Below, in pieces: positions 1 to 64,000 of a stretch of DNA of 64,000 bases. Position 1 is the first letter of the stretch. Every line of letters begins with the position of its first letter. Origin of the DNA: a virus. The DNA lies in IMG/VR virus record IMGVR_UViG_3300020048_000015, positions 64,001-128,000 of that record, one strand, 5' to 3'. The notes under the pieces were generated by a model. The model had not been told where the DNA came from. It ran no database searches and saw only the letters and a list, made by a program, of their open reading frames with translations. Position numbers and translations under genes: made by a program.

Positions 1-1248
1 GATGTTGCAGATGGTGTATTTGAAATACTTGCAACTGATGGTGATTTGGATTTAGGTGGTTCAGTAATTGATGAGATAATTGTCAATCACTTAGCTGATG
101 AATTCAAAAGAATGGAAGGTGTTGATTTAAGAAAAGATCCAATGGCTTTCCAAAGATTATTTGAAGCAGCAGAAAAAGCAAAAATCGAATTGTCCGGAAG
201 CACTACAACCGATATCAATTTACCATACATAACATCAATTGATAATGTTCCAAAACACTTAGTTATATCTTTAACTAAAGCTAAATTTGAACAATTAGCA
301 AATGATATTGTTGATAAAACAATTGAAATATCAAAATCAGCCCTAAAAGCTTCAAATCTAAATGCTTCACAAATAGATGAAATTCTTTTAGTTGGTGGAT
401 CATCAAGAATACCTTTGGTTCAAGAAAAACTTGAAAAGTTATTTGGTAAGAAACCATCAAAAGCTTTAAATCCAGATACCTGTGTATCATCAGGTGCCAC
501 AATTCAAGGTGGTGTTATCAGTGGTGACAATACTGATATTCTATTATTAGATGTTATTCCATTGTCACTTGGTATTGAAACTATGGGTGGTGTTATGACT
601 AAATTAGTTGACGCTAATACAACCATACCTACAAGAAAAAGCGAAACTTTTAGTACAGCATCAGATAACCAACCATCAGTAGAAATTCATATTCTACAAG
701 GTGAAAGACCTTTAGCTAAAGATAATAAATCATTAGGTAGATTCGTAATGGATGTTTTATCAGCACCAAGAGGTGTTCCACAAATTGAAATTATATTGGA
801 TATTGATGCCAACTCTATCTTAACAGTAACAGCTAAAGATAAAGCAACTGGTAAAGAAAAGAATATAAAGATTCAAGGTGGAACTCAACTATCAAGTGAA
901 GAAATCGAAAGAATGAAAAAAGAAGCTATTGATAATGCTGAATCTGATAAACTTGAAAAAGAAAAAATAGATAAAGTAAATCAAGCAGATTCTTTGATTT
1001 TCCAAACAGAAAAGCAAATTAAAGAATTTGATTCTAAAATATCTACTGATGACAAAGCTTCATTAGAAACTGCCTTAACAGTTCTTAAAGAATCACAACA
1101 GTCAAGAGATATTGAAAAAATTGATTCTGCTATAACTTCATTAAATGATATTTGGAATAAAATAAGCACCGAACTTTATAGTAATTCAAATAATGATAAT
1201 CAGACAAATGATGAACCAGAAGATGTAAACTACGAAGAAGTTAAGTAA
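1..1248 (+). CDS. dnaK: Hsp70 chaperone DnaK (5'-truncated by window edge)
   Basis: Frame open from base 1 ([15 protein letters not shown]...). Motifs [55 protein letters not shown]-terminal EDVNYEEVK resembles Bacteroidota DnaK tails. Confidence 0.97.
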
Positions 1249-1250
1249 AA

Positions 1251-1285
1251 AAAAAAGACCATTCATAACGAATGGTCTTTTTTTT
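1251..1285. terminator. Bidirectional intrinsic terminator
   Basis: aaaagaccattc-ataac-gaatggtctttt with A/T tracts on both sides, between convergent genes. Confidence 0.85.
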
Positions 1286-2513
1286 ATAATTCATCTAATA
1301 ATCTTTCTTTTACATTTACATTATAGTCTTTCCAACTCACAGAAGGTTCCCATCTATCATCAATTCTTATTTTCGGAATATCTATAATTCCTTCTGATAA
1401 AGAATGATTAAATATTTCTGATACTTCTTCTGTTCCTAAGTAATCAATAGTTTCTTCAATATTATCCATAATGCCATCAAAATTTGTTATATCAACTTTT
1501 ATCTCAATTGGACTACCATATTCAAATTTAATAATTTCACCATAATATTCTAATGTACTTTTCAATTCTTCAGAATAATAATCAACTGCTAAATCCACTA
1601 ACATATCATCTTCAGTCCAAGTTAATATATGCCTTATAGTATAATCATCATCCAATTCTTTAACCATATCTTCTAAATCATCATATTCTTCCAAATTATC
1701 TTTTTTACTTAGATAATCTTTAATAATTTTTTTATTATCATTATCCAAACAAGAACGCAAATTATATTCCCATTGTCCATCATAGCTATGATATTCTAAA
1801 TATACCCAGCCTTCACCATCCATTATTTTTTCAAATAAATCAGTATTAACATCAACATAATTTTTAATTTCATCTGGTCTTATTTTTAAAATAAAATCTG
1901 TTTTTAAATCACTACTTGATAAAATTCCTAATTCAATTAACTTAACCTTAGTGTTAAATGTATGGAATACTTCATCAGGAATATCTTCACCAAGTTCTTC
2001 ACTAAACACTTCTTCTAATAAATGTCTAACAATTTTACAATCTTTTCTTAAAAACTTATATGTATCTTGTAAATCCAAATATGTTTTTAAATCAGGGAAG
2101 AATTTATACAAATCATTTATTGGATTCATGCCACATTCAAATTCATCTACACCATATTCAGCAACACCATCCAATGTTGTTAGATAATTATAACTACAAT
2201 CATAATCACCATCTATATATTTTGGACCACCTTTTAAATCTGTTAGTTTATTTCCATAACATTTAAAATCACCACCAACTTCTTTAGGCGCACCATCTAA
2301 CGTAGTTAATTGATTATTAATACAATTAAAACTACCAGTTACCCTATTAAATTTAAGTGGCAGTTTAGTTAATTTTTCTTTTCCTAACCAAACATTATCA
2401 TCTACATCAATTGATCCATCTGGATTTATTGTGTAGTTTTGAATGTTATATTTTTTACAAATCTTATCAATTTCTGATTGATCAAAATTTTCAAATAATT
2501 TTAAATATTTCAT
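1284..2513 (-). CDS. Variable LRR-like family protein (3 repeats) fused to an unrelated acidic ~200-aa C-terminal domain
   Basis: MKYLKLFENF leader, N-cap (NYTINPDGSIDV..LTKLPLKFN), three 21-aa repeats, partial C-cap (QDTYKFLRKDCKIVRHLLEE), then non-family sequence. Confidence 0.85.
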   Translation of the reverse strand: MKYLKLFENFDQSEIDKICKKYNIQNYTINPDGSIDVDDNVWLGKEKLTKLPLKFNRVTGSFNCINNQLTTLDGAPKEVGGDFKCYGNKLTDLKGGPKYIDGDYDCSYNYLTTLDGVAEYGVDEFECGMNPINDLYKFFPDLKTYLDLQDTYKFLRKDCKIVRHLLEEVFSEELGEDIPDEVFHTFNTKVKLIELGILSSSDLKTDFILKIRPDEIKNYVDVNTDLFEKIMDGEGWVYLEYHSYDGQWEYNLRSCLDNDNKKIIKDYLSKKDNLEEYDDLEDMVKELDDDYTIRHILTWTEDDMLVDLAVDYYSEELKSTLEYYGEIIKFEYGSPIEIKVDITNFDGIMDNIEETIDYLGTEEVSEIFNHSLSEGIIDIPKIRIDDRWEPSVSWKDYNVNVKERLLDEL

Positions 2514-3129
2514 ATATAAGTATATCCTTCTATTTTTTCTGGTAATTCTACATTTTTATTATAATATTCACTAAAATCTTTAATTGCATCTTCTAATAAA
2601 TGTTTAACTACTTTACAATCTTTTCTTAAAAAATTAAATGTTTCTTGATAATCTAAATATATCTTAACATCATCAAATAAATCTATTATAGGGCTTATTG
2701 GATTATAAGAACAATAAAAATCCCCACCAACTTCTTTAGGACAACCCATTAAACTGGTTAATTGATTATAATCACAATAAAAATTCCCACCAACATAATT
2801 TGGACAACCAACTAAAGATTTTAATTTATTATCAGAACAATAAAATCCTCCACCAACATATGTTGGTGATCCATCTAAAGATGTTAAATTATTTATATAA
2901 CAATAAAAATCCCCAGAAACTATATTGAATTTAAGTGGAAGCTCTGTTAATTTTTGTTTTCCTAACAAAACATGACCATTTACATCAATAGATCCATCAG
3001 GATTTATTGTGTAGTTTTGAATGTTATATTTTTTACAAATCTTATCAATTTCTGATTGATTAAAGTTTTCAAATAATTTTAAGTATTTCATATATAAGTA
3101 TATCCTTCTATTTTTTCTGGTAATTCAAC
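2403..3129. repeat. 149-bp direct repeat (2403-2551 and 2981-3129) spanning gene junctions
   Basis: Hand alignment gives 6 mismatches in 149 bp. Covers the C-cap end of one gene and the leader/N-cap of the next. Confidence 0.9.
2510..3091 (-). CDS. Variable LRR-like family protein (3 repeats)
   Basis: Leader + N-cap + 3x LTSLxGxPxxVGGxFxCxxNx + C-cap ending ELPEKIEGYTYI. Confidence 0.9.
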   Translation of the reverse strand: MKYLKLFENFNQSEIDKICKKYNIQNYTINPDGSIDVNGHVLLGKQKLTELPLKFNIVSGDFYCYINNLTSLDGSPTYVGGGFYCSDNKLKSLVGCPNYVGGNFYCDYNQLTSLMGCPKEVGGDFYCSYNPISPIIDLFDDVKIYLDYQETFNFLRKDCKVVKHLLEDAIKDFSEYYNKNVELPEKIEGYTYI

Positions 3130-3609
3130 TGATTGATTATAATATTCATTAAAATCGTTTAAAGCTTCTATTAATCTATGTTTAATAATTTTACAATCTT
3201 TTCTTAAAAAATTATATGTTTCTTGATATTCTAAATAAGTCTTAATATTTCTATCAAATAAATTTATTATTGGTGTTATTGGATTATCACTACACACAAA
3301 ATAACCACCAACTTCTTTTGGACAACCATCTAAACTGATTAAGTTATTTTCTGAACAATCAAAATCCCCACCAACATAATTCGGACTTCCTTCTAAATTT
3401 GTTAATTTATTAATCCAACATATAAAATTCCCACTAACTCTATTAAATTTTAATGGGATTTCAGTTAGCTTTTTAAATGCTAAATCAATATTACCATTAA
3501 CATCAATTGATCCATCAGAATTTATTGAATAATTTTTTATCCCAAAGAATCTACACATAGAATCAATTTCTGATTTATTGAAGTTTTCAAATAATTTTAT
3601 GTATTTCAT
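3088..3609 (-). CDS. Variable LRR-like family protein (2 repeats)
   Basis: MKYIKLFENF leader, N-cap, 2 repeats, C-cap ending ELPEKIEGYTYI. Confidence 0.9.
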   Translation of the reverse strand: MKYIKLFENFNKSEIDSMCRFFGIKNYSINSDGSIDVNGNIDLAFKKLTEIPLKFNRVSGNFICWINKLTNLEGSPNYVGGDFDCSENNLISLDGCPKEVGGYFVCSDNPITPIINLFDRNIKTYLEYQETYNFLRKDCKIIKHRLIEALNDFNEYYNQSVELPEKIEGYTYI

Positions 3610-3665
3610 ATATAAGTATATCCTTCTATTTTTTCTGGCAATTCAACACATTCATCATAATTCAT
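3606..3665 (-). CDS. 19-aa mini-ORF consisting only of the family C-terminal motif (MNYDECVELPEKIEGYTYI)
   Basis: Read by hand, not in ORF track. ATG at 3665, TGA overlaps the ATG of the 3609 gene. TAATATATA motif just upstream (3672-3680, minus). Confidence 0.75.
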   Translation of the reverse strand: MNYDECVELPEKIEGYTYI

Positions 3666-3823
3666 ATTTTATATATATTAAAAATACTTGGAACTTTTTT
3701 ATCAAAATATAAGTTATTACCTAAATATGAAATATTTAATTGGGTAGCAACGCTGAAATTAATTAGTGGTATAATATATCTATTTTTAAATAAAGGAAGG
3801 AGATTGATTTTTATATATAGTAT

Positions 3824-5074
3824 ATGAAAATAAAACCGAAAGGATATTGGACAAAAGAAAGATGCTTGGAAGAGGCTCTAAAATACAACACTAGAGGTGA
3901 ATTTCAAAAAAAATCAAAAAAAGCATATCGAGCCGCATTGAAAAATAAATGGATAGACGAGATCTGTTCACATATGGTTCAATTGTTAAATCCAAAAGGA
4001 TACTGGACAAAAGAAAGATGCCAAGAGGAAGCTCTGAAATATAAAACAAGGAAAGAATTTCGAGATAATTCTATTACTTCATACCATACATCATTAAAAG
4101 GTGAATGGATAGATGAAATATGTTTACATATGCCTTCCAAAGTGGAAACTCTTCCACTAGGATATTGGACAAAAGAAAGATGTAAAGAAGAATCTATAAA
4201 ATACACCACAAGGAGAGACTTTAGAATAAAATCAAGAACGGCATATTCTATATCTGTTAAAAGAGGTTGGTTAGATGAAGTTTGCCAACACTTACCTGGA
4301 GAAAAACCAAAGGGATATTGGACAAAAGAAAGATGTTTGGAAGAGGCATTAAAATATAAAACAAGAACTGAATTTGAAAAAAATTCAATTAGTGCTTGTG
4401 TCACTGCTCGTAAAAATAAATGGATAGATGAGATATGTTCACATATGATTATAGTTGGTAATAGATATAAAAGATGTATATATGCTATTGAATTTTCTGA
4501 TAATCATGCTTATATTGGTCTAACATATAATATACAGGTTAGATTTAAAAATCATTTGAGGACAGATAAGTCCAATAGAAGTTCGGTTCGATACCACATA
4601 GATAGAACGGGGATATCCCCAAAATTAATTCAACTAACAGAGTATATTGATACAAAGGAAGCTTCTGAATTAGAAGGAATAGAAAAGAATAAGTATGAAA
4701 ATAATGGATGGATTTTATTAAATAGATCTAAATGTGGCGCAGTTGGTGGTCATACTCCTATATGGACAAAAGAAAAGTGTATTGAGGAAGCATCAAAATA
4801 CAAAACAAATAAAGAGTTTAGGATTAAATCACCAAATGCCTACTGGGCTTGTCAAAGCAAAGGGTGGTTAGAAGAGGTGTGTGAAAATTTAGAATATGCT
4901 AATAACAACAATTGGACATTAGAAAAGTGTATTGAAGAGGCTTTAAAATATAAAACTAGGAAAGAGTTTGAAAAATTCGGAAAAGGAGCTTATGGAAAAT
5001 GTGTAAAAAGTGGTTGGCTAAATGAATTATACTCAAATATACCAGATATAGATAATTTTACTAGACGTAAGTAA
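3824..5074 (+). CDS. GIY-YIG endonuclease with six ~50-aa helical repeats (putative homing endonuclease)
   Basis: CIYAIEFSDNHAYIGLTYNIQVRFKNH (GIY-YIG motif). Four YWTKERC.EEALKYKTR.EF repeats before and two after the nuclease domain. Confidence 0.8.
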   Translation: MKIKPKGYWTKERCLEEALKYNTRGEFQKKSKKAYRAALKNKWIDEICSHMVQLLNPKGYWTKERCQEEALKYKTRKEFRDNSITSYHTSLKGEWIDEICLHMPSKVETLPLGYWTKERCKEESIKYTTRRDFRIKSRTAYSISVKRGWLDEVCQHLPGEKPKGYWTKERCLEEALKYKTRTEFEKNSISACVTARKNKWIDEICSHMIIVGNRYKRCIYAIEFSDNHAYIGLTYNIQVRFKNHLRTDKSNRSSVRYHIDRTGISPKLIQLTEYIDTKEASELEGIEKNKYENNGWILLNRSKCGAVGGHTPIWTKEKCIEEASKYKTNKEFRIKSPNAYWACQSKGWLEEVCENLEYANNNNWTLEKCIEEALKYKTRKEFEKFGKGAYGKCVKSGWLNELYSNIPDIDNFTRRK

Positions 5075-5106
5075 TAAAATTAATAAAATTTAATAATATA
5101 TAATAA

Positions 5107-6360
5107 ATGAAACTAAAGAAATATTTAGAGTTTATAAAAGAAGAAGTGAGAATTTCAAATGTATATATACCAACGTATGAAGAATGTGTTGAGATATGCT
5201 CCCAGGATGAATCTCCTTTTTATGAAACTAAATTAATAGTTGAATCCTATCCTGTTTCGCTTTTCAACTATAGGTTAGCAAAATATAGCGATTTCGTTAC
5301 ACCTTTGCCTTCTAAACCAAGCGTCTCTGGAAAAGAAATGCGTGGTTTATCATTTGTTTTTAACACAGATGGAACACTATATAATAGATATGTTTTACTT
5401 GAAAAGTTTTTTAACTTAAATCAAGTTCCTGAATCTATGTATTCAGTTATAAAAAACTATAAAATAAAATTTGTAAATAACAAAGAAGATGGAAGCATTG
5501 CATCATTTATCAAGCTTCCAAATGGAAAAGTAGTTGGTAAATCTAAGATGGGATTTGACAACGAACAAGCTAATGGTATAAACTATGTTTATAACAACAG
5601 ACCGAAAATAAAAAAGTTTGTTGATTGGTGCTTAAACAATGACATCATACCAATATTTGAATATGTATCACCAGCAAACAGAATTGTTCTAAGATATTTA
5701 GATGAAGATCTAATCTTATTAAGAATGCGTGATAATAAAACAGGAAAACATATTGATTTAAAAAATCATATGGACAAAATCGGTTCTATTAAAATTGCAC
5801 CTTTTGAAGATGATGAAAAAGATTTGGATAAGTTAATTGAAGTAACTGCTACACAAGTAGATAAGGAAGGAATCATTGTTCAAACCGAAGATTCTAATGG
5901 AAATGATTTATTCTTTAAGCTCAAAACACCGTGGTATGTAGCTCGCCACAATTTATTAACAAATGATTTATATAGAGAAAATATATTAATCGGATATATC
6001 TTAGATGATATGATAGATGATTTGTTAGGGCAAATACCAGAAGATGAGAAAGATACCCACGAAAGAATCAATAAAATTATTAATATTGTTAAAAAAGTTC
6101 TTGACCAAAAAGTAAACGATATTAAAAAATTATACCAGGTTTTTGTTTCTATGAACAAAGATAGAAAAGAATTTGCTTTGAAATACTTTAAAGATAAAAA
6201 CTTTAGTTGTGTTATGTCTATGAACAAAGGTGTTGAACCATATGAAATTGCTAAAGATTGGCTAAGAAAGGAAACTGATAGACTTTTTGCAGCAAGAGAT
6301 TTTCTACAAAAAATAGATTCAACAATCTTTTTCAAAGATGCAACAGAAGATGATAATTAA
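5107..6360 (+). CDS. T4 Rnl1-family RNA ligase
   Basis: KEMRGLSF, LEKFFNLNQ, motif I NKEDGS, FEYVSPANRIV, KEGIIV, FFKLKTPWY. N-terminal MKLKKYLEFIKE leader. Confidence 0.9.
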   Translation: MKLKKYLEFIKEEVRISNVYIPTYEECVEICSQDESPFYETKLIVESYPVSLFNYRLAKYSDFVTPLPSKPSVSGKEMRGLSFVFNTDGTLYNRYVLLEKFFNLNQVPESMYSVIKNYKIKFVNNKEDGSIASFIKLPNGKVVGKSKMGFDNEQANGINYVYNNRPKIKKFVDWCLNNDIIPIFEYVSPANRIVLRYLDEDLILLRMRDNKTGKHIDLKNHMDKIGSIKIAPFEDDEKDLDKLIEVTATQVDKEGIIVQTEDSNGNDLFFKLKTPWYVARHNLLTNDLYRENILIGYILDDMIDDLLGQIPEDEKDTHERINKIINIVKKVLDQKVNDIKKLYQVFVSMNKDRKEFALKYFKDKNFSCVMSMNKGVEPYEIAKDWLRKETDRLFAARDFLQKIDSTIFFKDATEDDN

Positions 6361-6364
6361 ACTT

Positions 6365-6396
6365 AAAAGGACTGTAAATTAATTTACAGTCCTTTT
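6365..6396. terminator. Bidirectional intrinsic terminator (perfect 32-bp palindrome)
   Basis: aaaaggactgtaaatt|aatttacagtcctttt between convergent genes. Confidence 0.85.
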
Positions 6397-6397
6397 T

Positions 6398-6721
6398 TTA
6401 ATCTAAATATTCAGCATCACCATCTTCTAAATCAATATATCCTTCAACCCATTTAGTAAAATCTACATTATCTAATCTATCAAACATTTCATTATAAGGA
6501 ACAACTCTATTTAATAAATCTTTTAATATTGAAACATATTCTTTATGTTTGGTAATATCACCAACTATACTTTCCAAATCATCAGGAAAAGTCAATAAGA
6601 TATCACTATCATTATAAAAGAAAGTTCCTTCATAATATACATCATCATATATAATACTTATCATTACTAAGATACCATTTTCCAGTTTACCCAAATATTC
6701 TAAAATTGATATATTAAACAT
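6398..6721 (-). CDS. Hypothetical protein
   Basis: 107-aa ORF in a tightly packed minus-strand run. Confidence 0.7.
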   Translation of the reverse strand: MFNISILEYLGKLENGILVMISIIYDDVYYEGTFFYNDSDILLTFPDDLESIVGDITKHKEYVSILKDLLNRVVPYNEMFDRLDNVDFTKWVEGYIDLEDGDAEYLD

Positions 6722-6956
6722 CTAATTCATCTAATTTTTTAGATCTATTTTCTTCTATTATATTTTTCAAAACACCAATATTATTTAATGTATGATAATA
6801 TGATTCACCCATCTCAGGTCGACCATCAACAATATGAGATAACATATTTTGATACATAGAGTATATTCTATCAATTTCTTTTTCTGTGAAAAAAGAAGTA
6901 CCATCTTTTATAAGGTTTAGGTCTAAATAAATATTTTTAATTTGGTTTATATTCAT
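6714..6956 (-). CDS. Hypothetical protein
   Basis: 80-aa ORF overlapping its neighbour. Ends NRSKKLDELDV. Confidence 0.7.
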   Translation of the reverse strand: MNINQIKNIYLDLNLIKDGTSFFTEKEIDRIYSMYQNMLSHIVDGRPEMGESYYHTLNNIGVLKNIIEENRSKKLDELDV

Positions 6957-6960
6957 AATA

Positions 6961-7224
6961 TTAATCTACTAAAATTTCTATTTTTTTTATTTTATCATCA
7001 GTATCAGTAAATATAATTGATACTTTTGCTAATTTGGTTATTTCTTTTGATTCACCTGTGAACTCATTTACCATAACATCTTTTAGATATTTAACATCTA
7101 ATGTTGGTCTTTCCCCAAGAAATTTTCTCATATCTTCTTCAAGAATATTATAATTCCAATTATCTCGTTTCCAATCAATGTTGGAAACATATTGTCTTAT
7201 TGAAGCTTCTTTTAATGATTGCAT
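6961..7224 (-). CDS. Hypothetical protein
   Basis: 87-aa ORF in operon-like run. Confidence 0.7.
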   Translation of the reverse strand: MQSLKEASIRQYVSNIDWKRDNWNYNILEEDMRKFLGERPTLDVKYLKDVMVNEFTGESKEITKLAKVSIIFTDTDDKIKKIEILVD

Positions 7225-7240
7225 ATTTATTATATTATTT

Positions 7241-7576
7241 TTATGGAATTTGTTTTCTTTTTATATATGTATTTTCATCATTTAAAATTTTTAAAATTTC
7301 ATGTGATTTTTTACATTCATTAATAAAATTATCAATATCTTCTTTTTCTAAAAGAAACCATTCACCTTTTATTTTTTTTGTTTTGTATTTATTATGTAGG
7401 ATTTTTTCAATTTTTGTTCCATATTCAGACTTAAAAACTGATATTATTTTGAAGTCATTTGAATTTCCAGTTTTAAATTCTTTTATTCTATCTTCTACTT
7501 TTCTTTTAGTAAAGCCAATTTTACACCCATCATCTGTTGAAATTAAATATACATTATACATAAAAGTATATATCAT
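7241..7576 (-). CDS. T5orf172/MUG113-like (GIY-YIG-related) domain protein
   Basis: VYLI...KIGFT...RIKEFKTGN...IEKILH......KGEWF pattern. Confidence 0.8.
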   Translation of the reverse strand: MIYTFMYNVYLISTDDGCKIGFTKRKVEDRIKEFKTGNSNDFKIISVFKSEYGTKIEKILHNKYKTKKIKGEWFLLEKEDIDNFINECKKSHEILKILNDENTYIKRKQIP

Positions 7577-7615
7577 AAATATACTTTCTGATTTTCAAAA
7601 ATAATATATATTTAT

Positions 7616-8263
7616 ATGAAATACTTAAAATTATTTGAAAACTTCAATCAATCAGAAATTGATGAAATTTGTAGAAAATATAACATAAAAAACTATACTA
7701 TAAATCCAGATGGTTCTATTGATGTTGATGGGAATGTTTGGTTATCCGATATAAGTTTAACTGAATTACCATTAAAATTTAATAAAGTTTATGGAAGTTT
7801 TGATTGTTCTTGGAATAAATTGACTAATCTAGAAGGATGTCCTAATTATGTTGGTGATAATTTTTCTTGTGTAGCTAATAAATTAACCAGTTTAATAGGA
7901 TGTCCGAATTATGTTGGTGGGAATTTTCATTGTAATGGTAATAAATTGACAAGTTTAGAAGGTTGCCCAGATGAAGTTCGTGGTAATTTTCGTTGTGGTG
8001 CAAACAAATTAACTTCATTAGAAGGTCCTAAAGAAATAGGTGGTGAATTTACTTGTAATAGCAATCCTATAAACTTTATAACAAGATTATTTGGTGATGT
8101 TAAGATTTATTTAGAATATCAAGAAACATATAATTTTTTAAGAAAGGACAATAAAATAGTTAGACACTTATTAGAAGAAGCTTTAAAAGATTATAATGAA
8201 TATTATAAAAAATATGTATCAATTCCAACAATCTATAAAATAAAAGGATATACTTATATATGA
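7616..8263 (+). CDS. Variable LRR-like family protein (4 repeats)
   Basis: Leader + N-cap + 4 repeats + C-cap ending KIKGYTYI. Confidence 0.9.
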   Translation: MKYLKLFENFNQSEIDEICRKYNIKNYTINPDGSIDVDGNVWLSDISLTELPLKFNKVYGSFDCSWNKLTNLEGCPNYVGDNFSCVANKLTSLIGCPNYVGGNFHCNGNKLTSLEGCPDEVRGNFRCGANKLTSLEGPKEIGGEFTCNSNPINFITRLFGDVKIYLEYQETYNFLRKDNKIVRHLLEEALKDYNEYYKKYVSIPTIYKIKGYTYI

Positions 8264-8964
8264 AATACTTAAAATTATTTGAAAACTTCAATAGATTAGA
8301 AATTGATGAAATTTGTAAAGAATATTGGATAGCCAATTATACTATAAATCCAGATGGTTCTATTGATGTTGATGGTGATGTTAATTTTTATAAATTAAAT
8401 TTAACAAAACTACCACTTAAATTTAATAAAGTTTCTGGTAGTTTTGATTGTGCAAAGAATCAATTAACTAATCTAGAAGGATGTCCAAAAGAAGTAGGTG
8501 GTTCTTTTGATTGTTCTTATAATAAATTAACATCATTAGAATGGTGTCCTAATCATGTAGATGGTAGTTTTTATTGTCATAATAATAATTTAACAAATTT
8601 AGAAGGCTGTCCAAATTATGTTGGTTGTGATTTTGATTGTGCTGGTAATCAATTAACCAATTTAATAGGTTGTCCTAATTCAGTTGGTGATTTAAATTGT
8701 TCTTGTAATAATTTAACCACTTTAGAAGGTTATCCAGAAGAAATTGATGGTGACATTTGGATTACCGATAATCCAATATATGATGTTGTATGTTTATTTA
8801 ATTGTATTGTTAGATATTTAGAATATCAAGAAACATATAATTTTATAAGAAAAGATGGTAAAATAGTTAGACACTTATTAGAAGAAGCTTTAAAAGATTT
8901 TAATGAATATTATGATAGATCAGTTGAACTACCAGAAAAAATACAAGGATATACCTACATATGA
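8260..8964 (+). CDS. Variable LRR-like family protein (5 repeats)
   Basis: Leader + N-cap + 5 repeats + C-cap ending ELPEKIQGYTYI. Confidence 0.9.
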   Translation: MKYLKLFENFNRLEIDEICKEYWIANYTINPDGSIDVDGDVNFYKLNLTKLPLKFNKVSGSFDCAKNQLTNLEGCPKEVGGSFDCSYNKLTSLEWCPNHVDGSFYCHNNNLTNLEGCPNYVGCDFDCAGNQLTNLIGCPNSVGDLNCSCNNLTTLEGYPEEIDGDIWITDNPIYDVVCLFNCIVRYLEYQETYNFIRKDGKIVRHLLEEALKDFNEYYDRSVELPEKIQGYTYI

Positions 8965-9371
8965 AATACTTAAAATTATTTGAAGATTATACAAATTTAT
9001 ATCAATCTGATATTATAAGAATACAATTAATTAATGATTTTTTAGAAAATTGTAAGGAAAATCCTGATTATAATATTGAATTACCTGATTATAATGACTT
9101 AATAGATGATTGGGATGGATATGATGACCAAACATATATACAAAATAATGGAAATGAATTTATATATTGGGAAGGTTGGGTAAGAGCTTGTTGGCAAGCA
9201 GCATATAAAAAACCGGAATATAAAGATTTGGGTAAAGATTTAATTATTGAAAAAATTATAAAAGAAAGATTCCCAAGAATAGCAGAAGAGGTAAATTATA
9301 AAATAAACAATTATGATTATTTCAGACATGATGGAATATATATAATGAAAATAACTTTTACTAAAACTTAA
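8961..9371 (+). CDS. Hypothetical protein with MKYLKLFE leader, non-LRR body
   Basis: Starts at the conserved YTYI-ATGA junction. Body unrelated to the family. Confidence 0.75.
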   Translation: MKYLKLFEDYTNLYQSDIIRIQLINDFLENCKENPDYNIELPDYNDLIDDWDGYDDQTYIQNNGNEFIYWEGWVRACWQAAYKKPEYKDLGKDLIIEKIIKERFPRIAEEVNYKINNYDYFRHDGIYIMKITFTKT

Positions 9372-9414
9372 TCATTTTTAATCATACAATTATTATAAAA
9401 TTAAATGATTAAAA

Positions 9415-9828
9415 ATGATTAAAAACGGAAACACAGTTCTAGTTCATTATACTGGAAAACTAAAAGATGGTACTAAATTTGATTCATCAGAAGGAAGAGA
9501 ACCATTGGAATTTAAAATAGGTACAAACCAAGTAATACCAGGATTCGAAAATGGTTTAATCGGTAAATTTAAAGGTGATAAATTCACTATTAATATTCCT
9601 GTAAAAGAAGCATATGGTGAACATTTACCAGAATATGTCCTCCAAGTTCCAAATTCAAACCTACCTGAAAATGTCCAAGTAGGGCAGATGCTACAAGCAG
9701 ATAGCAATGGTCAAATAATAAATGTTCTTGTAAAAGAAATTTTAGATGAATATTCGGTTTTGGATGCAAATCATTCCCTTGCTGGAAAAGACTTAATTTT
9801 TGATATTGAAATAGTAGATTTCAATTAA
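9415..9828 (+). CDS. FKBP-type peptidyl-prolyl isomerase (SlyD/FkpB-like)
   Basis: VLVHYTGKLKDGTKFDSSEGREPLEF..G..QVIPGFE, AYGE, LDANHSLAGKDLIFDIEI. Confidence 0.93.
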   Translation: MIKNGNTVLVHYTGKLKDGTKFDSSEGREPLEFKIGTNQVIPGFENGLIGKFKGDKFTINIPVKEAYGEHLPEYVLQVPNSNLPENVQVGQMLQADSNGQIINVLVKEILDEYSVLDANHSLAGKDLIFDIEIVDFN

Positions 9829-9838
9829 ATTTTTTTTT

Positions 9839-9866
9839 AAACCCACCAAAATTTGGTGGGTTTTTT
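9839..9866 (+). terminator. Intrinsic terminator
   Basis: aaacccaccaaa-a-tttggtgggtttttt after the FKBP gene. Confidence 0.85.
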
Positions 9867-10037
9867 CAATATAATATTTATATAATATATCATGATCTTG
9901 CACTTTTTTAAAAATTAAACTTTATTAAAACAATATATCTAATGTACACAATAGCATATCATTTAATATTTCAGACTAAAATAAACAAATAAATTTTAAT
10001 CTTTATAATAGATATAAAAATATAAATAATCTATTAG

Positions 10038-10709
10038 ATGAATAATTGTTTAGTATGCAACAAAGAAACAATAAATAGTAAATATTGTTCATATATATGC
10101 AGTGGTAAATCAAAAGTTAGACAATATGAAACCATATGCCAAAAATGTAATGCTGTATTTTACCATAATAATAAATCTTATATTAGGCTTGGTAGATTAA
10201 AATATTGTTCACAAGAATGTAAAAATAGAAAATTTGATGTTGATAATCAATACTTTTCCAGTGATTTATCAGATGAAAAATTAATAACATTAGGACAGAT
10301 AATAGCCACATCAGAAATTATAAATCATAAAAGTTTTAAAATATTTTCTGATATTGAAACTTTAAATGATATTAATGATAAGTTAAAATCTAACTATCCA
10401 ATAGAAAAATCATCAAAAGGTAAATATAGAATTACTATAATGGATGATAAAATAGTAACAGATTTAATAAGACATGGTCTAACTGATGAATATATGAAAC
10501 AAGATGTTCCAAGAGATGACTTATGGGAAGGTTTAAAGAGAACCGACTTATATTCCGAAGAAGATGGGCTATGTCTGTTTAAAACAGAAGCATATAAGAT
10601 TGCCATGTGGGTAAAGAATAAGTTTGATGGTGAAATAGTATCTAAAACATTTAAAGATGTTGCTAAAGGTGCTTTATGTATTGAATATTTAGTAATATTT
10701 AAAAAATAA
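10038..10709 (+). CDS. Zn-ribbon protein, possibly a degenerate LAGLIDADG endonuclease
   Basis: Two CxxC...CS..C clusters, then FDVDNQYFS..TLGQIIATSE and IVTDLIRHGL resembling eroded LAGLIDADG architecture. Confidence 0.45.
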   Translation: MNNCLVCNKETINSKYCSYICSGKSKVRQYETICQKCNAVFYHNNKSYIRLGRLKYCSQECKNRKFDVDNQYFSSDLSDEKLITLGQIIATSEIINHKSFKIFSDIETLNDINDKLKSNYPIEKSSKGKYRITIMDDKIVTDLIRHGLTDEYMKQDVPRDDLWEGLKRTDLYSEEDGLCLFKTEAYKIAMWVKNKFDGEIVSKTFKDVAKGALCIEYLVIFKK

Positions 10710-10734
10710 ATTTTTTTATATTGAAAATGTTTAC

Positions 10735-10742
10735 TATCTTTG
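10735..10742 (+). promoter_or_regulatory. Bacteroidota sigma70 -7 element TAnnTTTG (TATCTTTG)
   Basis: Exact match 23 nt upstream of the 10766 ATG. No convincing -33 TTTG at canonical spacing. Confidence 0.5.
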
Positions 10743-10765
10743 TTAAACATTAAACATACAAATAT

Positions 10766-11176
10766 ATGGAAATTTTAGCTAAAAAATTCAACTCGTCCAG
10801 ACAATTAACAACTTATATAACTAAAACGCTTAAAGATAATGGATTTAAAAGATTTGAAAAGATCCAAAGTGAAAATTCAGCAATGATTTATCTTTCAGAA
10901 AAAGAATATGTATTTGGAACAAGTTATATTATTGTTGGTGGACTTAACTCTATTTTGGAAGCCAAACAAATAAAAGAAAATCTTGATAATTTTTTTGAAT
11001 TTATATTTGGTGACAACAATAAGTGTGTATCAAATATTAGAGAAACCTTTATTGATGGTAAACAAGTATATACAAATATGCATAAAAACTTATTAAGTGA
11101 AGAAACTTTGGGAACAGTTAGATTTGATTTAGTAATTTACAAAAATGTATGGAAATATTGGAACTTTCTAAAATAA
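10766..11176 (+). CDS. Hypothetical protein
   Basis: 136-aa ORF after a host-type promoter element. Confidence 0.75.
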   Translation: MEILAKKFNSSRQLTTYITKTLKDNGFKRFEKIQSENSAMIYLSEKEYVFGTSYIIVGGLNSILEAKQIKENLDNFFEFIFGDNNKCVSNIRETFIDGKQVYTNMHKNLLSEETLGTVRFDLVIYKNVWKYWNFLK

Positions 11177-11189
11177 ATCTTATAAAAAG

Positions 11190-11408
11190 ATGAATACAGT
11201 AGCAATAAACAAATGGTGGGATAACTTAACCCATAAAGAAAAAGAAAGTTATATAGATAATGCTATACATTATCATTGGGGAAAACCTATAAGTATTGCA
11301 GCTATTACAAAATATCAAAAAGCAGAAATTTATAGACAAGTTCATGATTTAGATTATTTAAAAAAATTAAAAGATTATGTTTTGAACTTTTCAAACTACT
11401 ATTTATAG
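11190..11408 (+). CDS. Hypothetical protein
   Basis: 72-aa ORF, co-directional. Confidence 0.65.
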   Translation: MNTVAINKWWDNLTHKEKESYIDNAIHYHWGKPISIAAITKYQKAEIYRQVHDLDYLKKLKDYVLNFSNYYL

Positions 11409-11452
11409 ATAACACACACAAAATATTTCTTAAACCAAAAAATTTATTTGAT

Positions 11453-11617
11453 ATGAAATGGAACGAATTTTGTAATTTAAATTCTAACAAGATAAAAATG
11501 TTTATAATTATGACAAACAAAGAATTTACAGATTCTTTTGTAAAATGGAATTATAAATTTGAAAAACAAATACCAAACCAAGTTTCCGATACAGAAATTA
11601 TTTCATCAAAAAGATAA
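11453..11617 (+). CDS. Small hypothetical protein (54 aa, MKWNEFCNLN...EIISSKR)
   Basis: Read by hand. Its 3' end is duplicated at 14388-14427. Confidence 0.55.
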   Translation: MKWNEFCNLNSNKIKMFIIMTNKEFTDSFVKWNYKFEKQIPNQVSDTEIISSKR

Positions 11618-11621
11618 AATA

Positions 11622-11668
11622 AAAGGAATATATTTTTTATATATAGTATATAAAAAATATATTCCTTT
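11622..11668 (+). promoter_or_regulatory. Long hairpin containing a late-promoter-like TTTATATATA motif, ending 5 nt before the 11674 ATG
   Basis: aaaggaatatattttttatata / tatataaaaaatatattccttt, 22-bp perfect stem. Confidence 0.65.
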
Positions 11669-11673
11669 ATTTT

Positions 11674-11949
11674 ATGACAGGTAAATCAATTGATGATATT
11701 TTGAGTAAACAAGCAGCTCAACGACAAGCTCAAATTCAACAGCAACAAGCTCAAGAAAGATTTTTAAATGAACAAAAAGAAGTACAAAGGCAGGAATATC
11801 TTCTGAAAATGAAGATGTATGAAAAGGTTAGTAACTTTAATCCTGCTGCGGCTGCTGCGGCTGCTGGTGCTGCTGGTGGTAGAGTTATTCAAGATAATGA
11901 TGAAAATCAGTATGTAGTAAACGACTATGTTGATGATCACTTTGAATAA
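11674..11949 (+). CDS. Gln/Ala-rich low-complexity hypothetical protein
   Basis: QAAQRQAQIQQQQAQ, PAAAAAAAGAAGG, acidic aromatic tail. Confidence 0.65.
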   Translation: MTGKSIDDILSKQAAQRQAQIQQQQAQERFLNEQKEVQRQEYLLKMKMYEKVSNFNPAAAAAAAGAAGGRVIQDNDENQYVVNDYVDDHFE

Positions 11950-11965
11950 AAAATAACACTAAAAA

Positions 11966-12031
11966 ATACCACTAATTACAAGACAAGGAAAAGGAAGTAA
12001 ACTCACCATTCAAGAAATGGATGTAAAGTAA
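11966..12031 (+). pseudogene. Decayed 5' copy of the downstream fibre-like gene (IPLITRQGKGSKLTIQEMDVK*)
   Basis: Matches MPLILRQTKGSKLTIQEMD of the 12069 gene and its upstream aaataacactaaaaa. ATG replaced by ATA, early stop. Confidence 0.8.
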
Positions 12032-12068
12032 TCACATTTGGATAATAAAAAATAAAATAACACTAAAA

Positions 12069-14111
12069 ATGCCACTAATTTTAAGACAAACCAAAGGTAG
12101 TAAACTCACCATTCAAGAAATGGATGATAATTTATTGTATGTTAATAACCTTACTGAAGTTACCCATGCTGAACTTGTTAATTTAATTGACACAAACGAT
12201 TTAGTTCCTGGACAACACTATTTAATAACAGATTTTCAAACTTGTTATGACCGACCTGACTACGACCAAAACAAAGGTGCTATTGTGGTTTCGAATGCTT
12301 CGTATTTTCAAGGTACAGTCGAACCAATCGTGGTTCTGGCAACATCAACCAATACTTTGGCAATTGATGCTTATCAACCAGCTTATCCAAATGATAAAAT
12401 CAAGTATGATGTTACTTATAGCTCAACCGAATCTGCTGAGCTTGCATTTGGTAGAATTACTGAAAGAGTTGATAACTATAACAACCGAACAGATTACGAC
12501 CACAGAACTATTGAATTTAAAAGATATAGATTCTATTACTTCAGTAGAGAAACACCTCAAACGGGTACAATGGAATTATTAAATGATGGAACTGTAAATG
12601 GAGCAGGTACAACATTCACAAATTATTCAGTAGGACAGGTTATTGCTTATCCTAATTCAGTTGAAGGATTTTTTAGAATTGAGTTAATAGACTCAGATAC
12701 CCTGATGACTGTAAGCGGATTATCTATTAATTCCTTTGGTGGAAGCGGTGAATTTTATATTGCTAATTCAGGAAATTACGATAGTTACCATAGAAGTAAT
12801 GTTGATGACCCAACAGATTTTAATTTGTACACCACATTCGGTGATGCAATTGATGAAAGTAGAGCAATAAATAATTATATCGGAGATTACTGTAATTTAC
12901 ACATTGAAGATAGTGAAGGCGATTTTCTTCTTGCAAATAATGTTTTCAAAATTGGGGAATATAATAACAATACCATTGGAAATGGATCTTATAACAATAC
13001 TTTTAATGACGATTGTAACAATAACCGAATAGGAAATTATTGTTATAACAATATTATTAATAGTAGTTTTTATAGAAATCAAATAGGAAATGACTTCAAT
13101 AACAATTGGTTGGATAGCGATTGGGGTTTTGATTTTCAAAATAATCAAATAGGTAATCAATTTAATAATAATCTAATATACCGTGAATTCCAAGGTAATG
13201 ATGTCGGTAATGGATTTAATCAAAATGTAATTTATCAAGATTTTTATGATAATAGAATAAAAGATTATTTTAATAATAACACAATTGGTGACTTTGAAGA
13301 CATTGGCGCAGGAAATTTTGAAGATAACGTAATTGGAAATAATTTTAAAGGTAATTCAACATTAGGACAATTTACACATAATCAAATAGGAAATGATTTT
13401 TATTCTAATGGAACTGGAGATAGTTTTACTTATAATGTTATTGGAAATAATACTTTTTCTAATAACATAGGAGAAAACTTTGGTTATAATCAAATTGCTA
13501 ATATATTTAATAATAATACAGTTGCGAGTAATTTTGGTTACAGTGGAGCAAGCGGAAAAGGCAATAAGATTGGAAATAATTTCCAAGGTAATACCATAGG
13601 CGAAGACTTCTATTCTAATGTTATTTGTGATAGTTTTATAAATAATACGATAGGTTTTGAATTCCAAAATAATGATATTAAAGTTTCTGTTAGCGGTAAC
13701 GATTTTAGAAGCCAACAAGGTGGATTACTTAGTATTGTTGAAGATAATTTTCCAACCCCAGGTAGTGCAGATGATACATACGTAGGAAGTCAAAAAAGTA
13801 CCTCAGGGATTGGTCAAAATTGCACCATTGCCGTTACTGTTTCTCGTGGTAATGTAGTAAGTGCATCTATTAACGATGCTGGTTATGGTTATGTCATCGG
13901 TGATACAATCACTATTAGTGGTGCTCTTTTTGGAGGAAAAGATGGTGATGATTTAGTAGTCTCAGTTAATGGCAAGGCGGCTACAACGACAACTTTTGTA
14001 ACTGACCCAACTTCTTGTACAATTTTCAACGATTCAACAGGTAGTACAAAATTGATGTATATTGATGGAAAAGGTACTTTAAATGTAGTAAATGTAACAT
14101 CCCAATCATAA
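12069..14111 (+). CDS. Tail-fibre/adhesin-like protein with Asn-rich beta-helix repeats
   Basis: N-terminal RQTKGSKLTIQEMDDN anchor-type motif seen in phage fibres. Central ~11-aa NxIGNxFxxN repeats. C-terminal GYGYVIGDTITISG beta-rich segment. Confidence 0.65.
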   Translation: MPLILRQTKGSKLTIQEMDDNLLYVNNLTEVTHAELVNLIDTNDLVPGQHYLITDFQTCYDRPDYDQNKGAIVVSNASYFQGTVEPIVVLATSTNTLAIDAYQPAYPNDKIKYDVTYSSTESAELAFGRITERVDNYNNRTDYDHRTIEFKRYRFYYFSRETPQTGTMELLNDGTVNGAGTTFTNYSVGQVIAYPNSVEGFFRIELIDSDTLMTVSGLSINSFGGSGEFYIANSGNYDSYHRSNVDDPTDFNLYTTFGDAIDESRAINNYIGDYCNLHIEDSEGDFLLANNVFKIGEYNNNTIGNGSYNNTFNDDCNNNRIGNYCYNNIINSSFYRNQIGNDFNNNWLDSDWGFDFQNNQIGNQFNNNLIYREFQGNDVGNGFNQNVIYQDFYDNRIKDYFNNNTIGDFEDIGAGNFEDNVIGNNFKGNSTLGQFTHNQIGNDFYSNGTGDSFTYNVIGNNTFSNNIGENFGYNQIANIFNNNTVASNFGYSGASGKGNKIGNNFQGNTIGEDFYSNVICDSFINNTIGFEFQNNDIKVSVSGNDFRSQQGGLLSIVEDNFPTPGSADDTYVGSQKSTSGIGQNCTIAVTVSRGNVVSASINDAGYGYVIGDTITISGALFGGKDGDDLVVSVNGKAATTTTFVTDPTSCTIFNDSTGSTKLMYIDGKGTLNVVNVTSQS

Positions 14112-14130
14112 AAATAAAAACTAAATAATT

Positions 14131-14376
14131 ATGAGAATATGTATTTTATGCGATGCTTCTAATTTAGAAGCTGCAAGACAAAAAGAAGGTAACAATAAAA
14201 TTTTGACAATTCAATTGTCACCATCAGGCGAAAAACCTGCTACACATTATTTTTGTACAATGGTTGTAGACCAAAAGAAAGCTGATAAACTTATGGCAAA
14301 AAAAGAATTTACTATAATGGAAATTGCTGAACCTAAAGATTTTCTTGAAAGTTGTGGTTTAAAGATGATTAAATAA
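14131..14376 (+). CDS. Hypothetical protein
   Basis: 81-aa ORF directly after the fibre-like gene (possible chaperone/accessory). Confidence 0.7.
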   Translation: MRICILCDASNLEAARQKEGNNKILTIQLSPSGEKPATHYFCTMVVDQKKADKLMAKKEFTIMEIAEPKDFLESCGLKMIK

Positions 14377-14491
14377 AAATGCTTAAATTTCCGATAGAAA
14401 AATTATTTCATCAAAAAGATAAAATAATTTGAACTTTTTGACCTTTCGTTTCGTTATATATACTGAACACACACAAAAATAATAAACTACT

Positions 14492-14749
14492 ATGATAATC
14501 TCTGTATATAATATCAAAAGATCCGGCAAATCAATTTATGTTGAATTTACTGCTAATGAAAAAGATTTTTCTATTCTTGAATCTGGTTATGCTAAAGGCA
14601 AATATGTCTTAGCTGGTGATATTCAATGGGATAAAGATGAGTTTTCTGATGAAGAAAATGAAGTAATTCAATCTTTTCTTGACGAACAAGAAAACAACGA
14701 AGATGTAACAGAATCCCTTTGCGAAACTGCAAAATTTCTTGCTAAATAG
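14492..14749 (+). CDS. Acidic hypothetical protein
   Basis: 85-aa ORF. Confidence 0.7.
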   Translation: MIISVYNIKRSGKSIYVEFTANEKDFSILESGYAKGKYVLAGDIQWDKDEFSDEENEVIQSFLDEQENNEDVTESLCETAKFLAK

Positions 14750-14753
14750 TTTA

Positions 14754-15010
14754 ATGTTAAATAAACACCATACTAAAATAGTAAAATTAATATCAAATTC
14801 CTATAAGATAGAAGATAGAATTTATATAGTTCAAAAGTATGTAGATAGGTTTAATAAATCATCAGAAAATAACTATATGTCATTTTATAACAATTAAGAA
14901 TATATAGAACAGATTGTGGTTATAAGATTAAATCAGAAAGTTTTGATTTAAGTCAATATGTTGATATACAATTTATAAGAAATATTTTATTAGATATTTT
15001 ATTAGATTAA
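14754..15010 (+). pseudogene. Frameshifted small gene (MLNKHHTK...|...IRNILLDILLD)
   Basis: Frame stops at 14897, but one added base near 14890 gives a continuous 85-aa ORF ending at TAA 15008-15010. Could be a sequencing error. Confidence 0.5.
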
Positions 15011-15034
15011 AAATAAAAAAATAATTTAAACATA

Positions 15035-15154
15035 ATGAAAAAAATTAAAAGTAAAGCATTGCCAATAATTTGCACTTGCATAAAATGCCAACCAATGAGT
15101 TTTGATGAACAGTTGGAAAAGCCAGGAACAGTTTGTGTTATTAACAAAGGTTAA
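15035..15154 (+). CDS. Small Cys-containing hypothetical protein (39 aa)
   Basis: Read by hand: MKKIKSKALPIICTCIKCQPMSFDEQLEKPGTVCVINKG. Confidence 0.45.
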   Translation: MKKIKSKALPIICTCIKCQPMSFDEQLEKPGTVCVINKG

Positions 15155-15218
15155 TACTAACTGCAATAAAATCATTTTTCGTAAATTATATATAATTATA
15201 TATAAAAAAAAAATAAAT

Positions 15219-15593
15219 ATGATAAACTTAAAAACTTTTGAAAACTTTGGTTCTAATCAAGATCCAAAATTAGTAAGCGCAATTAAAAGAATTTGCACAA
15301 TGTATAAATCAGAATGCCAAGGTAGTTCTGAACATCCTTGTGAATACTTTGGGGATGGTTCTTATCTTAAAGAATTATCAAAAACTTGTAGTGACGAAAG
15401 TATTTCTGATATTTTAAATAGAATGGCTGATTATTCACGATATGATGATGAAGGTAGTTCAGAAGCTATTTTTGATTATATCAATGATGATGATTGTGAT
15501 TATATTGCTAAATTTCTAAACCTACCTGCTTTGGATTATGAAGGAGAATGGACTGATGATGAAGAAGATAATTGGTCACAAAGTATGTGGTAG
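15219..15593 (+). CDS. Acidic hypothetical protein with MINLKTFENF leader
   Basis: Start moved from 15102 to the leader ATG, which follows a TTATATATA motif. Confidence 0.75.
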   Translation: MINLKTFENFGSNQDPKLVSAIKRICTMYKSECQGSSEHPCEYFGDGSYLKELSKTCSDESISDILNRMADYSRYDDEGSSEAIFDYINDDDCDYIAKFLNLPALDYEGEWTDDEEDNWSQSMW

Positions 15594-15616
15594 TAATAAA
15601 TTTAGAAAGTGTCCTT

Positions 15617-15658
15617 AAAAATAAATCTGTAAATTTAAAAATTTACAGATTTATTTTT
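15617..15658. terminator. Bidirectional intrinsic terminator
   Basis: 20-bp arms aaaaataaatctgtaaattt-aa-aaatttacagatttattttt between convergent genes. Confidence 0.8.
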
Positions 15659-17861
15659 ATTTATTTTTGAATTTATGGTAATTAAGAATTAAATTTTCGT
15701 TTGATTTTTTTGATAGAAAATTTAAAATTTTCGTTTTGGCTTTTTCGTCTTTTATGTAATCAAAAATAAATTTATAAAATTTATTTGAATTATCAATAGT
15801 AATAAGTTTACTAAGTTCAATATTATCTATTTCTTCACTAAGTTTATCATTATTATCAACAAATAAAATTGTTCCATCTCCATTTATGATTTCAGAAATA
15901 AAATCAGTTACTTTTTCCAAATTATCTTTGCTAATAAAATTAAGTATCTTTTGTTTATCTTGTATGAAATACATTCCTATTATATAAGCTACAAAATTAT
16001 CACGACTTTGATTTTCACCTTTATCGTATAACCATTTTAATAATTCTTCTGGCTTATCATCCGGATAAGAAAGTTTAAAATATTCATACCTTTCTTCTGC
16101 ATTACTTGGATTACTTAAATTTGCCTTTTTTATTTCCTTTAGTTTATTAAGGAGATTTTTATCAGTTATTATATCAGTTATTATATCATTAATGTATTTT
16201 TCATCATCAGGAACTTTTGCCATAATTTCTGGATTATCTATTAAATATTCGGCTAATTTATTATTTTGTTTTTTATTTGAACTAAATAAACTTATAATAC
16301 TATATGGTGAAAAAATATTATTAGAAATTAATTTTATTATATCATTTGTGTCACATTTTAATATTAAATCTTCTAACTTTCCATAAATATAAATTGTGTC
16401 TTTAGGTAAAAAATTATTTTTATCTAAATATATTAGTAAAGCTTCTAATTTTTCACTGTTTTTTTCCTCCAAAGCTTTTATTATTGCATATTTACCTAAA
16501 TCTTCTTTGTAATGGTAACTTAAATCAGATACATTTTCTATTATTTCTGATAGACTTACAAAATCGTAGTAATACATATCTTTTAAACTATTTGGATATA
16601 TATCCACATATTTTTTTATCAATGATTTTTTTAAATTATCGTCTTTAAAATAATCATTGGACTTTAATTTTTGAATCTCATCTTTATTCTCTGAATCAAT
16701 TTCTTTCTTTATCTTATGTATGAATAAAATCATAGAAAGAGGTTCCGGAAATAGTCCATATAAATCAAAACTTTGTGAAAGTTTTGATATATTGTAGGAA
16801 ATAGAGTCTATATGATCTTTGGGTATTTCAAATTTTTTTAAATTAGGTTTAAATTCTAATATAAAATCTTCAATTTTTTTTATTTCTTCTTCACCCCCCC
16901 TATATAAAATTTTATATATATAATTATTTATTCGCTCGTCAAGAATAGAAACATCTTCATTATTTTTTTTATGATGAATGTAAATATCAAATATATCATT
17001 ATCATCAAGAATATCAAATATATTAGAATCTTTAAAAAAGTTTAAATCTTCTTTAAAAAGTGTATCCTTCAAGCCTTGACTTATTCTTAACTTACTAGCA
17101 GAATTATCTTTTTCATATTTTATATAATCTATTATTATTGATTTAAATTCATCAACCCTATCTCTACACACTACAAAAATACCATTACCAACAATTGAAT
17201 AAAAATCGGGATCAGTGGCTATTTTTGACCACACTTTTTTTGCTGATGAACTTGCATTATCTTTAGAACTTGCATACCCTAAATGTTTAATGAATTCTTC
17301 ATATATAATATAACCTAATCCAATACCCAGAAATTCATTTGGAATTCCACCACCAAAATGTGTTCTGTTATATTTTTCTTCATCATTGTGACCTATTGTT
17401 ATTACTATATTTTCCAACCTTTTAAAATCAACTTTATTTGGATCAAAATCTAAACTTTTGTATTTTTTATACAAATGCTCAAACCCCTTTGGAAATATCA
17501 CATCTCTTTCTTTAGGGATTCTTGAATCACCATTTCTATCACCTTTAGAAAATCCAGATTTATCATCATATGATTTTTTTATATCCAAATTTCTACCAAG
17601 TTCTTTGAAATTTTTTTTAAAATCTTCTGGGAAATTAACTTTAAAAGTGTTTCCAGTTCTTTCAAATTTCAATCCCCAATTAACACCACTCGTTTTTGAA
17701 GAATCTTCAAATGGTTTTCCATACTTTTTTCTTACTAAACTTAAATTTTTACCATCACTATAACCACTTGATTTTGGTTCAAGATAAGTTCCAATTAAAT
17801 CACTTGATTTTAATTCATAAATACTTTTTATGAAATTTTCAAATTTTTTTATTTTAGCCAT
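15657..17861 (-). CDS. Large protein with leader and a GNAT-like acetyltransferase segment
   Basis: MAKIKKFENFIKSIYE leader. IPNEFLGIGLGYIIYEEFIKHLGYASS...SAKKVWSKI resembles GNAT motif A/B. Remainder helical, unassigned. Confidence 0.55.
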   Translation of the reverse strand: MAKIKKFENFIKSIYELKSSDLIGTYLEPKSSGYSDGKNLSLVRKKYGKPFEDSSKTSGVNWGLKFERTGNTFKVNFPEDFKKNFKELGRNLDIKKSYDDKSGFSKGDRNGDSRIPKERDVIFPKGFEHLYKKYKSLDFDPNKVDFKRLENIVITIGHNDEEKYNRTHFGGGIPNEFLGIGLGYIIYEEFIKHLGYASSKDNASSSAKKVWSKIATDPDFYSIVGNGIFVVCRDRVDEFKSIIIDYIKYEKDNSASKLRISQGLKDTLFKEDLNFFKDSNIFDILDDNDIFDIYIHHKKNNEDVSILDERINNYIYKILYRGGEEEIKKIEDFILEFKPNLKKFEIPKDHIDSISYNISKLSQSFDLYGLFPEPLSMILFIHKIKKEIDSENKDEIQKLKSNDYFKDDNLKKSLIKKYVDIYPNSLKDMYYYDFVSLSEIIENVSDLSYHYKEDLGKYAIIKALEEKNSEKLEALLIYLDKNNFLPKDTIYIYGKLEDLILKCDTNDIIKLISNNIFSPYSIISLFSSNKKQNNKLAEYLIDNPEIMAKVPDDEKYINDIITDIITDKNLLNKLKEIKKANLSNPSNAEERYEYFKLSYPDDKPEELLKWLYDKGENQSRDNFVAYIIGMYFIQDKQKILNFISKDNLEKVTDFISEIINGDGTILFVDNNDKLSEEIDNIELSKLITIDNSNKFYKFIFDYIKDEKAKTKILNFLSKKSNENLILNYHKFKNK

Positions 17862-17902
17862 ATTTATTTATTTAATCATTTACTTATATATTAAAAAAAA
17901 TA

Positions 17903-18121
17903 TTATAAATTTATTTTTTTTATATCATTAATACTAACATCATATGTCTTATTATCTATTTCAACTGTTACTTCATCACCATCTATGGAGATTGGTCTAA
18001 CTTCTGTTGGATTGTCAAATAAGCCTTTAACTATATTAGTTTCAATAGTTCCACCATTTTCTATACATTTTATAATATCTTCTGACTTTATATAATGTTC
18101 AAATACTTTGATATATCTCAT
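17903..18121 (-). CDS. Small hypothetical protein with leader
   Basis: MRYIKVFEHYIKSE, 72 aa. Confidence 0.7.
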   Translation of the reverse strand: MRYIKVFEHYIKSEDIIKCIENGGTIETNIVKGLFDNPTEVRPISIDGDEVTVEIDNKTYDVSINDIKKINL

Positions 18122-18132
18122 TTATAATAATT

Positions 18133-18163
18133 TTTTTTAATATATATTTTATATATTAAAAAA
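18133..18163. promoter_or_regulatory. Palindromic pair of TAATATATA motifs between divergent genes
   Basis: ttttttaatatata-ttt-tatatattaaaaaa. Confidence 0.6.
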
Positions 18164-18178
18164 TACTCTTATATTTAT

Positions 18179-19354
18179 ATGTTTATAAAAAATTACAACA
18201 AATTCTTAGAATCTAAAAATCAAAAAACTATGTGGGACATAATTCCAAATTCAGTTAAAGTGTTACATAAATTATTTACAGCTAATAATAAAAAATTATA
18301 TGTTGTTGGTGGTGCTGTTAGGGATTTCTTAAATAACGAAAAACCTAAAGACTTTGACCTTTGTACTGATGCAACTCCAGATGAAGTTATTGATATTCTT
18401 AAAGATTACAAAACTAACCTTCAAGGTAAAGCATTTGGTGTTGTTGTAGTATTTACAGATGACCAACCTGAAGGAATGGAAATTGCAACTTTTAGAGAAG
18501 ATGTTTATGATACTAAATTAGGGAAATCAAGAAATCCAAATAGTGTTAATTTTACAACTATTGATAAAGATGTTAAAAGACGTGATATCACTTATAATGC
18601 TATGTTTTTTGATTTGGATAAAAAAGAAATTGTAGATTTAGTTGGCGGACAAGAAGATATTAAAAACAAAATTACCAAATTTGTTGGTGAACCTTCTGAA
18701 AGAATTATTGAAGATTCACTTAGAATCTTAAGAATTTTGAGATTTTCTTGTAGATACAATTTTTCCATTGATGAAAAAACTGCTGATGCAATTAAAGAAA
18801 ATGCTGATACCCTTAAAATAATTTCAAAGGAAAGAATCTATGATGAAATGAAGAAAGCTTGGAAACAAGCTAAATCATACACAACTTACCTTAACTATTT
18901 TATTGAGTTTGGATTATTTGAACATATATTTCCAAATGCTTTAGTAAATAAAGAAGTTAAAGATTGTAAGTTTTTTGTAACATATATTGCTAACCTTTTT
19001 AAAAATGATAAACTATCAGATTTAGAAAAAAGATTAATTCAAACATATAAATTTGATAGTGATGTTGTTTCTAAAGCATTATTCCTAATTAACTTAGTTA
19101 ATTTATCACCAGATAATGCATTCAACTTATTTAAAATGAAAAACTCTTCACATTGTGAAGATAGTGTTATCCTTGATTGGTTTAATATTAATGATTTAAA
19201 TGATAATATGTTCATTAAATTTTTAGAATATACACCAAGTGTATCTGCTGAAGAATTAATGGCTAAGGGGATAAAAGGAAAGGAATTAGGTGACACTATT
19301 AAAAGAATGGAATCTGATAATTTTAAAAAATTAATTGAAAAAAATGAAAATTAA
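18179..19354 (+). CDS. CCA-adding enzyme / tRNA nucleotidyltransferase (class II NTase)
   Basis: VVGGAVRD, KDFDLCT, EIATFRED, DVKRRDITYNAM, EDSLRILRILRF, ERIYDE. N-terminal leader MFIKNYNKFLES. Confidence 0.9.
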   Translation: MFIKNYNKFLESKNQKTMWDIIPNSVKVLHKLFTANNKKLYVVGGAVRDFLNNEKPKDFDLCTDATPDEVIDILKDYKTNLQGKAFGVVVVFTDDQPEGMEIATFREDVYDTKLGKSRNPNSVNFTTIDKDVKRRDITYNAMFFDLDKKEIVDLVGGQEDIKNKITKFVGEPSERIIEDSLRILRILRFSCRYNFSIDEKTADAIKENADTLKIISKERIYDEMKKAWKQAKSYTTYLNYFIEFGLFEHIFPNALVNKEVKDCKFFVTYIANLFKNDKLSDLEKRLIQTYKFDSDVVSKALFLINLVNLSPDNAFNLFKMKNSSHCEDSVILDWFNINDLNDNMFIKFLEYTPSVSAEELMAKGIKGKELGDTIKRMESDNFKKLIEKNEN

Positions 19355-20087
19355 TAGATTAAATTATATTAAAGATACTGTTGGAAACAACTATCTTGGA
19401 ATAAAAATACCACAAACAATTGTTCAGCCTTTCCTGGATATATTAAAAAATATAATAGGTGTTGAAGATTATGATATATATGTTAAGAATCAACAAAATA
19501 GAGATCATGGATCACATCACATTACTGTCATTAATGTTATGGACTATAATAACTTATCTAAGGAATTTGGCATTGATAAATTTGTTAGTTCATTAGATGC
19601 TGCTTTTGATTATAATATAGATGATCTTAAATTGATGGGTGTGGGTAAAGCAGAAAAGTCAGGAAACTGTGCTTATTTTATTGTAGTAAATTCAGAAAAA
19701 TCAGATGCTATAAGAACTAGATATAATCTACCTAAACAAGATTTTCATATAACAATTGGATTTAAATATAAAGATGTATTTGGTGTTAGAAAAAATGAAG
19801 TTATTAAAGAGCATGAACCATTTCTAAAAATACTAAAGAAATACTATTATGATTACAACGAAAGGTTTGAATTCATAAAAGAAATTGATGGATTTGATTT
19901 AGACACTGAAAAAGAAATTGAACCAATTAAAATTGAATCTACTTATGCTACATTTAGAATAGATAATGTTTATTTTAATGTTAGTTTAATAGATGATAAT
20001 TTTAGAATAACTGCTCAATGGGATGGATCTGAAAAAAAACCTATATTAGCTAATACACTAATAGCAAAAAAATTTAAAGAAATATAA
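19344..20087 (+). CDS. 2H phosphoesterase family protein
   Basis: Two HxT motifs (HHITVI, FHITIG). Adjacent to the CCA enzyme. Confidence 0.8.
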   Translation: MKINRLNYIKDTVGNNYLGIKIPQTIVQPFLDILKNIIGVEDYDIYVKNQQNRDHGSHHITVINVMDYNNLSKEFGIDKFVSSLDAAFDYNIDDLKLMGVGKAEKSGNCAYFIVVNSEKSDAIRTRYNLPKQDFHITIGFKYKDVFGVRKNEVIKEHEPFLKILKKYYYDYNERFEFIKEIDGFDLDTEKEIEPIKIESTYATFRIDNVYFNVSLIDDNFRITAQWDGSEKKPILANTLIAKKFKEI

Positions 20088-20359
20088 TGTTGAATAAATA
20101 TTACAGCTTAGATGAATGTTTTGAACAAGATGCAGTATTTGATTATTTAGAACTCTTAGAAGAAAATAATAAAATAGAATTTGAAATAATAGATAATGAT
20201 ATTATAAAAATAAAAGATACTGGTCTTCTTTTAAAAGAAACAAAGAATTTAATTAAGTTCTTTGAAGATAATGATGTAATTGAATATAAAGATTTTGATG
20301 ATGAAGATGATTTTGAAGATGATGAAGATGAAGATGATTTTGAAGATGATGATTTTTAA
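20087..20359 (+). CDS. Hypothetical protein with acidic tail
   Basis: Ends in DDEDDFEDDEDEDDFEDDDF. Confidence 0.75.
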   Translation: MLNKYYSLDECFEQDAVFDYLELLEENNKIEFEIIDNDIIKIKDTGLLLKETKNLIKFFEDNDVIEYKDFDDEDDFEDDEDEDDFEDDDF

Positions 20360-20377
20360 AAAATAAATGAAAATAAA

Positions 20378-20983
20378 TTGAAACACTTAAAATTATTTGA
20401 ATCTTGGGTAAATACACCAACATTCTATAGACTTTCCCATTATGATTTATTAAATGGTAATTCAAATGGTGAATATCAACCAACTAAAAGAGTCCGAATG
20501 ATTGGACCATCAATAATCAATGATGCACTTGTGAATAAAGGATTTCCTGATAAAACTAATTGTGTACATTTTATGGATGAAAAAGCGTTTAATGAAAGTG
20601 GTGTAACAATGGTTAATATTTGGGGTAGAAATTCTTATGAAGTAAAAATTGATGATAATTCTATTATAGCGTGGACTTTTTTACTTAATATAAATGATTG
20701 GTATTTAAAGAGCAGTTCATATAGATATTATTCAGATGAAAAGATAATAAAAGATTTGAAAATTAGTGGATATGATGAAGTAGAAACTGCAACAGACGAA
20801 TATGATGATATAGATATAGAATCCACTAAAATTGAACAAATTGAAAGTATGACAGATTTATTGGTTAGTAACGAAGTTATAGGGTTTGGGAAAATTGATG
20901 ATTTAAAAAAATCAAAATATTATAATCAATATAGACTTTTTGCTTGGACTAATGACAAAGTATATCTAAATAAAATAAAATAA
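20378..20983 (+). CDS. Hypothetical protein with (M)KHLKLFES leader
   Basis: TTG start, 201 aa. Confidence 0.7.
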   Translation: MKHLKLFESWVNTPTFYRLSHYDLLNGNSNGEYQPTKRVRMIGPSIINDALVNKGFPDKTNCVHFMDEKAFNESGVTMVNIWGRNSYEVKIDDNSIIAWTFLLNINDWYLKSSSYRYYSDEKIIKDLKISGYDEVETATDEYDDIDIESTKIEQIESMTDLLVSNEVIGFGKIDDLKKSKYYNQYRLFAWTNDKVYLNKIK

Positions 20984-20987
20984 AAAT

Positions 20988-21077
20988 ATGATTGTAATTA
21001 CAGAAAAAGCAAAAGATCAATTAATCAAATTGATGAATGAACAAAATATTGATTATAATTTAAGGGGACGAAGATGA
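20988..21077 (+). pseudogene. Truncated IscA/HesB-like 5' fragment (MIVITEKAKDQLIKLMNEQNIDYNLR)
   Basis: Resembles the A-type Fe-S carrier N-terminus and breaks off at the second repeat copy, before the expected GGCSG motif. Confidence 0.5.
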
Positions 21078-21214
21078 TTTTTAAGATGATTATTTCTAAA
21101 AAATAAAATTAAAAATGCGAAAAGAAAAAATTATCAGTGAACAAGAAAAAATTAGAAAAATAAATTTTCTAATCAATTTGGGCTATACATTAGAAGAATC
21201 AAATCAAAACAATA

Positions 21215-21247
21215 AAAAAAACCACCTAAATTTTAGGTGGTTTTTTT
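21215..21247 (+). terminator. Intrinsic terminator
   Basis: aaaaaaaccacctaaa-t-tttaggtggttttttt. Confidence 0.85.
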
Positions 21248-21273
21248 ATATATACTAAAAATAAATAAAGAAT

Positions 21274-23046
21274 ATGAATAATAAATATAACAACACATTT
21301 ATATTAACATCAATAATTATGTTTATATTCCTTTTAATAAAACCACTAACAATATTTGATGTTATTACTATTTCAAAATTTTTAGAATGGATTGAATTTG
21401 TATGTTTTTTAATATTCATACCAACCTTTTTTATAATATTATATGATCTAAAAATTAAAAATAAAATAGATGTAAATAAAATAATGTATCTAAAAAGATT
21501 AAATAATGTTTTAATATCACAATCAAAAGATAGTCTATTTTACAATGGTGATTTAGAAGAAGAATCAAAAGAAATAATAAAGGAAATTTCAACAACCCTA
21601 AATATAGATAGATCTTCTATATGGTTATATAGCAATAATAAAAAAACACAAATAATCTGCCAACAATTATATTCAAAGAAAAATGATTCTTATACACAAA
21701 ATATAAGAATACCTACTAAAAAGCATGAATCATATTTCAATGCATTAAATAATAAGATTACAATAATCGCCAATAATACAGAAACAAATCCATTAATAAA
21801 ATCATTCTATATTGAATATTTAAAACCATTAGGTATAAAATCAACAATGGATATTCCAATTATTTATAATGGGGATGTAAAAGGTGTTATATCTATTGAA
21901 AGTTTTGATAAAAGATCTTGGAAAGAAGAAGAAATAAACTTTGTTCAAGTATTATCATCATTATATTCATTAGCTTGGTCAATAAATAAATCCAATGAGT
22001 TAAATAATAGAATAAAAGTAAAAGAACAAGAAATAAGAAACAAAATGAATGCCATAAATAAATCAAATTTAGTAATGGAATTAGATTTAAACGGATATGT
22101 ATTAAATGCAAATGATAATTTTTTATTATTAACTGGTTATGATAAAAATGAAATAATAGGTAAAAAATATACAACATTCACAAAAATTGATAATTCTTTT
22201 ATTTGGGAAAAATTAATGAAAGGTGTATATCATTCTGATAAATTTGAAATTCTTAAAAAGAACGGAGATTATATTTGGATAAGAGCTACTTATAATCCAA
22301 TTTTAGATGTAGAAGGTAAAATCTATAAAATAATTAAAATTGCAGTTGATATAAATGAATCAGTTTTACAAAGAGAAGAAATTGAAAAGAAAAACATATA
22401 TTTAGAACATGCAGCTAAAATAATTAGACATGATATGCATTCTGGTATAAACACATATCTACCAAGAGGTATATCATCATTAGAAAGAAGACTACCAAAG
22501 GAAGATATTGAAAGACTTAAATTAGAATCACCATTAAAACTATTAAAAGAAGGTCTTAAACATACACAATTAGTTTATAAAGGAGTTTATGAATTTACAA
22601 ATTTAGTTAAACATAATTCTGAATTAAACAAGACAGAATGTAATATAAAACAAATATTACAAAATTATTTAACATCAACTGTATATTTATCACAAGTATT
22701 ATTAGATGATAATTTACCAATAATACAAGTAAATGAATCACTTTTTTGCACAGCTATTGATAATTTAATAAGAAATGGATTAAAATATAATGATAGTACT
22801 AATAAATTCGTTAAAATCTATTCTGAAAATAAATATATAGTAATTGAAGATAATGGTAGAGGTTTATCACAGGAAGACTTAGATAATTATAGTAAACCAT
22901 ATTCAAGAAGAAAAGATCAAAAAGAATCTGGAACTGGGTTAGGATTGAATATATGTTTAGCAATATTAAAAGAACATGGATTCAGTATAACAACAGAAAA
23001 GGTTATTCCAAATGGAACAAAAATTAAAATTAAAATTTATGATTAA
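21274..23046 (+). CDS. Membrane sensor histidine kinase (2 TM-GAF-PAS-HisKA-HATPase)
   Basis: N-terminal hydrophobic helices; GAF (LNIDRSSIW..LGIKSTMDIPI); PAS (LDLNGYVLNANDNF..GYDKNEIIGK..WIRATYNPI); H-box RHDMHSG; N-box DNLIRNGLKYN; EDNGRG; GTGLGL. Confidence 0.92.
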   Translation: MNNKYNNTFILTSIIMFIFLLIKPLTIFDVITISKFLEWIEFVCFLIFIPTFFIILYDLKIKNKIDVNKIMYLKRLNNVLISQSKDSLFYNGDLEEESKEIIKEISTTLNIDRSSIWLYSNNKKTQIICQQLYSKKNDSYTQNIRIPTKKHESYFNALNNKITIIANNTETNPLIKSFYIEYLKPLGIKSTMDIPIIYNGDVKGVISIESFDKRSWKEEEINFVQVLSSLYSLAWSINKSNELNNRIKVKEQEIRNKMNAINKSNLVMELDLNGYVLNANDNFLLLTGYDKNEIIGKKYTTFTKIDNSFIWEKLMKGVYHSDKFEILKKNGDYIWIRATYNPILDVEGKIYKIIKIAVDINESVLQREEIEKKNIYLEHAAKIIRHDMHSGINTYLPRGISSLERRLPKEDIERLKLESPLKLLKEGLKHTQLVYKGVYEFTNLVKHNSELNKTECNIKQILQNYLTSTVYLSQVLLDDNLPIIQVNESLFCTAIDNLIRNGLKYNDSTNKFVKIYSENKYIVIEDNGRGLSQEDLDNYSKPYSRRKDQKESGTGLGLNICLAILKEHGFSITTEKVIPNGTKIKIKIYD

Positions 23047-23476
23047 TTCAATATTATTAGTGGATGATGAGGATTTATTCCATTTAGTATTTGAAGATGC
23101 TTGTAGTTTATTAGATATAACACTATCATTAAAAAGTATAAATAGTGCTGATGAAGCAGAAATATTATTTAAAAATTGGTTTGAAACAAAAGAATATTTA
23201 AAAAGACCAGAATGTGTATTTGTTGACTTAAATATTGTTGGATCAACATTTGATGGGATTGAACTTATTAAGAAAATAAATTTTCAATATGGTAATAATG
23301 TTGTTATTGGAATTATATCTTCATCTGATGATATAACAGAACAACATAAAGCAAAAGATGTGGGTGCGCAATTTTGGATTATCAAATCAGATGATATTGA
23401 GCCAAGATTGGAACAATTTAAAAAAGATTATGATGGATTCAAAACAAAATCTATACCATTTAAAATCTATAAATAA
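23039..23476 (+). CDS. Single-domain CheY-like response regulator
   Basis: ILLVDDED, VFVDLNI, IISSS, WIIKS. Start placed at the ATG overlapping the kinase stop. Confidence 0.9.
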   Translation: MINSILLVDDEDLFHLVFEDACSLLDITLSLKSINSADEAEILFKNWFETKEYLKRPECVFVDLNIVGSTFDGIELIKKINFQYGNNVVIGIISSSDDITEQHKAKDVGAQFWIIKSDDIEPRLEQFKKDYDGFKTKSIPFKIYK

Positions 23477-23477
23477 T

Positions 23478-23933
23478 ATGAAATATTTAAAATTATTTGA
23501 AAATTTTGATCAAACTAAAATTGATGCTATTTGTAAAAAATATGGTATATGGAATTATACAATAAATACTGATGGATCCATTGATGTTAATACTGATGTT
23601 TTATTATATAGAAGAAATCTAACTAAATTACCATTGAAATTTAATAGGGTTTCTGGTTCGTTCCATTGTCAGGATAATTTACTAACCAATTTAGATGGTT
23701 ATCCAAAAGAAATTGGTGGTTTTTCTTTTTATGATCATAATCCAATAACACAAATAATAGATTTATTTGTTAATGCTGACACATATATAGAGTACCAAGA
23801 AACATATAATTTTGTTAGAAAGGATTGTAAAATTGTTAAACACCTTTTAGAAGAAGCTTTAAAGGACTATAATGAATATTATAATAAGAATAAAAAATTA
23901 CCACAAGAAATAAAAGGATATACTTATATATAA
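23478..23933 (+). CDS. Variable LRR-like family protein (1 repeat)
   Basis: Start at MKYLKLFENF (not 23358). N-cap, 1 repeat, C-cap ending EIKGYTYI. Confidence 0.9.
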   Translation: MKYLKLFENFDQTKIDAICKKYGIWNYTINTDGSIDVNTDVLLYRRNLTKLPLKFNRVSGSFHCQDNLLTNLDGYPKEIGGFSFYDHNPITQIIDLFVNADTYIEYQETYNFVRKDCKIVKHLLEEALKDYNEYYNKNKKLPQEIKGYTYI

Positions 23934-24577
23934 TGAAATACTTAAAATTATTTGAAAACTTTGATCAATCAACAATTGATGATATATGTGAAGAATATGG
24001 TATAAAAAACTATACTTTAAATGCTGATGGATCTATTGATGTAAATGGTAATGTTTGGTTATTCTGTAAAGATCTAACTGAATTACCATTAAAATTTAAT
24101 AAGGTTACTGGTTATTTCAATTGTTCTGCTAATAAATTAACCAATTTAGAAGGTGCGCCTAATTATGTAGGAACTGGTTTTTTTTGTTTTAATAATAACC
24201 TAACAAGTTTAATAGGTGGTCCTAAAGAAGTCGTTGGTAAATTTTATATAAAAGGTAATTATTTAACCAATTTAATAGGTGGTCCTAAAGAAGTTATTGG
24301 GGATTTTGATTGCTCAGATAATAAATTAACTAGTTTAGATGGATATCCTAACTATATAAGTGGTTATTTTACTCGCAACGAAAATCCAATAGATACAATA
24401 ATTATATTATTTAGAGGTATTAAAACATATTTAGAATACCAAGAAACATATAATTTTATAAGAAAAGATGGTAAAATAATTAAGCATTTATTTGAAGAAG
24501 CAATTAAAGATTATAATGAATATTATGATGATTGTGTTGAAATGCCAGAAAAAATAGAAGGATATACTTACATATGA
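23933..24577 (+). CDS. Variable LRR-like family protein (4 repeats)
   Basis: Leader, N-cap, 4 repeats, C-cap ending EMPEKIEGYTYI. Confidence 0.9.
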   Translation: MKYLKLFENFDQSTIDDICEEYGIKNYTLNADGSIDVNGNVWLFCKDLTELPLKFNKVTGYFNCSANKLTNLEGAPNYVGTGFFCFNNNLTSLIGGPKEVVGKFYIKGNYLTNLIGGPKEVIGDFDCSDNKLTSLDGYPNYISGYFTRNENPIDTIIILFRGIKTYLEYQETYNFIRKDGKIIKHLFEEAIKDYNEYYDDCVEMPEKIEGYTYI

Positions 24578-25095
24578 AATACTTAAAATTATTTGAAAAT
24601 TTTAATCAATCTGAAATTGATGCTATTTGTAAACAATATAAAATACAAAATTACACAATAAATCCAAATGGATCTATTGATGTTGATGGCAATGTTTATT
24701 TACCTTTAAGAAATCTAAATAAACTACCACTTAAATTTAATAAAGTAACTGGTTGGTTTGATTGTTCTGATAATGAATTGAATAACTTAGAAGGTTGTCC
24801 AAATTATGTAGGTGATATTTTTAATTGTGCTTATAATGAATTAACCAATTTAGATGGTTATCCAAAAGAAGTTGGTCGTGGTTTTTATTGGGATGGAAAT
24901 CCCATATCAGAAATTATATATTTATTTGGATATAGTATTAAAATTTATTTGGAGTATCAAGAAACATATAATTTTGTTAGAAAAGATTGTAAAATAATTA
25001 AGCACTTATTAGAAGAAGCTTTAAAGGACTATAATGAATATTATAATAGTCAGAAAGAATTGCCAAAAAAAATAGATGGATATACTTATATATGA
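24574..25095 (+). CDS. Variable LRR-like family protein (2 repeats)
   Basis: Leader, N-cap, 2 repeats, C-cap ending KKIDGYTYI. Confidence 0.9.
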   Translation: MKYLKLFENFNQSEIDAICKQYKIQNYTINPNGSIDVDGNVYLPLRNLNKLPLKFNKVTGWFDCSDNELNNLEGCPNYVGDIFNCAYNELTNLDGYPKEVGRGFYWDGNPISEIIYLFGYSIKIYLEYQETYNFVRKDCKIIKHLLEEALKDYNEYYNSQKELPKKIDGYTYI

Positions 25096-25688
25096 AAATA
25101 ATATTATATGATAACACCAAAAAACAATTGATTGATTTATATAACAATCAAAATATCCATATTGAAGGAAATATATTAAAACTTATTGATACATCAAATG
25201 ATGTTGAATTTGAAGAATATATAAATAAATTCATAGAAAACGATAAAGATATGAGAAGAAAACGTTTAGTAATTACTAAACGTGTTCAACAACAAAATAA
25301 TGAATTATTGAAAGCAAAGGATGAATATGAAAGAATACAAACTGAATTAAGTCAATCATTAATAAAAACCCAAGAGTCTGCCATTGAAGCTGAAAAACTT
25401 AGAAAAGAAGCAGAAAATGCAAAAATAGAAGCAGAAAACGATTTAGATATTTTACAAAAGAAAAAACAAAATGAATTAATCGGTAAAATAGTAGTAGTTG
25501 CTTTATGGATTATAATAGGTGTTGGTATAGTAACAACAGGTGTTTATTTATTTTCAATATTTAGTGGAATTGATACACAATTAATAGCCTCAACATGGAG
25601 TAACATCATTGGTATATTATTAACAAATGCATTTAGTATAATTGGTACTATTATGGGTGTTAAATATGCAAGTGAAATGAAAAAATAA
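25092..25688 (+). CDS. Coiled-coil protein with two C-terminal TM helices
   Basis: Long heptad region, then two hydrophobic segments. Coupled to the YTYI junction. Confidence 0.75.
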   Translation: MKIILYDNTKKQLIDLYNNQNIHIEGNILKLIDTSNDVEFEEYINKFIENDKDMRRKRLVITKRVQQQNNELLKAKDEYERIQTELSQSLIKTQESAIEAEKLRKEAENAKIEAENDLDILQKKKQNELIGKIVVVALWIIIGVGIVTTGVYLFSIFSGIDTQLIASTWSNIIGILLTNAFSIIGTIMGVKYASEMKK

Positions 25689-25695
25689 AATAGAA

Positions 25696-25755
25696 ATGAA
25701 AATTAAATTATTTAAGGATTTTATCATAAATGAATTAAAGTCAAATACATATTAA
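25696..25755 (+). CDS. 19-aa mini-ORF made almost only of the leader (MKIKLFKDFIINELKSNTY)
   Basis: Read by hand, not in ORF track. Confidence 0.55.
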   Translation: MKIKLFKDFIINELKSNTY

Positions 25756-25774
25756 TTTAATTAGTTTTTTCATA

Positions 25775-26158
25775 TTATCTTCTATGATTTATTGGCATAT
25801 CAGAAACAATTTGAACTTGAATACCTAAATTATGCCCATCAATATCTAAGTCTTTATATTCTGAATTAGAATAATGTATATTTCTACTATCAAATGTAAT
25901 TGCTTTTGGTCCATACATTTTTTGGTGTTCAATTTGTTTCTTTTCTTGTTCTTGTTTTAATTGCAAATTATATAATTCATCAATAGTCATTCTATTATAT
26001 GGATTATCAACAATAGGTTGTTCAATAGGTTTATTATATTCTGGATTTTTATATCCATATTTAGCCAACAAAGCAGCAGCCTCAGCACTTGAAACATCAA
26101 CATTATTTGTTGTTTCTACTTGTTGATTATCTATTATTCTTACTTCTGGTTTATGCAT
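25775..26158 (-). CDS. Hypothetical protein
   Basis: 127-aa ORF. Confidence 0.75.
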   Translation of the reverse strand: MHKPEVRIIDNQQVETTNNVDVSSAEAAALLAKYGYKNPEYNKPIEQPIVDNPYNRMTIDELYNLQLKQEQEKKQIEHQKMYGPKAITFDSRNIHYSNSEYKDLDIDGHNLGIQVQIVSDMPINHRR

Positions 26159-26210
26159 TTAATTTATTATTTTTATAAAATCTCTAAATTTAAGTATCAT
26201 TTTTTTTAAA

Positions 26211-26891
26211 TTAAATTATATCAAAAACAATGCAGGTATCACCAAAATTTTCACCTTTGTAAGACCACCAAATTCCACCCTCCCTCAAGACATCAATCTT
26301 AGGTGGTTTTGATACAAATTCATATCCATCGAAACTTCCATATCTATATTCACTTAACCAATTATACTTTCTAGTATCATAACTTCTATTACCAATATTT
26401 TTCCATTTTCCACATCCCTGAAGATCGTAATTTACATATATAATTCTTGTTCCAACATTAGCAGTCTTGAATATTTGAGAAATTATATCATACATATCTT
26501 TATCTTTAACCATTGGTCTATACATATATATAACATCTAAATTAGAATAATTGAATTTTTTAGCATCTCCATATACTACTGATATATCTTTGTGATATTC
26601 TTTATATTTAGTTTGTATTTCTATTCCACTTGCATCCATCCCAAACTTTTCTGCTAACCTTACAATATTACCAAATCCACATCCAATATCAACAAATTTA
26701 GAACCTTTTAAGTATTTTTCAAAAATAGATGTAATGAATGTACCAACTGGTATGGCATCAAATTTATTATCTAAAGGGGTATTATTTCTATCTTTAAAAC
26801 CACCAATTCTTTTGGCTTTTCTATATAGACTTAGATAGAATCTATCAATTTCAGATTGATCAAAGTTTTCAAATAATTTTAAGTATTTCAT
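26211..26891 (-). CDS. Class I SAM-dependent methyltransferase with LRR-family leader
   Basis: FVDIGCGFG, GIE, GDA, DVIYMYRP. First 16 aa identical to the 1284-2513 gene. Confidence 0.85.
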   Translation of the reverse strand: MKYLKLFENFDQSEIDRFYLSLYRKAKRIGGFKDRNNTPLDNKFDAIPVGTFITSIFEKYLKGSKFVDIGCGFGNIVRLAEKFGMDASGIEIQTKYKEYHKDISVVYGDAKKFNYSNLDVIYMYRPMVKDKDMYDIISQIFKTANVGTRIIYVNYDLQGCGKWKNIGNRSYDTRKYNWLSEYRYGSFDGYEFVSKPPKIDVLREGGIWWSYKGENFGDTCIVFDII

Positions 26892-27259
26892 TATATATAA
26901 GTATAATATTTAATTTCTTTTGGTAATTCTACCTGTTTATCATAATATTCATTAAAATCTTCAATAGCTTCTTCCAATCTATGTTTAACAATTTTAAAAT
27001 CCTTTCTTAAAAAATTATATGTTTCTTGATAGTCTAAATAAATATTCACATCCCCATTAAATAAATCTACTATATCCCATCCTACAATTCTATTAAATTC
27101 AAGTGGTATTTTAGTTAAATCCATCTTATAAAAATCAACATCAGCAAGAACATCAATTGTTCCATCGGTATTTATTGTATAGTATTTAATGTTATATTCT
27201 TTACATATTTTAATAATTTCTGATTTATTAAAGTTTTCAAATAATTTTATGTATAGCAT
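26891..27259 (-). CDS. LRR-like family protein with zero repeats (N-cap fused to C-cap)
   Basis: LTKIPLEFNRIVG joins directly to WDIVDLF..YLDYQETYNFLRKD..EIKYYTYI. Confidence 0.85.
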   Translation of the reverse strand: MLYIKLFENFNKSEIIKICKEYNIKYYTINTDGTIDVLADVDFYKMDLTKIPLEFNRIVGWDIVDLFNGDVNIYLDYQETYNFLRKDFKIVKHRLEEAIEDFNEYYDKQVELPKEIKYYTYI

Positions 27260-27309
27260 AATTTTTTTATTTTTATATATTAATATATAAAAATAAAAAA
27301 ATTATGCTA
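27254..27309. repeat. Perfect 56-bp palindrome covering both divergent start codons and two back-to-back TAATATATA motifs
   Basis: TAGCATAATTTTTTTATTTTTATATATT|AATATATAAAAATAAAAAAATTATGCTA, checked base by base. Confidence 0.95.
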
Positions 27310-28140
27310 ATTAAAAATGATACCCAATCTTTAGGCAGGAATATTTTATTTAACTTGTTAAGCGAATTAGGATATACTGATATTAAAGATTTTCAAAGTA
27401 AAAATGGTTTAGATTCTGATGGATTATTTGGTATGAATTCTTATAATAAATTATATAAGATATTATTAAATGTTCAAGAAATACCATTTGATGGATTCTA
27501 CTTTAAAGAATTATTTCCAAAAAAACAAATAATTTGGCATCATTCCGCTGGTTGGGATAATGCAAGAGGTATGTTTGAATGGTGGAAAGCAGATAAAGTA
27601 ATACACGTTGCAACAGCAATTGGAATTAGTGATGATGGTAAAATAAGCAGAGGATTTGATGAATCATATTGGGCTGCTGCTATTGGATGTAAATCTAATG
27701 TTTTTACAGATAATGGTGTTCCATTAATTTATAAAAATGGAACTATTTATAACAATAGATCGTTAGACGAACAAGCAGTTGCAGTTGAAGTTTGTAATTG
27801 GGGATCACTTACAGTAAAAGATAGTAAATACTATTCTTGGAGTAATGCAGAAATAAACAAAGATAAAGTTATTGAATTAAACTACAAAAATACCAAGTAT
27901 TACGAAGCTTACACAGATGCTGAAATAAAAGCTTTAAAATATTGGACATTATTAGTAGCTATGAGATTTGATATTCCATTAGTATATAATTATGATGACT
28001 TTTTTAAAGTAAGTAAAAAGGCTTTATCAGGTGAAAAAGGTTTATTCACACACAATTCTTATAGAGTTGATAAGAATGATGTTAGCCCACAACCTAAATT
28101 GATTGAAATGGCAAAAGCTTTAGAATCTTATACAAAATAA
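27304..28140 (+). CDS. Endolysin: PG-binding domain + N-acetylmuramoyl-L-alanine amidase (Amidase_2-like)
   Basis: FQSKNGLDSDGLFG (PG-binding); IIWHHSAG, AVEVCNWG, FTHNSYRVDKNDVSP (Zn-amidase motifs). Confidence 0.85.
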   Translation: MLIKNDTQSLGRNILFNLLSELGYTDIKDFQSKNGLDSDGLFGMNSYNKLYKILLNVQEIPFDGFYFKELFPKKQIIWHHSAGWDNARGMFEWWKADKVIHVATAIGISDDGKISRGFDESYWAAAIGCKSNVFTDNGVPLIYKNGTIYNNRSLDEQAVAVEVCNWGSLTVKDSKYYSWSNAEINKDKVIELNYKNTKYYEAYTDAEIKALKYWTLLVAMRFDIPLVYNYDDFFKVSKKALSGEKGLFTHNSYRVDKNDVSPQPKLIEMAKALESYTK

Positions 28141-28203
28141 ATTAAACTTTTTAGAAAGCATATCATATAAGATATGCTTTCTTTAATTTTAAAAAATAAT
28201 AAT

Positions 28204-28494
28204 ATGAACAAAATTACAAAAACAAACCAGGAAACAATCACAATCACAAGTTCAGAAAAATCTTTTAAAGTATTAACTTCTAAACAAAAAGATTTGTTTT
28301 ATGTCATAACAGAATCACCCGTTTCATTTACATTAATGTCATCTGCCGAATTAATGGAAAAGTTTGATATTGAATTAAATGACCTACCAAATTCAGAAAA
28401 TAATTATACTGTAACAAAAAGTGAAATATTAGCTAACCCAAATAATTATTCATTAGGCGGAGTCGTAAGAAAAAAACTATATAATGGAAATTAA
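28204..28494 (+). CDS. Hypothetical protein
   Basis: Start probably at the second ATG. Confidence 0.65.
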   Translation: MNKITKTNQETITITSSEKSFKVLTSKQKDLFYVITESPVSFTLMSSAELMEKFDIELNDLPNSENNYTVTKSEILANPNNYSLGGVVRKKLYNGN

Positions 28495-28765
28495 AGAAAT
28501 ACAAAACAAAAAAGTAGAAATCATAACTGATATAATTTGTGATTCATGTGGACAAAGCTGTAAAGTTAGAGAAGATATAATTGATAATGATTTAAGAATA
28601 GACCATGTACAACCTTCTTATAGTTTTGAATTTATGGATTTAGAAGCCCATTGGGGTTATGATAGTGGAAAAGATTGTGAAAGTTGGTCTGCACAAATTT
28701 GTGAAAAATGTGTTGATGAAAAATTATCATTTATAAAATTCAAAAAGAAAGAATATGGAAAATGA
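28484..28765 (+). CDS. Zn-ribbon hypothetical protein
   Basis: CDSCG...CEKC. Confidence 0.7.
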   Translation: MEIKEIQNKKVEIITDIICDSCGQSCKVREDIIDNDLRIDHVQPSYSFEFMDLEAHWGYDSGKDCESWSAQICEKCVDEKLSFIKFKKKEYGK

Positions 28766-29012
28766 AATCCAAAAAGAATTATTAAATTTTTTAGAACCAT
28801 TATTGATACCACATCAATTCAAAAAGGACTTCGTAGAAGAAGACGAAGTATTAATTTGGAAGAATGATGGAGAAACTTTAAGAAACCTTATTATTCATGA
28901 TGATGGAACTATGTGTTTATCAATAATAAATATTAATGATTCAAGAAAAAAACTTAGTTTTTTTGAAAGTACAGATAACCCAGAAGAAATTGTAAAATAC
29001 TTACTACTATGA
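28755..29012 (+). CDS. Hypothetical protein
   Basis: 85-aa coupled ORF. Confidence 0.65.
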   Translation: MENEIQKELLNFLEPLLIPHQFKKDFVEEDEVLIWKNDGETLRNLIIHDDGTMCLSIININDSRKKLSFFESTDNPEEIVKYLLL

Positions 29013-29599
29013 AAAATTTAATTTTAATTTTTTTATCATTATTATTTACACCAAATAATAATGATACACCACCTTTAAGAGCTTTATTTATTGGTGATAG
29101 TCTTACTTGCTATGCAAATGGTTGGCAACAACAATTATCAGAAAAATATGACTACCAATATACTAATATATCATCAGGTGGTAAAAGAACTCTTTGGATG
29201 GTTAATACATTAACAAATCATTTAAATAAAGATGATAATTATAGTAATGTTTTTATATATGGTGGTTGTAATGATGCCTTTTCATATGTTGATTTACAAA
29301 GCTCTGTAAATAACATACAAAAAATGGTAGATTTATGTAATTCAAGAAGAATAAAACCTTATGTTATTATAGGCTATAATCCAGCTAAAGTAATCTTGAA
29401 AACACCATATAGCAATGAAATAACAAAAAGATCAAGGGAACGCTATATAGAATTGCAAAAACTAATGAATGGACTTAGAAATTGTGTTATAATCCCTATG
29501 GATACAACAGTAACATATTCTGATAGTGAAGATGGTGTCCACTTAAAGGGTTCAGGACATAGAAAATTTGGTAATTGGGTAATAAACAAAATGAAATAA
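29009..29599 (+). CDS. SGNH/GDSL hydrolase with signal peptide
   Basis: FIGDSLT (block I), SSGG (II), GGCND (III), DGVH (V). Confidence 0.88.
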   Translation: MKNLILIFLSLLFTPNNNDTPPLRALFIGDSLTCYANGWQQQLSEKYDYQYTNISSGGKRTLWMVNTLTNHLNKDDNYSNVFIYGGCNDAFSYVDLQSSVNNIQKMVDLCNSRRIKPYVIIGYNPAKVILKTPYSNEITKRSRERYIELQKLMNGLRNCVIIPMDTTVTYSDSEDGVHLKGSGHRKFGNWVINKMK

Positions 29600-29600
29600 T

Positions 29601-29831
29601 ATGAAATCACCAATAAGCCCAACAACTGGAAAAGAAATGATTTTACTATCAGAAAATAAAACCTTTATTAAAAGGGGCATAGAAATTGAAATACAATATC
29701 AATTTTATCTTTGTATAGATAGTGGTGAAAAATATACAACAACTGAATTAGAAGAAATCAATCTGAATCTTTTAGATTCAGAATTCAAAAGATTAAGTAG
29801 AGAATTAAGAATAAATGACATCATAAACTGA
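29601..29831 (+). CDS. Stand-alone MqsA/YgiT-type zinc-ribbon-like domain
   Basis: SPTTGKEM...YQFYLCIDSGEKYTTTE resembles the N-terminus of Bacteroidota MqsA-family antitoxins. No HTH. Confidence 0.55.
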   Translation: MKSPISPTTGKEMILLSENKTFIKRGIEIEIQYQFYLCIDSGEKYTTTELEEINLNLLDSEFKRLSRELRINDIIN

Positions 29832-29843
29832 TGTCATTTTTTT

Positions 29844-30575
29844 TTATTTTTCATAATCAACTATATTAACTAAATCCTTTATGATATTATCTATTATATA
29901 GAATCCATTATTATAATTTGGATCCTTATATAATTTAATATTTAATCTACTTGAATCTATTTCATAAATTATCCATTTATCATTTATTTTATTCTTACTG
30001 TTTTTCATTTTATTTGCAAAATAATTAATCTTCATTCTATTTATAAGATTGTAACAATCATTAATGTTTTCACAAACATATATTCTATCTAAATGCTTTG
30101 ACAATTTATTTTTTGATTTTGGCACTAAGCCATATTTTAAAATATCAGTTTTATATTCTTGTATTGAAAGATGGAATAGTTTTTTTGGTATATTAGTTTC
30201 TATATCATATTTTGATTCATATATTATTTCAACTGTTTGAAAATATTTACTATTATCACTTTTAAGCATATCTTCATCATAAGAAAATTCATTCACCATA
30301 CCAGAAAAATTAGTTATAATCATCTTACTTGGAAACCAACCATGTCTATCTATAAATAAATTATCAATTACATCTAAATATAATCCAATTCCAATTATAT
30401 ATCTATAATCTAATAATTCTAAAGATATTGTATTGTTTTGATTTATCCCAATATTAAAATTATAATTCAATAATGCCAATTCTGATTTAACATTACTAAC
30501 TGTTAAATCTATATTATGGGTTTTTAAAGTTTCATTTAATATAAACTCTGACCATTTTTTTATAAATAATTTCAT
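29844..30575 (-). CDS. Leader-bearing Tpt1/KptA-like ADP-ribosyltransferase-fold protein (paralog 1)
   Basis: LFHLS....ILKYGLVPK......RIYVC...WIIYEID..LYKDP. Confidence 0.55.
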   Translation of the reverse strand: MKLFIKKWSEFILNETLKTHNIDLTVSNVKSELALLNYNFNIGINQNNTISLELLDYRYIIGIGLYLDVIDNLFIDRHGWFPSKMIITNFSGMVNEFSYDEDMLKSDNSKYFQTVEIIYESKYDIETNIPKKLFHLSIQEYKTDILKYGLVPKSKNKLSKHLDRIYVCENINDCYNLINRMKINYFANKMKNSKNKINDKWIIYEIDSSRLNIKLYKDPNYNNGFYIIDNIIKDLVNIVDYEK

Positions 30576-30609
30576 TATCTATATATATAATTTAATATAT
30601 ATCCTATAT

Positions 30610-30855
30610 ATGGAAAATATTTTAAAATTTAAAGACTTCATCAGAGAAGGCGCATTACCACAAGAATCTACTGTTAAACAGTTAAAGAAAATCAAAAAGA
30701 AAATTGATAAAGAAATTGGTGGTGATATTGGTGATAAAATTTCTGATATGAATAAACAAGGTGCTAATATAGACTATATTAGAAACCCAATTGAAACTGG
30801 AATAGAATCTTATCAAGATTATCAAAAAAATAATAAAAATGATAAAAAAATTTAA
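30610..30855 (+). CDS. Small hypothetical protein with leader
   Basis: MENILKFKDFIREG; TAATATATA at 30593-30601. Confidence 0.7.
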   Translation: MENILKFKDFIREGALPQESTVKQLKKIKKKIDKEIGGDIGDKISDMNKQGANIDYIRNPIETGIESYQDYQKNNKNDKKI

Positions 30856-31558
30856 TGAATATTTAGAAACATTAAACGAAGGAATTATAAAAACAACTGA
30901 TATAGATCAAACAATAAATAGTTCACATAATTTTTTATCTAAATTAAAAATAGACTATGAAATAACTAAATTTAATAATAAAATTTTATTAAAAATAAAT
31001 AGCTTTGATAATATACATTTAATAAGAGATATATTTAATACAATTGAATCATATTTTATAAATATGAATGGTTGGTTTCCATCTACTATGGATTTAGATA
31101 GTATACACAATTCAAATAAAATATTATCATATAACAATGAATATTTAATTGCAAGACAAAACTTTTTGAAATCAGTTACTTTATATTTTGAATCTAAATT
31201 TGATATTGAAGATATTATACCAAATAAATTATATCACTTATCTATACAAAATTTTGAAAAGGGAATTATAAAATATGGTTTAGTTCCAAAAGAAAAATCT
31301 AAATTAACACAGCATCCAGATAGAATTTATGTATGTAAAACAATTCAAGATTGTAAAAATTTAATTTATCAAATGAAGTTTTATTATAGCAATTTGAAAA
31401 TAGAAAATCCAAAAAACAAAATAAATGATAAATGGATAATATATGAAATAGATACTACATCAGTAAATAAATTATATAAAGATCCAAATTACAACAATGG
31501 ATTTTATATCTTAAATCCAATTAAACCAAGTGATATAAAAATAATAGAAAAGGAATGA
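30839..31558 (+). CDS. Leader-bearing Tpt1/KptA-like ADP-ribosyltransferase-fold protein (paralog 2)
   Basis: LYHLS....IIKYGLVPK......RIYVC...WIIYEID..LYKDPNYNNGFY. Clear paralog of 29844-30575. Confidence 0.55.
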   Translation: MIKKFNEYLETLNEGIIKTTDIDQTINSSHNFLSKLKIDYEITKFNNKILLKINSFDNIHLIRDIFNTIESYFINMNGWFPSTMDLDSIHNSNKILSYNNEYLIARQNFLKSVTLYFESKFDIEDIIPNKLYHLSIQNFEKGIIKYGLVPKEKSKLTQHPDRIYVCKTIQDCKNLIYQMKFYYSNLKIENPKNKINDKWIIYEIDTTSVNKLYKDPNYNNGFYILNPIKPSDIKIIEKE

Positions 31559-32097
31559 TAATTAAAAAATATAAACTATTTATGGAAAGCAAAAATAGAA
31601 CTTATGATTATGGTTGTGTTATGGTATATTTAGATATATCTAATTGGGAAAGGATAATTTCAAATATAGATGAAAATGACCTATATAAACCAGAAGATGA
31701 ACATTATGGCAGAGAAACCGAACCACATCTAACACTTCTTTATGGATTACACAAAGAAGTTACTAAAGAAGAAATATCAACTATATTTAAAGATACAAAA
31801 TCAACAGATTTTAAAATTCAAATAGATGGTATAAGTATTTTTGAAAATGATGAATTTGATGTTGTTAAAATGGATATTAAATTAAATGATAAATTAACCC
31901 ATTATAATAGTGAATTGTCAAAATTACCAAATTCTAATTCTTATAAAGACTATAAACCACATTTAACAGTTGCTTATGTTAAAAAAGGATTAGGCAAAAA
32001 GTATATTGATCCTGATTATAAATATACATTTAAAGATGTAAGTAAAATAGTATTTTCACAAGCAAATGGCGAAAAAATAAATATAAATTTAAAATGA
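31555..32097 (+). CDS. 2H phosphoesterase with leader (2'-5' RNA ligase/Acb1-like fold)
   Basis: PHLTLLYG and PHLTVAY HxT motifs. Confidence 0.85.
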   Translation: MIIKKYKLFMESKNRTYDYGCVMVYLDISNWERIISNIDENDLYKPEDEHYGRETEPHLTLLYGLHKEVTKEEISTIFKDTKSTDFKIQIDGISIFENDEFDVVKMDIKLNDKLTHYNSELSKLPNSNSYKDYKPHLTVAYVKKGLGKKYIDPDYKYTFKDVSKIVFSQANGEKININLK

Positions 32098-32672
32098 AAA
32101 AAATATTAATCTTATTGTTTTTTAGTTTTTTTAACTTAAACCTAAATGCACAAATAGACCCATTTAATACTATTGTAGCATATAATGATGTTGCATTCAC
32201 ATCACCAAGTGAATTACCTGAATTTAAACCATATGTAGCACAATTATCTACTAAAATAGATTATTGTTTAATTGAACCTATGGATTTAAAATGTTTAATT
32301 GATACAAAAAGTAAGATATATTTAATAGACACAAGAAATAAAGAAGAATATAATTATAGCCACATAATAAATTCAAAATCTGTTAGCTATGATAATTTCA
32401 GTGTTGAAAAAGTATGGATGATAGATAGAAATACTACTGTTATATTATATGGAATTGATAATAAGCATAATGTCCATATATATTCATATATGAAAATGAT
32501 GGGTTTTATTGATGTTAGAATATTAAATGGTGATATTATAAATTGGTTAAACAATTGCTATAATCTAATTGATAAAAATGGAAATCAAACTACTGAAATT
32601 CTTTTAAATGATAAGTATAAAATAAAAACATTAAAAAGAGGAAAAGCCATACAGAAACACATATTTTTTTAA
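32094..32672 (+). CDS. Secreted rhodanese-like domain protein
   Basis: Signal peptide; LIDTRNKEEYNYSHI...VILYG...MGFIDVRILNGDIINW. Catalytic Cys absent. Confidence 0.75.
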   Translation: MKKILILLFFSFFNLNLNAQIDPFNTIVAYNDVAFTSPSELPEFKPYVAQLSTKIDYCLIEPMDLKCLIDTKSKIYLIDTRNKEEYNYSHIINSKSVSYDNFSVEKVWMIDRNTTVILYGIDNKHNVHIYSYMKMMGFIDVRILNGDIINWLNNCYNLIDKNGNQTTEILLNDKYKIKTLKRGKAIQKHIFF

Positions 32673-32777
32673 AAAATATTTAAATATAATTAATTAATTT
32701 TAAACTTTATAGTTTTTTTAGATATAAATTATATCAATTCGAAAGATTTGAAATATAAAAAAAATTATAAAGCAAAA

Positions 32778-33722
32778 ATGGCAGATTTTAATGATTTATT
32801 CAGTGGCGATTTAGGAACTAAAATGGACTTCCTTAATGACAAAAAAACAACCAATACAGATGGTATTTATCGTATTGATTTAAGTAAAGTAAAAGACAAA
32901 AAGAAAGGTTATCGTTCAGTTGTTCGTTTCCTACCAAATTTAACAAAAGAAGGTAAGGTTTCACAAAGTGCGATAGAAAAAATTACACATTACGTTGATA
33001 TTAAAAACGTCAAAGAACTTTCAGGATGGTTTGATTCTCCTAAGAACTTTAATGAAAAATGTCCTTTGACAGATTTGTATTACGCAATGACCAATTCAAA
33101 AAATGCAATTCTTATGGAAAAAGCAAAATGTTTGAAATATTCCAAAAAATATTATTCATATGTTTTAATTCTTGAAGATGAGCAGCAACCAGAATTAGTT
33201 GGTAAAATAATGATTTTCCAATATGGTAAAACTATCAAGGATAAAATTTTGGCAGAAAAGAATGGTGAAATTTCAGGTGTCCCTTGTAATGTTTTTGATT
33301 TATCAGCAGGTAAAGATTTCGTTTTCTTAGTAAAAGAAATTCAAACTGGTGATGAAACTTATCCAGACTACAAAAATTCAATGTTCAAAGGTGAATTGAC
33401 ATCATTACCTATCTATATTGAAGGAAAAGGTTTTAAAAATGTTCCAACATCTAATGGTGAAATTGATTCAAAAGCTCGTCAAACAGTAATTGATTTCCTT
33501 TTAAACCGAGAAAATGAATTGGAAGATTTTGAACCTAAAAGACTAAATGATGAACAACAAGCAAAAATAAGTGAAATATCTGCATTTTTGACTGGTAAAT
33601 CATCAAGTGGCTTCCAAGCACAAAAGCCTGCTTCTAATGACTTTGAAGTTGAAGATATGGTAATATCAAGCAAAAAGGTTGAAACAGCAGATGAAGATGA
33701 TTTCTTTAGTGATTTTAGCTAA
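32778..33722 (+). CDS. T4 gp32-like single-stranded DNA-binding protein
   Basis: VRFLP, CPLTD, YYSYVLILED, KIMIFQYGKTI, FDLSAGKDF, YPDY..S.F, acidic tail DEDDFFSDFS. Confidence 0.85.
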   Translation: MADFNDLFSGDLGTKMDFLNDKKTTNTDGIYRIDLSKVKDKKKGYRSVVRFLPNLTKEGKVSQSAIEKITHYVDIKNVKELSGWFDSPKNFNEKCPLTDLYYAMTNSKNAILMEKAKCLKYSKKYYSYVLILEDEQQPELVGKIMIFQYGKTIKDKILAEKNGEISGVPCNVFDLSAGKDFVFLVKEIQTGDETYPDYKNSMFKGELTSLPIYIEGKGFKNVPTSNGEIDSKARQTVIDFLLNRENELEDFEPKRLNDEQQAKISEISAFLTGKSSSGFQAQKPASNDFEVEDMVISSKKVETADEDDFFSDFS

Positions 33723-33728
33723 AAAAAT

Positions 33729-33767
33729 AAAAAGACCTTTGTTTTTTAATAAAACAAAGGTCTTTTT
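33729..33767 (+). terminator. Intrinsic terminator
   Basis: aaaaagacctttgtttt-ttaat-aaaacaaaggtcttttt. Confidence 0.85.
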
Positions 33768-33799
33768 TTATATATAAAAATAAAATAAATTTTAATATA

Positions 33800-34654
33800 A
33801 TGAAAGGTAAAAAATTTATAGATTTACTTACAGGAAATATGGTTGAAGTAAAAGATTCATTTGAAGATATAATAATTCTAACAGATTCATCTAAAATAAA
33901 AATCAATAGACTCTTAGATAAAAATTTCTATGATGAATATATTGACCCAACAACATTTTTTAAAAATGATAACTTATTAAATTCATTTACAGATAAAATA
34001 AGACAAATACCAAATGAAATCGTTCAAAGTATGAATGAAAGCATTGATACTAATAATTTATCTGGATCAACATCACTTAAACCAATGATGAATGAATCTG
34101 CTGTATATTTAGCTGATCCAGAAGCAGAAAAAAGAGAATTGATGGAAAAGTATGGTATAAAAGACAATGCTGTTTCAGAAGCCAATAAACAAATGGAAAA
34201 ATTCAAACATCTATTAGAAGATCCAGAAGATCCACAAAATGTTCAAAAAGTAGAAGTTATAAGAAGTGAAGAACCTATACAAAAAATAGAAGTAAATAGA
34301 GATGTAATTGAAGATGATAACCCACACTATAAACCATCTAAAAATGAACATAGACATATTGAAGATCCAATTATAACAATGTTTAGAAATGTTAAAAGAA
34401 ATAAAGAATTTAAAATAACATTGGATATTGAAAATAAAATACCAAGACCAGATTTTATTGAAATGATGGAAGATTCTTATAACACTTCAATTATTGAATT
34501 TTTAGCAGATGAATTTACAAATGAATTATTAAACAATCCAAAGTTAATAAAAGATAAAATCTTGGCTGAAATAAATAAAATAGTTTATGGGGAAATTAAA
34601 AAAGAACCAGTTAAACCAAAAACAACCAGAAAAAAAGCAACAATTAAAGAATGA
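33800..34654 (+). CDS. Hypothetical protein
   Basis: 284-aa ORF after TTTATATATA. Confidence 0.8.
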   Translation: MKGKKFIDLLTGNMVEVKDSFEDIIILTDSSKIKINRLLDKNFYDEYIDPTTFFKNDNLLNSFTDKIRQIPNEIVQSMNESIDTNNLSGSTSLKPMMNESAVYLADPEAEKRELMEKYGIKDNAVSEANKQMEKFKHLLEDPEDPQNVQKVEVIRSEEPIQKIEVNRDVIEDDNPHYKPSKNEHRHIEDPIITMFRNVKRNKEFKITLDIENKIPRPDFIEMMEDSYNTSIIEFLADEFTNELLNNPKLIKDKILAEINKIVYGEIKKEPVKPKTTRKKATIKE

Positions 34655-35040
34655 TAGATATACAATTATTAGAAAGTGCTAAAATTATTAGAAAGGACTT
34701 TTTAAGTCTTAATAATTCACTAAATAAATATCAAGATGATGTTAGAAAACTAGCAGAATTTTTATTTAAAAAGGTTGATGAAATAAAAGAATATAATGAA
34801 ACTATTAAGAATATTAAAACAAAAAATGATATAAATACAGTTTCAAAGCATATATTAACTGAAATTGAATCTATTGAATTAGAAGAAAAAAAACTTAGAA
34901 ATAAAGTAAATAAAATAAATGAAGAATTAGAAAAACTTCAAAAGGATGAAGAAGTACTTTATAAAACAATAAAAGATAGATATCCTAAATTAAATGATGA
35001 TGATATAATAAAAGAAATACATCAACATCTTGTGCGATAA
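34651..35040 (+). CDS. Coiled-coil hypothetical protein
   Basis: 129 aa, heptad-rich. Confidence 0.75.
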   Translation: MIDIQLLESAKIIRKDFLSLNNSLNKYQDDVRKLAEFLFKKVDEIKEYNETIKNIKTKNDINTVSKHILTEIESIELEEKKLRNKVNKINEELEKLQKDEEVLYKTIKDRYPKLNDDDIIKEIHQHLVR

Positions 35041-35082
35041 AATATTAAAAATCTTCTTAACTTTAAGAAGATTTTTAATATT
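35041..35082 (+). terminator. Hairpin/terminator followed by TAATATATA
   Basis: 20-bp arms aatattaaaaatcttcttaa-ct-ttaagaagatttttaatatt. Confidence 0.7.
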
Positions 35083-35101
35083 TTAATTTAATATATAGAA
35101 T

Positions 35102-35350
35102 ATGAAATACTTAAAATTATTTGAAAACTTTAATCAATTTGAAATTGATGATATTCATAAAGAATACGAAGATTATATTATACTTGAAAAAAATATTCCA
35201 ACTAATTCAGAATTATGGAGTGCTTGTAAATCTTGGGCTAAATCTAAATACGATGTTTGGCCTTCCGCTTATGCATGTGGCGCAGCAGCAAAAAGATATA
35301 AAAGCAAAGGTGGAAAATGGAAAAAGAAAAAGAAAAAAAAATCTAAATAA
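35102..35350 (+). CDS. Small basic protein (WPSAYA..YK..GG.W type) with LRR-family leader
   Basis: MKYLKLFENFNQFEIDDI leader, then WPSAYACGAAAKRYKSKGGKW and poly-Lys. Confidence 0.7.
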   Translation: MKYLKLFENFNQFEIDDIHKEYEDYIILEKNIPTNSELWSACKSWAKSKYDVWPSAYACGAAAKRYKSKGGKWKKKKKKKSK

Positions 35351-35352
35351 TT

Positions 35353-35640
35353 ATGGAACATATACTTTTTTTTGAAGAATTTATAGCAGAATCTAATAAA
35401 GGCGGTTTAGATAAATGGTTTAAAGAAAAATGGGTTGATATATCCAAAACTAATCCAGATGGTTCACACCCACCATGTGGGAGAAGTGATGCAAGCAAAG
35501 GTGGATACCCAAAATGTAGAAAAGTAAAAGTAGCAAGTAAAATGTCAGAAAAAGAAAAAAAGGCTTCAGTTCAAAGAAAAAGAAAAGCTGAAAAGGAAGG
35601 ATCAAAAGGCACTGATAGAAGTCCAAATTATTCAAAATAA
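35353..35640 (+). CDS. Small basic protein (GL.KWFKEKWVDI..CGR..YPKCR type) with leader
   Basis: MEHILFFEEFIAES leader; highly basic body. Confidence 0.7.
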   Translation: MEHILFFEEFIAESNKGGLDKWFKEKWVDISKTNPDGSHPPCGRSDASKGGYPKCRKVKVASKMSEKEKKASVQRKRKAEKEGSKGTDRSPNYSK

Positions 35641-35678
35641 AATTAAAAAAGACCAATTTATATTGGTCTTTTTTAATT
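35641..35678 (+). terminator. Intrinsic terminator
   Basis: aattaaaaaagaccaat-ttat-attggtcttttttaatt. Confidence 0.85.
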
Positions 35679-35734
35679 ATAAATAGAAGAGTTTTAATTT
35701 TTAATATATAATACAAAATGTATAGACTATTTAA

Positions 35735-37918
35735 ATGAAAGTATCAAAATTCATAAAACCACACAAAGATATACTATTAGAATATATTTATGATGATGGC
35801 AATAACATAAGCGATTCCTATAAAATATTACAAAACCTTAGAGATAACACTTTTTCTTATGTTGCAGGTGATTCAAGTTCCACTGGAAACACTTTAACTA
35901 ATCAACTTTTTTTATTAGGTGGTGTTAGTAATAACTATGGATTAGTAAACACTACAAACTATTCATTTTTACAACTAAAAGACTATTCTTCTGGCTTCCC
36001 AGTAAGACATGATACTATAAAAGTATATCTACCTATAAATTGGACATTTGGTGAATATTTAGGATTCTATATTAAAGTTTATACATATGACTATAATAAT
36101 AAATATACCTATGCTTTATCTACATTCTTCTTTGATTCAACAAATTTAAATCAAAGTTATTTATTAAACTATAACACACCTGCTTTATTATTCCAAGAAA
36201 AACTATGGGGTAAGAATATTACAATCAATGTACCATCAGTTTATTCAGTTGCTAAACAAAGACAAAATGATGCACCTAAACTAAATTCACTTAATTACAA
36301 TTTGACAAATGGATTGGGTTTAAGTTTAACATCACCAATATTTATAGATTTTCATTTTATAACACAAAGAAAAACTATAAATAATATAACAACATATTTC
36401 CTAACTGCTAAGACACCAATAAGTCTTCCACAAACACCAGATTTTGAAAATATAGGAACACAAATTATTCATTCTACAAATGGTGATTATTTTGAAATAT
36501 ATGGTGTTTTTAATGGTGATATAAATCAATTTGATAATTTTATAAATGATTCAATACAATTAGGAAAAAGATATTATGTAACTTATAATATAACACTATA
36601 TGAACAAAATATAAGAGGTAAATCATTTATTATAACTGTAACAGAAAACTTTAATGAAAAAATAGATTATAGACCTATTATAAAATACTCAACAACAACT
36701 GCAATAATAGATGTTGAAATGTATATAATTGATGCTGTTGATAACACTTCTATTTATAGAAGAGCTTCTTATGGTATGTTACAAGATGAAGTCGCTAAAT
36801 ATAGTTTAAATCTTACTAAGATAAATCTAGCTAATGCAAGTAAACCAAAAATCTATAATATAAAATCACCAGAAGGCGCTGGTATATTTGGAAATTCAGG
36901 TAATACTGCTATGGGAAAATCACAAATAATATTAGAACCAATTAAAATAAATTATACAGTTTTATCTGATAGATTTAATGTTGTAGCAAAAAGCGAAAAT
37001 GTAACAATCGGTAGCCAAAAATTCTATGGTATTGGTAAATTACAATTGTTATTACAACCATTTGATAATATAATACAATTGAAAATAGCACAAGACTTTG
37101 CTAATTCAGATAACACAACGACCCCAACATACTTGGATATGTCTAATATGGGCGAAATAAAATTAGTTATAAAAAACCAACAACTTATGTTTGAAACAGG
37201 TCTTTACTTAGCTTCAAACCAAGTTGAATTAACAATTGGTATGACAGTATTCAAAATACCAGCAAGTAGAATGAATGATATTAGAAAAATATATGATTCT
37301 GGTCTAAATGTTTTCTATGTTACTGCTAAAACTGATACAGGAACAGTTGTTGTTTATTCAGGATTATATATTATTTATGACTCCAAAGATAATGTTAATA
37401 ATTTAAGAAATATTGTTCAAGCTTCCAATGTAAACAATAATACGCAACCATCAGTAATAATTGATCCATCTACACAAAAAGGAACAGCTATTGTAACAAG
37501 AAGTGTTGGAGAATTTACACCACCAACACCAACAATAAAAAAATTGAAATTAACTTCCTTCAAAAGTATGCCATCATCAACAATAATAAGTAAAGTAACT
37601 TATACTATCGGAACCGATTCTTCTTTAAGTATAGATGGTTATAAATATACTTCTAATGACATTAAAATAGTTTTAGGATTACCATCATCACCAACTAACT
37701 TATCTTTCAATACAGACGCTTTGTACTCAAATGGTAAGTATTTGGATAAATTAGTTGATATAAACAAAAAGTTATATTCTAAACTTATTACTACTAATGA
37801 CAAAAAAGAAATTTCTAATTTAACACAACAAAATTTTAAGGCAACAGCAGAAGAACAAGCTAAATCTAGTGGTAAATTAGGAATTATAGACAAAATTACT
37901 GGTAAATTAAGACCCTAA
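35735..37918 (+). CDS. Large beta-rich protein, probably virion structural (baseplate/tail)
   Basis: 727 aa, beta-rich, after TAATATATA and upstream of a tube-fold gene. Confidence 0.55.
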   Translation: MKVSKFIKPHKDILLEYIYDDGNNISDSYKILQNLRDNTFSYVAGDSSSTGNTLTNQLFLLGGVSNNYGLVNTTNYSFLQLKDYSSGFPVRHDTIKVYLPINWTFGEYLGFYIKVYTYDYNNKYTYALSTFFFDSTNLNQSYLLNYNTPALLFQEKLWGKNITINVPSVYSVAKQRQNDAPKLNSLNYNLTNGLGLSLTSPIFIDFHFITQRKTINNITTYFLTAKTPISLPQTPDFENIGTQIIHSTNGDYFEIYGVFNGDINQFDNFINDSIQLGKRYYVTYNITLYEQNIRGKSFIITVTENFNEKIDYRPIIKYSTTTAIIDVEMYIIDAVDNTSIYRRASYGMLQDEVAKYSLNLTKINLANASKPKIYNIKSPEGAGIFGNSGNTAMGKSQIILEPIKINYTVLSDRFNVVAKSENVTIGSQKFYGIGKLQLLLQPFDNIIQLKIAQDFANSDNTTTPTYLDMSNMGEIKLVIKNQQLMFETGLYLASNQVELTIGMTVFKIPASRMNDIRKIYDSGLNVFYVTAKTDTGTVVVYSGLYIIYDSKDNVNNLRNIVQASNVNNNTQPSVIIDPSTQKGTAIVTRSVGEFTPPTPTIKKLKLTSFKSMPSSTIISKVTYTIGTDSSLSIDGYKYTSNDIKIVLGLPSSPTNLSFNTDALYSNGKYLDKLVDINKKLYSKLITTNDKKEISNLTQQNFKATAEEQAKSSGKLGIIDKITGKLRP

Positions 37919-37990
37919 ATCAAATAAAAATTAGAAAAGCAATTAAATAACTACAGAAATAAAACTGTAGGATAAAAATAAAATAAAGAA

Positions 37991-38590
37991 ATGCGTTTAT
38001 CAAGCCAGTCAAGTTCGTTTATATTTTCATTACCCAGTGATTTTTTACCACAAGAAATAATCAATACATATAAACCAATTTTAGAAAAAAATTGGATTCA
38101 ATACGAAAATGTAATTGATTACTTAAATTCTACGATAAAATCGGTTAACTTCCCTGGATTAAGTGTTGCTACACCAGAACAAAGATTAATAAGAGGTAAA
38201 GTAAGAGCTTATAAACCTGCTACAAATGTTCAGGATATATTAACAAGCCATGAAATATCTGTAACTTTTAGATCAGTTGATTCTGATTTAAATTATTGGC
38301 TGACTTATGATATATTCAGCAAACATTATTTAGATGTTATAAATCTATATATAAACCCATTCACCATAACATCAATTGATATATGGCGAGATGCTATTTA
38401 TACTATAAAATTTATGGAAATAATTGCTGTTGGTTTAAGTGAAAATACATTTGATTATTCCCAACAAAAGACAAATTCAAAAGAATTTAATATAACATTT
38501 AAATTTAATTTTACTGATATTGAATTCTTATTAAATAAATCAAAAGTTCTTGAACTTGGAACTGTACCAACAATAATTCAAAAAATATAA
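37991..38590 (+). CDS. T4 gp19/gp54/gp48-like tail-tube-fold protein
   Basis: SVNFPGLSV, ISVTFRSVD, IYTIKFMEI, LSENTFDYS, FNITFKF pattern. Confidence 0.7.
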   Translation: MRLSSQSSSFIFSLPSDFLPQEIINTYKPILEKNWIQYENVIDYLNSTIKSVNFPGLSVATPEQRLIRGKVRAYKPATNVQDILTSHEISVTFRSVDSDLNYWLTYDIFSKHYLDVINLYINPFTITSIDIWRDAIYTIKFMEIIAVGLSENTFDYSQQKTNSKEFNITFKFNFTDIEFLLNKSKVLELGTVPTIIQKI

Positions 38591-38593
38591 TTA

Positions 38594-38977
38594 ATGATGA
38601 AATACATAAAACTATTTGAAAATTTTTATGATGATACTTCTTGGACTAAAGAAATAGATGGAAAAGAAGAAACCATAACCATACACGATATACAAGAATA
38701 TCTTAAAAATGATGATGTTGTTAATATAAAAGTTGATGATATTAAACATATGTGCATCCACAAAAATAAAAAGGATAAAAAAACAATTGAACGTTCACAA
38801 AAAGCAGACTTAAATTATCCAATAATAATATCAAAAGGAACAGATGGTAAATTTAAAATGATTTTAGATGGACATCATAGATTAAAAAAGGCTATTGATG
38901 ATAGTGTAGAATTTATAAAAGCAAAAATTATAGATCTAAGAAATACACCAGATATTTACAAAAATATGTTTGAATAA
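38594..38977 (+). CDS. ParB/Sulfiredoxin-like domain protein with leader
   Basis: ADLNYPIII...ILDGHHRLKKA. Confidence 0.8.
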   Translation: MMKYIKLFENFYDDTSWTKEIDGKEETITIHDIQEYLKNDDVVNIKVDDIKHMCIHKNKKDKKTIERSQKADLNYPIIISKGTDGKFKMILDGHHRLKKAIDDSVEFIKAKIIDLRNTPDIYKNMFE

Positions 38978-39012
38978 ATTAATATATAGAATATAAAAAA
39001 AAAAAATGAATT

Positions 39013-39369
39013 ATGAAACACATTAAATTATTTGAAAATTTTGATGAAAAAGATGGTAAAAATTGGAAAACTGCATTTGATGCATATCAAGGTATGTATC
39101 TTAATATTACAGACGAAATTAAACAAAAAATTAAAAAAGAACTTGGATTAGATGATGATAATATCAAGTTTGGATATAACGAAATGCAAGAAGATAGAAG
39201 TATGTGGTTTGCTTCTATTCTAATTAATTTAGATGCATTATCTGATGATAAGAAATCAAATTTTAAAGATATAGTTAGAAATATCACCAACCCAAAAATT
39301 CCAAATAATGCACCCATAACAAAAAAATCCGGAATTATAAATAAAATTAAAGGTTTTTTTAGCAAATAG
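39013..39369 (+). CDS. Hypothetical protein with MKHIKLFENF leader
   Basis: 118 aa; TAATATATA at 38980-38988. Confidence 0.75.
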   Translation: MKHIKLFENFDEKDGKNWKTAFDAYQGMYLNITDEIKQKIKKELGLDDDNIKFGYNEMQEDRSMWFASILINLDALSDDKKSNFKDIVRNITNPKIPNNAPITKKSGIINKIKGFFSK

Positions 39370-39375
39370 TAATAA

Positions 39376-39417
39376 AAAAAAATGTTGATAATATTTAAAT
39401 ATTATCAACATTTTTTT
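39376..39417. terminator. Bidirectional terminator (42-bp palindrome)
   Basis: aaaaaaatgttgataatattt|aaatattatcaacattttttt. Confidence 0.8.
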
Positions 39418-39592
39418 ATTGTTCACCAAATAATTGTTCTTCTAACCAATCAAACCATTCTACTTCCAACATATCCCAATCAACATTATCTGTTAGTAAC
39501 TTTTTTGCTTCTCGTTGTCTATCAGTTATTAGTTTAGCCATTTCCCATAGTTTTTGATTTGATAATGGAATTGATATTCTTTCTTTAGACAT
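39416..39592 (-). CDS. Small hypothetical protein (58 aa)
   Basis: Read by hand: MSKERISIPLSNQKLWEM...WFDWLEEQLFGEQ. Confidence 0.6.
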   Translation of the reverse strand: MSKERISIPLSNQKLWEMAKLITDRQREAKKLLTDNVDWDMLEVEWFDWLEEQLFGEQ

Positions 39593-39722
39593 TTTTTATA
39601 TTTTTTATCTTATCTAAGATATTTTTTACCCTAGTTCTTTTATCTTTATACCCAAATGATTTCAATATTTCTAAATTAATTTGTTTTGCTAATTCATCTG
39701 CTAACATCTTTACTACATCCAT
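39585..39722 (-). CDS. 45-aa protein with gp23-like segment (MLADELAKQINLEIL)
   Basis: Read by hand. Resembles T4 gp23 ILATEIMLEINREVV (recalled from memory). Basic tail KRTRVKNILDK. Confidence 0.55.
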   Translation of the reverse strand: MDVVKMLADELAKQINLEILKSFGYKDKRTRVKNILDKIKNIKNV

Positions 39723-39724
39723 AA

Positions 39725-40417
39725 TTATCTTATAATTTTAAAACAACAATATTTATTTTCCCAACCACCAACTTGTTCAAATGCATATTTATTATTTATC
39801 TTATCTATTAAAAGTGTTAATCCCGTTTCATTTTCTTTACCCGAATTACCAACAATAATTTTATCAGAATCAATAGTATCATCAAATATTACTTTAATCC
39901 CATAATTATTATTAGTATCTACATATTCTTGACAATCTCTACCAACTAAAACAAAATTAGCAGATCCTATTCTACTTTTAACAGCTATCATATTAGAAGC
40001 CATCATTATTTTTGACATAAATCTTCTAACATTATATTCATAATTTTCCGCTCTAGTTTTGTTTTCATCAAATTCAATAGTATAATTTAAACTTGATTCA
40101 ATCTGTATATTAGTATTCAAGAAATTAAAAACTTCATAGTATATTTGATCATATTGTGCAATGTCTTTAATAGTTAAAGACTTTGAATTTATAACCATTT
40201 CAATTGTTCCAAAATCGTCTTCTTTAATTTCTACATAACCAGATTTATATTCATCTATTTCATCATCAACTATTGCACCAATCGCCAAATCCCTATTTTT
40301 TTGTTTAATTTTGGAAATATCTTTTATTTGTGGTTCTAAATAATATATTGTGTTTGTATTTAATAAATCACATTCTTTATAAAAACACACTTCTTTTAAT
40401 TTTTCATTATTGTTCAT
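39725..40417 (-). CDS. Protein with partial gp23/gp24-like major-capsid C-terminal region
   Basis: KIMMASNMIAVKSRIGSANFVLV and KVIFDD...IIVGNSG..ETGL resemble gp23 QIDKEAVEIARQTGRGEGNFII and RVYIDQ...VGYKG...DAG. Confidence 0.55.
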   Translation of the reverse strand: MNNNEKLKEVCFYKECDLLNTNTIYYLEPQIKDISKIKQKNRDLAIGAIVDDEIDEYKSGYVEIKEDDFGTIEMVINSKSLTIKDIAQYDQIYYEVFNFLNTNIQIESSLNYTIEFDENKTRAENYEYNVRRFMSKIMMASNMIAVKSRIGSANFVLVGRDCQEYVDTNNNYGIKVIFDDTIDSDKIIVGNSGKENETGLTLLIDKINNKYAFEQVGGWENKYCCFKIIR

Positions 40418-40574
40418 TTATCTTTCTTAAAATATTTTTTATAATTTTAATCCTTTTATAAAGATACAAATTATCACTACCAACTAAAATATAATTGGAA
40501 CTTCCTTTCCTACTTTTATTTGCTAAACTATTAGCCGCAGATAATAGTTTAGTTATTAAATCTCGTTGATACAT
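40407..40574 (-). CDS. 55-aa protein with gp23-like segment (KLLSAANSLANKSRKGSSNYILVG)
   Basis: Read by hand. Paralogous to a segment of 39725-40417. Basic tail KRIKIIKNILRK. Confidence 0.6.
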   Translation of the reverse strand: MYQRDLITKLLSAANSLANKSRKGSSNYILVGSDNLYLYKRIKIIKNILRKINEQ

Positions 40575-40735
40575 CTATCTAAAATTTCTTTAATAAAAAT
40601 TTTTCTTTTTTCTTTTGTATATTCCCTTATCACATCATCAAAACTACCGTGCATCATACTAAGATCAGAAATCATTTCACTTTTCCAAGAAGTTTTCAAT
40701 TGTCTTGTTGACACATTTACTATTTTACATTCCAT
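40556..40735 (-). CDS. 59-aa protein with gp23-like segment ([22 protein letters not shown])
   Basis: Read by hand. Resembles T4 gp23 KSRQLKAAYSIELAQDLRAVHG. Basic tail KRKIFIKKILDR. Confidence 0.6.
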
Positions 40736-41822
40736 GACTATTGTTTATTTTAAATCCACCATCAATTAGATACTTATCTTTACTAAACAATTCCAAATCA
40801 GATTGAACCATTTCTTTACATATATCTTCAACTGTATATGTTGGTTCCCATCCCAATTGTGTTTTAGCTTTAGTATAATCACCAATTAACAAATCAACTT
40901 CAGTAGGTCTGAAATATTCAGAATCAACTTCAATTAATAAATCACCAGTTTCCTTATTATAACCTTTTTCATCAACACCAACACCTTTCCATACGATATG
41001 GACATTAACTTCATTAAAAGCCAATTCAACAAATCTTCTAACTGTTATTTTTCTATTTGTTGCTAATATATAATCATCAGGTTTATCTTGTTGCATCATT
41101 AACCAAGCACCATACATATAATCTTTAGCGTGACCCCAATCTCTTTCGGCATCTAAATTACCTAAATATAGTTTTTCTTGTAATCCTAAGAATATTTTAG
41201 CAACTGCCATTGTAATTTTCCTTGTAACAAAGGTTTCACTTCTGCGTCCACTTTCGTGATTGTACAGAATTCCGCAACAAGCAAATATACCATAAGCTTC
41301 TCTATAATTAACTGTAATCCAATGTGCATAAAGTTTTGCAACACCATATGGACTTCTTGGATAGAATGGTGTAGTTTCTTTTTGTGGTATTTCCTGAACT
41401 TTTCCGAACATCTCCGAACTTGAAGCTTGATAATACTTAACCTTTTTTTCCATTCCAAGAATTCTAATAGCTTCAAGAACACGCAAAGCACCCATTCCTG
41501 TAACATCACCTGTATATTCTGGTAGACCAAAAGAAACTTTAACGTGTGATTGTGCGCCAAGATTATAGATTTCATCAGGTTGAACTTCTTTTATTATTCT
41601 AATTAAATTAGTTGAATCTGATAAATCACCATAATGTAAGAAGAAGTTATTATTTTCTTCGTGTTTATCTTTATAAAGATGATCAATTCTTGAAGTATTG
41701 AATGATGAACTTCTTCTTTTTATACCATGAACGATATAACCTTTTGATAAAAGCAATTCTGCTAAATAACTTCCATCTTGTCCAGTAATTCCTGTGCAAA
41801 GTGCTACCTTCTTTTTATCCAT
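40725..41822 (-). CDS. gmd: GDP-mannose 4,6-dehydratase
   Basis: [58 protein letters not shown]. Confidence 0.97.
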
Positions 41823-41842
41823 TTAAATTTTTGTTTATTATA

Positions 41843-43465
41843 TTATAAATTATTGGTTTGTTTAAATGTAATATCTTTTTCTATACTATATGGATGCCAA
41901 GAGCATTTATTAAAAAAATCTCGCCAATATATATATGTCTTGTAGTCATTAGGAGTACCCCAACATATATAGTTTATAACTTCAAACACTTTAACATTTA
42001 AACCACTTTTAATATTTTGATTTAACACATCATCAACATAGAATTCACCATTAGTTCTAATATTTGATTCATAATTCTTTTTAAGACCATCAATAAAATA
42101 CTTGGCTTTTCTAAAATACATTGTCCCAATTATAGCATGTGTTTTTAAGGGATCATCATATATAAACTTTTTACAAGAAACGTGTTTTATTAAATTATTT
42201 TCATCAACTTCTAACCAAGCATACATATTTGGATTCAATTTACTTGTTTGATTATTTCTAAATGACCATACTATAACATCATTATTTTCATCATTAACAA
42301 GTTCCAAATATTCATTTGTATCATAATATACACCATTATCACAAGCAGAAATAAGAATAGGTTTTTCTAAATCTAAATTAGCATTATTTATACCAATTTC
42401 ACAAGTACATGCTTGACCTTCAGTAGTTTTATTTATTTTAATAATATTACAATTTGGATAACTATCATTAAGTTTTTCACTTAAATTAAAATTATCTATG
42501 TGTTCTTCTAAGCATATAAATATATTATTTTCAGATTGTGGTAAACAATTTACTGCTTGTATTACCATAGGTAGACCATTTACATCAATTAATGGTTTTG
42601 GAATATCATATCCACATTCAGTGAATCTACTTCCTTTACCAGCCATTGGTAAAACTAATGTAACATCAGGATTATTTTTAATTATTGGTTGCTTTTTAAT
42701 TATATTTGAAAAATAATTAGACCAACCTTTATATACTTCTAAATCATATGGTGTTCCCCATTGTAACATATTTTCTATTTCAAAAATACTAACATTTAAT
42801 CCATCTTTAACTAATAAATTATAAACAAGACTAACATAAAATTCACCATTTAAATTTATATTTAAATCTATTAGTTTCTGGAAATACTTTTTAACAAGTG
42901 ATCCACTTTTGAAATAATATGTTCCATTGGAAGCATATTCACTCATCTTATCATCAGTGAATGGTTCTTTCTCCTTAATTTCAATAAGTCTTTTATTCTC
43001 TTCCTTACAGAAAGCATAATTATCACTACCCAACATATGAGGGTGAAATCCGGTATAACAAGGTATAGCACCATCTGAATTTTTACTTCTAATTTCATCT
43101 AAAAACTTATTGAAATCCCAATAAGTACCATAATCACAATAACTAACTATAACTTCTGATTCATCATCAATATTATCTATAATCTGATTAATAGCATCAA
43201 CTGGTCCTTTTCTATTATCATTAGAAACTTCAAATATTTTACAATTTGGTGAAATTGATATTAAAATTTCTTTCATATTTGTTTCCTTTAGATGTTTTTC
43301 ATTACATATAAATGTAATATTATCAACACCAGGAAAAAGGTTAATGACATGTTTAATTATTGGAAAACCATCAACTTCAATTAATGGCTTAGGAACTGTA
43401 TAACCAGCTTCTATAAATCTTTTACCAATGCCTGACATTGGTATAATAAGTTGTATATTATTCAT
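41843..43465 (-). CDS. Tandem double sugar-nucleotidyltransferase (GT-A fold)
   Basis: Two copies of IPM(S/A)GxGxRF...PKPLI(E/D)V.G.P; each ends in WGTP.D. Confidence 0.88.
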   Translation of the reverse strand: MNNIQLIIPMSGIGKRFIEAGYTVPKPLIEVDGFPIIKHVINLFPGVDNITFICNEKHLKETNMKEILISISPNCKIFEVSNDNRKGPVDAINQIIDNIDDESEVIVSYCDYGTYWDFNKFLDEIRSKNSDGAIPCYTGFHPHMLGSDNYAFCKEENKRLIEIKEKEPFTDDKMSEYASNGTYYFKSGSLVKKYFQKLIDLNINLNGEFYVSLVYNLLVKDGLNVSIFEIENMLQWGTPYDLEVYKGWSNYFSNIIKKQPIIKNNPDVTLVLPMAGKGSRFTECGYDIPKPLIDVNGLPMVIQAVNCLPQSENNIFICLEEHIDNFNLSEKLNDSYPNCNIIKINKTTEGQACTCEIGINNANLDLEKPILISACDNGVYYDTNEYLELVNDENNDVIVWSFRNNQTSKLNPNMYAWLEVDENNLIKHVSCKKFIYDDPLKTHAIIGTMYFRKAKYFIDGLKKNYESNIRTNGEFYVDDVLNQNIKSGLNVKVFEVINYICWGTPNDYKTYIYWRDFFNKCSWHPYSIEKDITFKQTNNL

Positions 43466-43934
43466 ATAATCCTTTTTGTTTTAAAATATATTCAGCCATC
43501 GTTATATAATCAGTACAGACAGCATATACCAAACCACCTTTATAATTTATTAAATCACTATCACTTAATAGTGGTATTATACATTTTTTACTTAGATTCA
43601 TTTCTAAATCATGAACCCAAATATGATTAGAGCTTGTCATAACAAACAAATCTGATTTATGACAAAAGAACTTGAAGTTTGATAGTTTACATAATTCAGT
43701 AGCAGCATCTAAGTTTTTACAATGAAACCATATGCTATTCTTTCTATTTTCCATCCACTTTTCACTTATTTCATAATCAGGTGTATCGTGTCCTAAATAG
43801 AATTTACCATTCATATAGTTAATATCTACTTCAACTTCATATCCAGCTGATATAGCAGTATCTATATATGATGGTGAATTTTCTCTTGATGGATTTAAAC
43901 CATTTATATTTCCTCTATGTGATATTAGTTTCAT
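43458..43934 (-). CDS. Short glycerophosphodiester-phosphodiesterase-like protein
   Basis: LISHRGN..EN..GYEVEVD..LGHD..WFHCKN. Confidence 0.75.
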   Translation of the reverse strand: MKLISHRGNINGLNPSRENSPSYIDTAISAGYEVEVDINYMNGKFYLGHDTPDYEISEKWMENRKNSIWFHCKNLDAATELCKLSNFKFFCHKSDLFVMTSSNHIWVHDLEMNLSKKCIIPLLSDSDLINYKGGLVYAVCTDYITMAEYILKQKGLYE

Positions 43935-44230
43935 ATTTCTTCTATTCTAAGTGTTTTATCATCAATAAATAAATCATAATATGGCTTTGTAACATTTAGT
44001 TCATGGTGTTTAGCCCCCCATTCAATTAATTGTTGTTTAGTAAGTTCATACCAATTTATTTGTGATCTGCTACCTCGAGCAGTCCAATAAACAATAGTAT
44101 TACCATCATCATAGAGTTTATTAATCTTTTCTATGTTTTCTTTTATTGGTTTAGCATTGGAATAATTTCTAGGTTCCGGTGTAATACAGATTGTTTCATC
44201 TATATCAACATAAATAACTTTCATTTTCAT
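43931..44230 (-). CDS. Small HAD-superfamily phosphatase
   Basis: VDIDETI, WTARG, KP.YD..IDDK. Confidence 0.85.
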   Translation of the reverse strand: MKMKVIYVDIDETICITPEPRNYSNAKPIKENIEKINKLYDDGNTIVYWTARGSRSQINWYELTKQQLIEWGAKHHELNVTKPYYDLFIDDKTLRIEEI

Positions 44231-44880
44231 TTTATTAATCCTTGTCTATATTTTTCATTTTTATCGTTTTCTAAATCATTTATTTCTAAATCTGATAAGA
44301 AATTTATACTACCTAAATTAAGACAATCTATAAATATTTCAGCAGACTTTTCACATATCTCAGTAGAAATTATACATTCATCTATTGTTTTCCCACAAGT
44401 AATTATTCCATGGTTTTTAAGTAAAATTAATTTTGGAAAAAAACCTTCTTTTTCAATGAATTCTAAGACACCTTTCTTAATAGCATTTGTCAAATCATCA
44501 CCTGGTTTAGCATATGGTATTAAACAAGATTTTTTACCATTAAAAACAACTTGATCTGGAAATAACCTATTCCTTGAATATGAATCACTAAAGTCACCAC
44601 ATAGTATTTTTAAGGCATTTATTGGATGCGTATGTGATACATAATTAACATTATCAAATCCAAGTAGGAAAGTATGAAAACTTAATTCCATACTTCCTTT
44701 CTTAGAAAAATTAGATAATTGTATACCATTCATATCAAATTCAACTAAATCATTATGTGATAATTCACTTAATTTAGCCCCACTTGCTTTAATCAAAAGA
44801 CCACTTTCAGTTTTTTCTGAAATGTTACCTTCCATACCAACACAATATTTTGATATTTTTTTTGATAATTCTATTAACAT
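44227..44880 (-). CDS. Class II aldolase/adducin family protein
   Basis: EGNIS, IKASG, SMELSFH, HTHP, LKNHG. Confidence 0.88.
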   Translation of the reverse strand: MLIELSKKISKYCVGMEGNISEKTESGLLIKASGAKLSELSHNDLVEFDMNGIQLSNFSKKGSMELSFHTFLLGFDNVNYVSHTHPINALKILCGDFSDSYSRNRLFPDQVVFNGKKSCLIPYAKPGDDLTNAIKKGVLEFIEKEGFFPKLILLKNHGIITCGKTIDECIISTEICEKSAEIFIDCLNLGSINFLSDLEINDLENDKNEKYRQGLIK

Positions 44881-44881
44881 A

Positions 44882-45613
44882 TTAAAATGATTTTTTTAAT
44901 AAAAATGCGGTTGGTGCTATCCAATTGGTTGACTTTAATGAATAATCTATATTATTTTCTTTAAGAAATCTTTCAACACCCACACTTTCACTAAATTTAT
45001 GATATTCATATTCATCAAATAAAATATAACCTCCTGGTAATATTCTATCCCATAGGTGTTTAAGTGAGTAATATGTTGGTCTATCTAAATCAACATCTAT
45101 ATAAAGTAGAGAAACTCTAAAACCTGGATTCTTTTCTAGAAATTCCGGAATAGAATTTTGAACATCCCCTTGAACTAATAAAAATTTATCTTCATCAGCA
45201 CCAGAAGTAACTAATTTATTTTTAACTGAGCTTAATAGAAGTTCAGTATTATCAACTCTACTATAAACTATCCCCATTGATTCTTTATCAACTTTACTAT
45301 CCTTATTTAGTGCGTTATCTGCTAATTCTGTATCAAATATATCAAATCCAACAACCTTCTTATTTGAATTTGGACAATATATTTTAAGGAACTTCAAAAA
45401 TGAAGACATTCCACTTCCCTTAAATACACCTATTTCAACGATATCACCAGGTAAATCCTTTGTCTTTAAGAAATATTCAAATCTATGTAGTAATTTACCA
45501 GTTAGTTTAACATCATCAGAAAATATGAAGTTATTAAAACTATCATAATTATTTTGACTTGGTAAATTTAGTTTATTATTGTTTGATATATCTTTTTGAT
45601 CCATTTTTTTCAT
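44882..45613 (-). CDS. TylF/MycF-type sugar O-methyltransferase
   Basis: PGDIVEIGVFKG, GFDIF, LLYIDVDL, GGYILFDEY. Confidence 0.88.
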   Translation of the reverse strand: MKKMDQKDISNNNKLNLPSQNNYDSFNNFIFSDDVKLTGKLLHRFEYFLKTKDLPGDIVEIGVFKGSGMSSFLKFLKIYCPNSNKKVVGFDIFDTELADNALNKDSKVDKESMGIVYSRVDNTELLLSSVKNKLVTSGADEDKFLLVQGDVQNSIPEFLEKNPGFRVSLLYIDVDLDRPTYYSLKHLWDRILPGGYILFDEYEYHKFSESVGVERFLKENNIDYSLKSTNWIAPTAFLLKKSF

Positions 45614-45635
45614 ATAAATTATTTTATAATTCTAT

Positions 45636-47090
45636 TCATATATTTCTATTTTGTTGTAATGATAATATAAAAAATATTATATAATCATAATATGATCTGG
45701 TTGATGATTTATAATAATCTTCAAATATATCACACTCTTTATACTTATAAAATGTTATTTCATTAAATATTTCACTTGAACTAATAGAGAAATCTATATC
45801 ATTCTTTGATAGAACGCTTAAAATATCTATCAGTGGATATTTCTTATTTACAAGAACCTTCAAATACATATTAGGATTTTCAATATTAGAATCATTATCA
45901 GTAAAGAAGTTAATTACTATATCAGATAAATCTCTTTGTGGATGTATAAACTTATAATAATCTTCCTTTCTGCTTTCTATTTGTTCCATAATTCGTTCTT
46001 GTGTATATCCTCTTTTATTAACATCTCTATCAATTTTCCACTTTGTTCTTAACTTAACATCAGAATCAATAAATATTTTCAAATTATATACATTATTATT
46101 CTTTGAATACAAGCTATGCAATCCACATACTATTATATTATCAGATGTGTCTATTTTTTCTTTTTCAGTGAACTTACCATTATCATGATTATAATCCACT
46201 TGGTATATGGTTTTCCCTATTTTTAAGTCAAAAATATCATTACTCATCTTCGTTATATAATTGGCATCTGGGTTAAGATGTGTAAACTTCTTCCAATTAT
46301 CATCACATCTTTCCCATTTATGATATCTATCACATTCCAACATAAAAGAATTATCAAAGTATTTTTTTAAAATATTACCAAATGTTGTTTTACCAGATCC
46401 AGAATCACCACATATGGCGAATACATTACACATAGATAGTATAATATTATACTCTATATCCAATAGTTTGTATTGTATTTTATTATCAGTCAAATAGTTA
46501 TACATAATTGATTCAGATATATATCCACATTTATTTGATATTTCATCAATACACTTATAGATATCAAAGTATCTATTCATAACATCTGATTTGCCATATG
46601 CAAATATATCACATAAGTTATTATCATCTTTATTTTGCAGCTTTGATGTGTCAATAATGCTATTTTTAGGAATATAAACAATATCCTTTTTAAAGTCTCC
46701 AATAAATATATCATCTGATATTAAATTTAAATCTGGTCTATACTTTATAACTAAATCATAATCACCATAAATAGATTCATTTATCTTTTTAATTTCATTT
46801 ATTTTATAATATTTCAACCAAAGATTTAATACACCATTCTTCTTTCTATCATCAGATAAAATAAAATTATCTTCATATAACAATGAAATAGGATTTAGTA
46901 TATTATTTATATAACTAATATCATCAATTTCATTTGATAGATTGAAATACCTATCATCAATATTTTCATTTTTTGTAATATGTATATAAACATCAACATT
47001 TTCAAATTTATCCAATATCTTACTTTTAATTAAAGGTATATTAACTTTAAAGCTTCTAAGATACCCAGATATTAATAGAGCTACTTTCAT
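45636..47090 (-). CDS. Fusion: glycan-related N-domain + uridine kinase/phosphoribulokinase-like P-loop domain
   Basis: AICGDSGSGKTT, CDRYHKWER, GLH, RDV.KRGY; N-domain D.VIKYRPD...DIFAYG. Confidence 0.8.
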   Translation of the reverse strand: MKVALLISGYLRSFKVNIPLIKSKILDKFENVDVYIHITKNENIDDRYFNLSNEIDDISYINNILNPISLLYEDNFILSDDRKKNGVLNLWLKYYKINEIKKINESIYGDYDLVIKYRPDLNLISDDIFIGDFKKDIVYIPKNSIIDTSKLQNKDDNNLCDIFAYGKSDVMNRYFDIYKCIDEISNKCGYISESIMYNYLTDNKIQYKLLDIEYNIILSMCNVFAICGDSGSGKTTFGNILKKYFDNSFMLECDRYHKWERCDDNWKKFTHLNPDANYITKMSNDIFDLKIGKTIYQVDYNHDNGKFTEKEKIDTSDNIIVCGLHSLYSKNNNVYNLKIFIDSDVKLRTKWKIDRDVNKRGYTQERIMEQIESRKEDYYKFIHPQRDLSDIVINFFTDNDSNIENPNMYLKVLVNKKYPLIDILSVLSKNDIDFSISSSEIFNEITFYKYKECDIFEDYYKSSTRSYYDYIIFFILSLQQNRNI

Positions 47091-48301
47091 TTTTTTAAAT
47101 ATTTTTTTAAATCATCTATGTTAAAATACCAAGATGAATTCAAACCATTGTCAATAGCTAAACATTCAGACTTATTAAATATCTTTTTATTTAATATCAT
47201 ATCACTATTCCAACCAGATACTTTCTTATCAGCATAAGAAACAAGTAATGAATTCTCATATATATCTTCAATTTCCCCAACTATATTATATTTTTCAACA
47301 CTAACCCTCATATATTTTTTCCAAAATTCAGATTCGGAATGATATGTTTCATTAAAGTATATTGTATCTACATTACTAAATGAATATTTAAATCTATTAT
47401 TTACTTCTAGAAATGTTGGTGATATCAAAGCTATTAATTTTGTATTCTTACCCGAAAATAAAACATTACACAACCCACCACCTATTGCACCAATTATACA
47501 TTCAGCATTAGAAAACATTAGTATCTTATGGATTGTACTTAAACTTTCTGTGAAGACCTCAGTATACCCATATTCTGAAAGTATATTTACCAATTCATCC
47601 TCGTTAATAAGTTTTCTTCTTGTTGTATAGTTTGTTCCTATATTTGATAAATCATTATTTACCCAAGTTCTTCTTGATATGTATATTTTTTTTGGTAGAT
47701 TATCAATATGATTAACCATCTTAATACTATCAACCATATCTTCATATAGTTTGTATATTTCTTTTCTAGGTGGTAGATTAGAATCAATATCATGTGTATA
47801 TGATGATGATATATAAATTGTACTATAAATTATATTTTCATCACCAATAACTATATCATTATCCTTTATTCCAAGAATATCTAATAATTCTGTTACAAAC
47901 TTATAGAATTTATCATTATTAGACTTCATAAGTAATTTTAAATTTGGAATATCTTCTTTAAGTTTATTATAAGAAATTAAATATGGAATAGTATCATATA
48001 TAAAATGATAGTAATTATCAACATTATAAATAAAGAAGAAAGTTGGTTCATCATATATTTTATTTAATACAACATTCTTATAGCCATATTCTCTATTGGA
48101 CTTAACTGACTTTAAAGACATTACATCTTCCTTAATAGGATTATACACTTCGTCATTTGAATGTAATAATATGTTTGGGTAATATAATGTATCACCTGTT
48201 AAATTAACATCTTCTATTTTATATATGTTAATTATTCTACCATTATCATCAATTGGTAAATACTCTGTTGATTTAATATCTTTTAATTCCTTTATAATCA
48301 T
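47087..48301 (-). CDS. GT61 (DUF563)-like glycosyltransferase
   Basis: NYYHFIYDTIP, KIYISRR, R.LINEDEL, IGAIGGGLCNVLF. Confidence 0.8.
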   Translation of the reverse strand: MIIKELKDIKSTEYLPIDDNGRIINIYKIEDVNLTGDTLYYPNILLHSNDEVYNPIKEDVMSLKSVKSNREYGYKNVVLNKIYDEPTFFFIYNVDNYYHFIYDTIPYLISYNKLKEDIPNLKLLMKSNNDKFYKFVTELLDILGIKDNDIVIGDENIIYSTIYISSSYTHDIDSNLPPRKEIYKLYEDMVDSIKMVNHIDNLPKKIYISRRTWVNNDLSNIGTNYTTRRKLINEDELVNILSEYGYTEVFTESLSTIHKILMFSNAECIIGAIGGGLCNVLFSGKNTKLIALISPTFLEVNNRFKYSFSNVDTIYFNETYHSESEFWKKYMRVSVEKYNIVGEIEDIYENSLLVSYADKKVSGWNSDMILNKKIFNKSECLAIDNGLNSSWYFNIDDLKKYLKK

Positions 48302-49290
48302 ATACTTCTAACATAATTAACTATATCATCCATATTTACATAAAATGGACTATTTGTGGAGTTTTTTGGATCAGTATTTATGTCTATGGATGGATATTTT
48401 ATCATATTGTAGTTTATATGTGTCCCAGTTAGCATATGACTAATATTAATATAATAGTCAACTCCAACCGGTCTATCATTTGATAATACAAGACATTTTT
48501 CTATACCATTTGCAAAGACAAAATTCATACAATTTGCACCCAATTGTGTTATCAAAACTTTAATATCTTTCATAAGATCAGCCTTTTCTGACATAGTTTT
48601 ATCACCAAGATTTATTATTTCAAAACCATTAGATTCTAAAAATGATATAATCTCAGATTCATTAACTATTTTTCTTGATATACCAACTTCCGTATTATTA
48701 AAATCAACATTAACAATCCCATCTTTTTTTAGATATACTTTTCTATATGGATTTGATTTATTTATATTTAATTTACTTCTAATTTTAGAACAAACATAGA
48801 CAACATCTTGATGAACATTTCCACCTGGAGCATGATAAATATTATCAATTGTATATAGATTTTTGAAATTATATAGAATGTTATCATCCAACATAATTAT
48901 TCTATCTTCTCTTATATCAAAGATATCCAACATCTCTCTACACATACTTGTGTATGTACTTCTAGGAATAACAATCTTCAAACTAGGATCATCTATTACA
49001 TACTTTAGTTTTGGAAGACACTGTGATACATAATGAGCAAAACTTATTTGATAATGAAATGAATAATAAAGTAAGCAATTTTCATCAACAACTACGTTAT
49101 TATAGCAACCATCAATAAGGTTACTTATTCTATCCGAATGTATATCACATGGAAATGTAAATTTTTGCATAAATGTATTATTTGAGTCAAATGCAAATAA
49201 TGTTTCCTTATTCTCCTCCCAATCATTATACTTAATATCAACACCATCCACAATATGGATTAATTTTATATTACTATGTTGTTTAATCAT
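48298..49290 (-). CDS. GT61 (DUF563)-like glycosyltransferase
   Basis: FAHYVSQCLPK, KVYLKK, R.IVNE.EI, TQLGANCMNFVF. Confidence 0.75.
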   Translation of the reverse strand: MIKQHSNIKLIHIVDGVDIKYNDWEENKETLFAFDSNNTFMQKFTFPCDIHSDRISNLIDGCYNNVVVDENCLLYYSFHYQISFAHYVSQCLPKLKYVIDDPSLKIVIPRSTYTSMCREMLDIFDIREDRIIMLDDNILYNFKNLYTIDNIYHAPGGNVHQDVVYVCSKIRSKLNINKSNPYRKVYLKKDGIVNVDFNNTEVGISRKIVNESEIISFLESNGFEIINLGDKTMSEKADLMKDIKVLITQLGANCMNFVFANGIEKCLVLSNDRPVGVDYYINISHMLTGTHINYNMIKYPSIDINTDPKNSTNSPFYVNMDDIVNYVRSI

Positions 49291-49292
49291 AT

Positions 49293-50006
49293 CTATTTTA
49301 TAATATTATATCCTGGTAAAGTTCCATATCCAACAACTTCACTTTTTGATTCATAGACAAACGCATCAAATTGCATTCTTTTTATTTTCAGTTCTAACAA
49401 TTTAAAACAATTAATTTGACAAGTTTCTGGATGATATACACCATCTAACTGTTGAGTTTCTTTTGAAATAACTATTTGATTAGTAAGTATTTTCTCCATA
49501 ATTAACATATTTGAGAAGAATATAACATCAGGACAAGCACCTTCACCATAATAGACATTATTCCCATAAATATTCCAATTAGGACCAATTGGAATATAAA
49601 CACTGTTATCATCCGCTTTGACATTATCATATAGATCTGATATGTTTTTCCAAATTTTAGTATCGGTTCTAAGTAATACAACAACATCAAAATCTATGTT
49701 AATCTTTTTTATAGTTTCAACCGCCTTACTTCTAATATACAATTGATGGTAGTAATTAGATAAAGGTCTCATAGATTCATATCTTTGATTAGATATGAAT
49801 CCATCTATATCCTTTTGATCAGGCACATCTATATAATTTATAAATGAGTTTGGAAATGATAACACAAAATCACTTGTATCCTCACCAACCCAGGTAGTTA
49901 GTGTAATATAATACTCATTTTCTCCTCCAGTTAGGAGATCAATCATATTTTTAGTGTGTGGTATAGATCTAGGCTTACCAGTATATAATAAACAAATCTT
50001 ACCCAT
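49293..50006 (-). CDS. Hypothetical glycan-cluster protein
   Basis: FDVVVLLRTD...D..FFS pattern; operon context. Confidence 0.65.
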   Translation of the reverse strand: MGKICLLYTGKPRSIPHTKNMIDLLTGGENEYYITLTTWVGEDTSDFVLSFPNSFINYIDVPDQKDIDGFISNQRYESMRPLSNYYHQLYIRSKAVETIKKINIDFDVVVLLRTDTKIWKNISDLYDNVKADDNSVYIPIGPNWNIYGNNVYYGEGACPDVIFFSNMLIMEKILTNQIVISKETQQLDGVYHPETCQINCFKLLELKIKRMQFDAFVYESKSEVVGYGTLPGYNIIK

Positions 50007-50033
50007 TATTACCTATTTTTTTTATTATTTCCA

Positions 50034-50801
50034 TTACTCTATAATATAGTTTCTAAATGAAATAGGACTACCATCTATTTGATATCCAATATTTACTTGC
50101 CTTTCATTAACAAAGTTTTTGAATTTATTATTGATAAACTCCAATTGTTCTTCCTTATTCATACCATAGACTGGTTCAAAATCCAAATTATAACTAAATC
50201 TTTCCAATCTACCCACTCTATTAAGATATCCTTTACTATACACATCACTTATACTTTCTTCTTGAACACCTGGAACTAGAATAACATTATTCCAATCCAG
50301 CGAATCTATCTTATATCCATATTTTTTAAGTAGGTCTTCTAGCATTAAAAGAGAATACCCAAAGTAGTGACTACCATCCCAAAAATATCCTTCAGTATAT
50401 TTAACTGTAAATTTAATATTAGCTGGTATTTTCTCATTTATTTCACTAACAATCAATTGTGGTTTATATACACTTAATATTTTATCCAAAACAAAGTAAT
50501 CATATCCATCAATATCCAATGTTAAATAGAACCCATCAGGTACATTATTTTCCTTCAATATATTTAAAATATTATCTGGTGTGACCTTTACTGGTATAAC
50601 AGTTGCTAAACGACCAATCATTTTCTGTTGCTGAATAGGATATTTATTTTTATCACACTCAAACATTAAACCACTCCATCCGTCGTGGTCTAAAAGAAGT
50701 TCAGATTCAGAAGCTGTTGTGTGACATGATGCTCCTATATCAACAAAGAATTTTGTTTTTGTTAACTCAACTATGTGGAGTATTTTACTAATTGTTGTCA
50801 T
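50034..50801 (-). CDS. FkbM-like methyltransferase
   Basis: FVDIGA, LTLDIDGYDY, PQLIVSEIN. Confidence 0.75.
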   Translation of the reverse strand: MTTISKILHIVELTKTKFFVDIGASCHTTASESELLLDHDGWSGLMFECDKNKYPIQQQKMIGRLATVIPVKVTPDNILNILKENNVPDGFYLTLDIDGYDYFVLDKILSVYKPQLIVSEINEKIPANIKFTVKYTEGYFWDGSHYFGYSLLMLEDLLKKYGYKIDSLDWNNVILVPGVQEESISDVYSKGYLNRVGRLERFSYNLDFEPVYGMNKEEQLEFINNKFKNFVNERQVNIGYQIDGSPISFRNYIIE

Positions 50802-50899
50802 TTTATTTATTATTTTTTGTAAATTTCACACAATATGAAATCTTAAACCATGTTACAATCTTTTATTATAATTGTTTATAGCAAAGATTATTTTTTCCA

Positions 50900-51700
50900 T
50901 TAGTGTAGTGTATCCCTAAATTTTCTTTTTGAATTTTCTAAATCAAATAATTTTATTATTTCTTGATATTTTTCATTTATACTTTGTGGTAATTTATTTA
51001 CTATATTACTAATAGGCATATACATACCATAATGTGTAATGTGTAAAAATTGAAAAAATTCAACTGATTTATAATACGTTGTATCAATTACTTTTTCCGA
51101 ATATAATTTATATATTTTATATTTTTCGCAAAATTTTTGAACATCAATACCTTCTATATTTCTATATGTTTTATCATTAAAAGCATCAGTTATTTCTATT
51201 AATGATTCAATTTTCCAAATAGATGGATTTACATTATATATGTATCCATTAAATATACCATTACTATCTGAACTATTTTTTACTAAAAAAACTTTATTGT
51301 CATAATTACTTGGTATTTCAATAAAAAACTGATCATTTTTAATATCAAAGGATTTATCTTTTCTATCCATCCACTGCAAATCAATTCTATCCAAATCTTT
51401 TTCTTCCATTATATCTAGACAATTTGATAATACACCTTTATCATAATGTAATAGAATATCTACATCATGAATTAATAATACAAATTTTGTATTTAATTCT
51501 TTTATTGAACTATTTAATTTTTCTGCATATGTCAAAGAGTCATCATAAAAAATAACCCTATCATAACAATCATAAATATTATAAATATCTAAATTATTTT
51601 TATTAATTAGTAATACTTTATTATCTATATTTTGTAAAAATTTTGTTTGTATATTTAATACATCAAGATAATCAGTATGTGAATAAACTGCTATTGTCAT
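50900..51700 (-). CDS. Putative glycosyltransferase-like protein
   Basis: VLLIHDVD, NVNPSIWK; operon context. Confidence 0.55.
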   Translation of the reverse strand: MTIAVYSHTDYLDVLNIQTKFLQNIDNKVLLINKNNLDIYNIYDCYDRVIFYDDSLTYAEKLNSSIKELNTKFVLLIHDVDILLHYDKGVLSNCLDIMEEKDLDRIDLQWMDRKDKSFDIKNDQFFIEIPSNYDNKVFLVKNSSDSNGIFNGYIYNVNPSIWKIESLIEITDAFNDKTYRNIEGIDVQKFCEKYKIYKLYSEKVIDTTYYKSVEFFQFLHITHYGMYMPISNIVNKLPQSINEKYQEIIKLFDLENSKRKFRDTLH

Positions 51701-51704
51701 TATT

Positions 51705-52550
51705 TTATTTTATTTTATCTAATATTAATTCAACTCTGTTTTCCCAAGTATGATTGTTATAAATATAATCCCTTACTCTTTTAGCTATACATTCCCTCTC
51801 TTGATCATTATCAAGGAAGTATTTTATCTTTTCACCAAGTTCATCTTCTGTATTATAAAACATTTTTGAAATGTCATCATTATAATCCAAATATTTATGA
51901 AAATGTTCATTATAATTTGTAAGCATAAATGATCCACTTGATAATATTTCAAAATACTTTGCGTTTATATCATAAGACATAGATTGATTAAAGCATATTT
52001 TAGAAGACTGCATTTCTTTTATATAATCAATACCATAAGCATTAAGACATTCTATTCCAAATTTATCACATATTCTTTTTCTTTCAGGTAGCATCCCACC
52101 AATAAATACAACATCTCTTGTTTTTATATCAGTATATTGAATCATTTGATGTATTCTTGAAGCAGCATATGGCATAAAAAACGAATTTTCTATATTATAC
52201 TTTTCCAAATCTTGTGGATTATTGAATGCGATATATTCAATATTAGCTTGTTTTATCCATGTTAGGAAATTTACCAAATGTGTATCTATCGCCCAAAACA
52301 ACTTTGGTGTTTTAATAGACACCCAATCCCACCACTTCCAACCACTATAACTTGGATAGTTATCCGTAATTATTATTAAATCATATTTATCAGCTATATT
52401 TGGAATATCTGTTTCTGATATCAATCCATGTGGACCAGCAACATCACAAGTGTGTCCTAGATTTCTAAAAGCATAACACAATTCATATCCTTCTTTCCAA
52501 TCAGAATGTGGCTTCCCAACTAGTAAAACATCAGCTATTAATATTTTCAT
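51705..52550 (-). CDS. GT-B glycosyltransferase (CgeB/DUF3880-like)
   Basis: SKICFN...KYFEILSSGSFMLT...HTWENRV. Confidence 0.8.
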   Translation of the reverse strand: MKILIADVLLVGKPHSDWKEGYELCYAFRNLGHTCDVAGPHGLISETDIPNIADKYDLIIITDNYPSYSGWKWWDWVSIKTPKLFWAIDTHLVNFLTWIKQANIEYIAFNNPQDLEKYNIENSFFMPYAASRIHQMIQYTDIKTRDVVFIGGMLPERKRICDKFGIECLNAYGIDYIKEMQSSKICFNQSMSYDINAKYFEILSSGSFMLTNYNEHFHKYLDYNDDISKMFYNTEDELGEKIKYFLDNDQERECIAKRVRDYIYNNHTWENRVELILDKIK

Positions 52551-53380
52551 AAATTATATTTATTTTTAATAATTTCTGGATGTTCACCATCAAATTTATA
52601 CACACTTGTTCCATAAGGTTTAAAGTTTTTATCATTTTTAAAATTTTCCCAAAATTCTTTATAAGAATTATTCTTATAAAAATCAGTTTTCCATTTTATC
52701 TGAGAATAATCAACAAAACTATAATGATACATTCTTATACCTTGACTTGTTGTGAAGTTTTGATCTAAAAGATATCCATTATTACAAATACAATCTTCTA
52801 CTAAATAAGAAGGTGGTTCATGTGAAATCCATTTTGATTTATTTGGAACATTTCTAAAAATTCTATACCAAGGACCACAACCCCATTGACTCTTATTACC
52901 TGTGGTTAATCCCCTTTCATCTATACAATATTCAAATCCACCAAAAAAATGATAAGCATTGAACCAAACAGCATCTGGTTTCTTTTCTTCAAGTATTTTT
53001 ATCATTTTTATCATATCATCTTTATGATAAAACTCATCAGAGTCTAACTGCCAAATGTAGTCACCTGTTGATAATGATGACCAAGCATTACACATTTCTG
53101 TTTTTCCATTCCAGAATCCTTTAGATTCTATTAGTTTTATTTTATTTAGTGGATCAGGAATATTTTTAATAACAGATATGGTATCATCAGTAGATCTACC
53201 ATCAATCGTATATTTTGATGTATCTCCATCAAAATAGTGTGTAGTTGCTTTTGTTGCACCTTCAACTATTATTATTTCATGTGCTATATCATAAACATTT
53301 AATATACAAGATTCTAACATACCATTAGGTAAATTATCTATTGCATTAAATACTATCATTCCAAATGTTATTTTCATCAA
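52547..53380 (-). CDS. GT2-like glycosyltransferase
   Basis: EIIIVEG, STDDT, DYIWQLDSDEFY. Confidence 0.8.
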   Translation of the reverse strand: MMKITFGMIVFNAIDNLPNGMLESCILNVYDIAHEIIIVEGATKATTHYFDGDTSKYTIDGRSTDDTISVIKNIPDPLNKIKLIESKGFWNGKTEMCNAWSSLSTGDYIWQLDSDEFYHKDDMIKMIKILEEKKPDAVWFNAYHFFGGFEYCIDERGLTTGNKSQWGCGPWYRIFRNVPNKSKWISHEPPSYLVEDCICNNGYLLDQNFTTSQGIRMYHYSFVDYSQIKWKTDFYKNNSYKEFWENFKNDKNFKPYGTSVYKFDGEHPEIIKNKYNL

Positions 53381-53402
53381 TTTGTTTTCTGTTTTTATTT
53401 TT

Positions 53403-54182
53403 TTATTTTTTTATTCCAATAAAATACTTATCATGTCTCCAATATTGATCATGTAATCCATGAAAATCCCTTTCATAAATTTTAGAAAATTTATTTAAAA
53501 ATGCATTCATATAATTTTCTGATAGTTTTATTGGATGTCCAGTATCAAATATTTCATGTACCATTTTATTAGCATCATTTCCAATAAAATAAACATCAGA
53601 AAATATAAACAACCCATCTTTATTAAGCATATTAAATATTTTATCAAAAATTATATTAATATCAAAACAATGTTCTAATACATTATTCATTATAACCATA
53701 TCATATTTTTCATCTTCATTAAACTCTTCAATTGGTACAGAAAATGTCTTTATATCAAATACACCCATTTGTTTATTTTTATATTTACAATGTGTATGAT
53801 TTAGATAATCATTCAATAATGGATCCAGAAGATGAATTTCTTTCAAATTATTCATAAGTGGTAGTATTGTTCTTACATTTGTAAATGGTCCACATCCCAA
53901 TTCAATAATTTTAGATATTTTATATGAATTTTGATATCCAACTAATGACTTATAAGAATCAAATCTTTCATAATGATCATAATTCCTATCATCTGATAGA
54001 TTTAATCCCATTTCCATCCATGTTTTTCTTTCATAGTGTTGTGCATCATTCCATCTATCTCTATCCACACTTAATATTGCATTATCTTTTATATAGATTG
54101 AATCATTCTTTTCTTTTATAAGTTTTTCTGCTGTATTACCTTGTGATACATTTATATTTTTGTCTATAAATAATTTACCCAT
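53403..54182 (-). CDS. Class I SAM-dependent methyltransferase
   Basis: IIELGCGPF, LLDP, NVLEHC, GLFIFSD. Confidence 0.85.
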   Translation of the reverse strand: MGKLFIDKNINVSQGNTAEKLIKEKNDSIYIKDNAILSVDRDRWNDAQHYERKTWMEMGLNLSDDRNYDHYERFDSYKSLVGYQNSYKISKIIELGCGPFTNVRTILPLMNNLKEIHLLDPLLNDYLNHTHCKYKNKQMGVFDIKTFSVPIEEFNEDEKYDMVIMNNVLEHCFDINIIFDKIFNMLNKDGLFIFSDVYFIGNDANKMVHEIFDTGHPIKLSENYMNAFLNKFSKIYERDFHGLHDQYWRHDKYFIGIKK

Positions 54183-54270
54183 TCTAATTTTAAATTTTTA
54201 TTAACTTACAAATTTTCAGAAAATTCATAGTTATTTATTATATATGGAAAATTTCTAATTCCCCCAAAAT

Positions 54271-55275
54271 TTATTTTTTCCAAAAAGAATAAATTCCATT
54301 ATCTAATTCATAATTTTCCCAAACAAATCTTGATCTATTAGGCTGTGTCTTTGCCCAATCCCACATAATTGTTAAACCATCTTTTAAAGATGTTTTGTGT
54401 TCAAATTTTAATATATCAATAGATTTTTGAAAAGTTGGTATTGAACATTCAACTTCGTGCCTTTGTTCTCTATATTCAACAATTATATCACCACCAATTA
54501 CATCACATAAAATTTTATTTGCATCATTTATAGAATATTCTTCTATACCACCCAAATTTATGATTTCTTTAGATGCACTTTTTAAAACAGCAGCATTCCA
54601 AAATGATTCAAGCGAATCATCAATAAAACTAAATGATCTGGTTTGATTTCCCGTTCCGAATATAAGCATTGGTTCATTATTTATATAGTTATACATCCAA
54701 ATACCAAGAACATTTCTATATTTATCCCATATATTTTGATTAATTCCATAAAAATTATGCGGTCTAATTATACACCAATCTAAACCATGTTGAACACCAG
54801 CAATTTGTATATCCATTTCACAAGCATACTTAGCAACACCATATGGATCAATTGGTTTAGGAGTTTGATTTTCATCAAACAAACCACCATAACCATGTCC
54901 ATAAACTGCTAATGTAGATGTAAATACTAACCTTTTCACATCATTTTTAATACATTCATTTACAATTCTTGCTGTTGCCTTCAAATTATTATCATAGTTA
55001 TACATCCTAATAAAAGGTGACAACCCTTCAGCCGCATATGCTGCAAAATGGAAAACATAATCAAATTTATTATCAGAAAAACATCTACTAATATTATGTT
55101 TATTATTAATTAAATTGACATTCCAAAAATCAACTTCTGGATGTATATTTTCTTTATAACCACCACTTAAATCATCAATACCAACAACTTTATATTCTGG
55201 TTTATTTCTTATTATCCAATCTGCTAATCTTGACCCCAACAGACCTGCTACACCTGTAATTAAAACTTTTTTCAT
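54271..55275 (-). CDS. NAD-dependent epimerase/dehydratase
   Basis: LITGVAGLLG, FHFAAYA, PIDPYGVAK, RPHN.YG. Confidence 0.92.
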   Translation of the reverse strand: MKKVLITGVAGLLGSRLADWIIRNKPEYKVVGIDDLSGGYKENIHPEVDFWNVNLINNKHNISRCFSDNKFDYVFHFAAYAAEGLSPFIRMYNYDNNLKATARIVNECIKNDVKRLVFTSTLAVYGHGYGGLFDENQTPKPIDPYGVAKYACEMDIQIAGVQHGLDWCIIRPHNFYGINQNIWDKYRNVLGIWMYNYINNEPMLIFGTGNQTRSFSFIDDSLESFWNAAVLKSASKEIINLGGIEEYSINDANKILCDVIGGDIIVEYREQRHEVECSIPTFQKSIDILKFEHKTSLKDGLTIMWDWAKTQPNRSRFVWENYELDNGIYSFWKK

Positions 55276-55691
55276 TTATAAAATATTTTTTTTATCATTT
55301 TACTTAATTCAGAATTAAAATCAATTGGTAAATTATCCATTTTAAACCATCTATACTCTGAATGTTCTGAATTAATAACTATATCACCAGATTTAATTAC
55401 TAGACTAAAACAAACATTAACTGTATGTTTTTTATCAAATATAGTTTCAGCAACTCCTATTTGATTAATGATCTCTACATCTAATCCAGTTTCATCCTTT
55501 ACTTTTCTAATTATAGAATCTACTAATAATTCATTTTTTAAAACTCTTCCACCAGGAACCCACCACTCACCAATAGCTGGGTAGTTATTCCTTTTTAACA
55601 AAAGTATTTTATCATCATCAATTATGAATCCATCAACACATAAAATAGGAAGAACATCTATTATTTTATCATAAAGCAAATTATCTATCAT
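55272..55691 (-). CDS. NUDIX hydrolase (GDP-mannose mannosyl hydrolase-like)
   Basis: WWVPGGRVLKNE...RKVKDETG variant Nudix box; SEHSEYRW. Confidence 0.8.
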   Translation of the reverse strand: MIDNLLYDKIIDVLPILCVDGFIIDDDKILLLKRNNYPAIGEWWVPGGRVLKNELLVDSIIRKVKDETGLDVEIINQIGVAETIFDKKHTVNVCFSLVIKSGDIVINSEHSEYRWFKMDNLPIDFNSELSKMIKKIFYK

Positions 55692-56719
55692 TAAACAAGA
55701 TTTAGTTTTTTAAACATAGGTCTATTATCTGATATCCAATCTATCATCATACCAACACCATCATCAACACTTATTTTTGGTTCCCATCCAGTATCAGATT
55801 TTATTTTACTTATATCACTTATGTATATTTTTTGATCACCTGGTCTCCAATCGGAATAATCATATTTTAATTTTTTACCCAATTTATCCTCAATTAATTT
55901 TATTAATTCCAACAAAGACATTGTATTAAAAGGACCACCACCAGCGTTGTATACTTTACCAGCACAAACATTAATATTTTTAATAACCGATTTATATAAA
56001 CTTATAAGATCATATATATGTAAAACATCTCTTACTTGTTTTCCATCACCATAAATTGTGAACTGTTTATCAAACATAGATGCTATACTAAACCAAGAAA
56101 CCCAACCTTGATCTTCTATACCAAATTGATTAGGACCATATATACAAGACTGTCTAAGAACAACTGTTTTTAGTCCATATATTCTACTATAATCCCTCAT
56201 ATATTGATCAGCTGTCCCCTTTGAACAACCATATGGTGAATGAAAATCTAAATTTTGATCTTCATTTATCCCTATAAACCCATCACCATATACATATCTT
56301 GAATCTTTTTCTTCTATACTTGATTTAAAATTACCATATACTTTATTAGTTGATGAATATAATACAATTGAGTTAGGTGAATAATTTCTAACACACTCAA
56401 GTATATTAAATGTTCCTATGGCATTTATCTCAAAGTCTTCTCTTGGATTTCTAACAGAAGAAGTAACTGCTACTTGCGCAGCAAGGTGAATAATAACATC
56501 AAATTTATTATTTTTGAAAATATCTTCCATATCAAAATAATTTCTTATATCTCTATTCCAAATTGACATCTTTATATTTTCTTTTAGATATGTAAGATTT
56601 TCTATATTACCCTTTCTACTTAGGTTATCAATTATAAATATTTCATTATCATCTTTAAAAAGTTCTATGGCTGTATTCACACCAATGAAACCAAGACCAC
56701 CTGTTATTAACACTTTCAT
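55691..56719 (-). CDS. CDP-paratose 2-epimerase-like SDR
   Basis: ITGGLGFIG, HLAAQVAVTSSV, STNKVYG, FHSPYGCSKG, EDQGWV, WRPGDQ. Confidence 0.88.
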   Translation of the reverse strand: MKVLITGGLGFIGVNTAIELFKDDNEIFIIDNLSRKGNIENLTYLKENIKMSIWNRDIRNYFDMEDIFKNNKFDVIIHLAAQVAVTSSVRNPREDFEINAIGTFNILECVRNYSPNSIVLYSSTNKVYGNFKSSIEEKDSRYVYGDGFIGINEDQNLDFHSPYGCSKGTADQYMRDYSRIYGLKTVVLRQSCIYGPNQFGIEDQGWVSWFSIASMFDKQFTIYGDGKQVRDVLHIYDLISLYKSVIKNINVCAGKVYNAGGGPFNTMSLLELIKLIEDKLGKKLKYDYSDWRPGDQKIYISDISKIKSDTGWEPKISVDDGVGMMIDWISDNRPMFKKLNLV

Positions 56720-57795
56720 TTTTTTTCAATTTTATTTTTTATCAAAGTATTCCATTTTTCATAAATTTTTGATTTTCGATTACTATTAAACTCTTTCATT
56801 TTAGATGATATCTCATCAACATCAACCTCATCAACCAATCTATTTAATTCTTCAAATGAATTATAATATATTATATATGGCATCCATTCTTCATCATAAA
56901 AGTCAGAATATTGTAACCAATGTTCAACAGCTTCATAATTATTATAATCATTTGGATCAAATTTACCATTATGTTTTATAGATGAAAAGCTTGGCATATT
57001 ACAATAGTTATTCCAAGATACTTCTTTTAAAACACTATACTTTTTATCTTTGTAGATTTGTAATAAAAATTCTTTTGTTGGGAAGAATAGTGGTATATTA
57101 GAAGTATATTGTTCAAATATTGACATATATGAAATCTGATAAGGTACATGGATTATACCTTTAAATTTAACTAAGTCATTATGACTGTGACCAGACTTGA
57201 ATAAATCATCTTTATATTTTATTTTATCATTTGTTATTTCTAATATCTTATCTCTTGAATAATATATAAATGAATTATTATTTGATTCATAATATGAATT
57301 ATAATAATCACATATACTTGGTATATGTTCCACATCCCTACCTATAAATTCTTCCATATAATACTTATCATAAAGATTATTAGCTACAAGTATAACAGTC
57401 TCATCATCAACTCCTTCTCTTAGAAATTCGTTAAACTTTTCCCATTCATTACTTCTAAATGAAAATGGCCATTCATATCTAATTGGATTATTTATTATAA
57501 TTGGCTTTTTAAAATGTTTATATAATAATGCAAATGGTGGTGGATATGTAACTATAAAAGCGTCAATAGAATTAAGTTGGTCTTTATATGAATTGTAAAA
57601 TTCATCAGATAATTGTTGAGTTGTTAATATGTTCCATCTACCATTATCTAACATTGGGATGCTATCTTTTTTTCTATTAAAAACCCAAGTATGTTCTGAT
57701 AAAGACATATCTGTAACATCATGTCCAAGCTCAGTAAATATTTTTTTCATATCTGCTATTATAGATATGTGTAAATCTATATTAAAAAATTTCAT
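56716..57795 (-). CDS. Putative glycosyltransferase
   Basis: FFNIDLHISII, H.PYQISYMSIFEQY..NIPLFFP; operon context. Confidence 0.6.
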   Translation of the reverse strand: MKFFNIDLHISIIADMKKIFTELGHDVTDMSLSEHTWVFNRKKDSIPMLDNGRWNILTTQQLSDEFYNSYKDQLNSIDAFIVTYPPPFALLYKHFKKPIIINNPIRYEWPFSFRSNEWEKFNEFLREGVDDETVILVANNLYDKYYMEEFIGRDVEHIPSICDYYNSYYESNNNSFIYYSRDKILEITNDKIKYKDDLFKSGHSHNDLVKFKGIIHVPYQISYMSIFEQYTSNIPLFFPTKEFLLQIYKDKKYSVLKEVSWNNYCNMPSFSSIKHNGKFDPNDYNNYEAVEHWLQYSDFYDEEWMPYIIYYNSFEELNRLVDEVDVDEISSKMKEFNSNRKSKIYEKWNTLIKNKIEKK

Positions 57796-57810
57796 ATTTA
57801 TTTTTATTTT

Positions 57811-58482
57811 TTACCTATTTATTAGTAATTTCCAGTAATCTGGATGTCTTACATTATTTTCATCAAATACATCACCAACAAATTCATAATCAATTCTTTT
57901 TGTAGGAAATGGTCTTATATCACCACCATATCTTAAACCAAATTCAGAATGTTCAATTGAATTGTCTTTCACCAATGGATAAACAAATTGACCTAAAAAA
58001 TCTTGATCACAACCTTTTATAGAAAATTTAGTCCAATTATTAATCATATTAATCAATCCAATATTTCTAATTATTCCATTCCTACAACCCCACATACCAC
58101 CTAATATAGCTACTGTGTGATATGGATGATCTCTCATTATATGAAAATCTTTATCTGATTCTAACCATTCATTTATTGCAGATACTTCTCTATCAGAAAT
58201 TCTTGAATCACAATCACGTGATAAAAATACATCAACATCAGAATCTTCCGCTGCCCAAAATCGCCAAAACATACCATGAAAAGAATCTTTAGAATCAACC
58301 AAAACAACTTCTACATTATCACCTTTTATAGATTCTATTAATTCTTTTTTACAATCTTTGTCTATATAAAATCTACAAAACCAACTTGGAAAATATTTAT
58401 TAACCAACTTTATATTTTCTAATGCCCCCATCCAATACATCGGATGATCACCCCATAAAGAAAATGCTACAACGTTTTTCAT
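57811..58482 (-). CDS. Putative glycosyltransferase (GT-A-like)
   Basis: FSLWG, MFWRF, SRDCDSR, HIMRDHP.H, DQDFL. Confidence 0.7.
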   Translation of the reverse strand: MKNVVAFSLWGDHPMYWMGALENIKLVNKYFPSWFCRFYIDKDCKKELIESIKGDNVEVVLVDSKDSFHGMFWRFWAAEDSDVDVFLSRDCDSRISDREVSAINEWLESDKDFHIMRDHPYHTVAILGGMWGCRNGIIRNIGLINMINNWTKFSIKGCDQDFLGQFVYPLVKDNSIEHSEFGLRYGGDIRPFPTKRIDYEFVGDVFDENNVRHPDYWKLLINR

Positions 58483-58492
58483 ATTTTATTTA

Positions 58493-59023
58493 TTATTTTT
58501 CTGCCTCTATGTTTAGACTCATCAACATACCATTTTTCTTATCCATATGTGGCAAGTAACACTGTGAAAAATCATCTATGTGACAATGTTCAGTATTTTC
58601 CCAATTATATATTCTAATATTTTTAAACCCAACCGATATTAAATCTTCACTAAGTGTCTTAAAATCCCAACCACAATAATGATAATTAAAACCATGTGAT
58701 TGTCCACCCCACAAAAATCCACGCAATATCCTCAAATCATTATATTGTTGATAATGCTTAAATACCTTTTCAATATCAGGAACAGCTATTCTTAATACAC
58801 CACCTTCTTTTAGAATTTTAAACCATCGTGTTAAAACATTTGTATATTCTATTCTTGTTATATGTTCTAATATATGACAAGCATATATTAAATCAACCGA
58901 ATTTTCAGAAAATTTGCTTAAGTTTTTAACATCATCAACTATATCAACTTTTGGTAATTTTCTTGCATCAATATTAATAAATCCATCTATATGTTTATTA
59001 CCACACCCTAAATGCAACTTCAT
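58493..59023 (-). CDS. Methyltransferase type 11
   Basis: LHLGCG, IYACHILEH, LKEGGVLRIAVPD. Confidence 0.88.
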   Translation of the reverse strand: MKLHLGCGNKHIDGFINIDARKLPKVDIVDDVKNLSKFSENSVDLIYACHILEHITRIEYTNVLTRWFKILKEGGVLRIAVPDIEKVFKHYQQYNDLRILRGFLWGGQSHGFNYHYCGWDFKTLSEDLISVGFKNIRIYNWENTEHCHIDDFSQCYLPHMDKKNGMLMSLNIEAEK

Positions 59024-59028
59024 TTATT

Positions 59029-59853
59029 CTATTTAAATATTTTATATAAGAAAGATTTTATATTTTCTATCTTATTATTTTCTGGTATCAAATTATAAAC
59101 AAACCAAGGTTGTCTTAAAACTTCCATATATTTATCATCATTTTTATCCAATTCTATAATATATTCTATCATATCTTCCATATTATTAAAATCATAATAA
59201 TTTACAAATGATTTGATATTAAATTCTCTATCTATAACAGGATTACCCCAATAAATAGGAATGGAATTTACACACATAGGTTCCATTATCTTTTCTGTGG
59301 TATAACCTGGATGCTGATTTCTATAAGCATTATTTTCAAATGAAATTGAAAATTTATATTCCGATTGGAATTTTCTTTTATCATTAACTGCATAACCAAC
59401 ATTATTTATATATCTACCACCAGAATCTACCTTTTTATATTTTGATAATTCTTTAAAAAATTCATTTCTTTCTGAACAATTTCCATTAGAAACAACAAAA
59501 TTACAGAATTTTCTATTTAATAAACTATCATCAACCTTTTTATTTACCAAATCATAATAACCATCATATAACAAATAATGTGGCAATCTATAATTTCTAT
59601 CATCATCTAAATAATCATTTGAAAATGAATATTGACAATATCCTAATGGAGCTGGTATATTTTCGGCATAATATGCAATTTTAATACAATTATAATTTTG
59701 ATGCTGATTACCAAATACCGAAAAGAATAAATAATCAGGTTTATCACTTATTTCAACATCAAATTCTTCTACTAATAGATTATAAAAATAATTATCGGTT
59801 TTATTATACCCACCCCAAAAGTCACTAAAATTTATTTTAATCTTCTTTTTCAT
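59029..59853 (-). CDS. GT10 alpha-1,3/1,4-fucosyltransferase
   Basis: KFCNFVVSN, YKFSISFEN, GYTTEKI...SIPIYWG. Confidence 0.92.
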   Translation of the reverse strand: MKKKIKINFSDFWGGYNKTDNYFYNLLVEEFDVEISDKPDYLFFSVFGNQHQNYNCIKIAYYAENIPAPLGYCQYSFSNDYLDDDRNYRLPHYLLYDGYYDLVNKKVDDSLLNRKFCNFVVSNGNCSERNEFFKELSKYKKVDSGGRYINNVGYAVNDKRKFQSEYKFSISFENNAYRNQHPGYTTEKIMEPMCVNSIPIYWGNPVIDREFNIKSFVNYYDFNNMEDMIEYIIELDKNDDKYMEVLRQPWFVYNLIPENNKIENIKSFLYKIFK

Positions 59854-59854
59854 T

Positions 59855-60541
59855 TTAAACTTTAATTCTTTCTTCTACTGGAAGATTCTTTCTATTATTC
59901 CAGTTAACTTCATCACTTTTCCATTTTGTCTGATAACCTTTATCAGCAGCATCAGCAGGTCTTTTACCATTCGCATAGTGATGATGGGTGAATTCGGTTG
60001 AATCAATCATTCTATCATCAATTAATAACCCCAAATCTTTAGCAGTTAGATATAACTCGCAATCACTAAACATATGATTGTAACTTGGATGATATATAAC
60101 CATATTCATTTTAACTAAAGCAGAATATGTCATTATTGGTACAGTTACAACAGGATGTAACATATTGCTTGAATCAGGTTTTTGATACCCATCGAAAACC
60201 ATGAGAACACCATCTTTATCTTTTAATTTATTTAAGAGATATGTATCCCAATCTTTTGGTGGTGTAAAGTCATCAGAAGCAAAAACAACTATATCATCAT
60301 TATTTCCTATTAAATTAGATGATAGCAAATAACAAGGATAACAAACACCAATTCTATCTGGTTGGTCTGATATTATCATATTAATATTTGATACTTTACT
60401 TTGTATTATATCAGCATCAATTTGTTTATCAACACAAACATAAGTTTTTATATTTTCTTTATTTTCAGCATTATTTAACCAAAAAGAATGCGTGTGAATA
60501 AAAGCATTTGGACGAATTGTAGCCCATAATAGATGAATCAT
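59855..60541 (-). CDS. GT2-like glycosyltransferase
   Basis: ATIRP, FASDDF, HMFSD.EL. Confidence 0.7.
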   Translation of the reverse strand: MIHLLWATIRPNAFIHTHSFWLNNAENKENIKTYVCVDKQIDADIIQSKVSNINMIISDQPDRIGVCYPCYLLSSNLIGNNDDIVVFASDDFTPPKDWDTYLLNKLKDKDGVLMVFDGYQKPDSSNMLHPVVTVPIMTYSALVKMNMVIYHPSYNHMFSDCELYLTAKDLGLLIDDRMIDSTEFTHHHYANGKRPADAADKGYQTKWKSDEVNWNNRKNLPVEERIKV

Positions 60542-60545
60542 TTAA

Positions 60546-61307
60546 TTATTGTATTTTTTTATCAATTTTTCCAATTTTATCTTTTATAGATTCAAAATAT
60601 GGTATATATTGTTCTTTTGTAACATTTAAGAAATAATTATAGATATTTAGATTTCTATAATATAGATTCCTATCTACTTGAGCTTTTTCATGATATAGAT
60701 GATAACACTTATCTTTTACATTTTCACAATTTAAAAATAATTTTGCTTTATTTGACATAAAATCATCTTCTGCACCCCATCCCCAAAAATCCTCATTCCA
60801 TCCTGCTAATTTTTCTAAAGATTGTTTTTGGAACATAATTATACCACCACACATAGGAACTTTTTGATGATCATTTTCGCCTCTACCTGGTCTTGATATT
60901 GAATATAAATTATCCATATCAAAATTATTAATGAAATTTGATGTTTCTTGTGGGGATAAATCTAATACGGATGAATAAGGATTAACACATTCAAAACTAT
61001 TTAATAATTCAACTGATGATAAAAATGATTTAGAATCCATTATTAAATCAGCATCACCAAATACTATTTTATCATTTATAGCATTTTTTAAGCCAACATT
61101 AAAGCACCAAGATTTATTAAAGGGATAATTATTTTCTAAAAAAATATGTTTGAATTTAAATTCTTTAAAGATATCAATTTTTGATGATATATCACTTTCA
61201 ACAATAATTATTTCACAATCAAATTGTGAAACCCATTTTAATATTGTTTTTAAATTAATTGCTCTATCTTCTGAATGTCGATAAGCAATAATATATGAAA
61301 AATTCAT
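60546..61307 (-). CDS. GT7/GT2 galactosyltransferase-like protein
   Basis: FNKSWCFNVG, FGDAD, GWNEDFWGWGAEDD, YHLYH. Confidence 0.88.
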   Translation of the reverse strand: MNFSYIIAYRHSEDRAINLKTILKWVSQFDCEIIIVESDISSKIDIFKEFKFKHIFLENNYPFNKSWCFNVGLKNAINDKIVFGDADLIMDSKSFLSSVELLNSFECVNPYSSVLDLSPQETSNFINNFDMDNLYSISRPGRGENDHQKVPMCGGIIMFQKQSLEKLAGWNEDFWGWGAEDDFMSNKAKLFLNCENVKDKCYHLYHEKAQVDRNLYYRNLNIYNYFLNVTKEQYIPYFESIKDKIGKIDKKIQ

Positions 61308-61370
61308 TTTATATTTATACTATTTTATTAATATATAAAAAATAATCATCTTTGTTTTAATATATACAAT

Positions 61371-62009
61371 ATGAAATACTTAAAATTATTTGAAAACTTT
61401 AATAATGTTCCATTTAAAGGGTTTTCTGATATTGTCAAATTTGATAATGTTAAAAAAAGAAATATAAATATAAATAATGAAAATCTAATAACAATAGATA
61501 ATGGAAAAACTGTTTTATTAAAAAAAGACACTACCTTATTAGCTAAAGTAATATATGATAAAATTGATGATAAGATTAGTATCAGTATGATAGAATCATA
61601 TGCAAGAGGATATGGGAAAATATTAATGCTTCATTTAATAGAAGAATATGGATATGATAACATCATCACAAAAGTATTAACTAAAGCTGGTCAAAAAATG
61701 ATGGATGATTTAAATGATTTATATAATTTTAAAAAACTATCAAACTTTTTAAATAGAAAAGATTTATTTAAAAGTATAAATGATCAATTAATAATAACTG
61801 TATTAGATAACATCTGTGAATATGGTATAAAAAACACTTTAAAAGCTTTCAAAAATGACATTATAGACAATAAAATAAATAATATAGATATAGAAACATT
61901 AGTTGACATATCATCTTGGATAGACGATTCAGTTCAAAATAATCATAGTATAGATGATAATATTCCAGATTATATCTATGATGAAATAGAAAAATTAAAA
62001 AACCGATAG
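61371..62009 (+). CDS. Leader-bearing protein with a GNAT-like segment
   Basis: MKYLKLFENF; ISMIESYARGYGKILM...LTKAGQKM resembles the GNAT acetyl-CoA motif. Confidence 0.55.
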   Translation: MKYLKLFENFNNVPFKGFSDIVKFDNVKKRNININNENLITIDNGKTVLLKKDTTLLAKVIYDKIDDKISISMIESYARGYGKILMLHLIEEYGYDNIITKVLTKAGQKMMDDLNDLYNFKKLSNFLNRKDLFKSINDQLIITVLDNICEYGIKNTLKAFKNDIIDNKINNIDIETLVDISSWIDDSVQNNHSIDDNIPDYIYDEIEKLKNR

Positions 62010-62029
62010 ATAATTCTATCGGTCTTTTA
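61997..62029. terminator. Bidirectional terminator
   Basis: aaaaaccgataga-taat-tctatcggtctttt between convergent genes. Confidence 0.85.
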
Positions 62030-62031
62030 AT

Positions 62032-63738
62032 TTATATGTAAGTATATCCTTCTATTTTTTCAGGTATTTTCATTATCTTAAGTTCCATCAAAGCATCACC
62101 TAAAAGATTCTTAACTATTTTACAATCATCTCTTAAAAAATTATATTTTTTCTGATATTTTAAATAATTATTAACATTTTTAAAAAGTTTATATACATTA
62201 TATATAGGATTTCCCATACCATAAAAATCACAACCACCCTTCATACGATTTACTATATTTGGGATACCATCTAAACTGGTTAATTGATTATTATTACAAC
62301 CAAACCTACCACTAACTGTTTTAGGACAACCTTCCAAACTTATTAATTTATTATCTGAACAATCAAAAAAACCAGAAAGTGTATTAGGACAACCTTCTAA
62401 AGAAGTTATTTCATTGAAAGAACAAACAAAATAACCACCTACTGTATTAGGACAACCATCAAGTGTGGTTAATTTATTATAATTACAATTAAAACCACCA
62501 TTAACTGTATTAGGACAACCTTCTAATGAGGTTAATTGATTATTATTACAATCAAAATAACCACCAACTTCTTTAGGACTACCTTCTAAGCTATTTATAT
62601 AATTATAACTACAGTCAAAATCACCACCAACATAATTAGGACTACCTTCTAAACCGGTTAATTGATTAGATCCACATTTAAAATTCCCCGAAACCCTATT
62701 AAATTTCAATGGAATTTTAGTTAATCCTTTATAATAAAAATTAACATCACCATTAACATCAATAGATTCATCCGAATTTATAGTATAATTATTAATATTT
62801 AATAGTTTTAATATTTCTTCAACTGCTAAACTATCAAAATTGTAATATGATTCTTCGTTATCATTATAAACATTCTTATGAACATCGTATTTTAAACTTT
62901 TTAAATCTTTATTAAAATGTTGATCTAATATATTCTGAACAGTTTTCTTAAATTCAGGTCTTTTAGTTCCATACATATTTTTACTTGGTAATAATATAAC
63001 ATCTTTATTTTCACCAACAAATGGTTTAATATTTAAAACTGCCAATGGCGATTCAATATTTCTATCAGTTAATTTCACTAAATAAGATATTAATGATCCT
63101 TCTTTTACTTCTTCTATAAGATATTTAATATTTACACCATCTTCTTTATAATCATTTATTTTATCTTTTAAATCTTTAATTTTATTTTGATCATCAGAAA
63201 ATTTAATTTTTTCCAATTCATCCATTAGCTTAGTTAATCTATTGGATTTATCAGTTCCAATGGTCATACAATTAGTCCAATCTCTATCTGTATCAGAACC
63301 AGCAATATCATATGGATGTCTTGAAATAACTACTAATAATTCATCTTTATCAGTTGACACCAATGTCTTTCTTTTTTCATCAGAAACAAATTGTTTAGAC
63401 AATTCTTCATTTTTAAATTTGTTTAATAATTTACCAATTGTAGATGTATTTTTAGCACTTCTAAATTTAGCTACACCTTTTACATAATCTACAATTTCAC
63501 AGTCATTTTCAGCCAAAAATTTATCTATTAATTCATGGGTTGTTGAAATATATCCAGTGACTTCTTCTTTAATCAACGGAATATATATTCTATAATAGTT
63601 TCTATCATTGCTGTATAAATCACCTAATTCTTTAAAAATATCAGCATATCTTTCCTTATCAAAAGCATCTACATATTTCCTAAATTGGGATGGCTTTAAT
63701 GCTTCATTAAAACCAATATAACTTTTTATATATTTCAT
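62032..63738 (-). CDS. Unknown ~300-aa N-domain fused to LRR-like family module (7 repeats)
   Basis: Leader MKYIKSYIGFNE; ISRHPYDIAG..W.NCM domain; then N-cap, 7 repeats (63-bp period measured), shortened C-cap ending EKIEGYTYI. Confidence 0.85.
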   Translation of the reverse strand: MKYIKSYIGFNEALKPSQFRKYVDAFDKERYADIFKELGDLYSNDRNYYRIYIPLIKEEVTGYISTTHELIDKFLAENDCEIVDYVKGVAKFRSAKNTSTIGKLLNKFKNEELSKQFVSDEKRKTLVSTDKDELLVVISRHPYDIAGSDTDRDWTNCMTIGTDKSNRLTKLMDELEKIKFSDDQNKIKDLKDKINDYKEDGVNIKYLIEEVKEGSLISYLVKLTDRNIESPLAVLNIKPFVGENKDVILLPSKNMYGTKRPEFKKTVQNILDQHFNKDLKSLKYDVHKNVYNDNEESYYNFDSLAVEEILKLLNINNYTINSDESIDVNGDVNFYYKGLTKIPLKFNRVSGNFKCGSNQLTGLEGSPNYVGGDFDCSYNYINSLEGSPKEVGGYFDCNNNQLTSLEGCPNTVNGGFNCNYNKLTTLDGCPNTVGGYFVCSFNEITSLEGCPNTLSGFFDCSDNKLISLEGCPKTVSGRFGCNNNQLTSLDGIPNIVNRMKGGCDFYGMGNPIYNVYKLFKNVNNYLKYQKKYNFLRDDCKIVKNLLGDALMELKIMKIPEKIEGYTYI

Positions 63739-63830
63739 AATTCAATTTTTTGTTTAAAATCACTTATTCTATATATTAATTTAAAAATCATAATATTGAT
63801 ATTTTTTTGTCCAAATTTAATTTAAGTTTT

Positions 63831-64000
63831 TTAAACACCTCCTGGTTTATCCATACCCAATGAATAATTGGGCAAAACCAGACGTTGATTTGCGTTATCT
63901 GCAAAGATTAAATATTTAGCATCATCTCTTATTATTGCTTGATTCAATATTTTATTGTGTTGATTTTCTGGAACAACATCATTAAATAATCTAATATTAG
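63831..64000 (-). CDS. 3' end of a hypothetical gene (truncated by window edge)
   Basis: Open frame NIRLFNDVVPENQHNKILNQAIIRDD...KPGGV*. Confidence 0.6.
   Translation of the reverse strand, partial: NIRLFNDVVPENQHNKILNQAIIRDDAKYLIFADNANQRLVLPNYSLGMDKPGGV

Follow-up and report, generated by a model that had tools for sequence, protein, structure and literature searches.

Constant caps enclosing a variable number of hypervariable 21-residue leucine-rich repeat (LRR) units characterize a family of small proteins that has at least 26 members in the 182,728-bp virus record IMGVR_UViG_3300020048_000015. We hold, with modest confidence, that the family is probably an inherited, recombining panel of specific binding modules with paralogue-specific targets, acting in the infected cell. 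Ten of the members lie in the window analysed here (64,000 nucleotides, positions 64,001 to 128,000 of the record), and all ten open reading frames (ORFs) that the initial annotation had assigned to the family translate as claimed (Table 1). Matches between paralogues reach E = 1e-21 to 1e-95, so that their resemblance is not due to chance. Counting over the whole record and its relatives, which had been put forward as a check on the family, also gave about 17 members in a 276-kb relative, and more than 2,300 homologues without a name are present in metagenomes. No comparable hypervariable capped LRR family has been reported for phages in the literature searched. By its gene content the carrier is a giant uncultured phage related to the Mahaphages; the record encodes a T4-type topoisomerase II, SSB, Rnl1, DNA polymerase and helicase, in agreement with the earlier description of the genes as phage-encoded, and the closest relatives of its topoisomerase are encoded by the Mahaphage genomes of 634 and 642 kb.

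Table 1. LRR family members and associated features in the window
Feature	Coordinates	Strand	Remarks
409-aa paralogue, 3 units	1284..2513	-	leader, N-cap, units and shortened C-cap (first part only kept), then about 230 aa of unrelated extension
193-aa paralogue, 3 units	2510..3091	-	start codon and stop codon of the upstream gene overlap (ATGA)
173-aa paralogue, 2 units	3088..3609	-	opens a three-gene array
TTAATATATA motif	3672..3681		by 3088..3609, the first gene of the array
215-aa paralogue, 4 units (one 20 residues long)	7616..8263	+	
234-aa paralogue, 5 units	8260..8964	+	protein used for the AF2 model
136-aa non-LRR ORF	8961..9371	+	starts with the family leader (MKYLKLFEDY); closes the 7616-9371 array
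151-aa paralogue, 1 unit	23478..23933	+	frame also open from an upstream ATG at 23358
214-aa paralogue, 4 units	23933..24577	+	
173-aa paralogue, 2 units	24574..25095	+	
methyltransferase-like ORF	26211..26891	-	opens with the first 16 residues of the LRR family
122-aa paralogue, 0 units	26891..27259	-	N-cap directly joined to C-cap
568-aa fusion, 7 units	62032..63738	-	300-aa N-terminal domain, then N-cap, units and C-cap; no MKYLKLFENF leader

The common N-cap and C-cap described in the initial annotation are found in every type-B member, as a head (MKYLKLFENF...NYTINPDGSIDV...LTKLPLKFNxVxGxFxCxxN) and a tail (NPI...YLEYQETYNFLRKD...GYTYI), and the record also holds a second subtype that lacks the MKYLKLFENF leader and has a different tail. 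The N-cap includes one further LRR unit, so that each solenoid has at least one turn more than its unit count suggests. For the 409-aa paralogue nothing exceeded the Pfam cut-off and an Atlas search gave no usable match, and the fold of its extension was not recognised. A position-weight scan for the 21-residue unit gave, in window order, 3, 3, 2, 3 (plus one unit of 20 residues), 5, 1, 4, 2, 0 and 6 (plus one irregular unit), which reproduces the earlier counts of 3, 3, 2, 4, 5, 1, 4, 2, 0 and 7 when these two units are included. The unit is of the type VxGxFxCxxNxL and fits the described VxGxLxLxxNxL class. Among 122 units, drawn from the record and one relative, entropy is at most 0.34 bits at the framework positions 1, 4, 6, 8 and 20, against 3.3–3.6 bits at positions 14, 16, 18 and 19, each of which accepts 17–19 residue types; the contrast that had been noticed between a fixed framework and freely varying surroundings of FxCxxN thus has a numerical basis, and the 122 units show 115 distinct four-residue signatures. 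In terms of the LRR core motif, the four variable positions correspond to x3, x5, x7 and x8, which sit on the concave strand in solved LRRs.

The family proteins are predicted, with high confidence, to be LRR solenoids. The AF2 model of the 234-aa paralogue (pLDDT 93.6, pTM 0.87) matches solved LRR solenoids only, as had been expected: the Foldseek matches were IpaH, SspH and YopM, and alignment to LRR proteins with VIA-align gave Z-scores of 11–15 and rmsd values of 2.4–4.2 Å over 135–167 residues. DSSP assigns a strand to unit positions 16–17 of the model, and each unit has a second short strand as well. The family profile aligns in register with InlJ (3bz5; E = 2.9e-34), placing the family cysteine on the ladder cysteine, and the best NCBIfam match is internalin_J, with scores of 37–55 bits where the cut-off is 1700. 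Taken together, the register of the LRR motif, the strands assigned by DSSP and the alignment to InlJ predict that the four variable residues share one concave face around the F-x-C strand.

Lysine and isoleucine, the commonest residues of this AT-rich genome, are depleted five- to sixfold at the variable positions, and Tyr (2.8-fold), His (2.4-fold) and Asp, Asn and Ser (about twofold each) are enriched; these positions are therefore not merely unconstrained, and their composition is binding-site-like. Nei–Gojobori omega was 2.5–2.9 at the variable codons (bootstrap CI 1.7–5.0) and 0.2 at framework codons. When pairs were picked from codons 1–10 alone, pN was 0.51–0.56 at the variable codons and pS was 0.19–0.27 at interleaved codons unused for picking (pN/pS about 2.1; CI 1.5–3.3). 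The anticipated excess of non-synonymous change was thus recovered, at about twice the synonymous change, although omega values above 1 could partly be an artefact, because pN is nearly saturated in every pair class (0.51–0.60) and the strong A/T codon bias lowers pS. The view of the initial annotation that the family is a diversified repertoire of binders holds as regards fold class, site-specific variability, composition and the excess of non-synonymous change, but that the variable face binds ligands is something that we infer. The ligands would most probably be proteins, with the host defence proteins suggested in the initial annotation as hypothetical targets; a face rich in Tyr, Asp, Asn and Ser would suit carbohydrates equally well. 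The fusion of the LRR to other domains, both in the window and in homologues (PcfJ-like, DUF4116, phosphoribosyltransferase and GH19 domains), is in keeping with its use as a recognition module, and the proteins are expected to act in the cytoplasm.

A refinement compatible with the binder panel, possible but on the whole rather doubtful, is that the proteins are packaged in the capsid and injected. The 10-residue leader MKYLKLFENF ends in L-F-E, and T4 gp21 cuts after (L/I)-x-E; the resemblance of this end to the T4 capsid-targeting sequence is only a lead. By analogy, leader-bearing proteins would enter the prohead core, the prohead protease would cut after Glu8, and the mature LRR protein would pass into the next host with the DNA and block host defence proteins there, as T4 IPI* does. 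The T4 internal proteins are diverse anti-restriction proteins with only the capsid-targeting sequence in common (PMC3012670). The leader likewise opens 21 ORFs of the record, at least seven of them non-LRR, and 16 ORFs (about six non-LRR genes) of the relative G001, which encodes an S77/S80 prohead protease. In homologues down to 45% identity, its residues F7 and E8 are conserved to 90% or more, and residues 1–7 are disordered in the model (pLDDT <50). Both synonymous codons are used for Tyr3 and for Asn9, so that the leader is not a single stretch of DNA copied recently, and the other subtype begins at the first helix, which makes the leader a separable module. However, the record, which is incomplete, has no prohead protease or head module, at least 20 packaged species would be unusually many, and no homology between the leader and the T4 sequence is detectable. 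Furthermore, some of the sharing runs over 16–22 residues and looks like recombination chimeras, so that the leader could spread by junction recombination without any function; the methyltransferase-like ORF is such a leader chimera and no LRR protein.

It is unlikely that the family consists of virion-surface adhesins, in which the caps would attach the proteins to the tail or head, leaving the variable faces to bind host surface structures and giving a broad or switchable host range. A precedent, the LRR-bearing DUF7941 'fibre cloud', has been proposed in phage Goslar, where paralogues combining a constant docking module with LRR or carbohydrate-binding domains are suggested to be host-recognition elements (PMC13742148). 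The repeat type also occurs in T9SS-sorted surface proteins of Flavobacterium, once beside a GH19 domain, and the composition of the face would suit glycans. The neighbours of the LRR genes, however, are replication, RNA-repair and chaperone genes instead of structural genes, and the proteins are very small (122–234 aa) and show no recognisable module for fibre formation or trimerisation; a member without any repeat exists, and at least 26 paralogues are many for a single virion.

Still less probable is a role as substrate adaptors, in which all paralogues would dock through the C-cap or the leader on one shared enzyme or machine (the phage Lon-like protease, for example, or a modifying enzyme) and recruit different substrates through the variable face. 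Poxvirus ankyrin/F-box proteins and the IpaH LRR-enzyme effectors work in this way, and the structural neighbours IpaH and SspH pick their substrates through the LRR. The C-cap forms a folded mini-domain some 60 residues long, better conserved than a plain cap would need, but the tail of the second subtype differs. Two paralogues fuse the LRR to a conserved enzyme-like N-terminal domain, which in the 568-aa fusion carries the invariant motif SRHPYD..G..T.R.W..CM and is modelled with a pLDDT of 87, but its assignment as GNAT-like is weak, with structural matches at Z 4.3–6.0. A gene for a Lon-type protease adjoins one paralogue outside the window, an adjacency seen only once.

Comparison of strains bears on how the panel would have arisen. 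In L024, a 94–97% identical contig from another sample, the orthologue of 8260..8964 differs at 20 of 705 nucleotides (97% identity), with 13 non-synonymous and seven synonymous changes, none of them in a hypervariable codon, so that the specificity of this paralogue has been kept. The changes between close orthologues lie in the caps and spare the face, a pattern that does not resemble a rapid arms race still under way. Differences between strains take the form of whole genes and whole units: gene 7616..8263 is absent from L024, and P0011, the orthologue of 2510..3091 from another sample, has five units instead of three between identical caps, on a contig that lacks 3088..3609. The junction at 2403–2551 differs from its copy at 2981–3129 at only six of 149 nucleotides. 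Since the record yielded no reverse transcriptase, the 97%-identical orthologue keeps its face and strains differ by whole genes or repeats, the diversity is, on these comparisons, inherited and not programmed. Rewriting of the faces within the phage life cycle, as in a true VLR system or by a diversity-generating retroelement, is close to refuted by these same observations and by variable residues that are not confined to adenine-encoded positions, its sole support being the cap, variable modules, cap layout with site-restricted variability.

Under the inherited panel of binders, small signal-less LRR proteins would form one recombining multigene family of a Mahaphage-related giant phage, each a short solenoid of InlJ-like cysteine-ladder units enclosed by constant N- and C-caps, of which the C-cap is itself folded. 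The four residues that vary per unit and per paralogue would give every paralogue its own surface, and each would have a binding partner of its own among the macromolecules of the host (or phage), most probably a protein, with a specificity set by the face residues and the unit number. New specificities may arise when genes duplicate, when units are gained or lost and when copies recombine at the conserved caps and junctions, and selection on the face would then act on the newly arisen variants.

The initial annotation likened the family to the variable lymphocyte receptors (VLRs) of lampreys. The layout indeed agrees with that of lamprey and hagfish VLRs, in which an N-cap and a C-cap flank LRR modules that vary in number and have their variable residues on the concave strand, and a hagfish VLR (2o6q) is among the structural matches (Z 11.2). 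However, the caps are unrelated (the Pfam LRRNT score of the phage protein is just 12.8 bits), the units have 21 and not 24 residues, and the phage diversity is inherited in separate genes, whereas that of VLRs is assembled somatically. IpaH, SspH and YopM, the top Foldseek matches, are likewise short bacterial LRR solenoids that pick protein targets inside the target cell, and the family profile matches SspH2 with E = 1.9e-15, but the matches are confined to the LRR part; the phage proteins have another unit type and other caps, no NEL ligase domain and no type III secretion context. T4 IPI–III share with the family a short conserved N-terminal leader, ending in an (L/I)-x-E motif, on small proteins that are otherwise unrelated and turn over fast, in plastic parts of the genome; their leader is non-homologous, the bodies here belong to one LRR family, with a few others besides, and packaging and cleavage are putative here. 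Large virus-encoded LRR families are also known in CroV (FNIP/FGxxFN LRRs; PMC9525666) and in entomopoxviruses (the 'leucine-rich repeat gene family' in BFVD), and our BFVD matches were LRR proteins of uncultured Caudovirales, Marseillevirus and Mimiviridae, but the giant-virus and entomopoxvirus families have other repeat classes and caps, and those viruses infect eukaryotes.

At the level of the repeat, the phage unit fits VxGx(F)x(C)xxNxL exactly within the class with the core VxGxLxLxxNxL (Miyashita et al. 2014, as summarised in PMC8181103), and shares with the IRREKO class (PMC2946307) a length of 21 residues, tolerance of Cys at position 6 of the core and the presence of a second, short strand in each unit. 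Both are repeat classes of bacteria and unicellular eukaryotes, and these accounts describe neither a capped family nor its expansion in a phage nor hypervariable positions. Closest by sequence is the LRR of Listeria InlJ (3bz5), the 'cysteine ladder', which has the same 21-residue period, the same Cys in place of the second core Leu (xLxCxxNxLTxL) and a structural match of Z 11.1. The phage family differs from InlJ in lacking a signal peptide, internalin cap, Ig-like domain and cell-wall anchor, and in the second half of its unit, LxGxPxxV and not LDVxxxxxL; it has its own N-cap and C-cap, and is small, phage-encoded and, by its sequence, cytoplasmic.

All ten LRR open reading frames (ORFs) reported for the window by the initial annotation are present and translate as it described, and its repeat counts were recovered by scanning for the 21-residue unit with position weights. 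The N-cap itself ends with an additional unit, LTKLPLKFNxVxGxFxCxxN, so that the solenoids are one turn longer than the repeat count. The family has 26 members in the whole record and about 17 in G001 (IMGVR_UViG_3300020048_006428; 276 kb, estimated to be 47% complete), the nearest relative among the genomes compared. Two subtypes exist among the 26: the one in the window bears the N-terminal leader MKYLKLFENF, whereas the other starts at the first helix and has a different amphipathic tail. Seven members of this second, leaderless subtype form a tandem array outside the window, in which the C-terminal tail of the intact members reads ...AEIxRLxRExKLNxLL and one member contains a perfect internal duplication of two units (126 nt).

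Units were analyzed as a set of 122, taken from the record and G001. They are tandem 21-residue units with a core of the LxxLxLxxNxL type, as in the LRR superfamily, and their conserved residues are L1, L4, V11, G12/13, F15, C17 and N20. A solenoid had been expected, and the AlphaFold2 model of the five-unit paralogue 8260–8964 is confident (mean pLDDT 93.6, pTM 0.87, with an input alignment of 31 sequences), is disordered at residues 1–7 only, and superposes on solved LRR proteins. Each unit of the model has two short strands, at positions 11–12 and 16–17, and the C-cap is a folded helical mini-domain that includes the terminal YTYI as a strand. The best PDB matches by Foldseek are the LRR domains of IpaH, SspH and YopM (probability 1.0, E ~1e-3, TM ~0.5); by VIA-align, which is independent of Foldseek, the top matches are all LRR proteins (Z 11–15, rmsd 2.4–4.2 Å, 135–167 residues), InlJ and hagfish VLR included. 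Pfam LRR_4 reaches at most 19.2 bits against a cut-off of 27, in two of the ten proteins, and many homologues have a precomputed PF12799 match; the sub-threshold Pfam LRR scores reflect the sensitivity of the model, not the fold.

The repeat type is already known. It resembles that of internalin J (InlJ) in its 21-residue period and in the Cys at the second core position (C17, in 95 of the 122 units), and the 'cysteine ladder' structure 3bz5 of InlJ aligns in register with the family profile at E = 2.9e-34, the family Cys falling on the ladder Cys. However, the proteins are not orthologues of internalin J: the NCBIfam model NF033187 is matched by the repeats alone, with 23–55 bits against a cut-off of 1700, and a hydrophobic N-terminus is absent, whereas internalin J has a signal peptide, an internalin cap and an anchor. 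The unit consensus ...V-G-G-x-F-x-C-x-x-N-x-L... matches the 'novel' class VxGxLxLxxNxL of LRRs (Miyashita et al. 2014), for which the summary in PMC8181103 gives V-x-G-x-(L/F/C)-x-(L/F/C)-x-x-(N/C)-x-L, and the 21-residue period and second strand per unit recall the IRREKO class (PMC2946307). The NEL ligase domain of IpaH and SspH is absent, the NCBIfam SspH2 match covering profile positions 213–345 of 788, which are the LRR part. No family of Pfam, PHROGs or NCBIfam scored over its cut-off with the LRR proteins, and neither Pfam nor NCBIfam contains a model of the capped family. The C-cap gave weak Plasmid_parti matches (E 1e-3 to 5e-2), which are likely to be noise. A protein search returned 2,344 related clusters of similar length, nearly all unnamed, on contigs of up to 354 kb. 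Among deposited phage genomes the capped form was found only in uncultured phages of 630–735 kb; the same type of repeat, in eight units but without these caps, occurs in a protein of a Vibrio phage. BFVD holds viral LRR proteins under a generic name only, and our literature search found no description of such a phage LRR family.

Entropy is at most 0.34 bits at positions 1, 4, 6, 8 and 20 of the unit, and 3.3–3.6 bits, with 17–19 residue types each, at positions 14, 16, 18 and 19, which give 115 different four-residue signatures in the 122 units. Counted from the core F15-x-C17-x-x-N20, these four are x3, x5, x7 and x8 of LxxLxLxxN, the positions that line the concave sheet in solved LRRs. 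This predicted placement is consistent with the DSSP strand of the model as well as with the alignment to InlJ. Tyr (2.8-fold), His (2.4-fold) and Asp, Asn and Ser (each about 2-fold) are enriched at the variable positions, and Lys and Ile, the commonest residues in the genome, are depleted 5–6-fold, a composition that differs from the mutation-bias expectation. Binding sites are typically rich in Tyr, Ser, Asp and Asn on their surface. The diversified binder repertoire proposed at the outset is supported by structure, variability, composition and codon evidence; such faces would suit glycans as well as proteins.

For disjoint nearest-neighbour pairs of units, the Nei–Gojobori omega at the four variable codons is 2.5–2.9 (bootstrap 95% CI 1.7–5.0), compared with about 0.2 at framework codons. 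Choosing pairs by similarity biases dS downward, and the test was therefore repeated with pairs chosen on codons 1–10 only. With this design, pN at the variable codons is 0.51–0.56 and pS 0.27–0.36, pS is 0.19–0.27 at interleaved codons unused for pair choice, and the ratio is about 2.1 (CI 1.5–3.3). The non-synonymous excess is suggestive, not proof, because pN at the variable codons is near saturation in every pair class and pS is lowered by A/T codon bias. An IQ-TREE codon partition model gave relative rates of 3.4, 0.64 and 0.30 for variable, intermediate and framework codons, respectively, figures that are weakly usable, the model being over-parameterized for 120 units (tree length 210, more parameters than sites). 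The first two units of one paralogue outside the window (record 19961–20524) share 98% identity when the variable codons are excluded, yet two of their four variable residues and the residue at position 21 differ. No RNA run was listed among the public runs that contain the sequence, and Logan contigs from four DNA runs were broken inside the LRR genes, with paralogues piled up, so that polymorphism at the variable positions and unit-number variants were not readable there.

All LRR members are complete inherited ORFs, and no reverse transcriptase (RVT_1) match was found in the 183-kb incomplete record, whereas control genomes did match. L024, a contig from another sample, is 94–97% identical to 5331–8984 and lacks gene 7616–8263; its orthologue of 8260–8964 carries 20 substitutions (13 non-synonymous and seven synonymous), mostly in the caps and none in the variable codons, and has the same face. 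Two orthologues on other contigs were compared at the level of protein and gene order. P0011, the orthologue of 2510–3091 on a second related contig, has five units instead of three and caps identical in the protein alignment, and its contig lacks both 3088–3609 and the neighbouring GIY-YIG endonuclease gene. P0002, an 83% orthologue of 8260–8964, is a mosaic with a divergent N-cap, two units nearly identical to those of the window and one replaced unit. With complete ORFs, a face kept in L024, differences by whole genes and units, and no reverse transcriptase match, we conclude that the diversity of the faces is inherited. Within the arrays each gene's stop overlaps the next start (ATGA), and the junction 2403–2551 differs from its copy 2981–3129 at six of 149 nt, the repeat cores being strongly different. 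Duplication and, at the conserved caps and junctions, unequal crossing-over and gene conversion give rise to new faces, each of which is then kept. Genes of GIY-YIG homing-endonuclease-like and T5orf172/MUG113 type adjoin LRR arrays of the window (Table).

The phage origin of the record is borne out by its gene content and its topoisomerase. The window encodes Hsp70, T4-type RNA ligase 1, a CCA-adding enzyme, a GAF-PAS histidine kinase, a gp32-like SSB, homing endonucleases and a long block of nucleotide-sugar genes, and the record beyond it a T4-type topoisomerase II, DNA polymerase, helicase and a Lon-like protease. The topoisomerase is nearest (~60% identity) to those of the uncultured phages LR745206 (634,780 bp) and LR756502 (642,428 bp), so that the record is probably a piece of a very large phage. 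The record is 182,728 bp long, the window being its bases 64,001–128,000; it is 84% complete by the CheckV estimate, end repeats were not found, and the G+C content is 23–28%. A search for tRNA genes in the record was negative, so that tRNAs give no clue to the host, which probably belongs to the Bacteroidota. Two short ORFs match the T4 major capsid family Gp23 weakly (21.8 bits against a cut-off of 24.4) and are fragments, not a full capsid gene. Three ORFs scanned in a 20-kb co-oriented block resemble a nucleotide-sugar epimerase, a nucleotidyltransferase and a PRK/uridine-kinase-like protein; the block may encode a glycan or modified-nucleotide pathway.

Around the LRR arrays, the histidine kinase gene overlaps that of a receiver-only response regulator (Response_reg, 32 bits), the pair lying directly 5' of array 23478–25095 in the same orientation; the array is followed by a 198-residue protein with a coiled-coil-like stretch and a hydrophobic C-terminal segment. 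Chaperone-type genes, for Hsp70 and an FKBP peptidyl-prolyl isomerase, stand beside two arrays. The motif TTAATATATA occurs in 13 copies in the window versus 4.8 expected, mostly upstream of ORF starts (~5–60 nt in measured cases), and the starts examined have no obvious Shine-Dalgarno sequence before them. The motif may be a phage promoter, and some transcripts may be nearly leaderless.

Table. Positions of features in and around the LRR arrays (window coordinates unless marked 'record')
Feature	Position	Strand	Remark
Hsp70 gene	46–1248	+	cut by window start
GIY-YIG homing-endonuclease-like	3824–5074	+	adjoins LRR array
T5orf172/MUG113	7241–7576	-	adjoins LRR array
Leader-bearing non-LRR ORF	8961–9371	+	
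FKBP peptidyl-prolyl isomerase	9415–9828	+	beside LRR array
Histidine kinase and response regulator	21274–23476	+	overlapping genes
Leader-bearing non-LRR ORF	26211–26891	-	
Leader-bearing non-LRR ORF	35102–35350	+	
Leader-bearing non-LRR ORF	38597–38977	+	
Gp23-like fragment	39725–40417	-	below cut-off
Gp23-like fragment	~40646–40732	-	below cut-off
Co-oriented ORF block	40725–61307	-	
Leader-bearing non-LRR ORF	61371–62009	+	
300-residue N-domain	62839–63738	-	invariant motif SRHPYD..G..T.R.W..CM
TTAATATATA copies	3672, 17885, 18137, 27274, 30592, 35088, 35701, 38979, 61357, 63770, others		
Tandem array of leaderless subtype	record 3423–6587		seven members

The 300-residue N-domain is found in the 568-residue paralogue 62032–63738 and in one paralogue outside the window. 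It is widespread in large-phage proteins (278 clusters, with homologues in Agrobacterium, Ralstonia and Erwinia jumbo phages), where it is joined to LRR, DUF4116, HEAT, IF3_N-like or DUF1566 modules. In 62032–63738 its invariant residues include His141, Asp144 and Cys157. Its model has a pLDDT of 87, and nearly all of the 50 VIA-align matches listed are GNAT-fold acyltransferases, at a weak Z of 4.3–6.0; no match better than E = 0.07 came from Foldseek against the PDB, Pfam gave no match, and an Atlas search returned viral hypothetical clusters only. The predicted fold is at best weakly GNAT-like. The 230-residue extension of 1284–2513 is unrelated to this domain (hhalign probability 0.1), and an Atlas search with it yielded no usable match. 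In longer homologues the LRR type is joined to PcfJ-like, phosphoribosyltransferase, GH19 and serpin domains, and the same repeat type occurs in Flavobacterium T9SS cargo proteins. Judging from these varied fusions, the LRR appears to behave as a portable recognition module.

The leader forms the first residues of 21 ORFs of the record, at least seven of them non-LRR, and its exact sequence begins 16 ORFs in G001, of which about six lie outside LRR genes. Homologues down to 45% identity retain F7 and E8 in at least 90% of cases, Tyr3 and Asn9 each use both synonymous codons, the leader is disordered in the model of 8260–8964, and the other LRR subtype is without it; sequence and model thus offer evidence for a functional, separable peptide. 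Five non-LRR ORFs of the window begin with MKY(L/I)KLFE(N/D)(F/Y). Two of these, 26211–26891, which resembles a SAM-dependent methyltransferase, and 35102–35350, have 16–22 N-terminal residues in common with the LRR family and look like recombination chimeras.

The L-F-E end of the leader resembles the (L/I)-x-E of the T4 capsid-targeting sequence, after which T4 gp21 cleaves. In T4, the internal proteins counteract restriction and are diverse, with only their capsid-targeting sequence in common (PMC3012670). G001 encodes an S77/S80 prohead protease domain that scores over the cut-off; a Peptidase_S77 search of the record, which has no head module, gave no match, and neither did the control genomes, so that this result says nothing about absence. 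Given this parallel and the protease of G001, capsid targeting through the leader is a reasonable lead, if an unlikely one. That leader-tagged proteins are loaded into the capsid, trimmed after Glu8 and injected, each neutralizing a different host defence protein, is distinctly improbable. If the leader is a packaging signal, the injected proteome of these phages would be definable from sequence alone.

To our knowledge, most counter-defence proteins described from phages to date are encoded by single genes that are unrelated to one another. The role of host-defence inhibitors suggested for the LRR proteins is a guess. They might instead be virion adhesins, by analogy with the LRR-bearing DUF7941 proteins of phage Goslar, for which that role has been proposed (PMC13742148). 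A further rival reading would make them adaptors for one shared enzyme. As binders, a large phage family in which one scaffold is kept and only the face varies would be a natural library, the targets of which could be found systematically by pull-downs or co-folding screens. The family is abundant, with more than 2,300 clusters in metagenomes, and is carried by the largest phages known, a group with a biology that has hardly been studied; it is currently invisible to annotation because it has no Pfam or NCBIfam model. Such an LRR, small, stable and of the cysteine-ladder type, offers four designable positions in each turn and may also be useful as a scaffold for binders.

If packaged as inhibitors, the leader-tagged proteins would amount to a greatly expanded, modular T4 IPI* on an evolvable LRR scaffold. 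The likeness to VLRs drawn by the initial annotation holds for the architecture but not for the LRRNT/LRRCT caps, the 24-residue modules or somatic assembly: the period is 21 residues, compared with 24 in LRRV modules, and the caps have sequences of their own, Pfam LRRNT reaching 12.8 bits against a cut-off of 25.8 in one protein. The main difference from both VLRs and diversity-generating retroelements is that the diversity of the LRR family is inherited and its faces are kept.

Follow-up and report, generated by a model that had tools for sequence, protein, structure and literature searches.

Roughly a quarter of the genes in a 64,000-nt window of viral DNA (positions 64,001 to 128,000 of IMG/VR record IMGVR_UViG_3300020048_000015) begin with a detachable, unfolded, N-terminus-specific peptide module, a leader whose amino-acid sequence is conserved across a clade of huge T4-type phages on numerous unrelated bodies. 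This leader is probably a capsid-targeting propeptide of the type found on the internal proteins of T4. Because it matches the T4 head-loading tag, the phage probably ships RNA-repair enzymes and binding proteins together with its DNA. The source is an uncultured huge T4-type phage, its clade consists of relatives of the 635–642-kb "uncultured phage" genomes, and the host of the clade probably belongs to the Bacteroidota.

Results

The leader consensus is M-K-[YH]-[LI]-K-x-[FY]-x-x-[FY], which often continues with [ILM]-x-E and a subsequent S, G, N or T. Solid leaders, either of the MKYLKLFENF type or of the K-x-[FY]-x-x-[FY]-[ILM]-x-E type, were found on 24 of the 88 ORFs in the window, nine of them LRR genes and fifteen with unrelated bodies. 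A sequence-only reading of the window had counted about 28; the leaders hold up and the number comes down, even with one doubtful 54-aa ORF at 11453 added. Across the whole 183-kb contig, a regular expression for the leader matched 55 of 259 N-termini, against 2.5% of internal-Met windows. The genome-wide HMM scan that the same reading had proposed, run with a model trained on the 642-kb relative LR756502.1 (W01) alone, gave at least 10 bits for 47 of the 259 N-termini (18%) and for 4 of 733 internal-Met windows (0.5%), an enrichment of ~35-fold. Overall, 15–21% of ORFs carry the leader.

Structural models place the leader outside the protein fold. It is 10–17 residues long and the fold begins at residue 12–22 in AF2 models, with the leader at low confidence in both window proteins modelled (24574 and 30839). 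In the LRR protein at 24574 (mean pLDDT 92.9), residues 1–8 fall below 50 and the first helix starts at residue 12; in the protein at 30839 (mean pLDDT 84.6), residues 1–20 score low and the fold runs from residue 22. Leaderless LRR paralogs begin exactly at the fold start. A Sec, Tat or lipoprotein signal peptide was considered and rejected, since the hydrophobic core, at least ~10 residues long, that would follow a basic N-region is missing; a hydrophobic run within the first 45 aa occurs in 1 of 55 and 0 of 143 leader proteins. The contig does encode genuine signal peptides at other loci, and they do not resemble the leader.

Several leader ORFs encode RNA enzymes, and for the Rnl1, CCA and 2H enzymes Pfam agrees with the assignments first made from sequence alone. 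The Rnl1-type RNA ligase (5107..6360, plus strand, 417 aa; RNA_lig_T4_1, 4e-18) starts with MKLKKYLEFIKEE, which has the exact T4 spacing, and its W01 orthologue starts with MKKLHRYNSFIKES. The CCA-adding/PolyA_pol enzyme (18179..19354, plus strand, 391 aa) carries MFIKNYNKFLES ahead of a body that begins at a conserved MWDIIP. Its leader is kept in the best-scoring 120 metagenomic homologues listed, apart from three shorter gene calls, and the alignment of distant phage CCA enzymes with it begins only at residue 21–41. The 2H phosphoesterase (31555..32097, plus strand, 180 aa; 2_5_RNA_ligase2, 3e-9; Acb1, 4e-4) begins with MIIKKYKLFMES and its W01 orthologue with MIKKYLEFMKES. Two Tpt1/KptA-fold paralogs lie at 29844..30575 (minus strand, 243 aa; MKLFIKKWSEFILNE before TLKT) and 30839..31558 (plus strand, 239 aa; MIKKFNEYLETLNE before GIIKT). 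The family keeps its leader, with N-termini of the form MKLLNYLEFIKE before GLIKT. The earlier description of these proteins as Tpt1-like is borne out at the level of fold and at no further level: the best Foldseek matches of the AF2 model of 30839 are Tpt1/KptA proteins.

The nine LRR genes, as many as had been reported earlier, lie at 1284..2513 (minus, 409 aa, leader MKYLKLFENFDQSEID, long C-terminal extension, HMM 17.8 bits), 2510..3091 (minus, 193 aa), 3088..3609 (minus, 173 aa, MKYIKLFENF), 7616..8263 (plus, 215 aa, TAATATAT-type motif upstream), 8260..8964 (plus, 234 aa), 23933..24577 (plus, 214 aa), 24574..25095 (plus, 173 aa, folded in AF2), 26891..27259 (minus, 122 aa, MLYIKLFENF, truncated) and 62032..63738 (minus, 568 aa). 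The last, which carries the variant leader MKYIKSYIGFNEALKPSQF, is an LRR-containing protein with a W01 orthologue; a paralog of it is located within the baseplate module.

The remaining leader ORFs have varied bodies. Those at 8961..9371 (plus, 136 aa, MKYLKLFEDY), 15657..17861 (minus, 734 aa, MAKIKKFENFIKS, HMM 13.2 bits), 39013..39369 (plus, 118 aa, MKHIKLFENFDEKDG, 18.8 bits) and 61371..62009 (plus, 212 aa, MKYLKLFENFNNVPF, 20.6 bits, promoter motif 5–6 nt before the ATG) have no assigned function. Small proteins are encoded at 17903..18121 (minus, 72 aa, MRYIKVFEHYIKSE; the W01 orthologue starts MKWIKLFEDF) and 30610..30855 (plus, 81 aa, MENILKFKDFIREG), and the N- and C-terminal halves of DUF5872 at 35102..35350 (plus, 82 aa) and 35353..35640 (plus, 95 aa, MEHILFFEEFIAES, HMM 7.3 bits). 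A methyltransferase and a ParB-like protein had also been proposed; matches exist for both and are weak, for the methyltransferase-like body at 26211..26891 (minus, 226 aa, leader MKYLKLFENFDQSEID) as for the ParB-like one at 38594..38977 (plus, 127 aa, MMKYIKLFENF; PHROG 5.5e-6). Two GNAT-like proteins had been named as well, but no GNAT match was obtained among the unannotated leader ORFs.

In T4, IPI, IPII and IPIII carry a capsid-targeting sequence (CTS; MKTYQEFIAE or MKTFKEFTS...) that the prohead protease gp21 cuts off at L/I-x-E. The targeting determinants of IPIII are Y4 and F7, and its processing determinants are I8 and E10 (PMC9026906). When all 262 T4 ORFs (NC_000866) were scanned blind with the leader model, gp61.1 ranked first and IPIII, IPII and IPI second to fourth; single matches were weak (7–11 bits) and, because the three internal proteins are paralogs, their ranks are not three independent trials. 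The HMM aligns leader K-x-Y-x-E-F-I with T4 K-T-Y-Q-E-F-I. Both are short N-terminal peptides on unrelated bodies with an aromatic i/i+3 pair followed by a hydrophobic residue and Glu. The aromatic pair occurs in 31 of 33 class-A leaders and 20 of 204 non-leaders, hydrophobic-x-E within residues 4–18 in 46 of 55 leaders and 66 of 204 non-leaders, and the exact T4 spacing in 9 ORFs on the contig (1.0 expected) and 29 in W01 (4.9 expected).

The leader also departs from the T4 sequence. It has three or four additional residues at its front (M-K-[YH]-[LI]), and most strict MKYLKLFENF leaders, unlike the T4 CTS, have no I/L-x-E at the T4 processing spacing, their sole candidate site being L-F-E at residues 6–8. 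Whereas the T4 internal proteins are basic, the cargo bodies here are acidic (median pI 5.2–5.5) and include enzymes of 400–700 aa and LRR binders. The T4-type assignment made in the sequence-only reading stands in part: the blind ranks, the unfolded leader and, as described below, matches in virion proteomes, T4-type head genes in relatives and the link to a motif of late-promoter type are in its favor, and the spacing, the acidic cargo and a protease missing from the contig are against it.

Neither a gp21-type prohead protease nor a portal nor a full MCP was found on the 183-kb contig, from which the whole head module is missing, so that only relatives show what would read the tag. W01 encodes a gp20 portal (1e-57), a gp23 MCP (4e-28) and an S77-like protease joined to a repetitive C-terminal region, which we read as a protease–scaffold fusion, a difference from T4. 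The lineage has a gp20 portal, an S77 protease and a gp23 capsid, as T4 does, and may share with it a link to late expression. Among 25 large leader-bearing contigs, gp23 is present in 19, a count whose weight depends on how common gp23 is among large viral contigs, and the S77 protease in 15; of the complete or near-complete ones, three have no S77 match and one has no gp23 match. The gp21-like protease sought elsewhere in the genome is absent from the contig and present, in S77-like form, in relatives.

In two cultured T4-like phages, the tagged proteins turn up in the virion. The sole match to the leader model in S-SM1, T4-GC190, is in the published proteome (1 of 1). In Atu_ph07, a huge T4-like phage with more than 100 different virion proteins, gp33, gp206 and gp594 bear a related tag, [RK]K[FY]xNI[LI]xES, and each of them belongs to the virion proteome (3 of 3, chance 0.006); the proteomics passages of its paper do not mention a targeting code (PMC6102473). 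Atu_ph07 has just three clear tags of this sort, so its remaining cargo would use other signals. Among cultured phages PTm1 is the closest by MCP; it has the protease–scaffold fusion and no such leader.

Alternatively, the leader might direct proteins somewhere other than the capsid interior, as a docking site for Hsp70 or ClpB, a signal for timed degradation, or an address for another virion part or an assembly site. We consider this unlikely, though the strongest of the alternatives. The phage has its own DnaK-like and ClpB-like proteins, leaderless LRR paralogs carry a second, C-terminal tag, the baseplate module includes leader proteins, and the cargo is acidic. However, the leader matches no known chaperone or degron motif, it aligns with the T4 targeting determinants, tagged proteins of the cultured T4-like phages are in virions, and two leader ORFs flank the portal gene of W01.

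The leader is linked to a sequence motif of late-promoter type, a correlation that had been suggested for checking. TAATATAT is enriched upstream of leader genes, with odds ratios of 8.4 on the contig (p = 2e-9) and 5.3 in W01 (p = 2e-16), starts most often 13–14 nt before the ATG, and also precedes the portal gene and baseplate-module genes of W01. Such proximity would suit an expression cassette, in which a promoter motif 5–6 nt before the ATG yields near-leaderless late mRNAs, A/U-rich first ten codons aid initiation in a host that makes no use of Shine–Dalgarno sequences, and the peptide itself has no role; the leader DNA is extremely A/T-rich, and promoter and leader often co-occur. We regard this as improbable. 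Leader residues are fixed under synonymous codon variation (CAC, ATC, CTC and GAG in other contigs), and diverged orthologues retain the aromatic pair and the Glu but not the DNA. Some leader genes lie inside operons, where they overlap the stop codon of the gene before and lack a separate promoter. Bacteroidota genomes hardly contain the motif, with only 9 matching stretches, all in MAGs, in 596 Gb of prokaryote genomes, and the same peptide class occurs on virion proteins of T4, S-SM1 and Atu_ph07 despite their other base composition.

Conservation of the capsid-targeting candidate extends well beyond the contig. Orthologues in W01 with 40–65% body identity keep the leader on Rnl1, CCA, 2H, Tpt1-like and other proteins, and 126 leader ORFs in IMG/VR represent at least 74 unrelated body clusters. 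Several other gene sets lack it: the contig's topoisomerase, helicase, PolB, ClpB and Hsp70 genes are without leaders, and the 24-gene glycan operon (40725..61307, minus strand), an internal control already described as leader-free, has 0 of 24 (hypergeometric p = 1e-4). That LRR paralogy inflates the count and the rest are MK... starts of the kind frequent in an AT-rich genome is very hard to sustain: LRR paralogs, which share more than the leader, account for 9 of the 24 cases in the window and for about 18 of 55 on the contig, but the other fifteen window bodies and the IMG/VR clusters are unrelated, the enrichment over internal-Met windows is ~35-fold, LRR paralogs without leader exist, and no leader occurs in the glycan operon, whose composition is the same.

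Discussion

If the leader is a capsid-targeting propeptide, tagged proteins would bind through it, late in infection, to a scaffolding core built by the protease–scaffold fusion on a gp20-type portal. A gp23-type shell would close over this cargo, the S77 protease would cut after Glu to free it, and the cargo would remain in the head and exit together with the DNA when the next cell is infected. It would include the Rnl1 ligase, the 2H phosphoesterase, three Tpt1-fold proteins and the CCA-adding enzyme, a set that could counter tRNA or mRNA nucleases of the host ahead of all phage gene expression, and a library of LRR binders. The injection of dozens of enzymes proposed in the sequence-only reading is a well-founded hypothesis rather than a finding; we infer packaging, cleavage and injection from the comparisons above.

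The kind of tag is already known from T4, and what appears to be new is the scale, about 20% of genes as against a handful in T4. The clade may have scaled the T4 capsid address code to 15–21% of its genes, with an injected RNA healing-and-sealing set and a diversified LRR library acting before transcription and a cargo that can be read from sequence, an extension that we offer tentatively. Should the tag function as it does in T4, the injected payload of huge uncultured phages would be predictable from genomes alone, and hundreds of "hypothetical" genes would become a defined class of first-minute effectors with a testable logic. Delivery of pre-made RNA-repair enzymes with the DNA would be a new counter-defence strategy; T4 synthesizes its own after infection. 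The T4 tag works on GFP, and since the tag described here is short and portable, Bacteroidota phages could be used to try it for the loading of engineered cargo.

Other phages also deliver proteins from the head. The Dar antirestriction proteins of P1 are packaged in the head and injected with the DNA to counter host defences, as proposed here; they are loaded in a hierarchy that involves DarA, DarB and Hdf and, in contrast to the leader system, is not known to use a shared N-terminal peptide. In the phiKZ-like giants (phiKZ, 201phi2-1 and SPN3US), many proteins, amounting to a large cargo mass, are packaged with the DNA, and ejection or inner-body proteins are cut after Glu, at S/A/G-x-E, by a gp21-related protease (PMC5694885, PMC9026906). 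Their propeptides, however, are mostly 80–130 residues long and share no portable motif. A propeptide of this type, with several S/A/G-x-E sites, was rejected given the leader's 10–17 residues and a fold from residue 12–22; no phiKZ hallmarks were seen in the leader clade, which has T4-type gp23 and gp20. Tags on 15–21% of ORFs far exceed those of T4, an objection tempered by Atu_ph07, which has 131 virion proteins among 714 ORFs, most without assigned function (PMC6102473).

A short N-terminal leader recurs on many ORFs of the contig

The window (bases 64001–128000) lies in an IMG/VR virus contig of 182,728 bp with ~25% G+C and a CheckV completeness of 84%. Megablast found no near match of the window among deposited phages. 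The contig's topoisomerase, CCA enzyme, and further proteins place it closest, among published genomes, to two uncultured phages, LR756502.1 (642 kb, hereafter W01) and LR745206.1 (635 kb), and 111 of the 259 contig ORFs have a W01 homologue. A Bacteroidota host is suggested by signal peptides ending in AQ and by the labels of the MAGs in which the few cellular matches lie.

Many ORFs of the contig begin with MKYLKLFENF or with a looser K-x-[FY]-x-x-[FY]-[ILM]-x-E, further examples being MKIKRYKQFLES and MKLLNYLEFIKEG. Three regular expressions flagged 55 of 259 contig ORFs, compared with 2.5% of internal-Met windows, and 143 of 974 W01 ORFs, compared with 1.1%. To avoid circularity, an HMM was trained on the W01 leaders alone and then scanned over the contig; at a threshold of 10 bits, it matched 47 of the 259 N-termini versus 4 of 733 internal-Met windows. 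The leader is real. Full-text literature searches, on the leader sequence itself and on Mahaphage together with capsid targeting, found no description of it in these huge phages.

The same HMM scored 25 of the 88 window ORFs at 6 bits or more. The sequence-only reading had put about 28 leader ORFs here; their presence stands, the number does not, and we accept 24 as solid. That reading had also described the glycan operon (24 minus-strand ORFs, window 40725–61307) as free of the leader, and it is (0/24, p = 1e-4), as are the replication and chaperone genes of the contig. Two adjacent ORFs at window 35102–35640 (+) divide a DUF5872 domain between them (profile positions 1–47 and 51–114), each with a leader of its own.

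The leader is conserved as a peptide on unrelated proteins

Back-translated, the pattern MK[YH][LI]K[LF]FE[ND][FY] was found in more than 116 IMG/VR stretches among the matches listed and in nine stretches of 596 Gb of prokaryote genomes, all of them in MAGs. The pattern also occurs in three CAVOPP01 contigs (L192, L198, and L199, of 275, 27, and 693 kb) that are assigned to a Methanobacteriaceae MAG and are probably mis-binned huge-phage DNA. Among the matches listed, 126 IMG/VR ORFs start with the pattern, and their bodies (median 164 aa) fall into 74 unrelated clusters. In the IMG/VR matches, the leader codons vary synonymously at all degenerate positions while the residues remain constant, a result that, because the search pattern is itself degenerate, says that the variants are populated and does not give a rate.

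W01 orthologues with 40 to 65% body identity retain a leader of drifted sequence, as in Rnl1 (MKLKKYLEFIKEE in the contig, MKKLHRYNSFIKES in W01), the CCA enzyme (MFIKNYNKFLES and MIITKYAKFLES), and the 2H phosphoesterase (MIIKKYKLFMES and MIKKYLEFMKES). In all but three of the best 120 metagenomic CCA homologues, M-[KI]-I-[KT]-[KR]-[YF]-x-x-F-L-E-S precedes a conserved MWDIIP, and the three exceptions are shorter gene calls that begin at or near the Met of MWDIIP; with CCA enzymes of more distant phages, the alignment begins only at residue 21 to 41. The Tpt1-like family starts with MKLLNYLEFIKE abutting GLIKT or with MNHKFIETWSDFILNE abutting TLKT, and the leucine-rich-repeat (LRR) family comprises members with the leader and leaderless members that start exactly where the leader ends. 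In AlphaFold models, the LRR paralog (mean pLDDT 92.9) has residues 1 to 8 below 50 and its first helix from residue 12, and the Tpt1-like protein has low confidence over residues 1 to 20 and a fold from residue 22. By these sequence comparisons, the leader is under selection as a peptide.

At their other end, the leaderless LRR paralogs (L001:3423–6587 and L002:1961–2521) finish in a short helix, R-L-N-R-E-x-K-L-N-x-L-L, where the leader-bearing ones have a long YQETYNFLRKD...EGYTYI cap. The N-terminal leader and the C-terminal helix tag appear mutually exclusive in the paralogs compared.

The leader resembles the T4 capsid targeting sequence

The best explanation of the leader, which we consider somewhat probable, is a scaled-up form of the T4 capsid-targeting system, by which the tagged proteins would be packaged, cleaved, and injected. 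In T4 (NC_000866), ipII and ipIII begin MKTYQEFIAE and ipI begins MKTFKEFTST. A blind scan of 262 T4 ORF N-termini with the leader HMM put gp61.1 at the top, followed in order by IPIII, IPII, and IPI, and another scan gave much the same outcome; the scores are small (7–11 bits each), and since IPI to IPIII are paralogs, their ranks amount to one or two independent successes rather than three. The top-ranked gp61.1, a hypothetical protein of 54 aa (gene 61.1, NC_000866 18966–19130; L210:467–631), begins MKTFKEFIKED and from this N-terminus may be an unrecognized capsid targeting sequence protein.

In the IPIII sequence, residues 4 and 7 (Y and F) are the main determinants of targeting, and residues 8 and 10 (I and E) those of processing, the prohead protease gp21 cutting after L/I-x-E (PMC9026906). 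The leader has the same aromatic pair as its conserved core: of the 33 class-A leaders, which are defined without reference to the pair, 31 have it, versus 20 of 204 nonleaders. Counting the first 20 residues, the contig has the exact T4 spacing [FYW]..[FYW][ILMV].E 9 times (1.0 expected) and W01 has it 29 times (4.9 expected). This spacing is missing from most strict MKYLKLFENF leaders, whose sole candidate site is L-F-E at residues 6 to 8. The cargo differs as well: T4 internal proteins are basic, whereas the bodies behind the leader are acidic (median pI 5.2–5.5), with Asp/Glu-rich residues 11 to 30.

Tagged proteins of two cultured phages are found in virions

By capsid protein, the nearest cultured phage is the Tenacibaculum phage PTm1 (27.6% identity), which has a fused protease-scaffold; a scan of its genome found no leader, so PTm1 gave no proteome test. 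Among the 239 ORFs of cyanophage S-SM1, the model had a single clear match, SSM1_190, which begins MKKFSAFLNEA. This protein is T4-GC190, a 'putative citidylyltransferase', and was detected in purified S-SM1 virions by Sullivan et al. (PMC3037559).

In Atu_ph07, a 490-kb T4-like phage, three ORFs carry the tag [RK]K[FY]xNI[LI]xES and rank 2, 4, and 9 of 846 by the model. Exact molecular weight identifies them as gp33, gp206, and gp594, and all three occur, with 6 to 21 peptides, in the published virion proteome, which reports 131 virion proteins for 714 ORFs (PMC6102473); the probability of this by chance is 0.006. Weaker model matches without the full tag are mostly absent from the virion table, so model score alone is not a reliable predictor in this phage. 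As this proteome also shows, virion proteins numbering above 100 are not too many for a huge T4-like phage.

Leader genes adjoin a T4-type head module in the larger relative

The sequence-only reading had suggested looking for a gp21-like protease elsewhere in the genome. Pfam searches for S77 and gp23, together with a query from a relative's protease-scaffold, turned up no head module on this contig, which has neither an S77 protease nor a portal; the missing protease counts against the capsid-targeting reading. In W01, a gp20-type portal gene (1e-57) neighbors a 699-aa ORF, whose first 140 residues match Peptidase_S77 and whose remainder is repetitive, and a gp23-type capsid gene (4e-28). 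The portal gene has two leader ORFs directly 5′ of it, and a third lies just past the capsid cluster. Among 25 leader-bearing IMG/VR contigs longer than 100 kb, a set made up of leader-bearing contigs only, gp23 was found in 19 and a protease-scaffold ORF in 15. When the W01 major capsid protein was aligned with T4 gp23, no conserved L-x-E fell at the site where the T4 protein is cleaved.

The only head-gene match on the contig is a weak one to Gp23 (1.4e-4), in a 230-aa ORF at window 39725–40417 (-). Its 250-aa W01 homologue is also a weak Gp23 match, and both lie near a conserved glycan-cluster gene.

A shared upstream motif accompanies the leader

The expected correlation of the leader with a putative promoter motif upstream was borne out in both genomes. 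In the contig, 27 of 55 leader ORFs have TAATATAT no more than 70 nt upstream, versus 21 of 204 others (odds ratio 8.4, p = 2e-9); the W01 figures are 64 of 143 versus 110 of 831 (odds ratio 5.3, p = 2e-16). Where a leader ORF has no motif of its own, it mostly follows a motif-bearing one within a tandem array. In W01, the motif also precedes the portal gene, as well as a number of genes near the baseplate hub. Leader proteins are found in the baseplate module too, a point against capsid targeting. From its likeness to T4's TATAAATA, TAATATAT would be a late promoter.

TTAATATATA often ends just 5 to 6 nt before the ATG (for example, window 61354–61370, 35085–35101, and 7599–7615). Were it a -10-type late promoter, the mRNAs would be almost leaderless, a prospect that keeps alive a reading of the leader as a translation cassette; the peptide-level conservation of the leader and the virion-proteome matches in cultured phages argue against that reading.

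Proteins that carry the leader

Pfam agrees with the Rnl1, CCA/PolyA_pol, and 2H phosphoesterase identities proposed from sequence; the methyltransferase and ParB-like calls have matches, but weak ones. The GNAT-like proposal found no backing, as searches with the unannotated leader ORFs returned no GNAT match. The Tpt1-like name held at the level of fold only: the family had no match in Pfam, PHROG, or PDB sequences, and a Foldseek search with an AlphaFold model built from 62 homologues returned Tpt1/KptA as best, followed by ADP-ribosyltransferase toxins, so that the name reflects a predicted fold. Searches gave no proof that a leader-bearing P-loop ORF (contig 32298–32747) is a polynucleotide kinase, and we therefore stop short of proposing a full Trl1-type pathway. 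The 2H phosphoesterase (window 31555–32097, +) also weakly matches the anti-CBASS Acb1 family (4e-4) and could degrade cyclic-nucleotide signals, instead of or besides healing RNA ends.

Interrupted genes

The Hsp70/DnaK gene is split between two ORFs ~315 nt apart (contig 63092–63667 and, downstream, window 1–1248, +), both spanned by a single 627-aa W01 ORF; the gap may be an intron or other insertion. The topoisomerase II large subunit likewise lies in two ORFs (L003:10280–12933, contig 46280–48933) that match residues 3 to 423 and 415 to 615 of one W01 ORF. The family B DNA polymerase contains an intein, with a pair of large HNH/homing-endonuclease ORFs close by (L005:13888–15813; L006:3759–5621, 14557–16311).

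What the first reader, a model, noticed from the sequence alone, without database searches (positions are those of the whole stretch)
2510..27259. Conserved ~50-bp gene junction makes these genes a chainable cassette array
Seen: junctions at 3609, 3091, 2513, 8260, 8961, 23933, 24574, 25092 and 26891 fit the DNA consensus GAAAAAATAGAAGGATATACTTATAT(ATA)ATGAAATACTTAAAATTATTTGAAAA. Some deviate: the 25092 gene lacks the leader half, and 26891 lacks the AAGGA core. The codons for EKIEGYTYI also form the initiation region of the next gene (AAGGA ~11 nt before ATG; ATGA or TAATG overlap). Non-family genes (8961, 25092, 26211) are plugged in at the same junction. Established analogy: integron cassettes and T4-type PeSL-mediated modular shuffling. 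Inference: the junction is a homologous-recombination hub that lets cassettes be added, excised as circles or reordered while staying translationally coupled, without a dedicated integrase.
Basis: partly seen in the sequence, partly recalled or inferred. Interest (0 to 1): 0.85.

Follow-up and report, generated by a model that had tools for sequence, protein, structure and literature searches.

The report
Conserved junction in phage LRR arrays
The repeated ~50-bp "junction" is real, but it is just where the conserved end of one tandemly repeated phage gene meets the conserved start of the next; nothing indicates a dedicated recombination site, although genes are gained and lost at these boundaries.

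Summary
Observation confirmed. All nine junctions lie where stated and fit the consensus far above chance.

Interpretation only partly supported. The window belongs to a huge, 25%-GC phage with at least 25 two-cap leucine-rich-repeat (LRR) paralogs. The left half of the junction encodes their C-terminus (EKIEGYTYI). The right half encodes a disordered N-terminal leader (MKYLKLFENF).

- **Synonymous sites:** they are no more conserved at the junction than elsewhere in the caps (excess 0.115 vs 0.117, p=0.52).
- **AAGGA:** it is not a ribosome site. None of 244 genes has GGAG, GAGG or AGGAG upstream.
- **ATGA overlap:** it is this phage's usual gene packing (31 of 185 same-strand pairs have a 4-nt or 1-nt overlap; 9 are family).
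- **Junction element:** no hairpin, promoter or terminator lies there.
- **Exact homology tracts:** they are as long inside the caps as across the junction.

Relatives do differ by whole genes at these boundaries. Three LRR genes sit inside a conserved regulator/membrane-protein pair. There is a stepwise series at 25775-27304. One block flanked by inverted arrays is inverted.

Leader-only genes cluster behind LRR genes (5 of 13, p≈3e-4). So ordinary homologous recombination among caps is plausible, but a special hub is not shown.

The parts
1284..2513 (-). Last gene of array 1. It has an LRR-family N-cap, repeats and part of the C-domain, then an unrelated C-terminal extension of about 230 aa (409 aa in all).
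2510..3091 (-). Two-cap LRR paralog, 193 aa. ATGA overlaps at both ends.
3088..3609 (-). Two-cap LRR paralog, 173 aa. First complete gene of array 1.
3606..3665 (-). 19-codon remnant ORF (M + NYDECVELPEKIEGYTYI) that keeps only the end of a C-cap. It has an ATGA overlap with the 3609 start. A TAATATATA promoter-like motif lies at 3672-3680.
7616..8263 (+). Two-cap LRR paralog, 215 aa. First gene of array 2. A TAATATATA motif at 7602-7610 precedes it, with no C-cap upstream.
   Evidence: AlphaFold2 model: mean pLDDT 91.1; residues 1-8 (MKYLKLFE, the start of the leader) below 50.
8260..8964 (+). Two-cap LRR paralog, 234 aa.
8961..9371 (+). Non-family gene (136 aa) that carries only the first 8 residues of the leader (MKYLKLFE). 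It joins the previous C-cap by an ATGA overlap.
   Evidence: no Pfam family.
23478..23933 (+). Two-cap LRR paralog, 151 aa. It starts 1 nt after the stop codon of the response-regulator gene.
23933..24577 (+). Two-cap LRR paralog, 214 aa. TAATG-type junction.
   Evidence: A 52-nt exact inverted repeat with the 26891 junction.
24574..25095 (+). Two-cap LRR paralog, 173 aa.
25092..25688 (+). Resident membrane-protein gene without a leader. In relatives it overlaps the response-regulator gene directly, so the three LRR genes lie inside a conserved gene pair.
   Evidence: L051, L052.
26211..26891 (-). Methyltransferase-like gene (226 aa). Its first 16 residues match the LRR N-cap. TAATG junction with the gene upstream. 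The gene is absent at this position from a closely syntenic relative.
   Evidence: (MetW, E=2e-4).
26891..27259 (-). Two-cap family member with no LRR repeats (122 aa). It starts MLY because its first two codons lie inside a 56-bp perfect palindrome (27254-27309) shared with the divergent amidase gene.

Best explanation
The junction is a by-product of gene layout, not an element in its own right.

The phage carries a large family of small LRR proteins. All of them start with a disordered leader (MKYLKLFENF) followed by a conserved N-terminal domain. All of them end in a conserved helical C-domain with the tail EKIEGYTYI. When such genes lie head to tail in a genome that routinely overlaps stop and start codons (ATGA), the codons of the tail abut the codons of the leader. 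That gives about 50 bp of repeated DNA.

The conservation is selection on the two protein termini combined with strong AT codon bias. The arrays are operons. Array 1 (via its remnant ORF), array 2 and the 27259 gene follow a TAATATATA motif. The third array, at 23478, has none and follows the kinase/regulator genes.

Inferred, not shown:
- Arrays grow, shrink and invert by ordinary homologous recombination anywhere in the conserved caps and repeats.
- Non-family genes behind an array acquired or refreshed their leader by recombination or deletion within the leader or N-cap of a neighbouring family gene. This explains the different fusion points (8, 11, 16 and about 22 residues).
- The leader itself is most likely a protein-level tag, possibly like a T4 capsid-targeting propeptide.
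For: **Synonymous sites.** Excess synonymous identity in junction codons is 0.147 against 0.149 in other conserved columns (13 genes, p=0.51). With 25 genes and family-specific codon usage it is 0.115±0.048 against 0.117±0.025 (p=0.52).

**Leader under protein-level selection.** 72% of codon differences in the leader are synonymous (454 against 178), compared with 30% in the N-domain.

**No Shine-Dalgarno.** 0 of 244 genes have GGAG, GAGG or AGGAG upstream. G content upstream of starts is 2-12%. 9 of the 11 AAGGA cases are family tails.

**Overlap is ordinary.** 31 of 185 same-strand neighbouring pairs have a 4-nt or 1-nt overlap, and only 9 of these are family junctions. 34% of genes start ATGAAA.

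**No junction element.** Folding z-scores run from -1.0 to +1.35 at 8 junctions. Promoter-like sites number 46 against 45.3 in shuffles.

**Homology not concentrated.** Exact repeats of at least 20 nt number 85 inside N-caps (longest 61), 75 inside C-caps (longest 41) and 11 across starts (longest 52).

**Leader is independent of the junction.** It occurs on 23 ORFs, mostly without a C-cap in front. Methyltransferase orthologues carry diverged, shifted leaders such as MSELKYVKLFEDF. Residues 1-8 of the model have pLDDT below 50.

**Same layout, different DNA.** An independent 18-gene array (L063) has the same ATGA layout but a different C-cap (...NDYEIR) and a diverged leader, so its junction DNA differs.

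**Promoter motif.** 44 of 63 TAATATATA sites lie 0-40 nt upstream of a start codon, against 1.8 expected, and none lies at an internal junction.
Against: - The tail half alone shows a somewhat higher synonymous excess (0.19-0.26 ± 0.05-0.09). Part of this is forced by the embedded start codon, but a weak DNA-level constraint is not excluded.
- A 52-nt exact repeat joins the 23933 and 26891 junctions. Tracts of 37-43 nt join the three junctions of array 1. My rough estimate is that about 0.04 such 52-nt tracts would arise by chance, which suggests recent exchange at junctions.
- Whole-gene differences between relatives fall exactly at these boundaries.
- Leader-only genes are enriched behind LRR genes: 5 of 13, binomial p≈3e-4. 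That p assumes about 5% of genes are family members, which is my estimate.
- No reads were available, so ongoing rearrangement could not be tested.
Confidence: 0.75

Rival explanations
1. The junction, and not just any conserved part of the genes, is the preferred crossover site for homologous recombination. Whole genes can then be inserted, looped out as circles or reordered while keeping the reading frame and coupling. This would be analogous to PeSL-mediated shuffling in T4-type phages.
For: - Gene content differs between relatives by whole genes at these boundaries. RR|TM is adjacent in L051 and L052 but holds three LRR genes here. The series o25775|amidase (L057), o25775|LRR0|amidase and o25775|MT|LRR0|amidase (here) looks stepwise.
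- The block RnlA...T5orf172 is inverted relative to L050. Here it is flanked by oppositely oriented arrays that share a 45-nt exact inverted repeat across the 3091 and 8260 junctions.
- A 52-nt exact repeat joins the junctions at 23933 and 26891.
- A RecA/UvsX-type gene lies in the other piece of the same phage.
- PMC2839356 cites Singer et al. 1982 for the T4 system needing only small (<50 bp) patches of homology.
Against: - There is no excess synonymous conservation at the junction.
- Homology tracts of equal or greater length are more numerous inside the caps.
- There is no hairpin, promoter or terminator.
- Fusion points of leader-only genes vary from 8 to about 22 residues, so they are not at one site.
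- The remnant at 3606-3665 marks a breakpoint about 57 nt inside a C-cap, not at the junction.
- In L063 the N-cap and C-cap of the same gene have unlinked histories (Mantel r≈0). This points to crossovers inside genes. Linkage across junctions is 0.21 at one window size and about 0 at the others, so the test does not single out the junction.
- The paralogs form a star tree with no recent junction-bounded duplicates.
Confidence: 0.13
2. The junction is conserved as an RNA-level signal for translational coupling. The ribosome would terminate and reinitiate at ATGA, helped by the sequence around it. This would keep all array members expressed in fixed ratios in a host that does not use Shine-Dalgarno sites.
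For: - All internal junctions overlap by 4 nt or 1 nt.
- The region is unstructured (mean z slightly positive) and A/U-rich, like the genome's other start regions.
- The 19-codon remnant ORF keeps an overlap with the first gene of array 1.
- The tail half has the highest synonymous excess.
Against: - The same overlaps occur at 22 unrelated gene pairs with unrelated sequence.
- The first genes of arrays 2 and 3 and the 27259 gene (7616, 23478, 27259), and free-standing leader genes such as 35102 and 61371, start without any C-cap upstream.
- Synonymous sites in the leader vary freely (excess 0.04±0.05).
- L063 achieves the same layout with different sequence.
Confidence: 0.08

Closest known systems
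PeSL (promoter-early stem-loop) cassettes of T4-type phages RB49/phi1 (Arbiol et al. 2010, PMC2839356)
   Same: A repeated patch of 50-100 bp flanks small accessory genes in a large phage. Relatives differ by whole-gene insertions and deletions at those patches. No dedicated integrase is involved; the phage's own recombination system would do the work.
   Different: PeSLs are intergenic. They contain a strong sigma-70-type promoter, a G/C stem-loop terminator and a Shine-Dalgarno site, and mini-circles were shown by inverse PCR. Here there is no intergenic space, promoter, stem-loop or Shine-Dalgarno. The repeat is coding sequence of two protein termini, and no circles have been looked for.
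T4 internal-protein genes (IPI, IPII, IPIII, Alt) sharing an N-terminal capsid-targeting sequence (reviews PMC9026906, PMC3012670)
   Same: A short N-terminal peptide of about 10 residues is shared by otherwise unrelated proteins of a T4-related phage. The proteins behind it vary between relatives. The peptide here ends in L-F-E, which resembles the L/I-x-E cleavage context of the T4 head protease (that context is from my own knowledge).
   Different: T4 has a handful of such genes. This phage has dozens, including a family of at least 25 LRR genes. Neither cleavage nor packaging is shown. No T4-type head protease was found on this fragment, and that search was uninformative. Looser versions of the motif occur even on enzymes such as the RNA ligase.
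Integron gene-cassette arrays
   Same: Promoterless genes are stacked in one orientation behind an upstream promoter. Gene content varies by whole units.
   Different: Integrons need attC hairpin sites, an attI site and an IntI tyrosine recombinase, and cassettes are separated by attC. No structured site exists here, and the genes overlap instead. I did not search for an integrase.
Tandemly expanded repeat-protein families of giant viruses and huge phages, such as ankyrin, FNIP/IP22 and LRR paralog families (from my own knowledge)
   Same: Dozens of paralogs have conserved capping regions and a variable number of short repeats. They are arranged partly in tandem and evolve by unequal crossing-over.
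   Different: This family has a specific pair of caps plus a portable leader that is also found on unrelated genes. At least 4,293 database clusters match it, and every name shown among the best 120 is 'hypothetical protein'.

Membership tests
PeSL regulatory cassette | Intergenic composite motif with a sigma-70-type early promoter | tested here: not met
   The genes overlap by 4 nt or 1 nt, so there is no intergenic space. Promoter-like sites number 46 against 45.3 in shuffles.
PeSL regulatory cassette | Stable stem-loop (terminator or attenuator) within the motif | tested here: not met
   Eight junctions ±50 nt give z-scores from -1.0 to +1.35. There are no terminator-like sites at junctions.
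PeSL regulatory cassette | Flanked genes differ between related phages by insertion, deletion or replacement | tested here: met
   RR|TM in L051 and L052 against RR|LRRx3|TM here. A three-state series at 25775-27304.
PeSL regulatory cassette | Mini-circles formed by recombination between flanking motifs | not testable with these tools
   This needs reads or inverse PCR.
Integron cassette array | attC recombination sites that fold as imperfect hairpins between cassettes | tested here: not met
   No structure beyond shuffles at any junction.
Integron cassette array | IntI tyrosine recombinase with an adjacent attI site | not tested
I ran no integrase search.
T4-type capsid-targeting leader (CTS) | Short N-terminal peptide shared by otherwise unrelated proteins | tested here: met
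   23 ORFs in the 182.7-kb record start M[KL][YH][LI]K[LI]FE, and 9 of them have non-LRR bodies. Residues 1-8 are disordered in the model.
T4-type capsid-targeting leader (CTS) | Removal by the prohead protease, and presence of the mature protein in virions | not testable with these tools
   A search with PF03420 on this fragment found nothing, but the control also rang nowhere, so the result is uninformative. Virion proteomics is needed.
Leucine-rich repeat proteins | Tandem 20-29-residue LxxLxLxxN-type repeats that form a solenoid | tested here: inconclusive
   Repeats of about 21 residues are seen in the alignment (size also from the 21-aa length steps in L063). Pfam LRR_4 scores only 19.2 bits against a cut-off of 27. 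The AlphaFold2 model is confident (pLDDT 91.1). Its best PDB matches are IpaH, SspH1 and YopM LRR domains, but these are weak (E 0.03-0.1, TM up to 0.42).

The most novel reading that the evidence does not exclude
The leader and N-cap, together with the abutting C-cap, work as a portable homology patch. The phage's own recombinase would use it to swap or add payload genes behind a common N-terminal targeting tag. This would be a much enlarged version of the T4 internal-protein locus: dozens of LRR and other proteins are tagged for the same destination, and the repertoire is reshuffled between related huge phages.
Probability: 0.2. Interest if true: 0.7.

Novelty: new member of a known kind. 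Interest (0 to 1): 0.33.

Why it matters
If the junction were a selected recombination hub, it would be an integrase-free cassette system inside coding sequence, which would be new. The evidence points instead to an ordinary cause: conserved protein termini of tandem paralogs in a genome that overlaps its genes.

What stays of interest is the biology underneath. A huge phage, probably larger than 450 kb, keeps at least 25 LRR paralogs with strongly conserved caps. The same disordered leader sits on unrelated proteins. Relatives differ by whole genes at these sites. These genes are candidates for host-interaction or injected proteins, and the arrays offer a natural system for studying how repeat families expand in huge phages.

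Tried and rejected
1. **A supposed independent relative.** I first treated IMG/VR record G001 (276 kb; loci L001-L035) as an independent relative. I compared identities within and between genomes and built a tree. I rejected that reading. A 353,919-bp ENA contig is 100% identical to G001 over 17.6 kb and also carries proteins identical to window genes. G000 and G001 are therefore pieces of one phage. The equal identities and the star tree describe one genome's paralogs, not concerted evolution.
2. **Mantel tests on the 18-gene array L063**. N-cap against C-cap of the same gene gave r≈0. Linkage across junctions gave r=0.21 (p=0.02) at 150 nt and about 0 at 60, 90 and 240 nt. This does not discriminate between crossover sites.
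3. **PF03420 (T4 head protease)** on the record gave no hit, and the control rang nowhere, so the search was uninformative.
4. **Foldseek against PDB** gave only weak LRR matches.
5. **Three closer relatives** from JGI sample 3300059473 came back with gene maps but no DNA. Their junction sequences could not be compared.
6. **An independent assembly** (L053) is 100% identical over 10,972 nt and shows no order variant.
7. **Pfam's weak 'Plasmid_parti' match** to the C-cap (18.7-20.4 bits, below the 22.1 cut-off) was disregarded.


Full report
**What is there**

The window is bases 64001-128000 of a 182,728-bp, roughly 25%-GC virus record. The ORF list and translations show a paralogous family. 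Each member has four parts:
- a leader, MKYLKLFENF;
- a conserved N-domain (...SEID.IC..Y.I.NYTINPDGSIDV...LPLKFN.V.G);
- zero to about seven repeats of roughly 21 residues (N.LT.L.G.P..VGG.F.C);
- a conserved C-domain (YLEYQETYNFLRKD.KIVKHLLEEALKDYNEYY..VELPEKIEGYTYI).

Both halves are far above chance: 13 hits against 1.27 expected, and 15 against 0.00.

Across the whole record, 23 ORFs start with the leader and 26 ORFs are LRR-related.

An AlphaFold2 model of the 7616 protein is confident (pLDDT 91.1). Residues 1-8 (MKYLKLFE) are disordered, and the fold begins near residue 12. The best PDB matches are bacterial LRR domains, but they are weak.

At least 4,293 database clusters match the family. 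Every name shown among the best 120 is 'hypothetical protein'.

**Is the junction DNA conserved beyond what the proteins require?**

I built a codon alignment of 13 two-cap genes. For each column I compared the fraction of same-residue pairs that use the same codon with the expectation from genome codon usage.
- Conserved columns of the junction (leader plus tail) have a mean excess of 0.147.
- All other conserved cap columns have 0.149 (permutation p=0.51).
- With 25 genes and family-specific codon usage the values are 0.115±0.048 and 0.117±0.025 (p=0.52).
- In the leader, 72% of codon differences are synonymous, against 30% in the N-domain. The residues are fixed while third positions drift.

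The tail half alone is somewhat higher (0.19-0.26). Part of that is forced, because the last codon must end in A to form the embedded ATG.

**The other functional claims**

- **Shine-Dalgarno.** None of 244 predicted genes has GGAG, GAGG or AGGAG in positions -20 to -4. Upstream regions are 50-65% A and 2-12% G. Of the 11 genes with AAGGA upstream, 9 are family junctions, where it encodes (E/K/Q)-G. So AAGGA is not a ribosome-binding site here.
- **Overlap.** Overlaps of 4 nt or 1 nt occur at 31 of 185 same-strand neighbouring pairs, and 22 of these are unrelated genes. 34% of genes start ATGAAA. The overlap is this genome's normal packing.
- **Structure.** Eight junctions folded with 50-nt flanks give z-scores from -1.0 to +1.35.
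- **Promoters and terminators.** Sigma-70-type promoter matches equal the shuffled expectation, and no terminator sits at a junction.
- **What does mark array starts.** A TAATATATA motif does. 44 of its 63 sites in the record lie 0-40 nt upstream of a start codon, against 1.8 expected. Sites lie at 3672-3680, 7602-7610 and 27274-27282, and none lies at an internal junction. The arrays are therefore operons, not self-contained cassettes.

**Is the junction the best recombination substrate?**

Maximal exact repeats of at least 20 nt between family loci were counted:

| Location | Number | Longest tracts (nt) |
|---|---|---|
| Inside N-caps | 85 | 61 |
| Inside C-caps | 75 | 41 |
| Across start codons | 11 | 52, 45, 43, 38, 37 |
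| In repeat bodies | 14 | 29 |

Homology is therefore available all along the caps, and in-register crossovers anywhere in them would give intact chimeric genes.

**Comparative evidence**

G001, which I first took for a relative, is another piece of the same phage. It adds 12 two-cap genes and shows the same pattern, with leader-bearing non-family genes attached behind LRR genes at 35601, 120759 and 249912.

True relatives were found through neighbouring genes.
1. **RR/TM pair.** In L051 and L052 the response-regulator gene overlaps the homologue of the 25092 membrane-protein gene directly (TAATG, ATGA). In the window, three LRR genes lie exactly between them. So 25092 is a resident gene.
2. 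**25775-27304 series.** L057 has the o25775 homologue next to the amidase gene. A syntenic 30.9-kb contig has a 122-aa gene, the size and position of the LRR0 gene, between them but no 226-aa (methyltransferase-sized) gene; I equated its genes with the window's by size and order only, because no DNA was returned. The window has both.
3. **Solitary LRR gene.** That same contig has a solitary 215-aa family gene between two genes that are adjacent in this phage.
4. **Inversion.** Relative to L050, the block from the RNA ligase to the T5orf172 gene is inverted between the DnaK and FKBP genes. In the window the block is flanked by oppositely oriented arrays that share a 45-nt exact inverted repeat.

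Gene content and order at these sites are clearly plastic. These comparators share only about 45-75% protein identity, so they are relatives, not strains.

**Origin of the non-family genes at junctions**

- Leader-only genes follow a two-cap gene in 5 of 13 cases (binomial p≈3e-4, assuming about 5% of genes are family members, which is my estimate).
- Their similarity to the LRR N-cap ends at different points: 8 residues (8961), 11 (61371), 16 (26891) and about 22 (35102).
- Orthologues of the methyltransferase carry older, diverged and even shifted leaders (MSELKYVKLFEDF, MKNLKHIKLFESF). The window copy matches the LRR N-cap for 16 residues. It also shares a 52-nt exact tract with the 23933 junction.

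I infer exchange or deletion within the leader or N-cap between neighbours. The leader itself is old and is selected as a peptide.

**An independent array**

L063 holds 18 tandem genes, nearly all with ATGA overlaps. It has a diverged leader (MKY[IL][KR].FNE) and a different C-cap (...LLKNDYEIR), and gene lengths step by 21 residues. The layout recurs while the junction sequence does not. Mantel tests there show no linkage between the two caps of a gene, and no robust linkage across junctions.

**Comparison with known systems**

PeSLs are intergenic promoter plus stem-loop plus Shine-Dalgarno motifs with demonstrated mini-circles (PMC2839356). Three of their defining features were tested here and not met. 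Integron attC hairpins are also absent.

The nearest functional analogy is the T4 internal-protein genes. Unrelated proteins there share a 10-19-residue capsid-targeting propeptide, and the genes vary between relatives (PMC9026906; PMC3012670). Cleavage and packaging are untested here. The phage does encode a RecA/UvsX-type protein, so homologous recombination among these repeats is feasible.

**Verdict**

- The junction is best read as the passive seam between two conserved protein ends (confidence 0.75).
- Recombination among family members very likely shapes the arrays.
- Nothing singles out the seam as a selected hub (0.13) or as a coupling signal (0.08).

The scan has other notes on this same DNA about the LRR family and the shared leader. 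This report adds tests of the junction itself.

Noticed in passing
window 27254-27309: A 56-bp perfect palindrome spans the divergent start region of the 27259 (-) and 27304 (+) genes. It includes the first two codons of both genes (ATGCTA) and two overlapping TAATATATA motifs. This explains why this family member starts MLY instead of MKY.
   Followed up: partly
whole record; window sites 3672, 5094, 7602, 27274, 27281, 35089, 38980, 61358 and others: TAATATATA is a promoter-like motif. 44 of 63 sites lie 0-40 nt upstream of a start codon on the same strand, against 1.8 expected. 10 of the 44 genes behind it carry the strict leader, and many others carry looser versions (K.FE.F-like), including the RNA ligase (MKLKKYLEFIKE).
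   Followed up: partly
window 3606-3665 (-): A 19-codon ORF made of M plus the last 18 residues of a family C-cap sits directly behind a TAATATATA motif and overlaps the start of the 3609 gene by ATGA. It is a relic of a deletion inside a family gene, next to a GIY-YIG gene.
   Followed up: partly
G000 and G001 (L001-L035, L055): The 182.7-kb record and the 276.4-kb IMG/VR record 3300020048_006428 appear to be pieces of one phage. A 353,919-bp ENA contig is 100% identical to G001 over 17.6 kb and also encodes proteins identical to window genes. Both records end inside family genes.
   Followed up: partly
L063:220-15530: An 18-gene tandem array of a sister subfamily in a 68.9-kb contig labelled Candidatus Muirbacterium halophilum. 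Nearly all genes have ATGA overlaps, and lengths step by 21 residues (224 to 413 aa). At 12206/12213 the start of the leader is duplicated (ATGAAATACA then ATGAAATATC).
   Followed up: partly
G001:172913-173686 (L064) and L063:16044-17270: A RecA/UvsX-type gene lies within 2 kb of a long LRR array in both the focal phage and the independent L063 contig.
   Followed up: no
window 3824-5074 (+): A GIY-YIG nuclease gene (Pfam E=1.2e-6). Its product also carries about seven copies of a roughly 45-residue module (KGYWTKERC.EEA.KY.TR.EF...W..E.C.H). It sits between array 1 and the RNA ligase gene, and relatives lack it at that place.
   Followed up: no
window 1-1248 (+) and 21274-23476 (+): The phage encodes a DnaK/Hsp70 homologue (about 60% identical to 624-630-aa DnaK-like genes in L039 and L050). 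It also encodes what looks, from its sequence, like a PAS-type histidine kinase plus response regulator pair (not scanned against Pfam), which is conserved in relatives L051 and L052.
   Followed up: no
genome 143355 (-), about 15 kb beyond the window's end: About 36 nt containing the promoter-like motif and the first codons of the leader are duplicated in tandem just upstream of a family gene (ttttaatatatatagatATGAAATACATAA appears twice).
   Followed up: no
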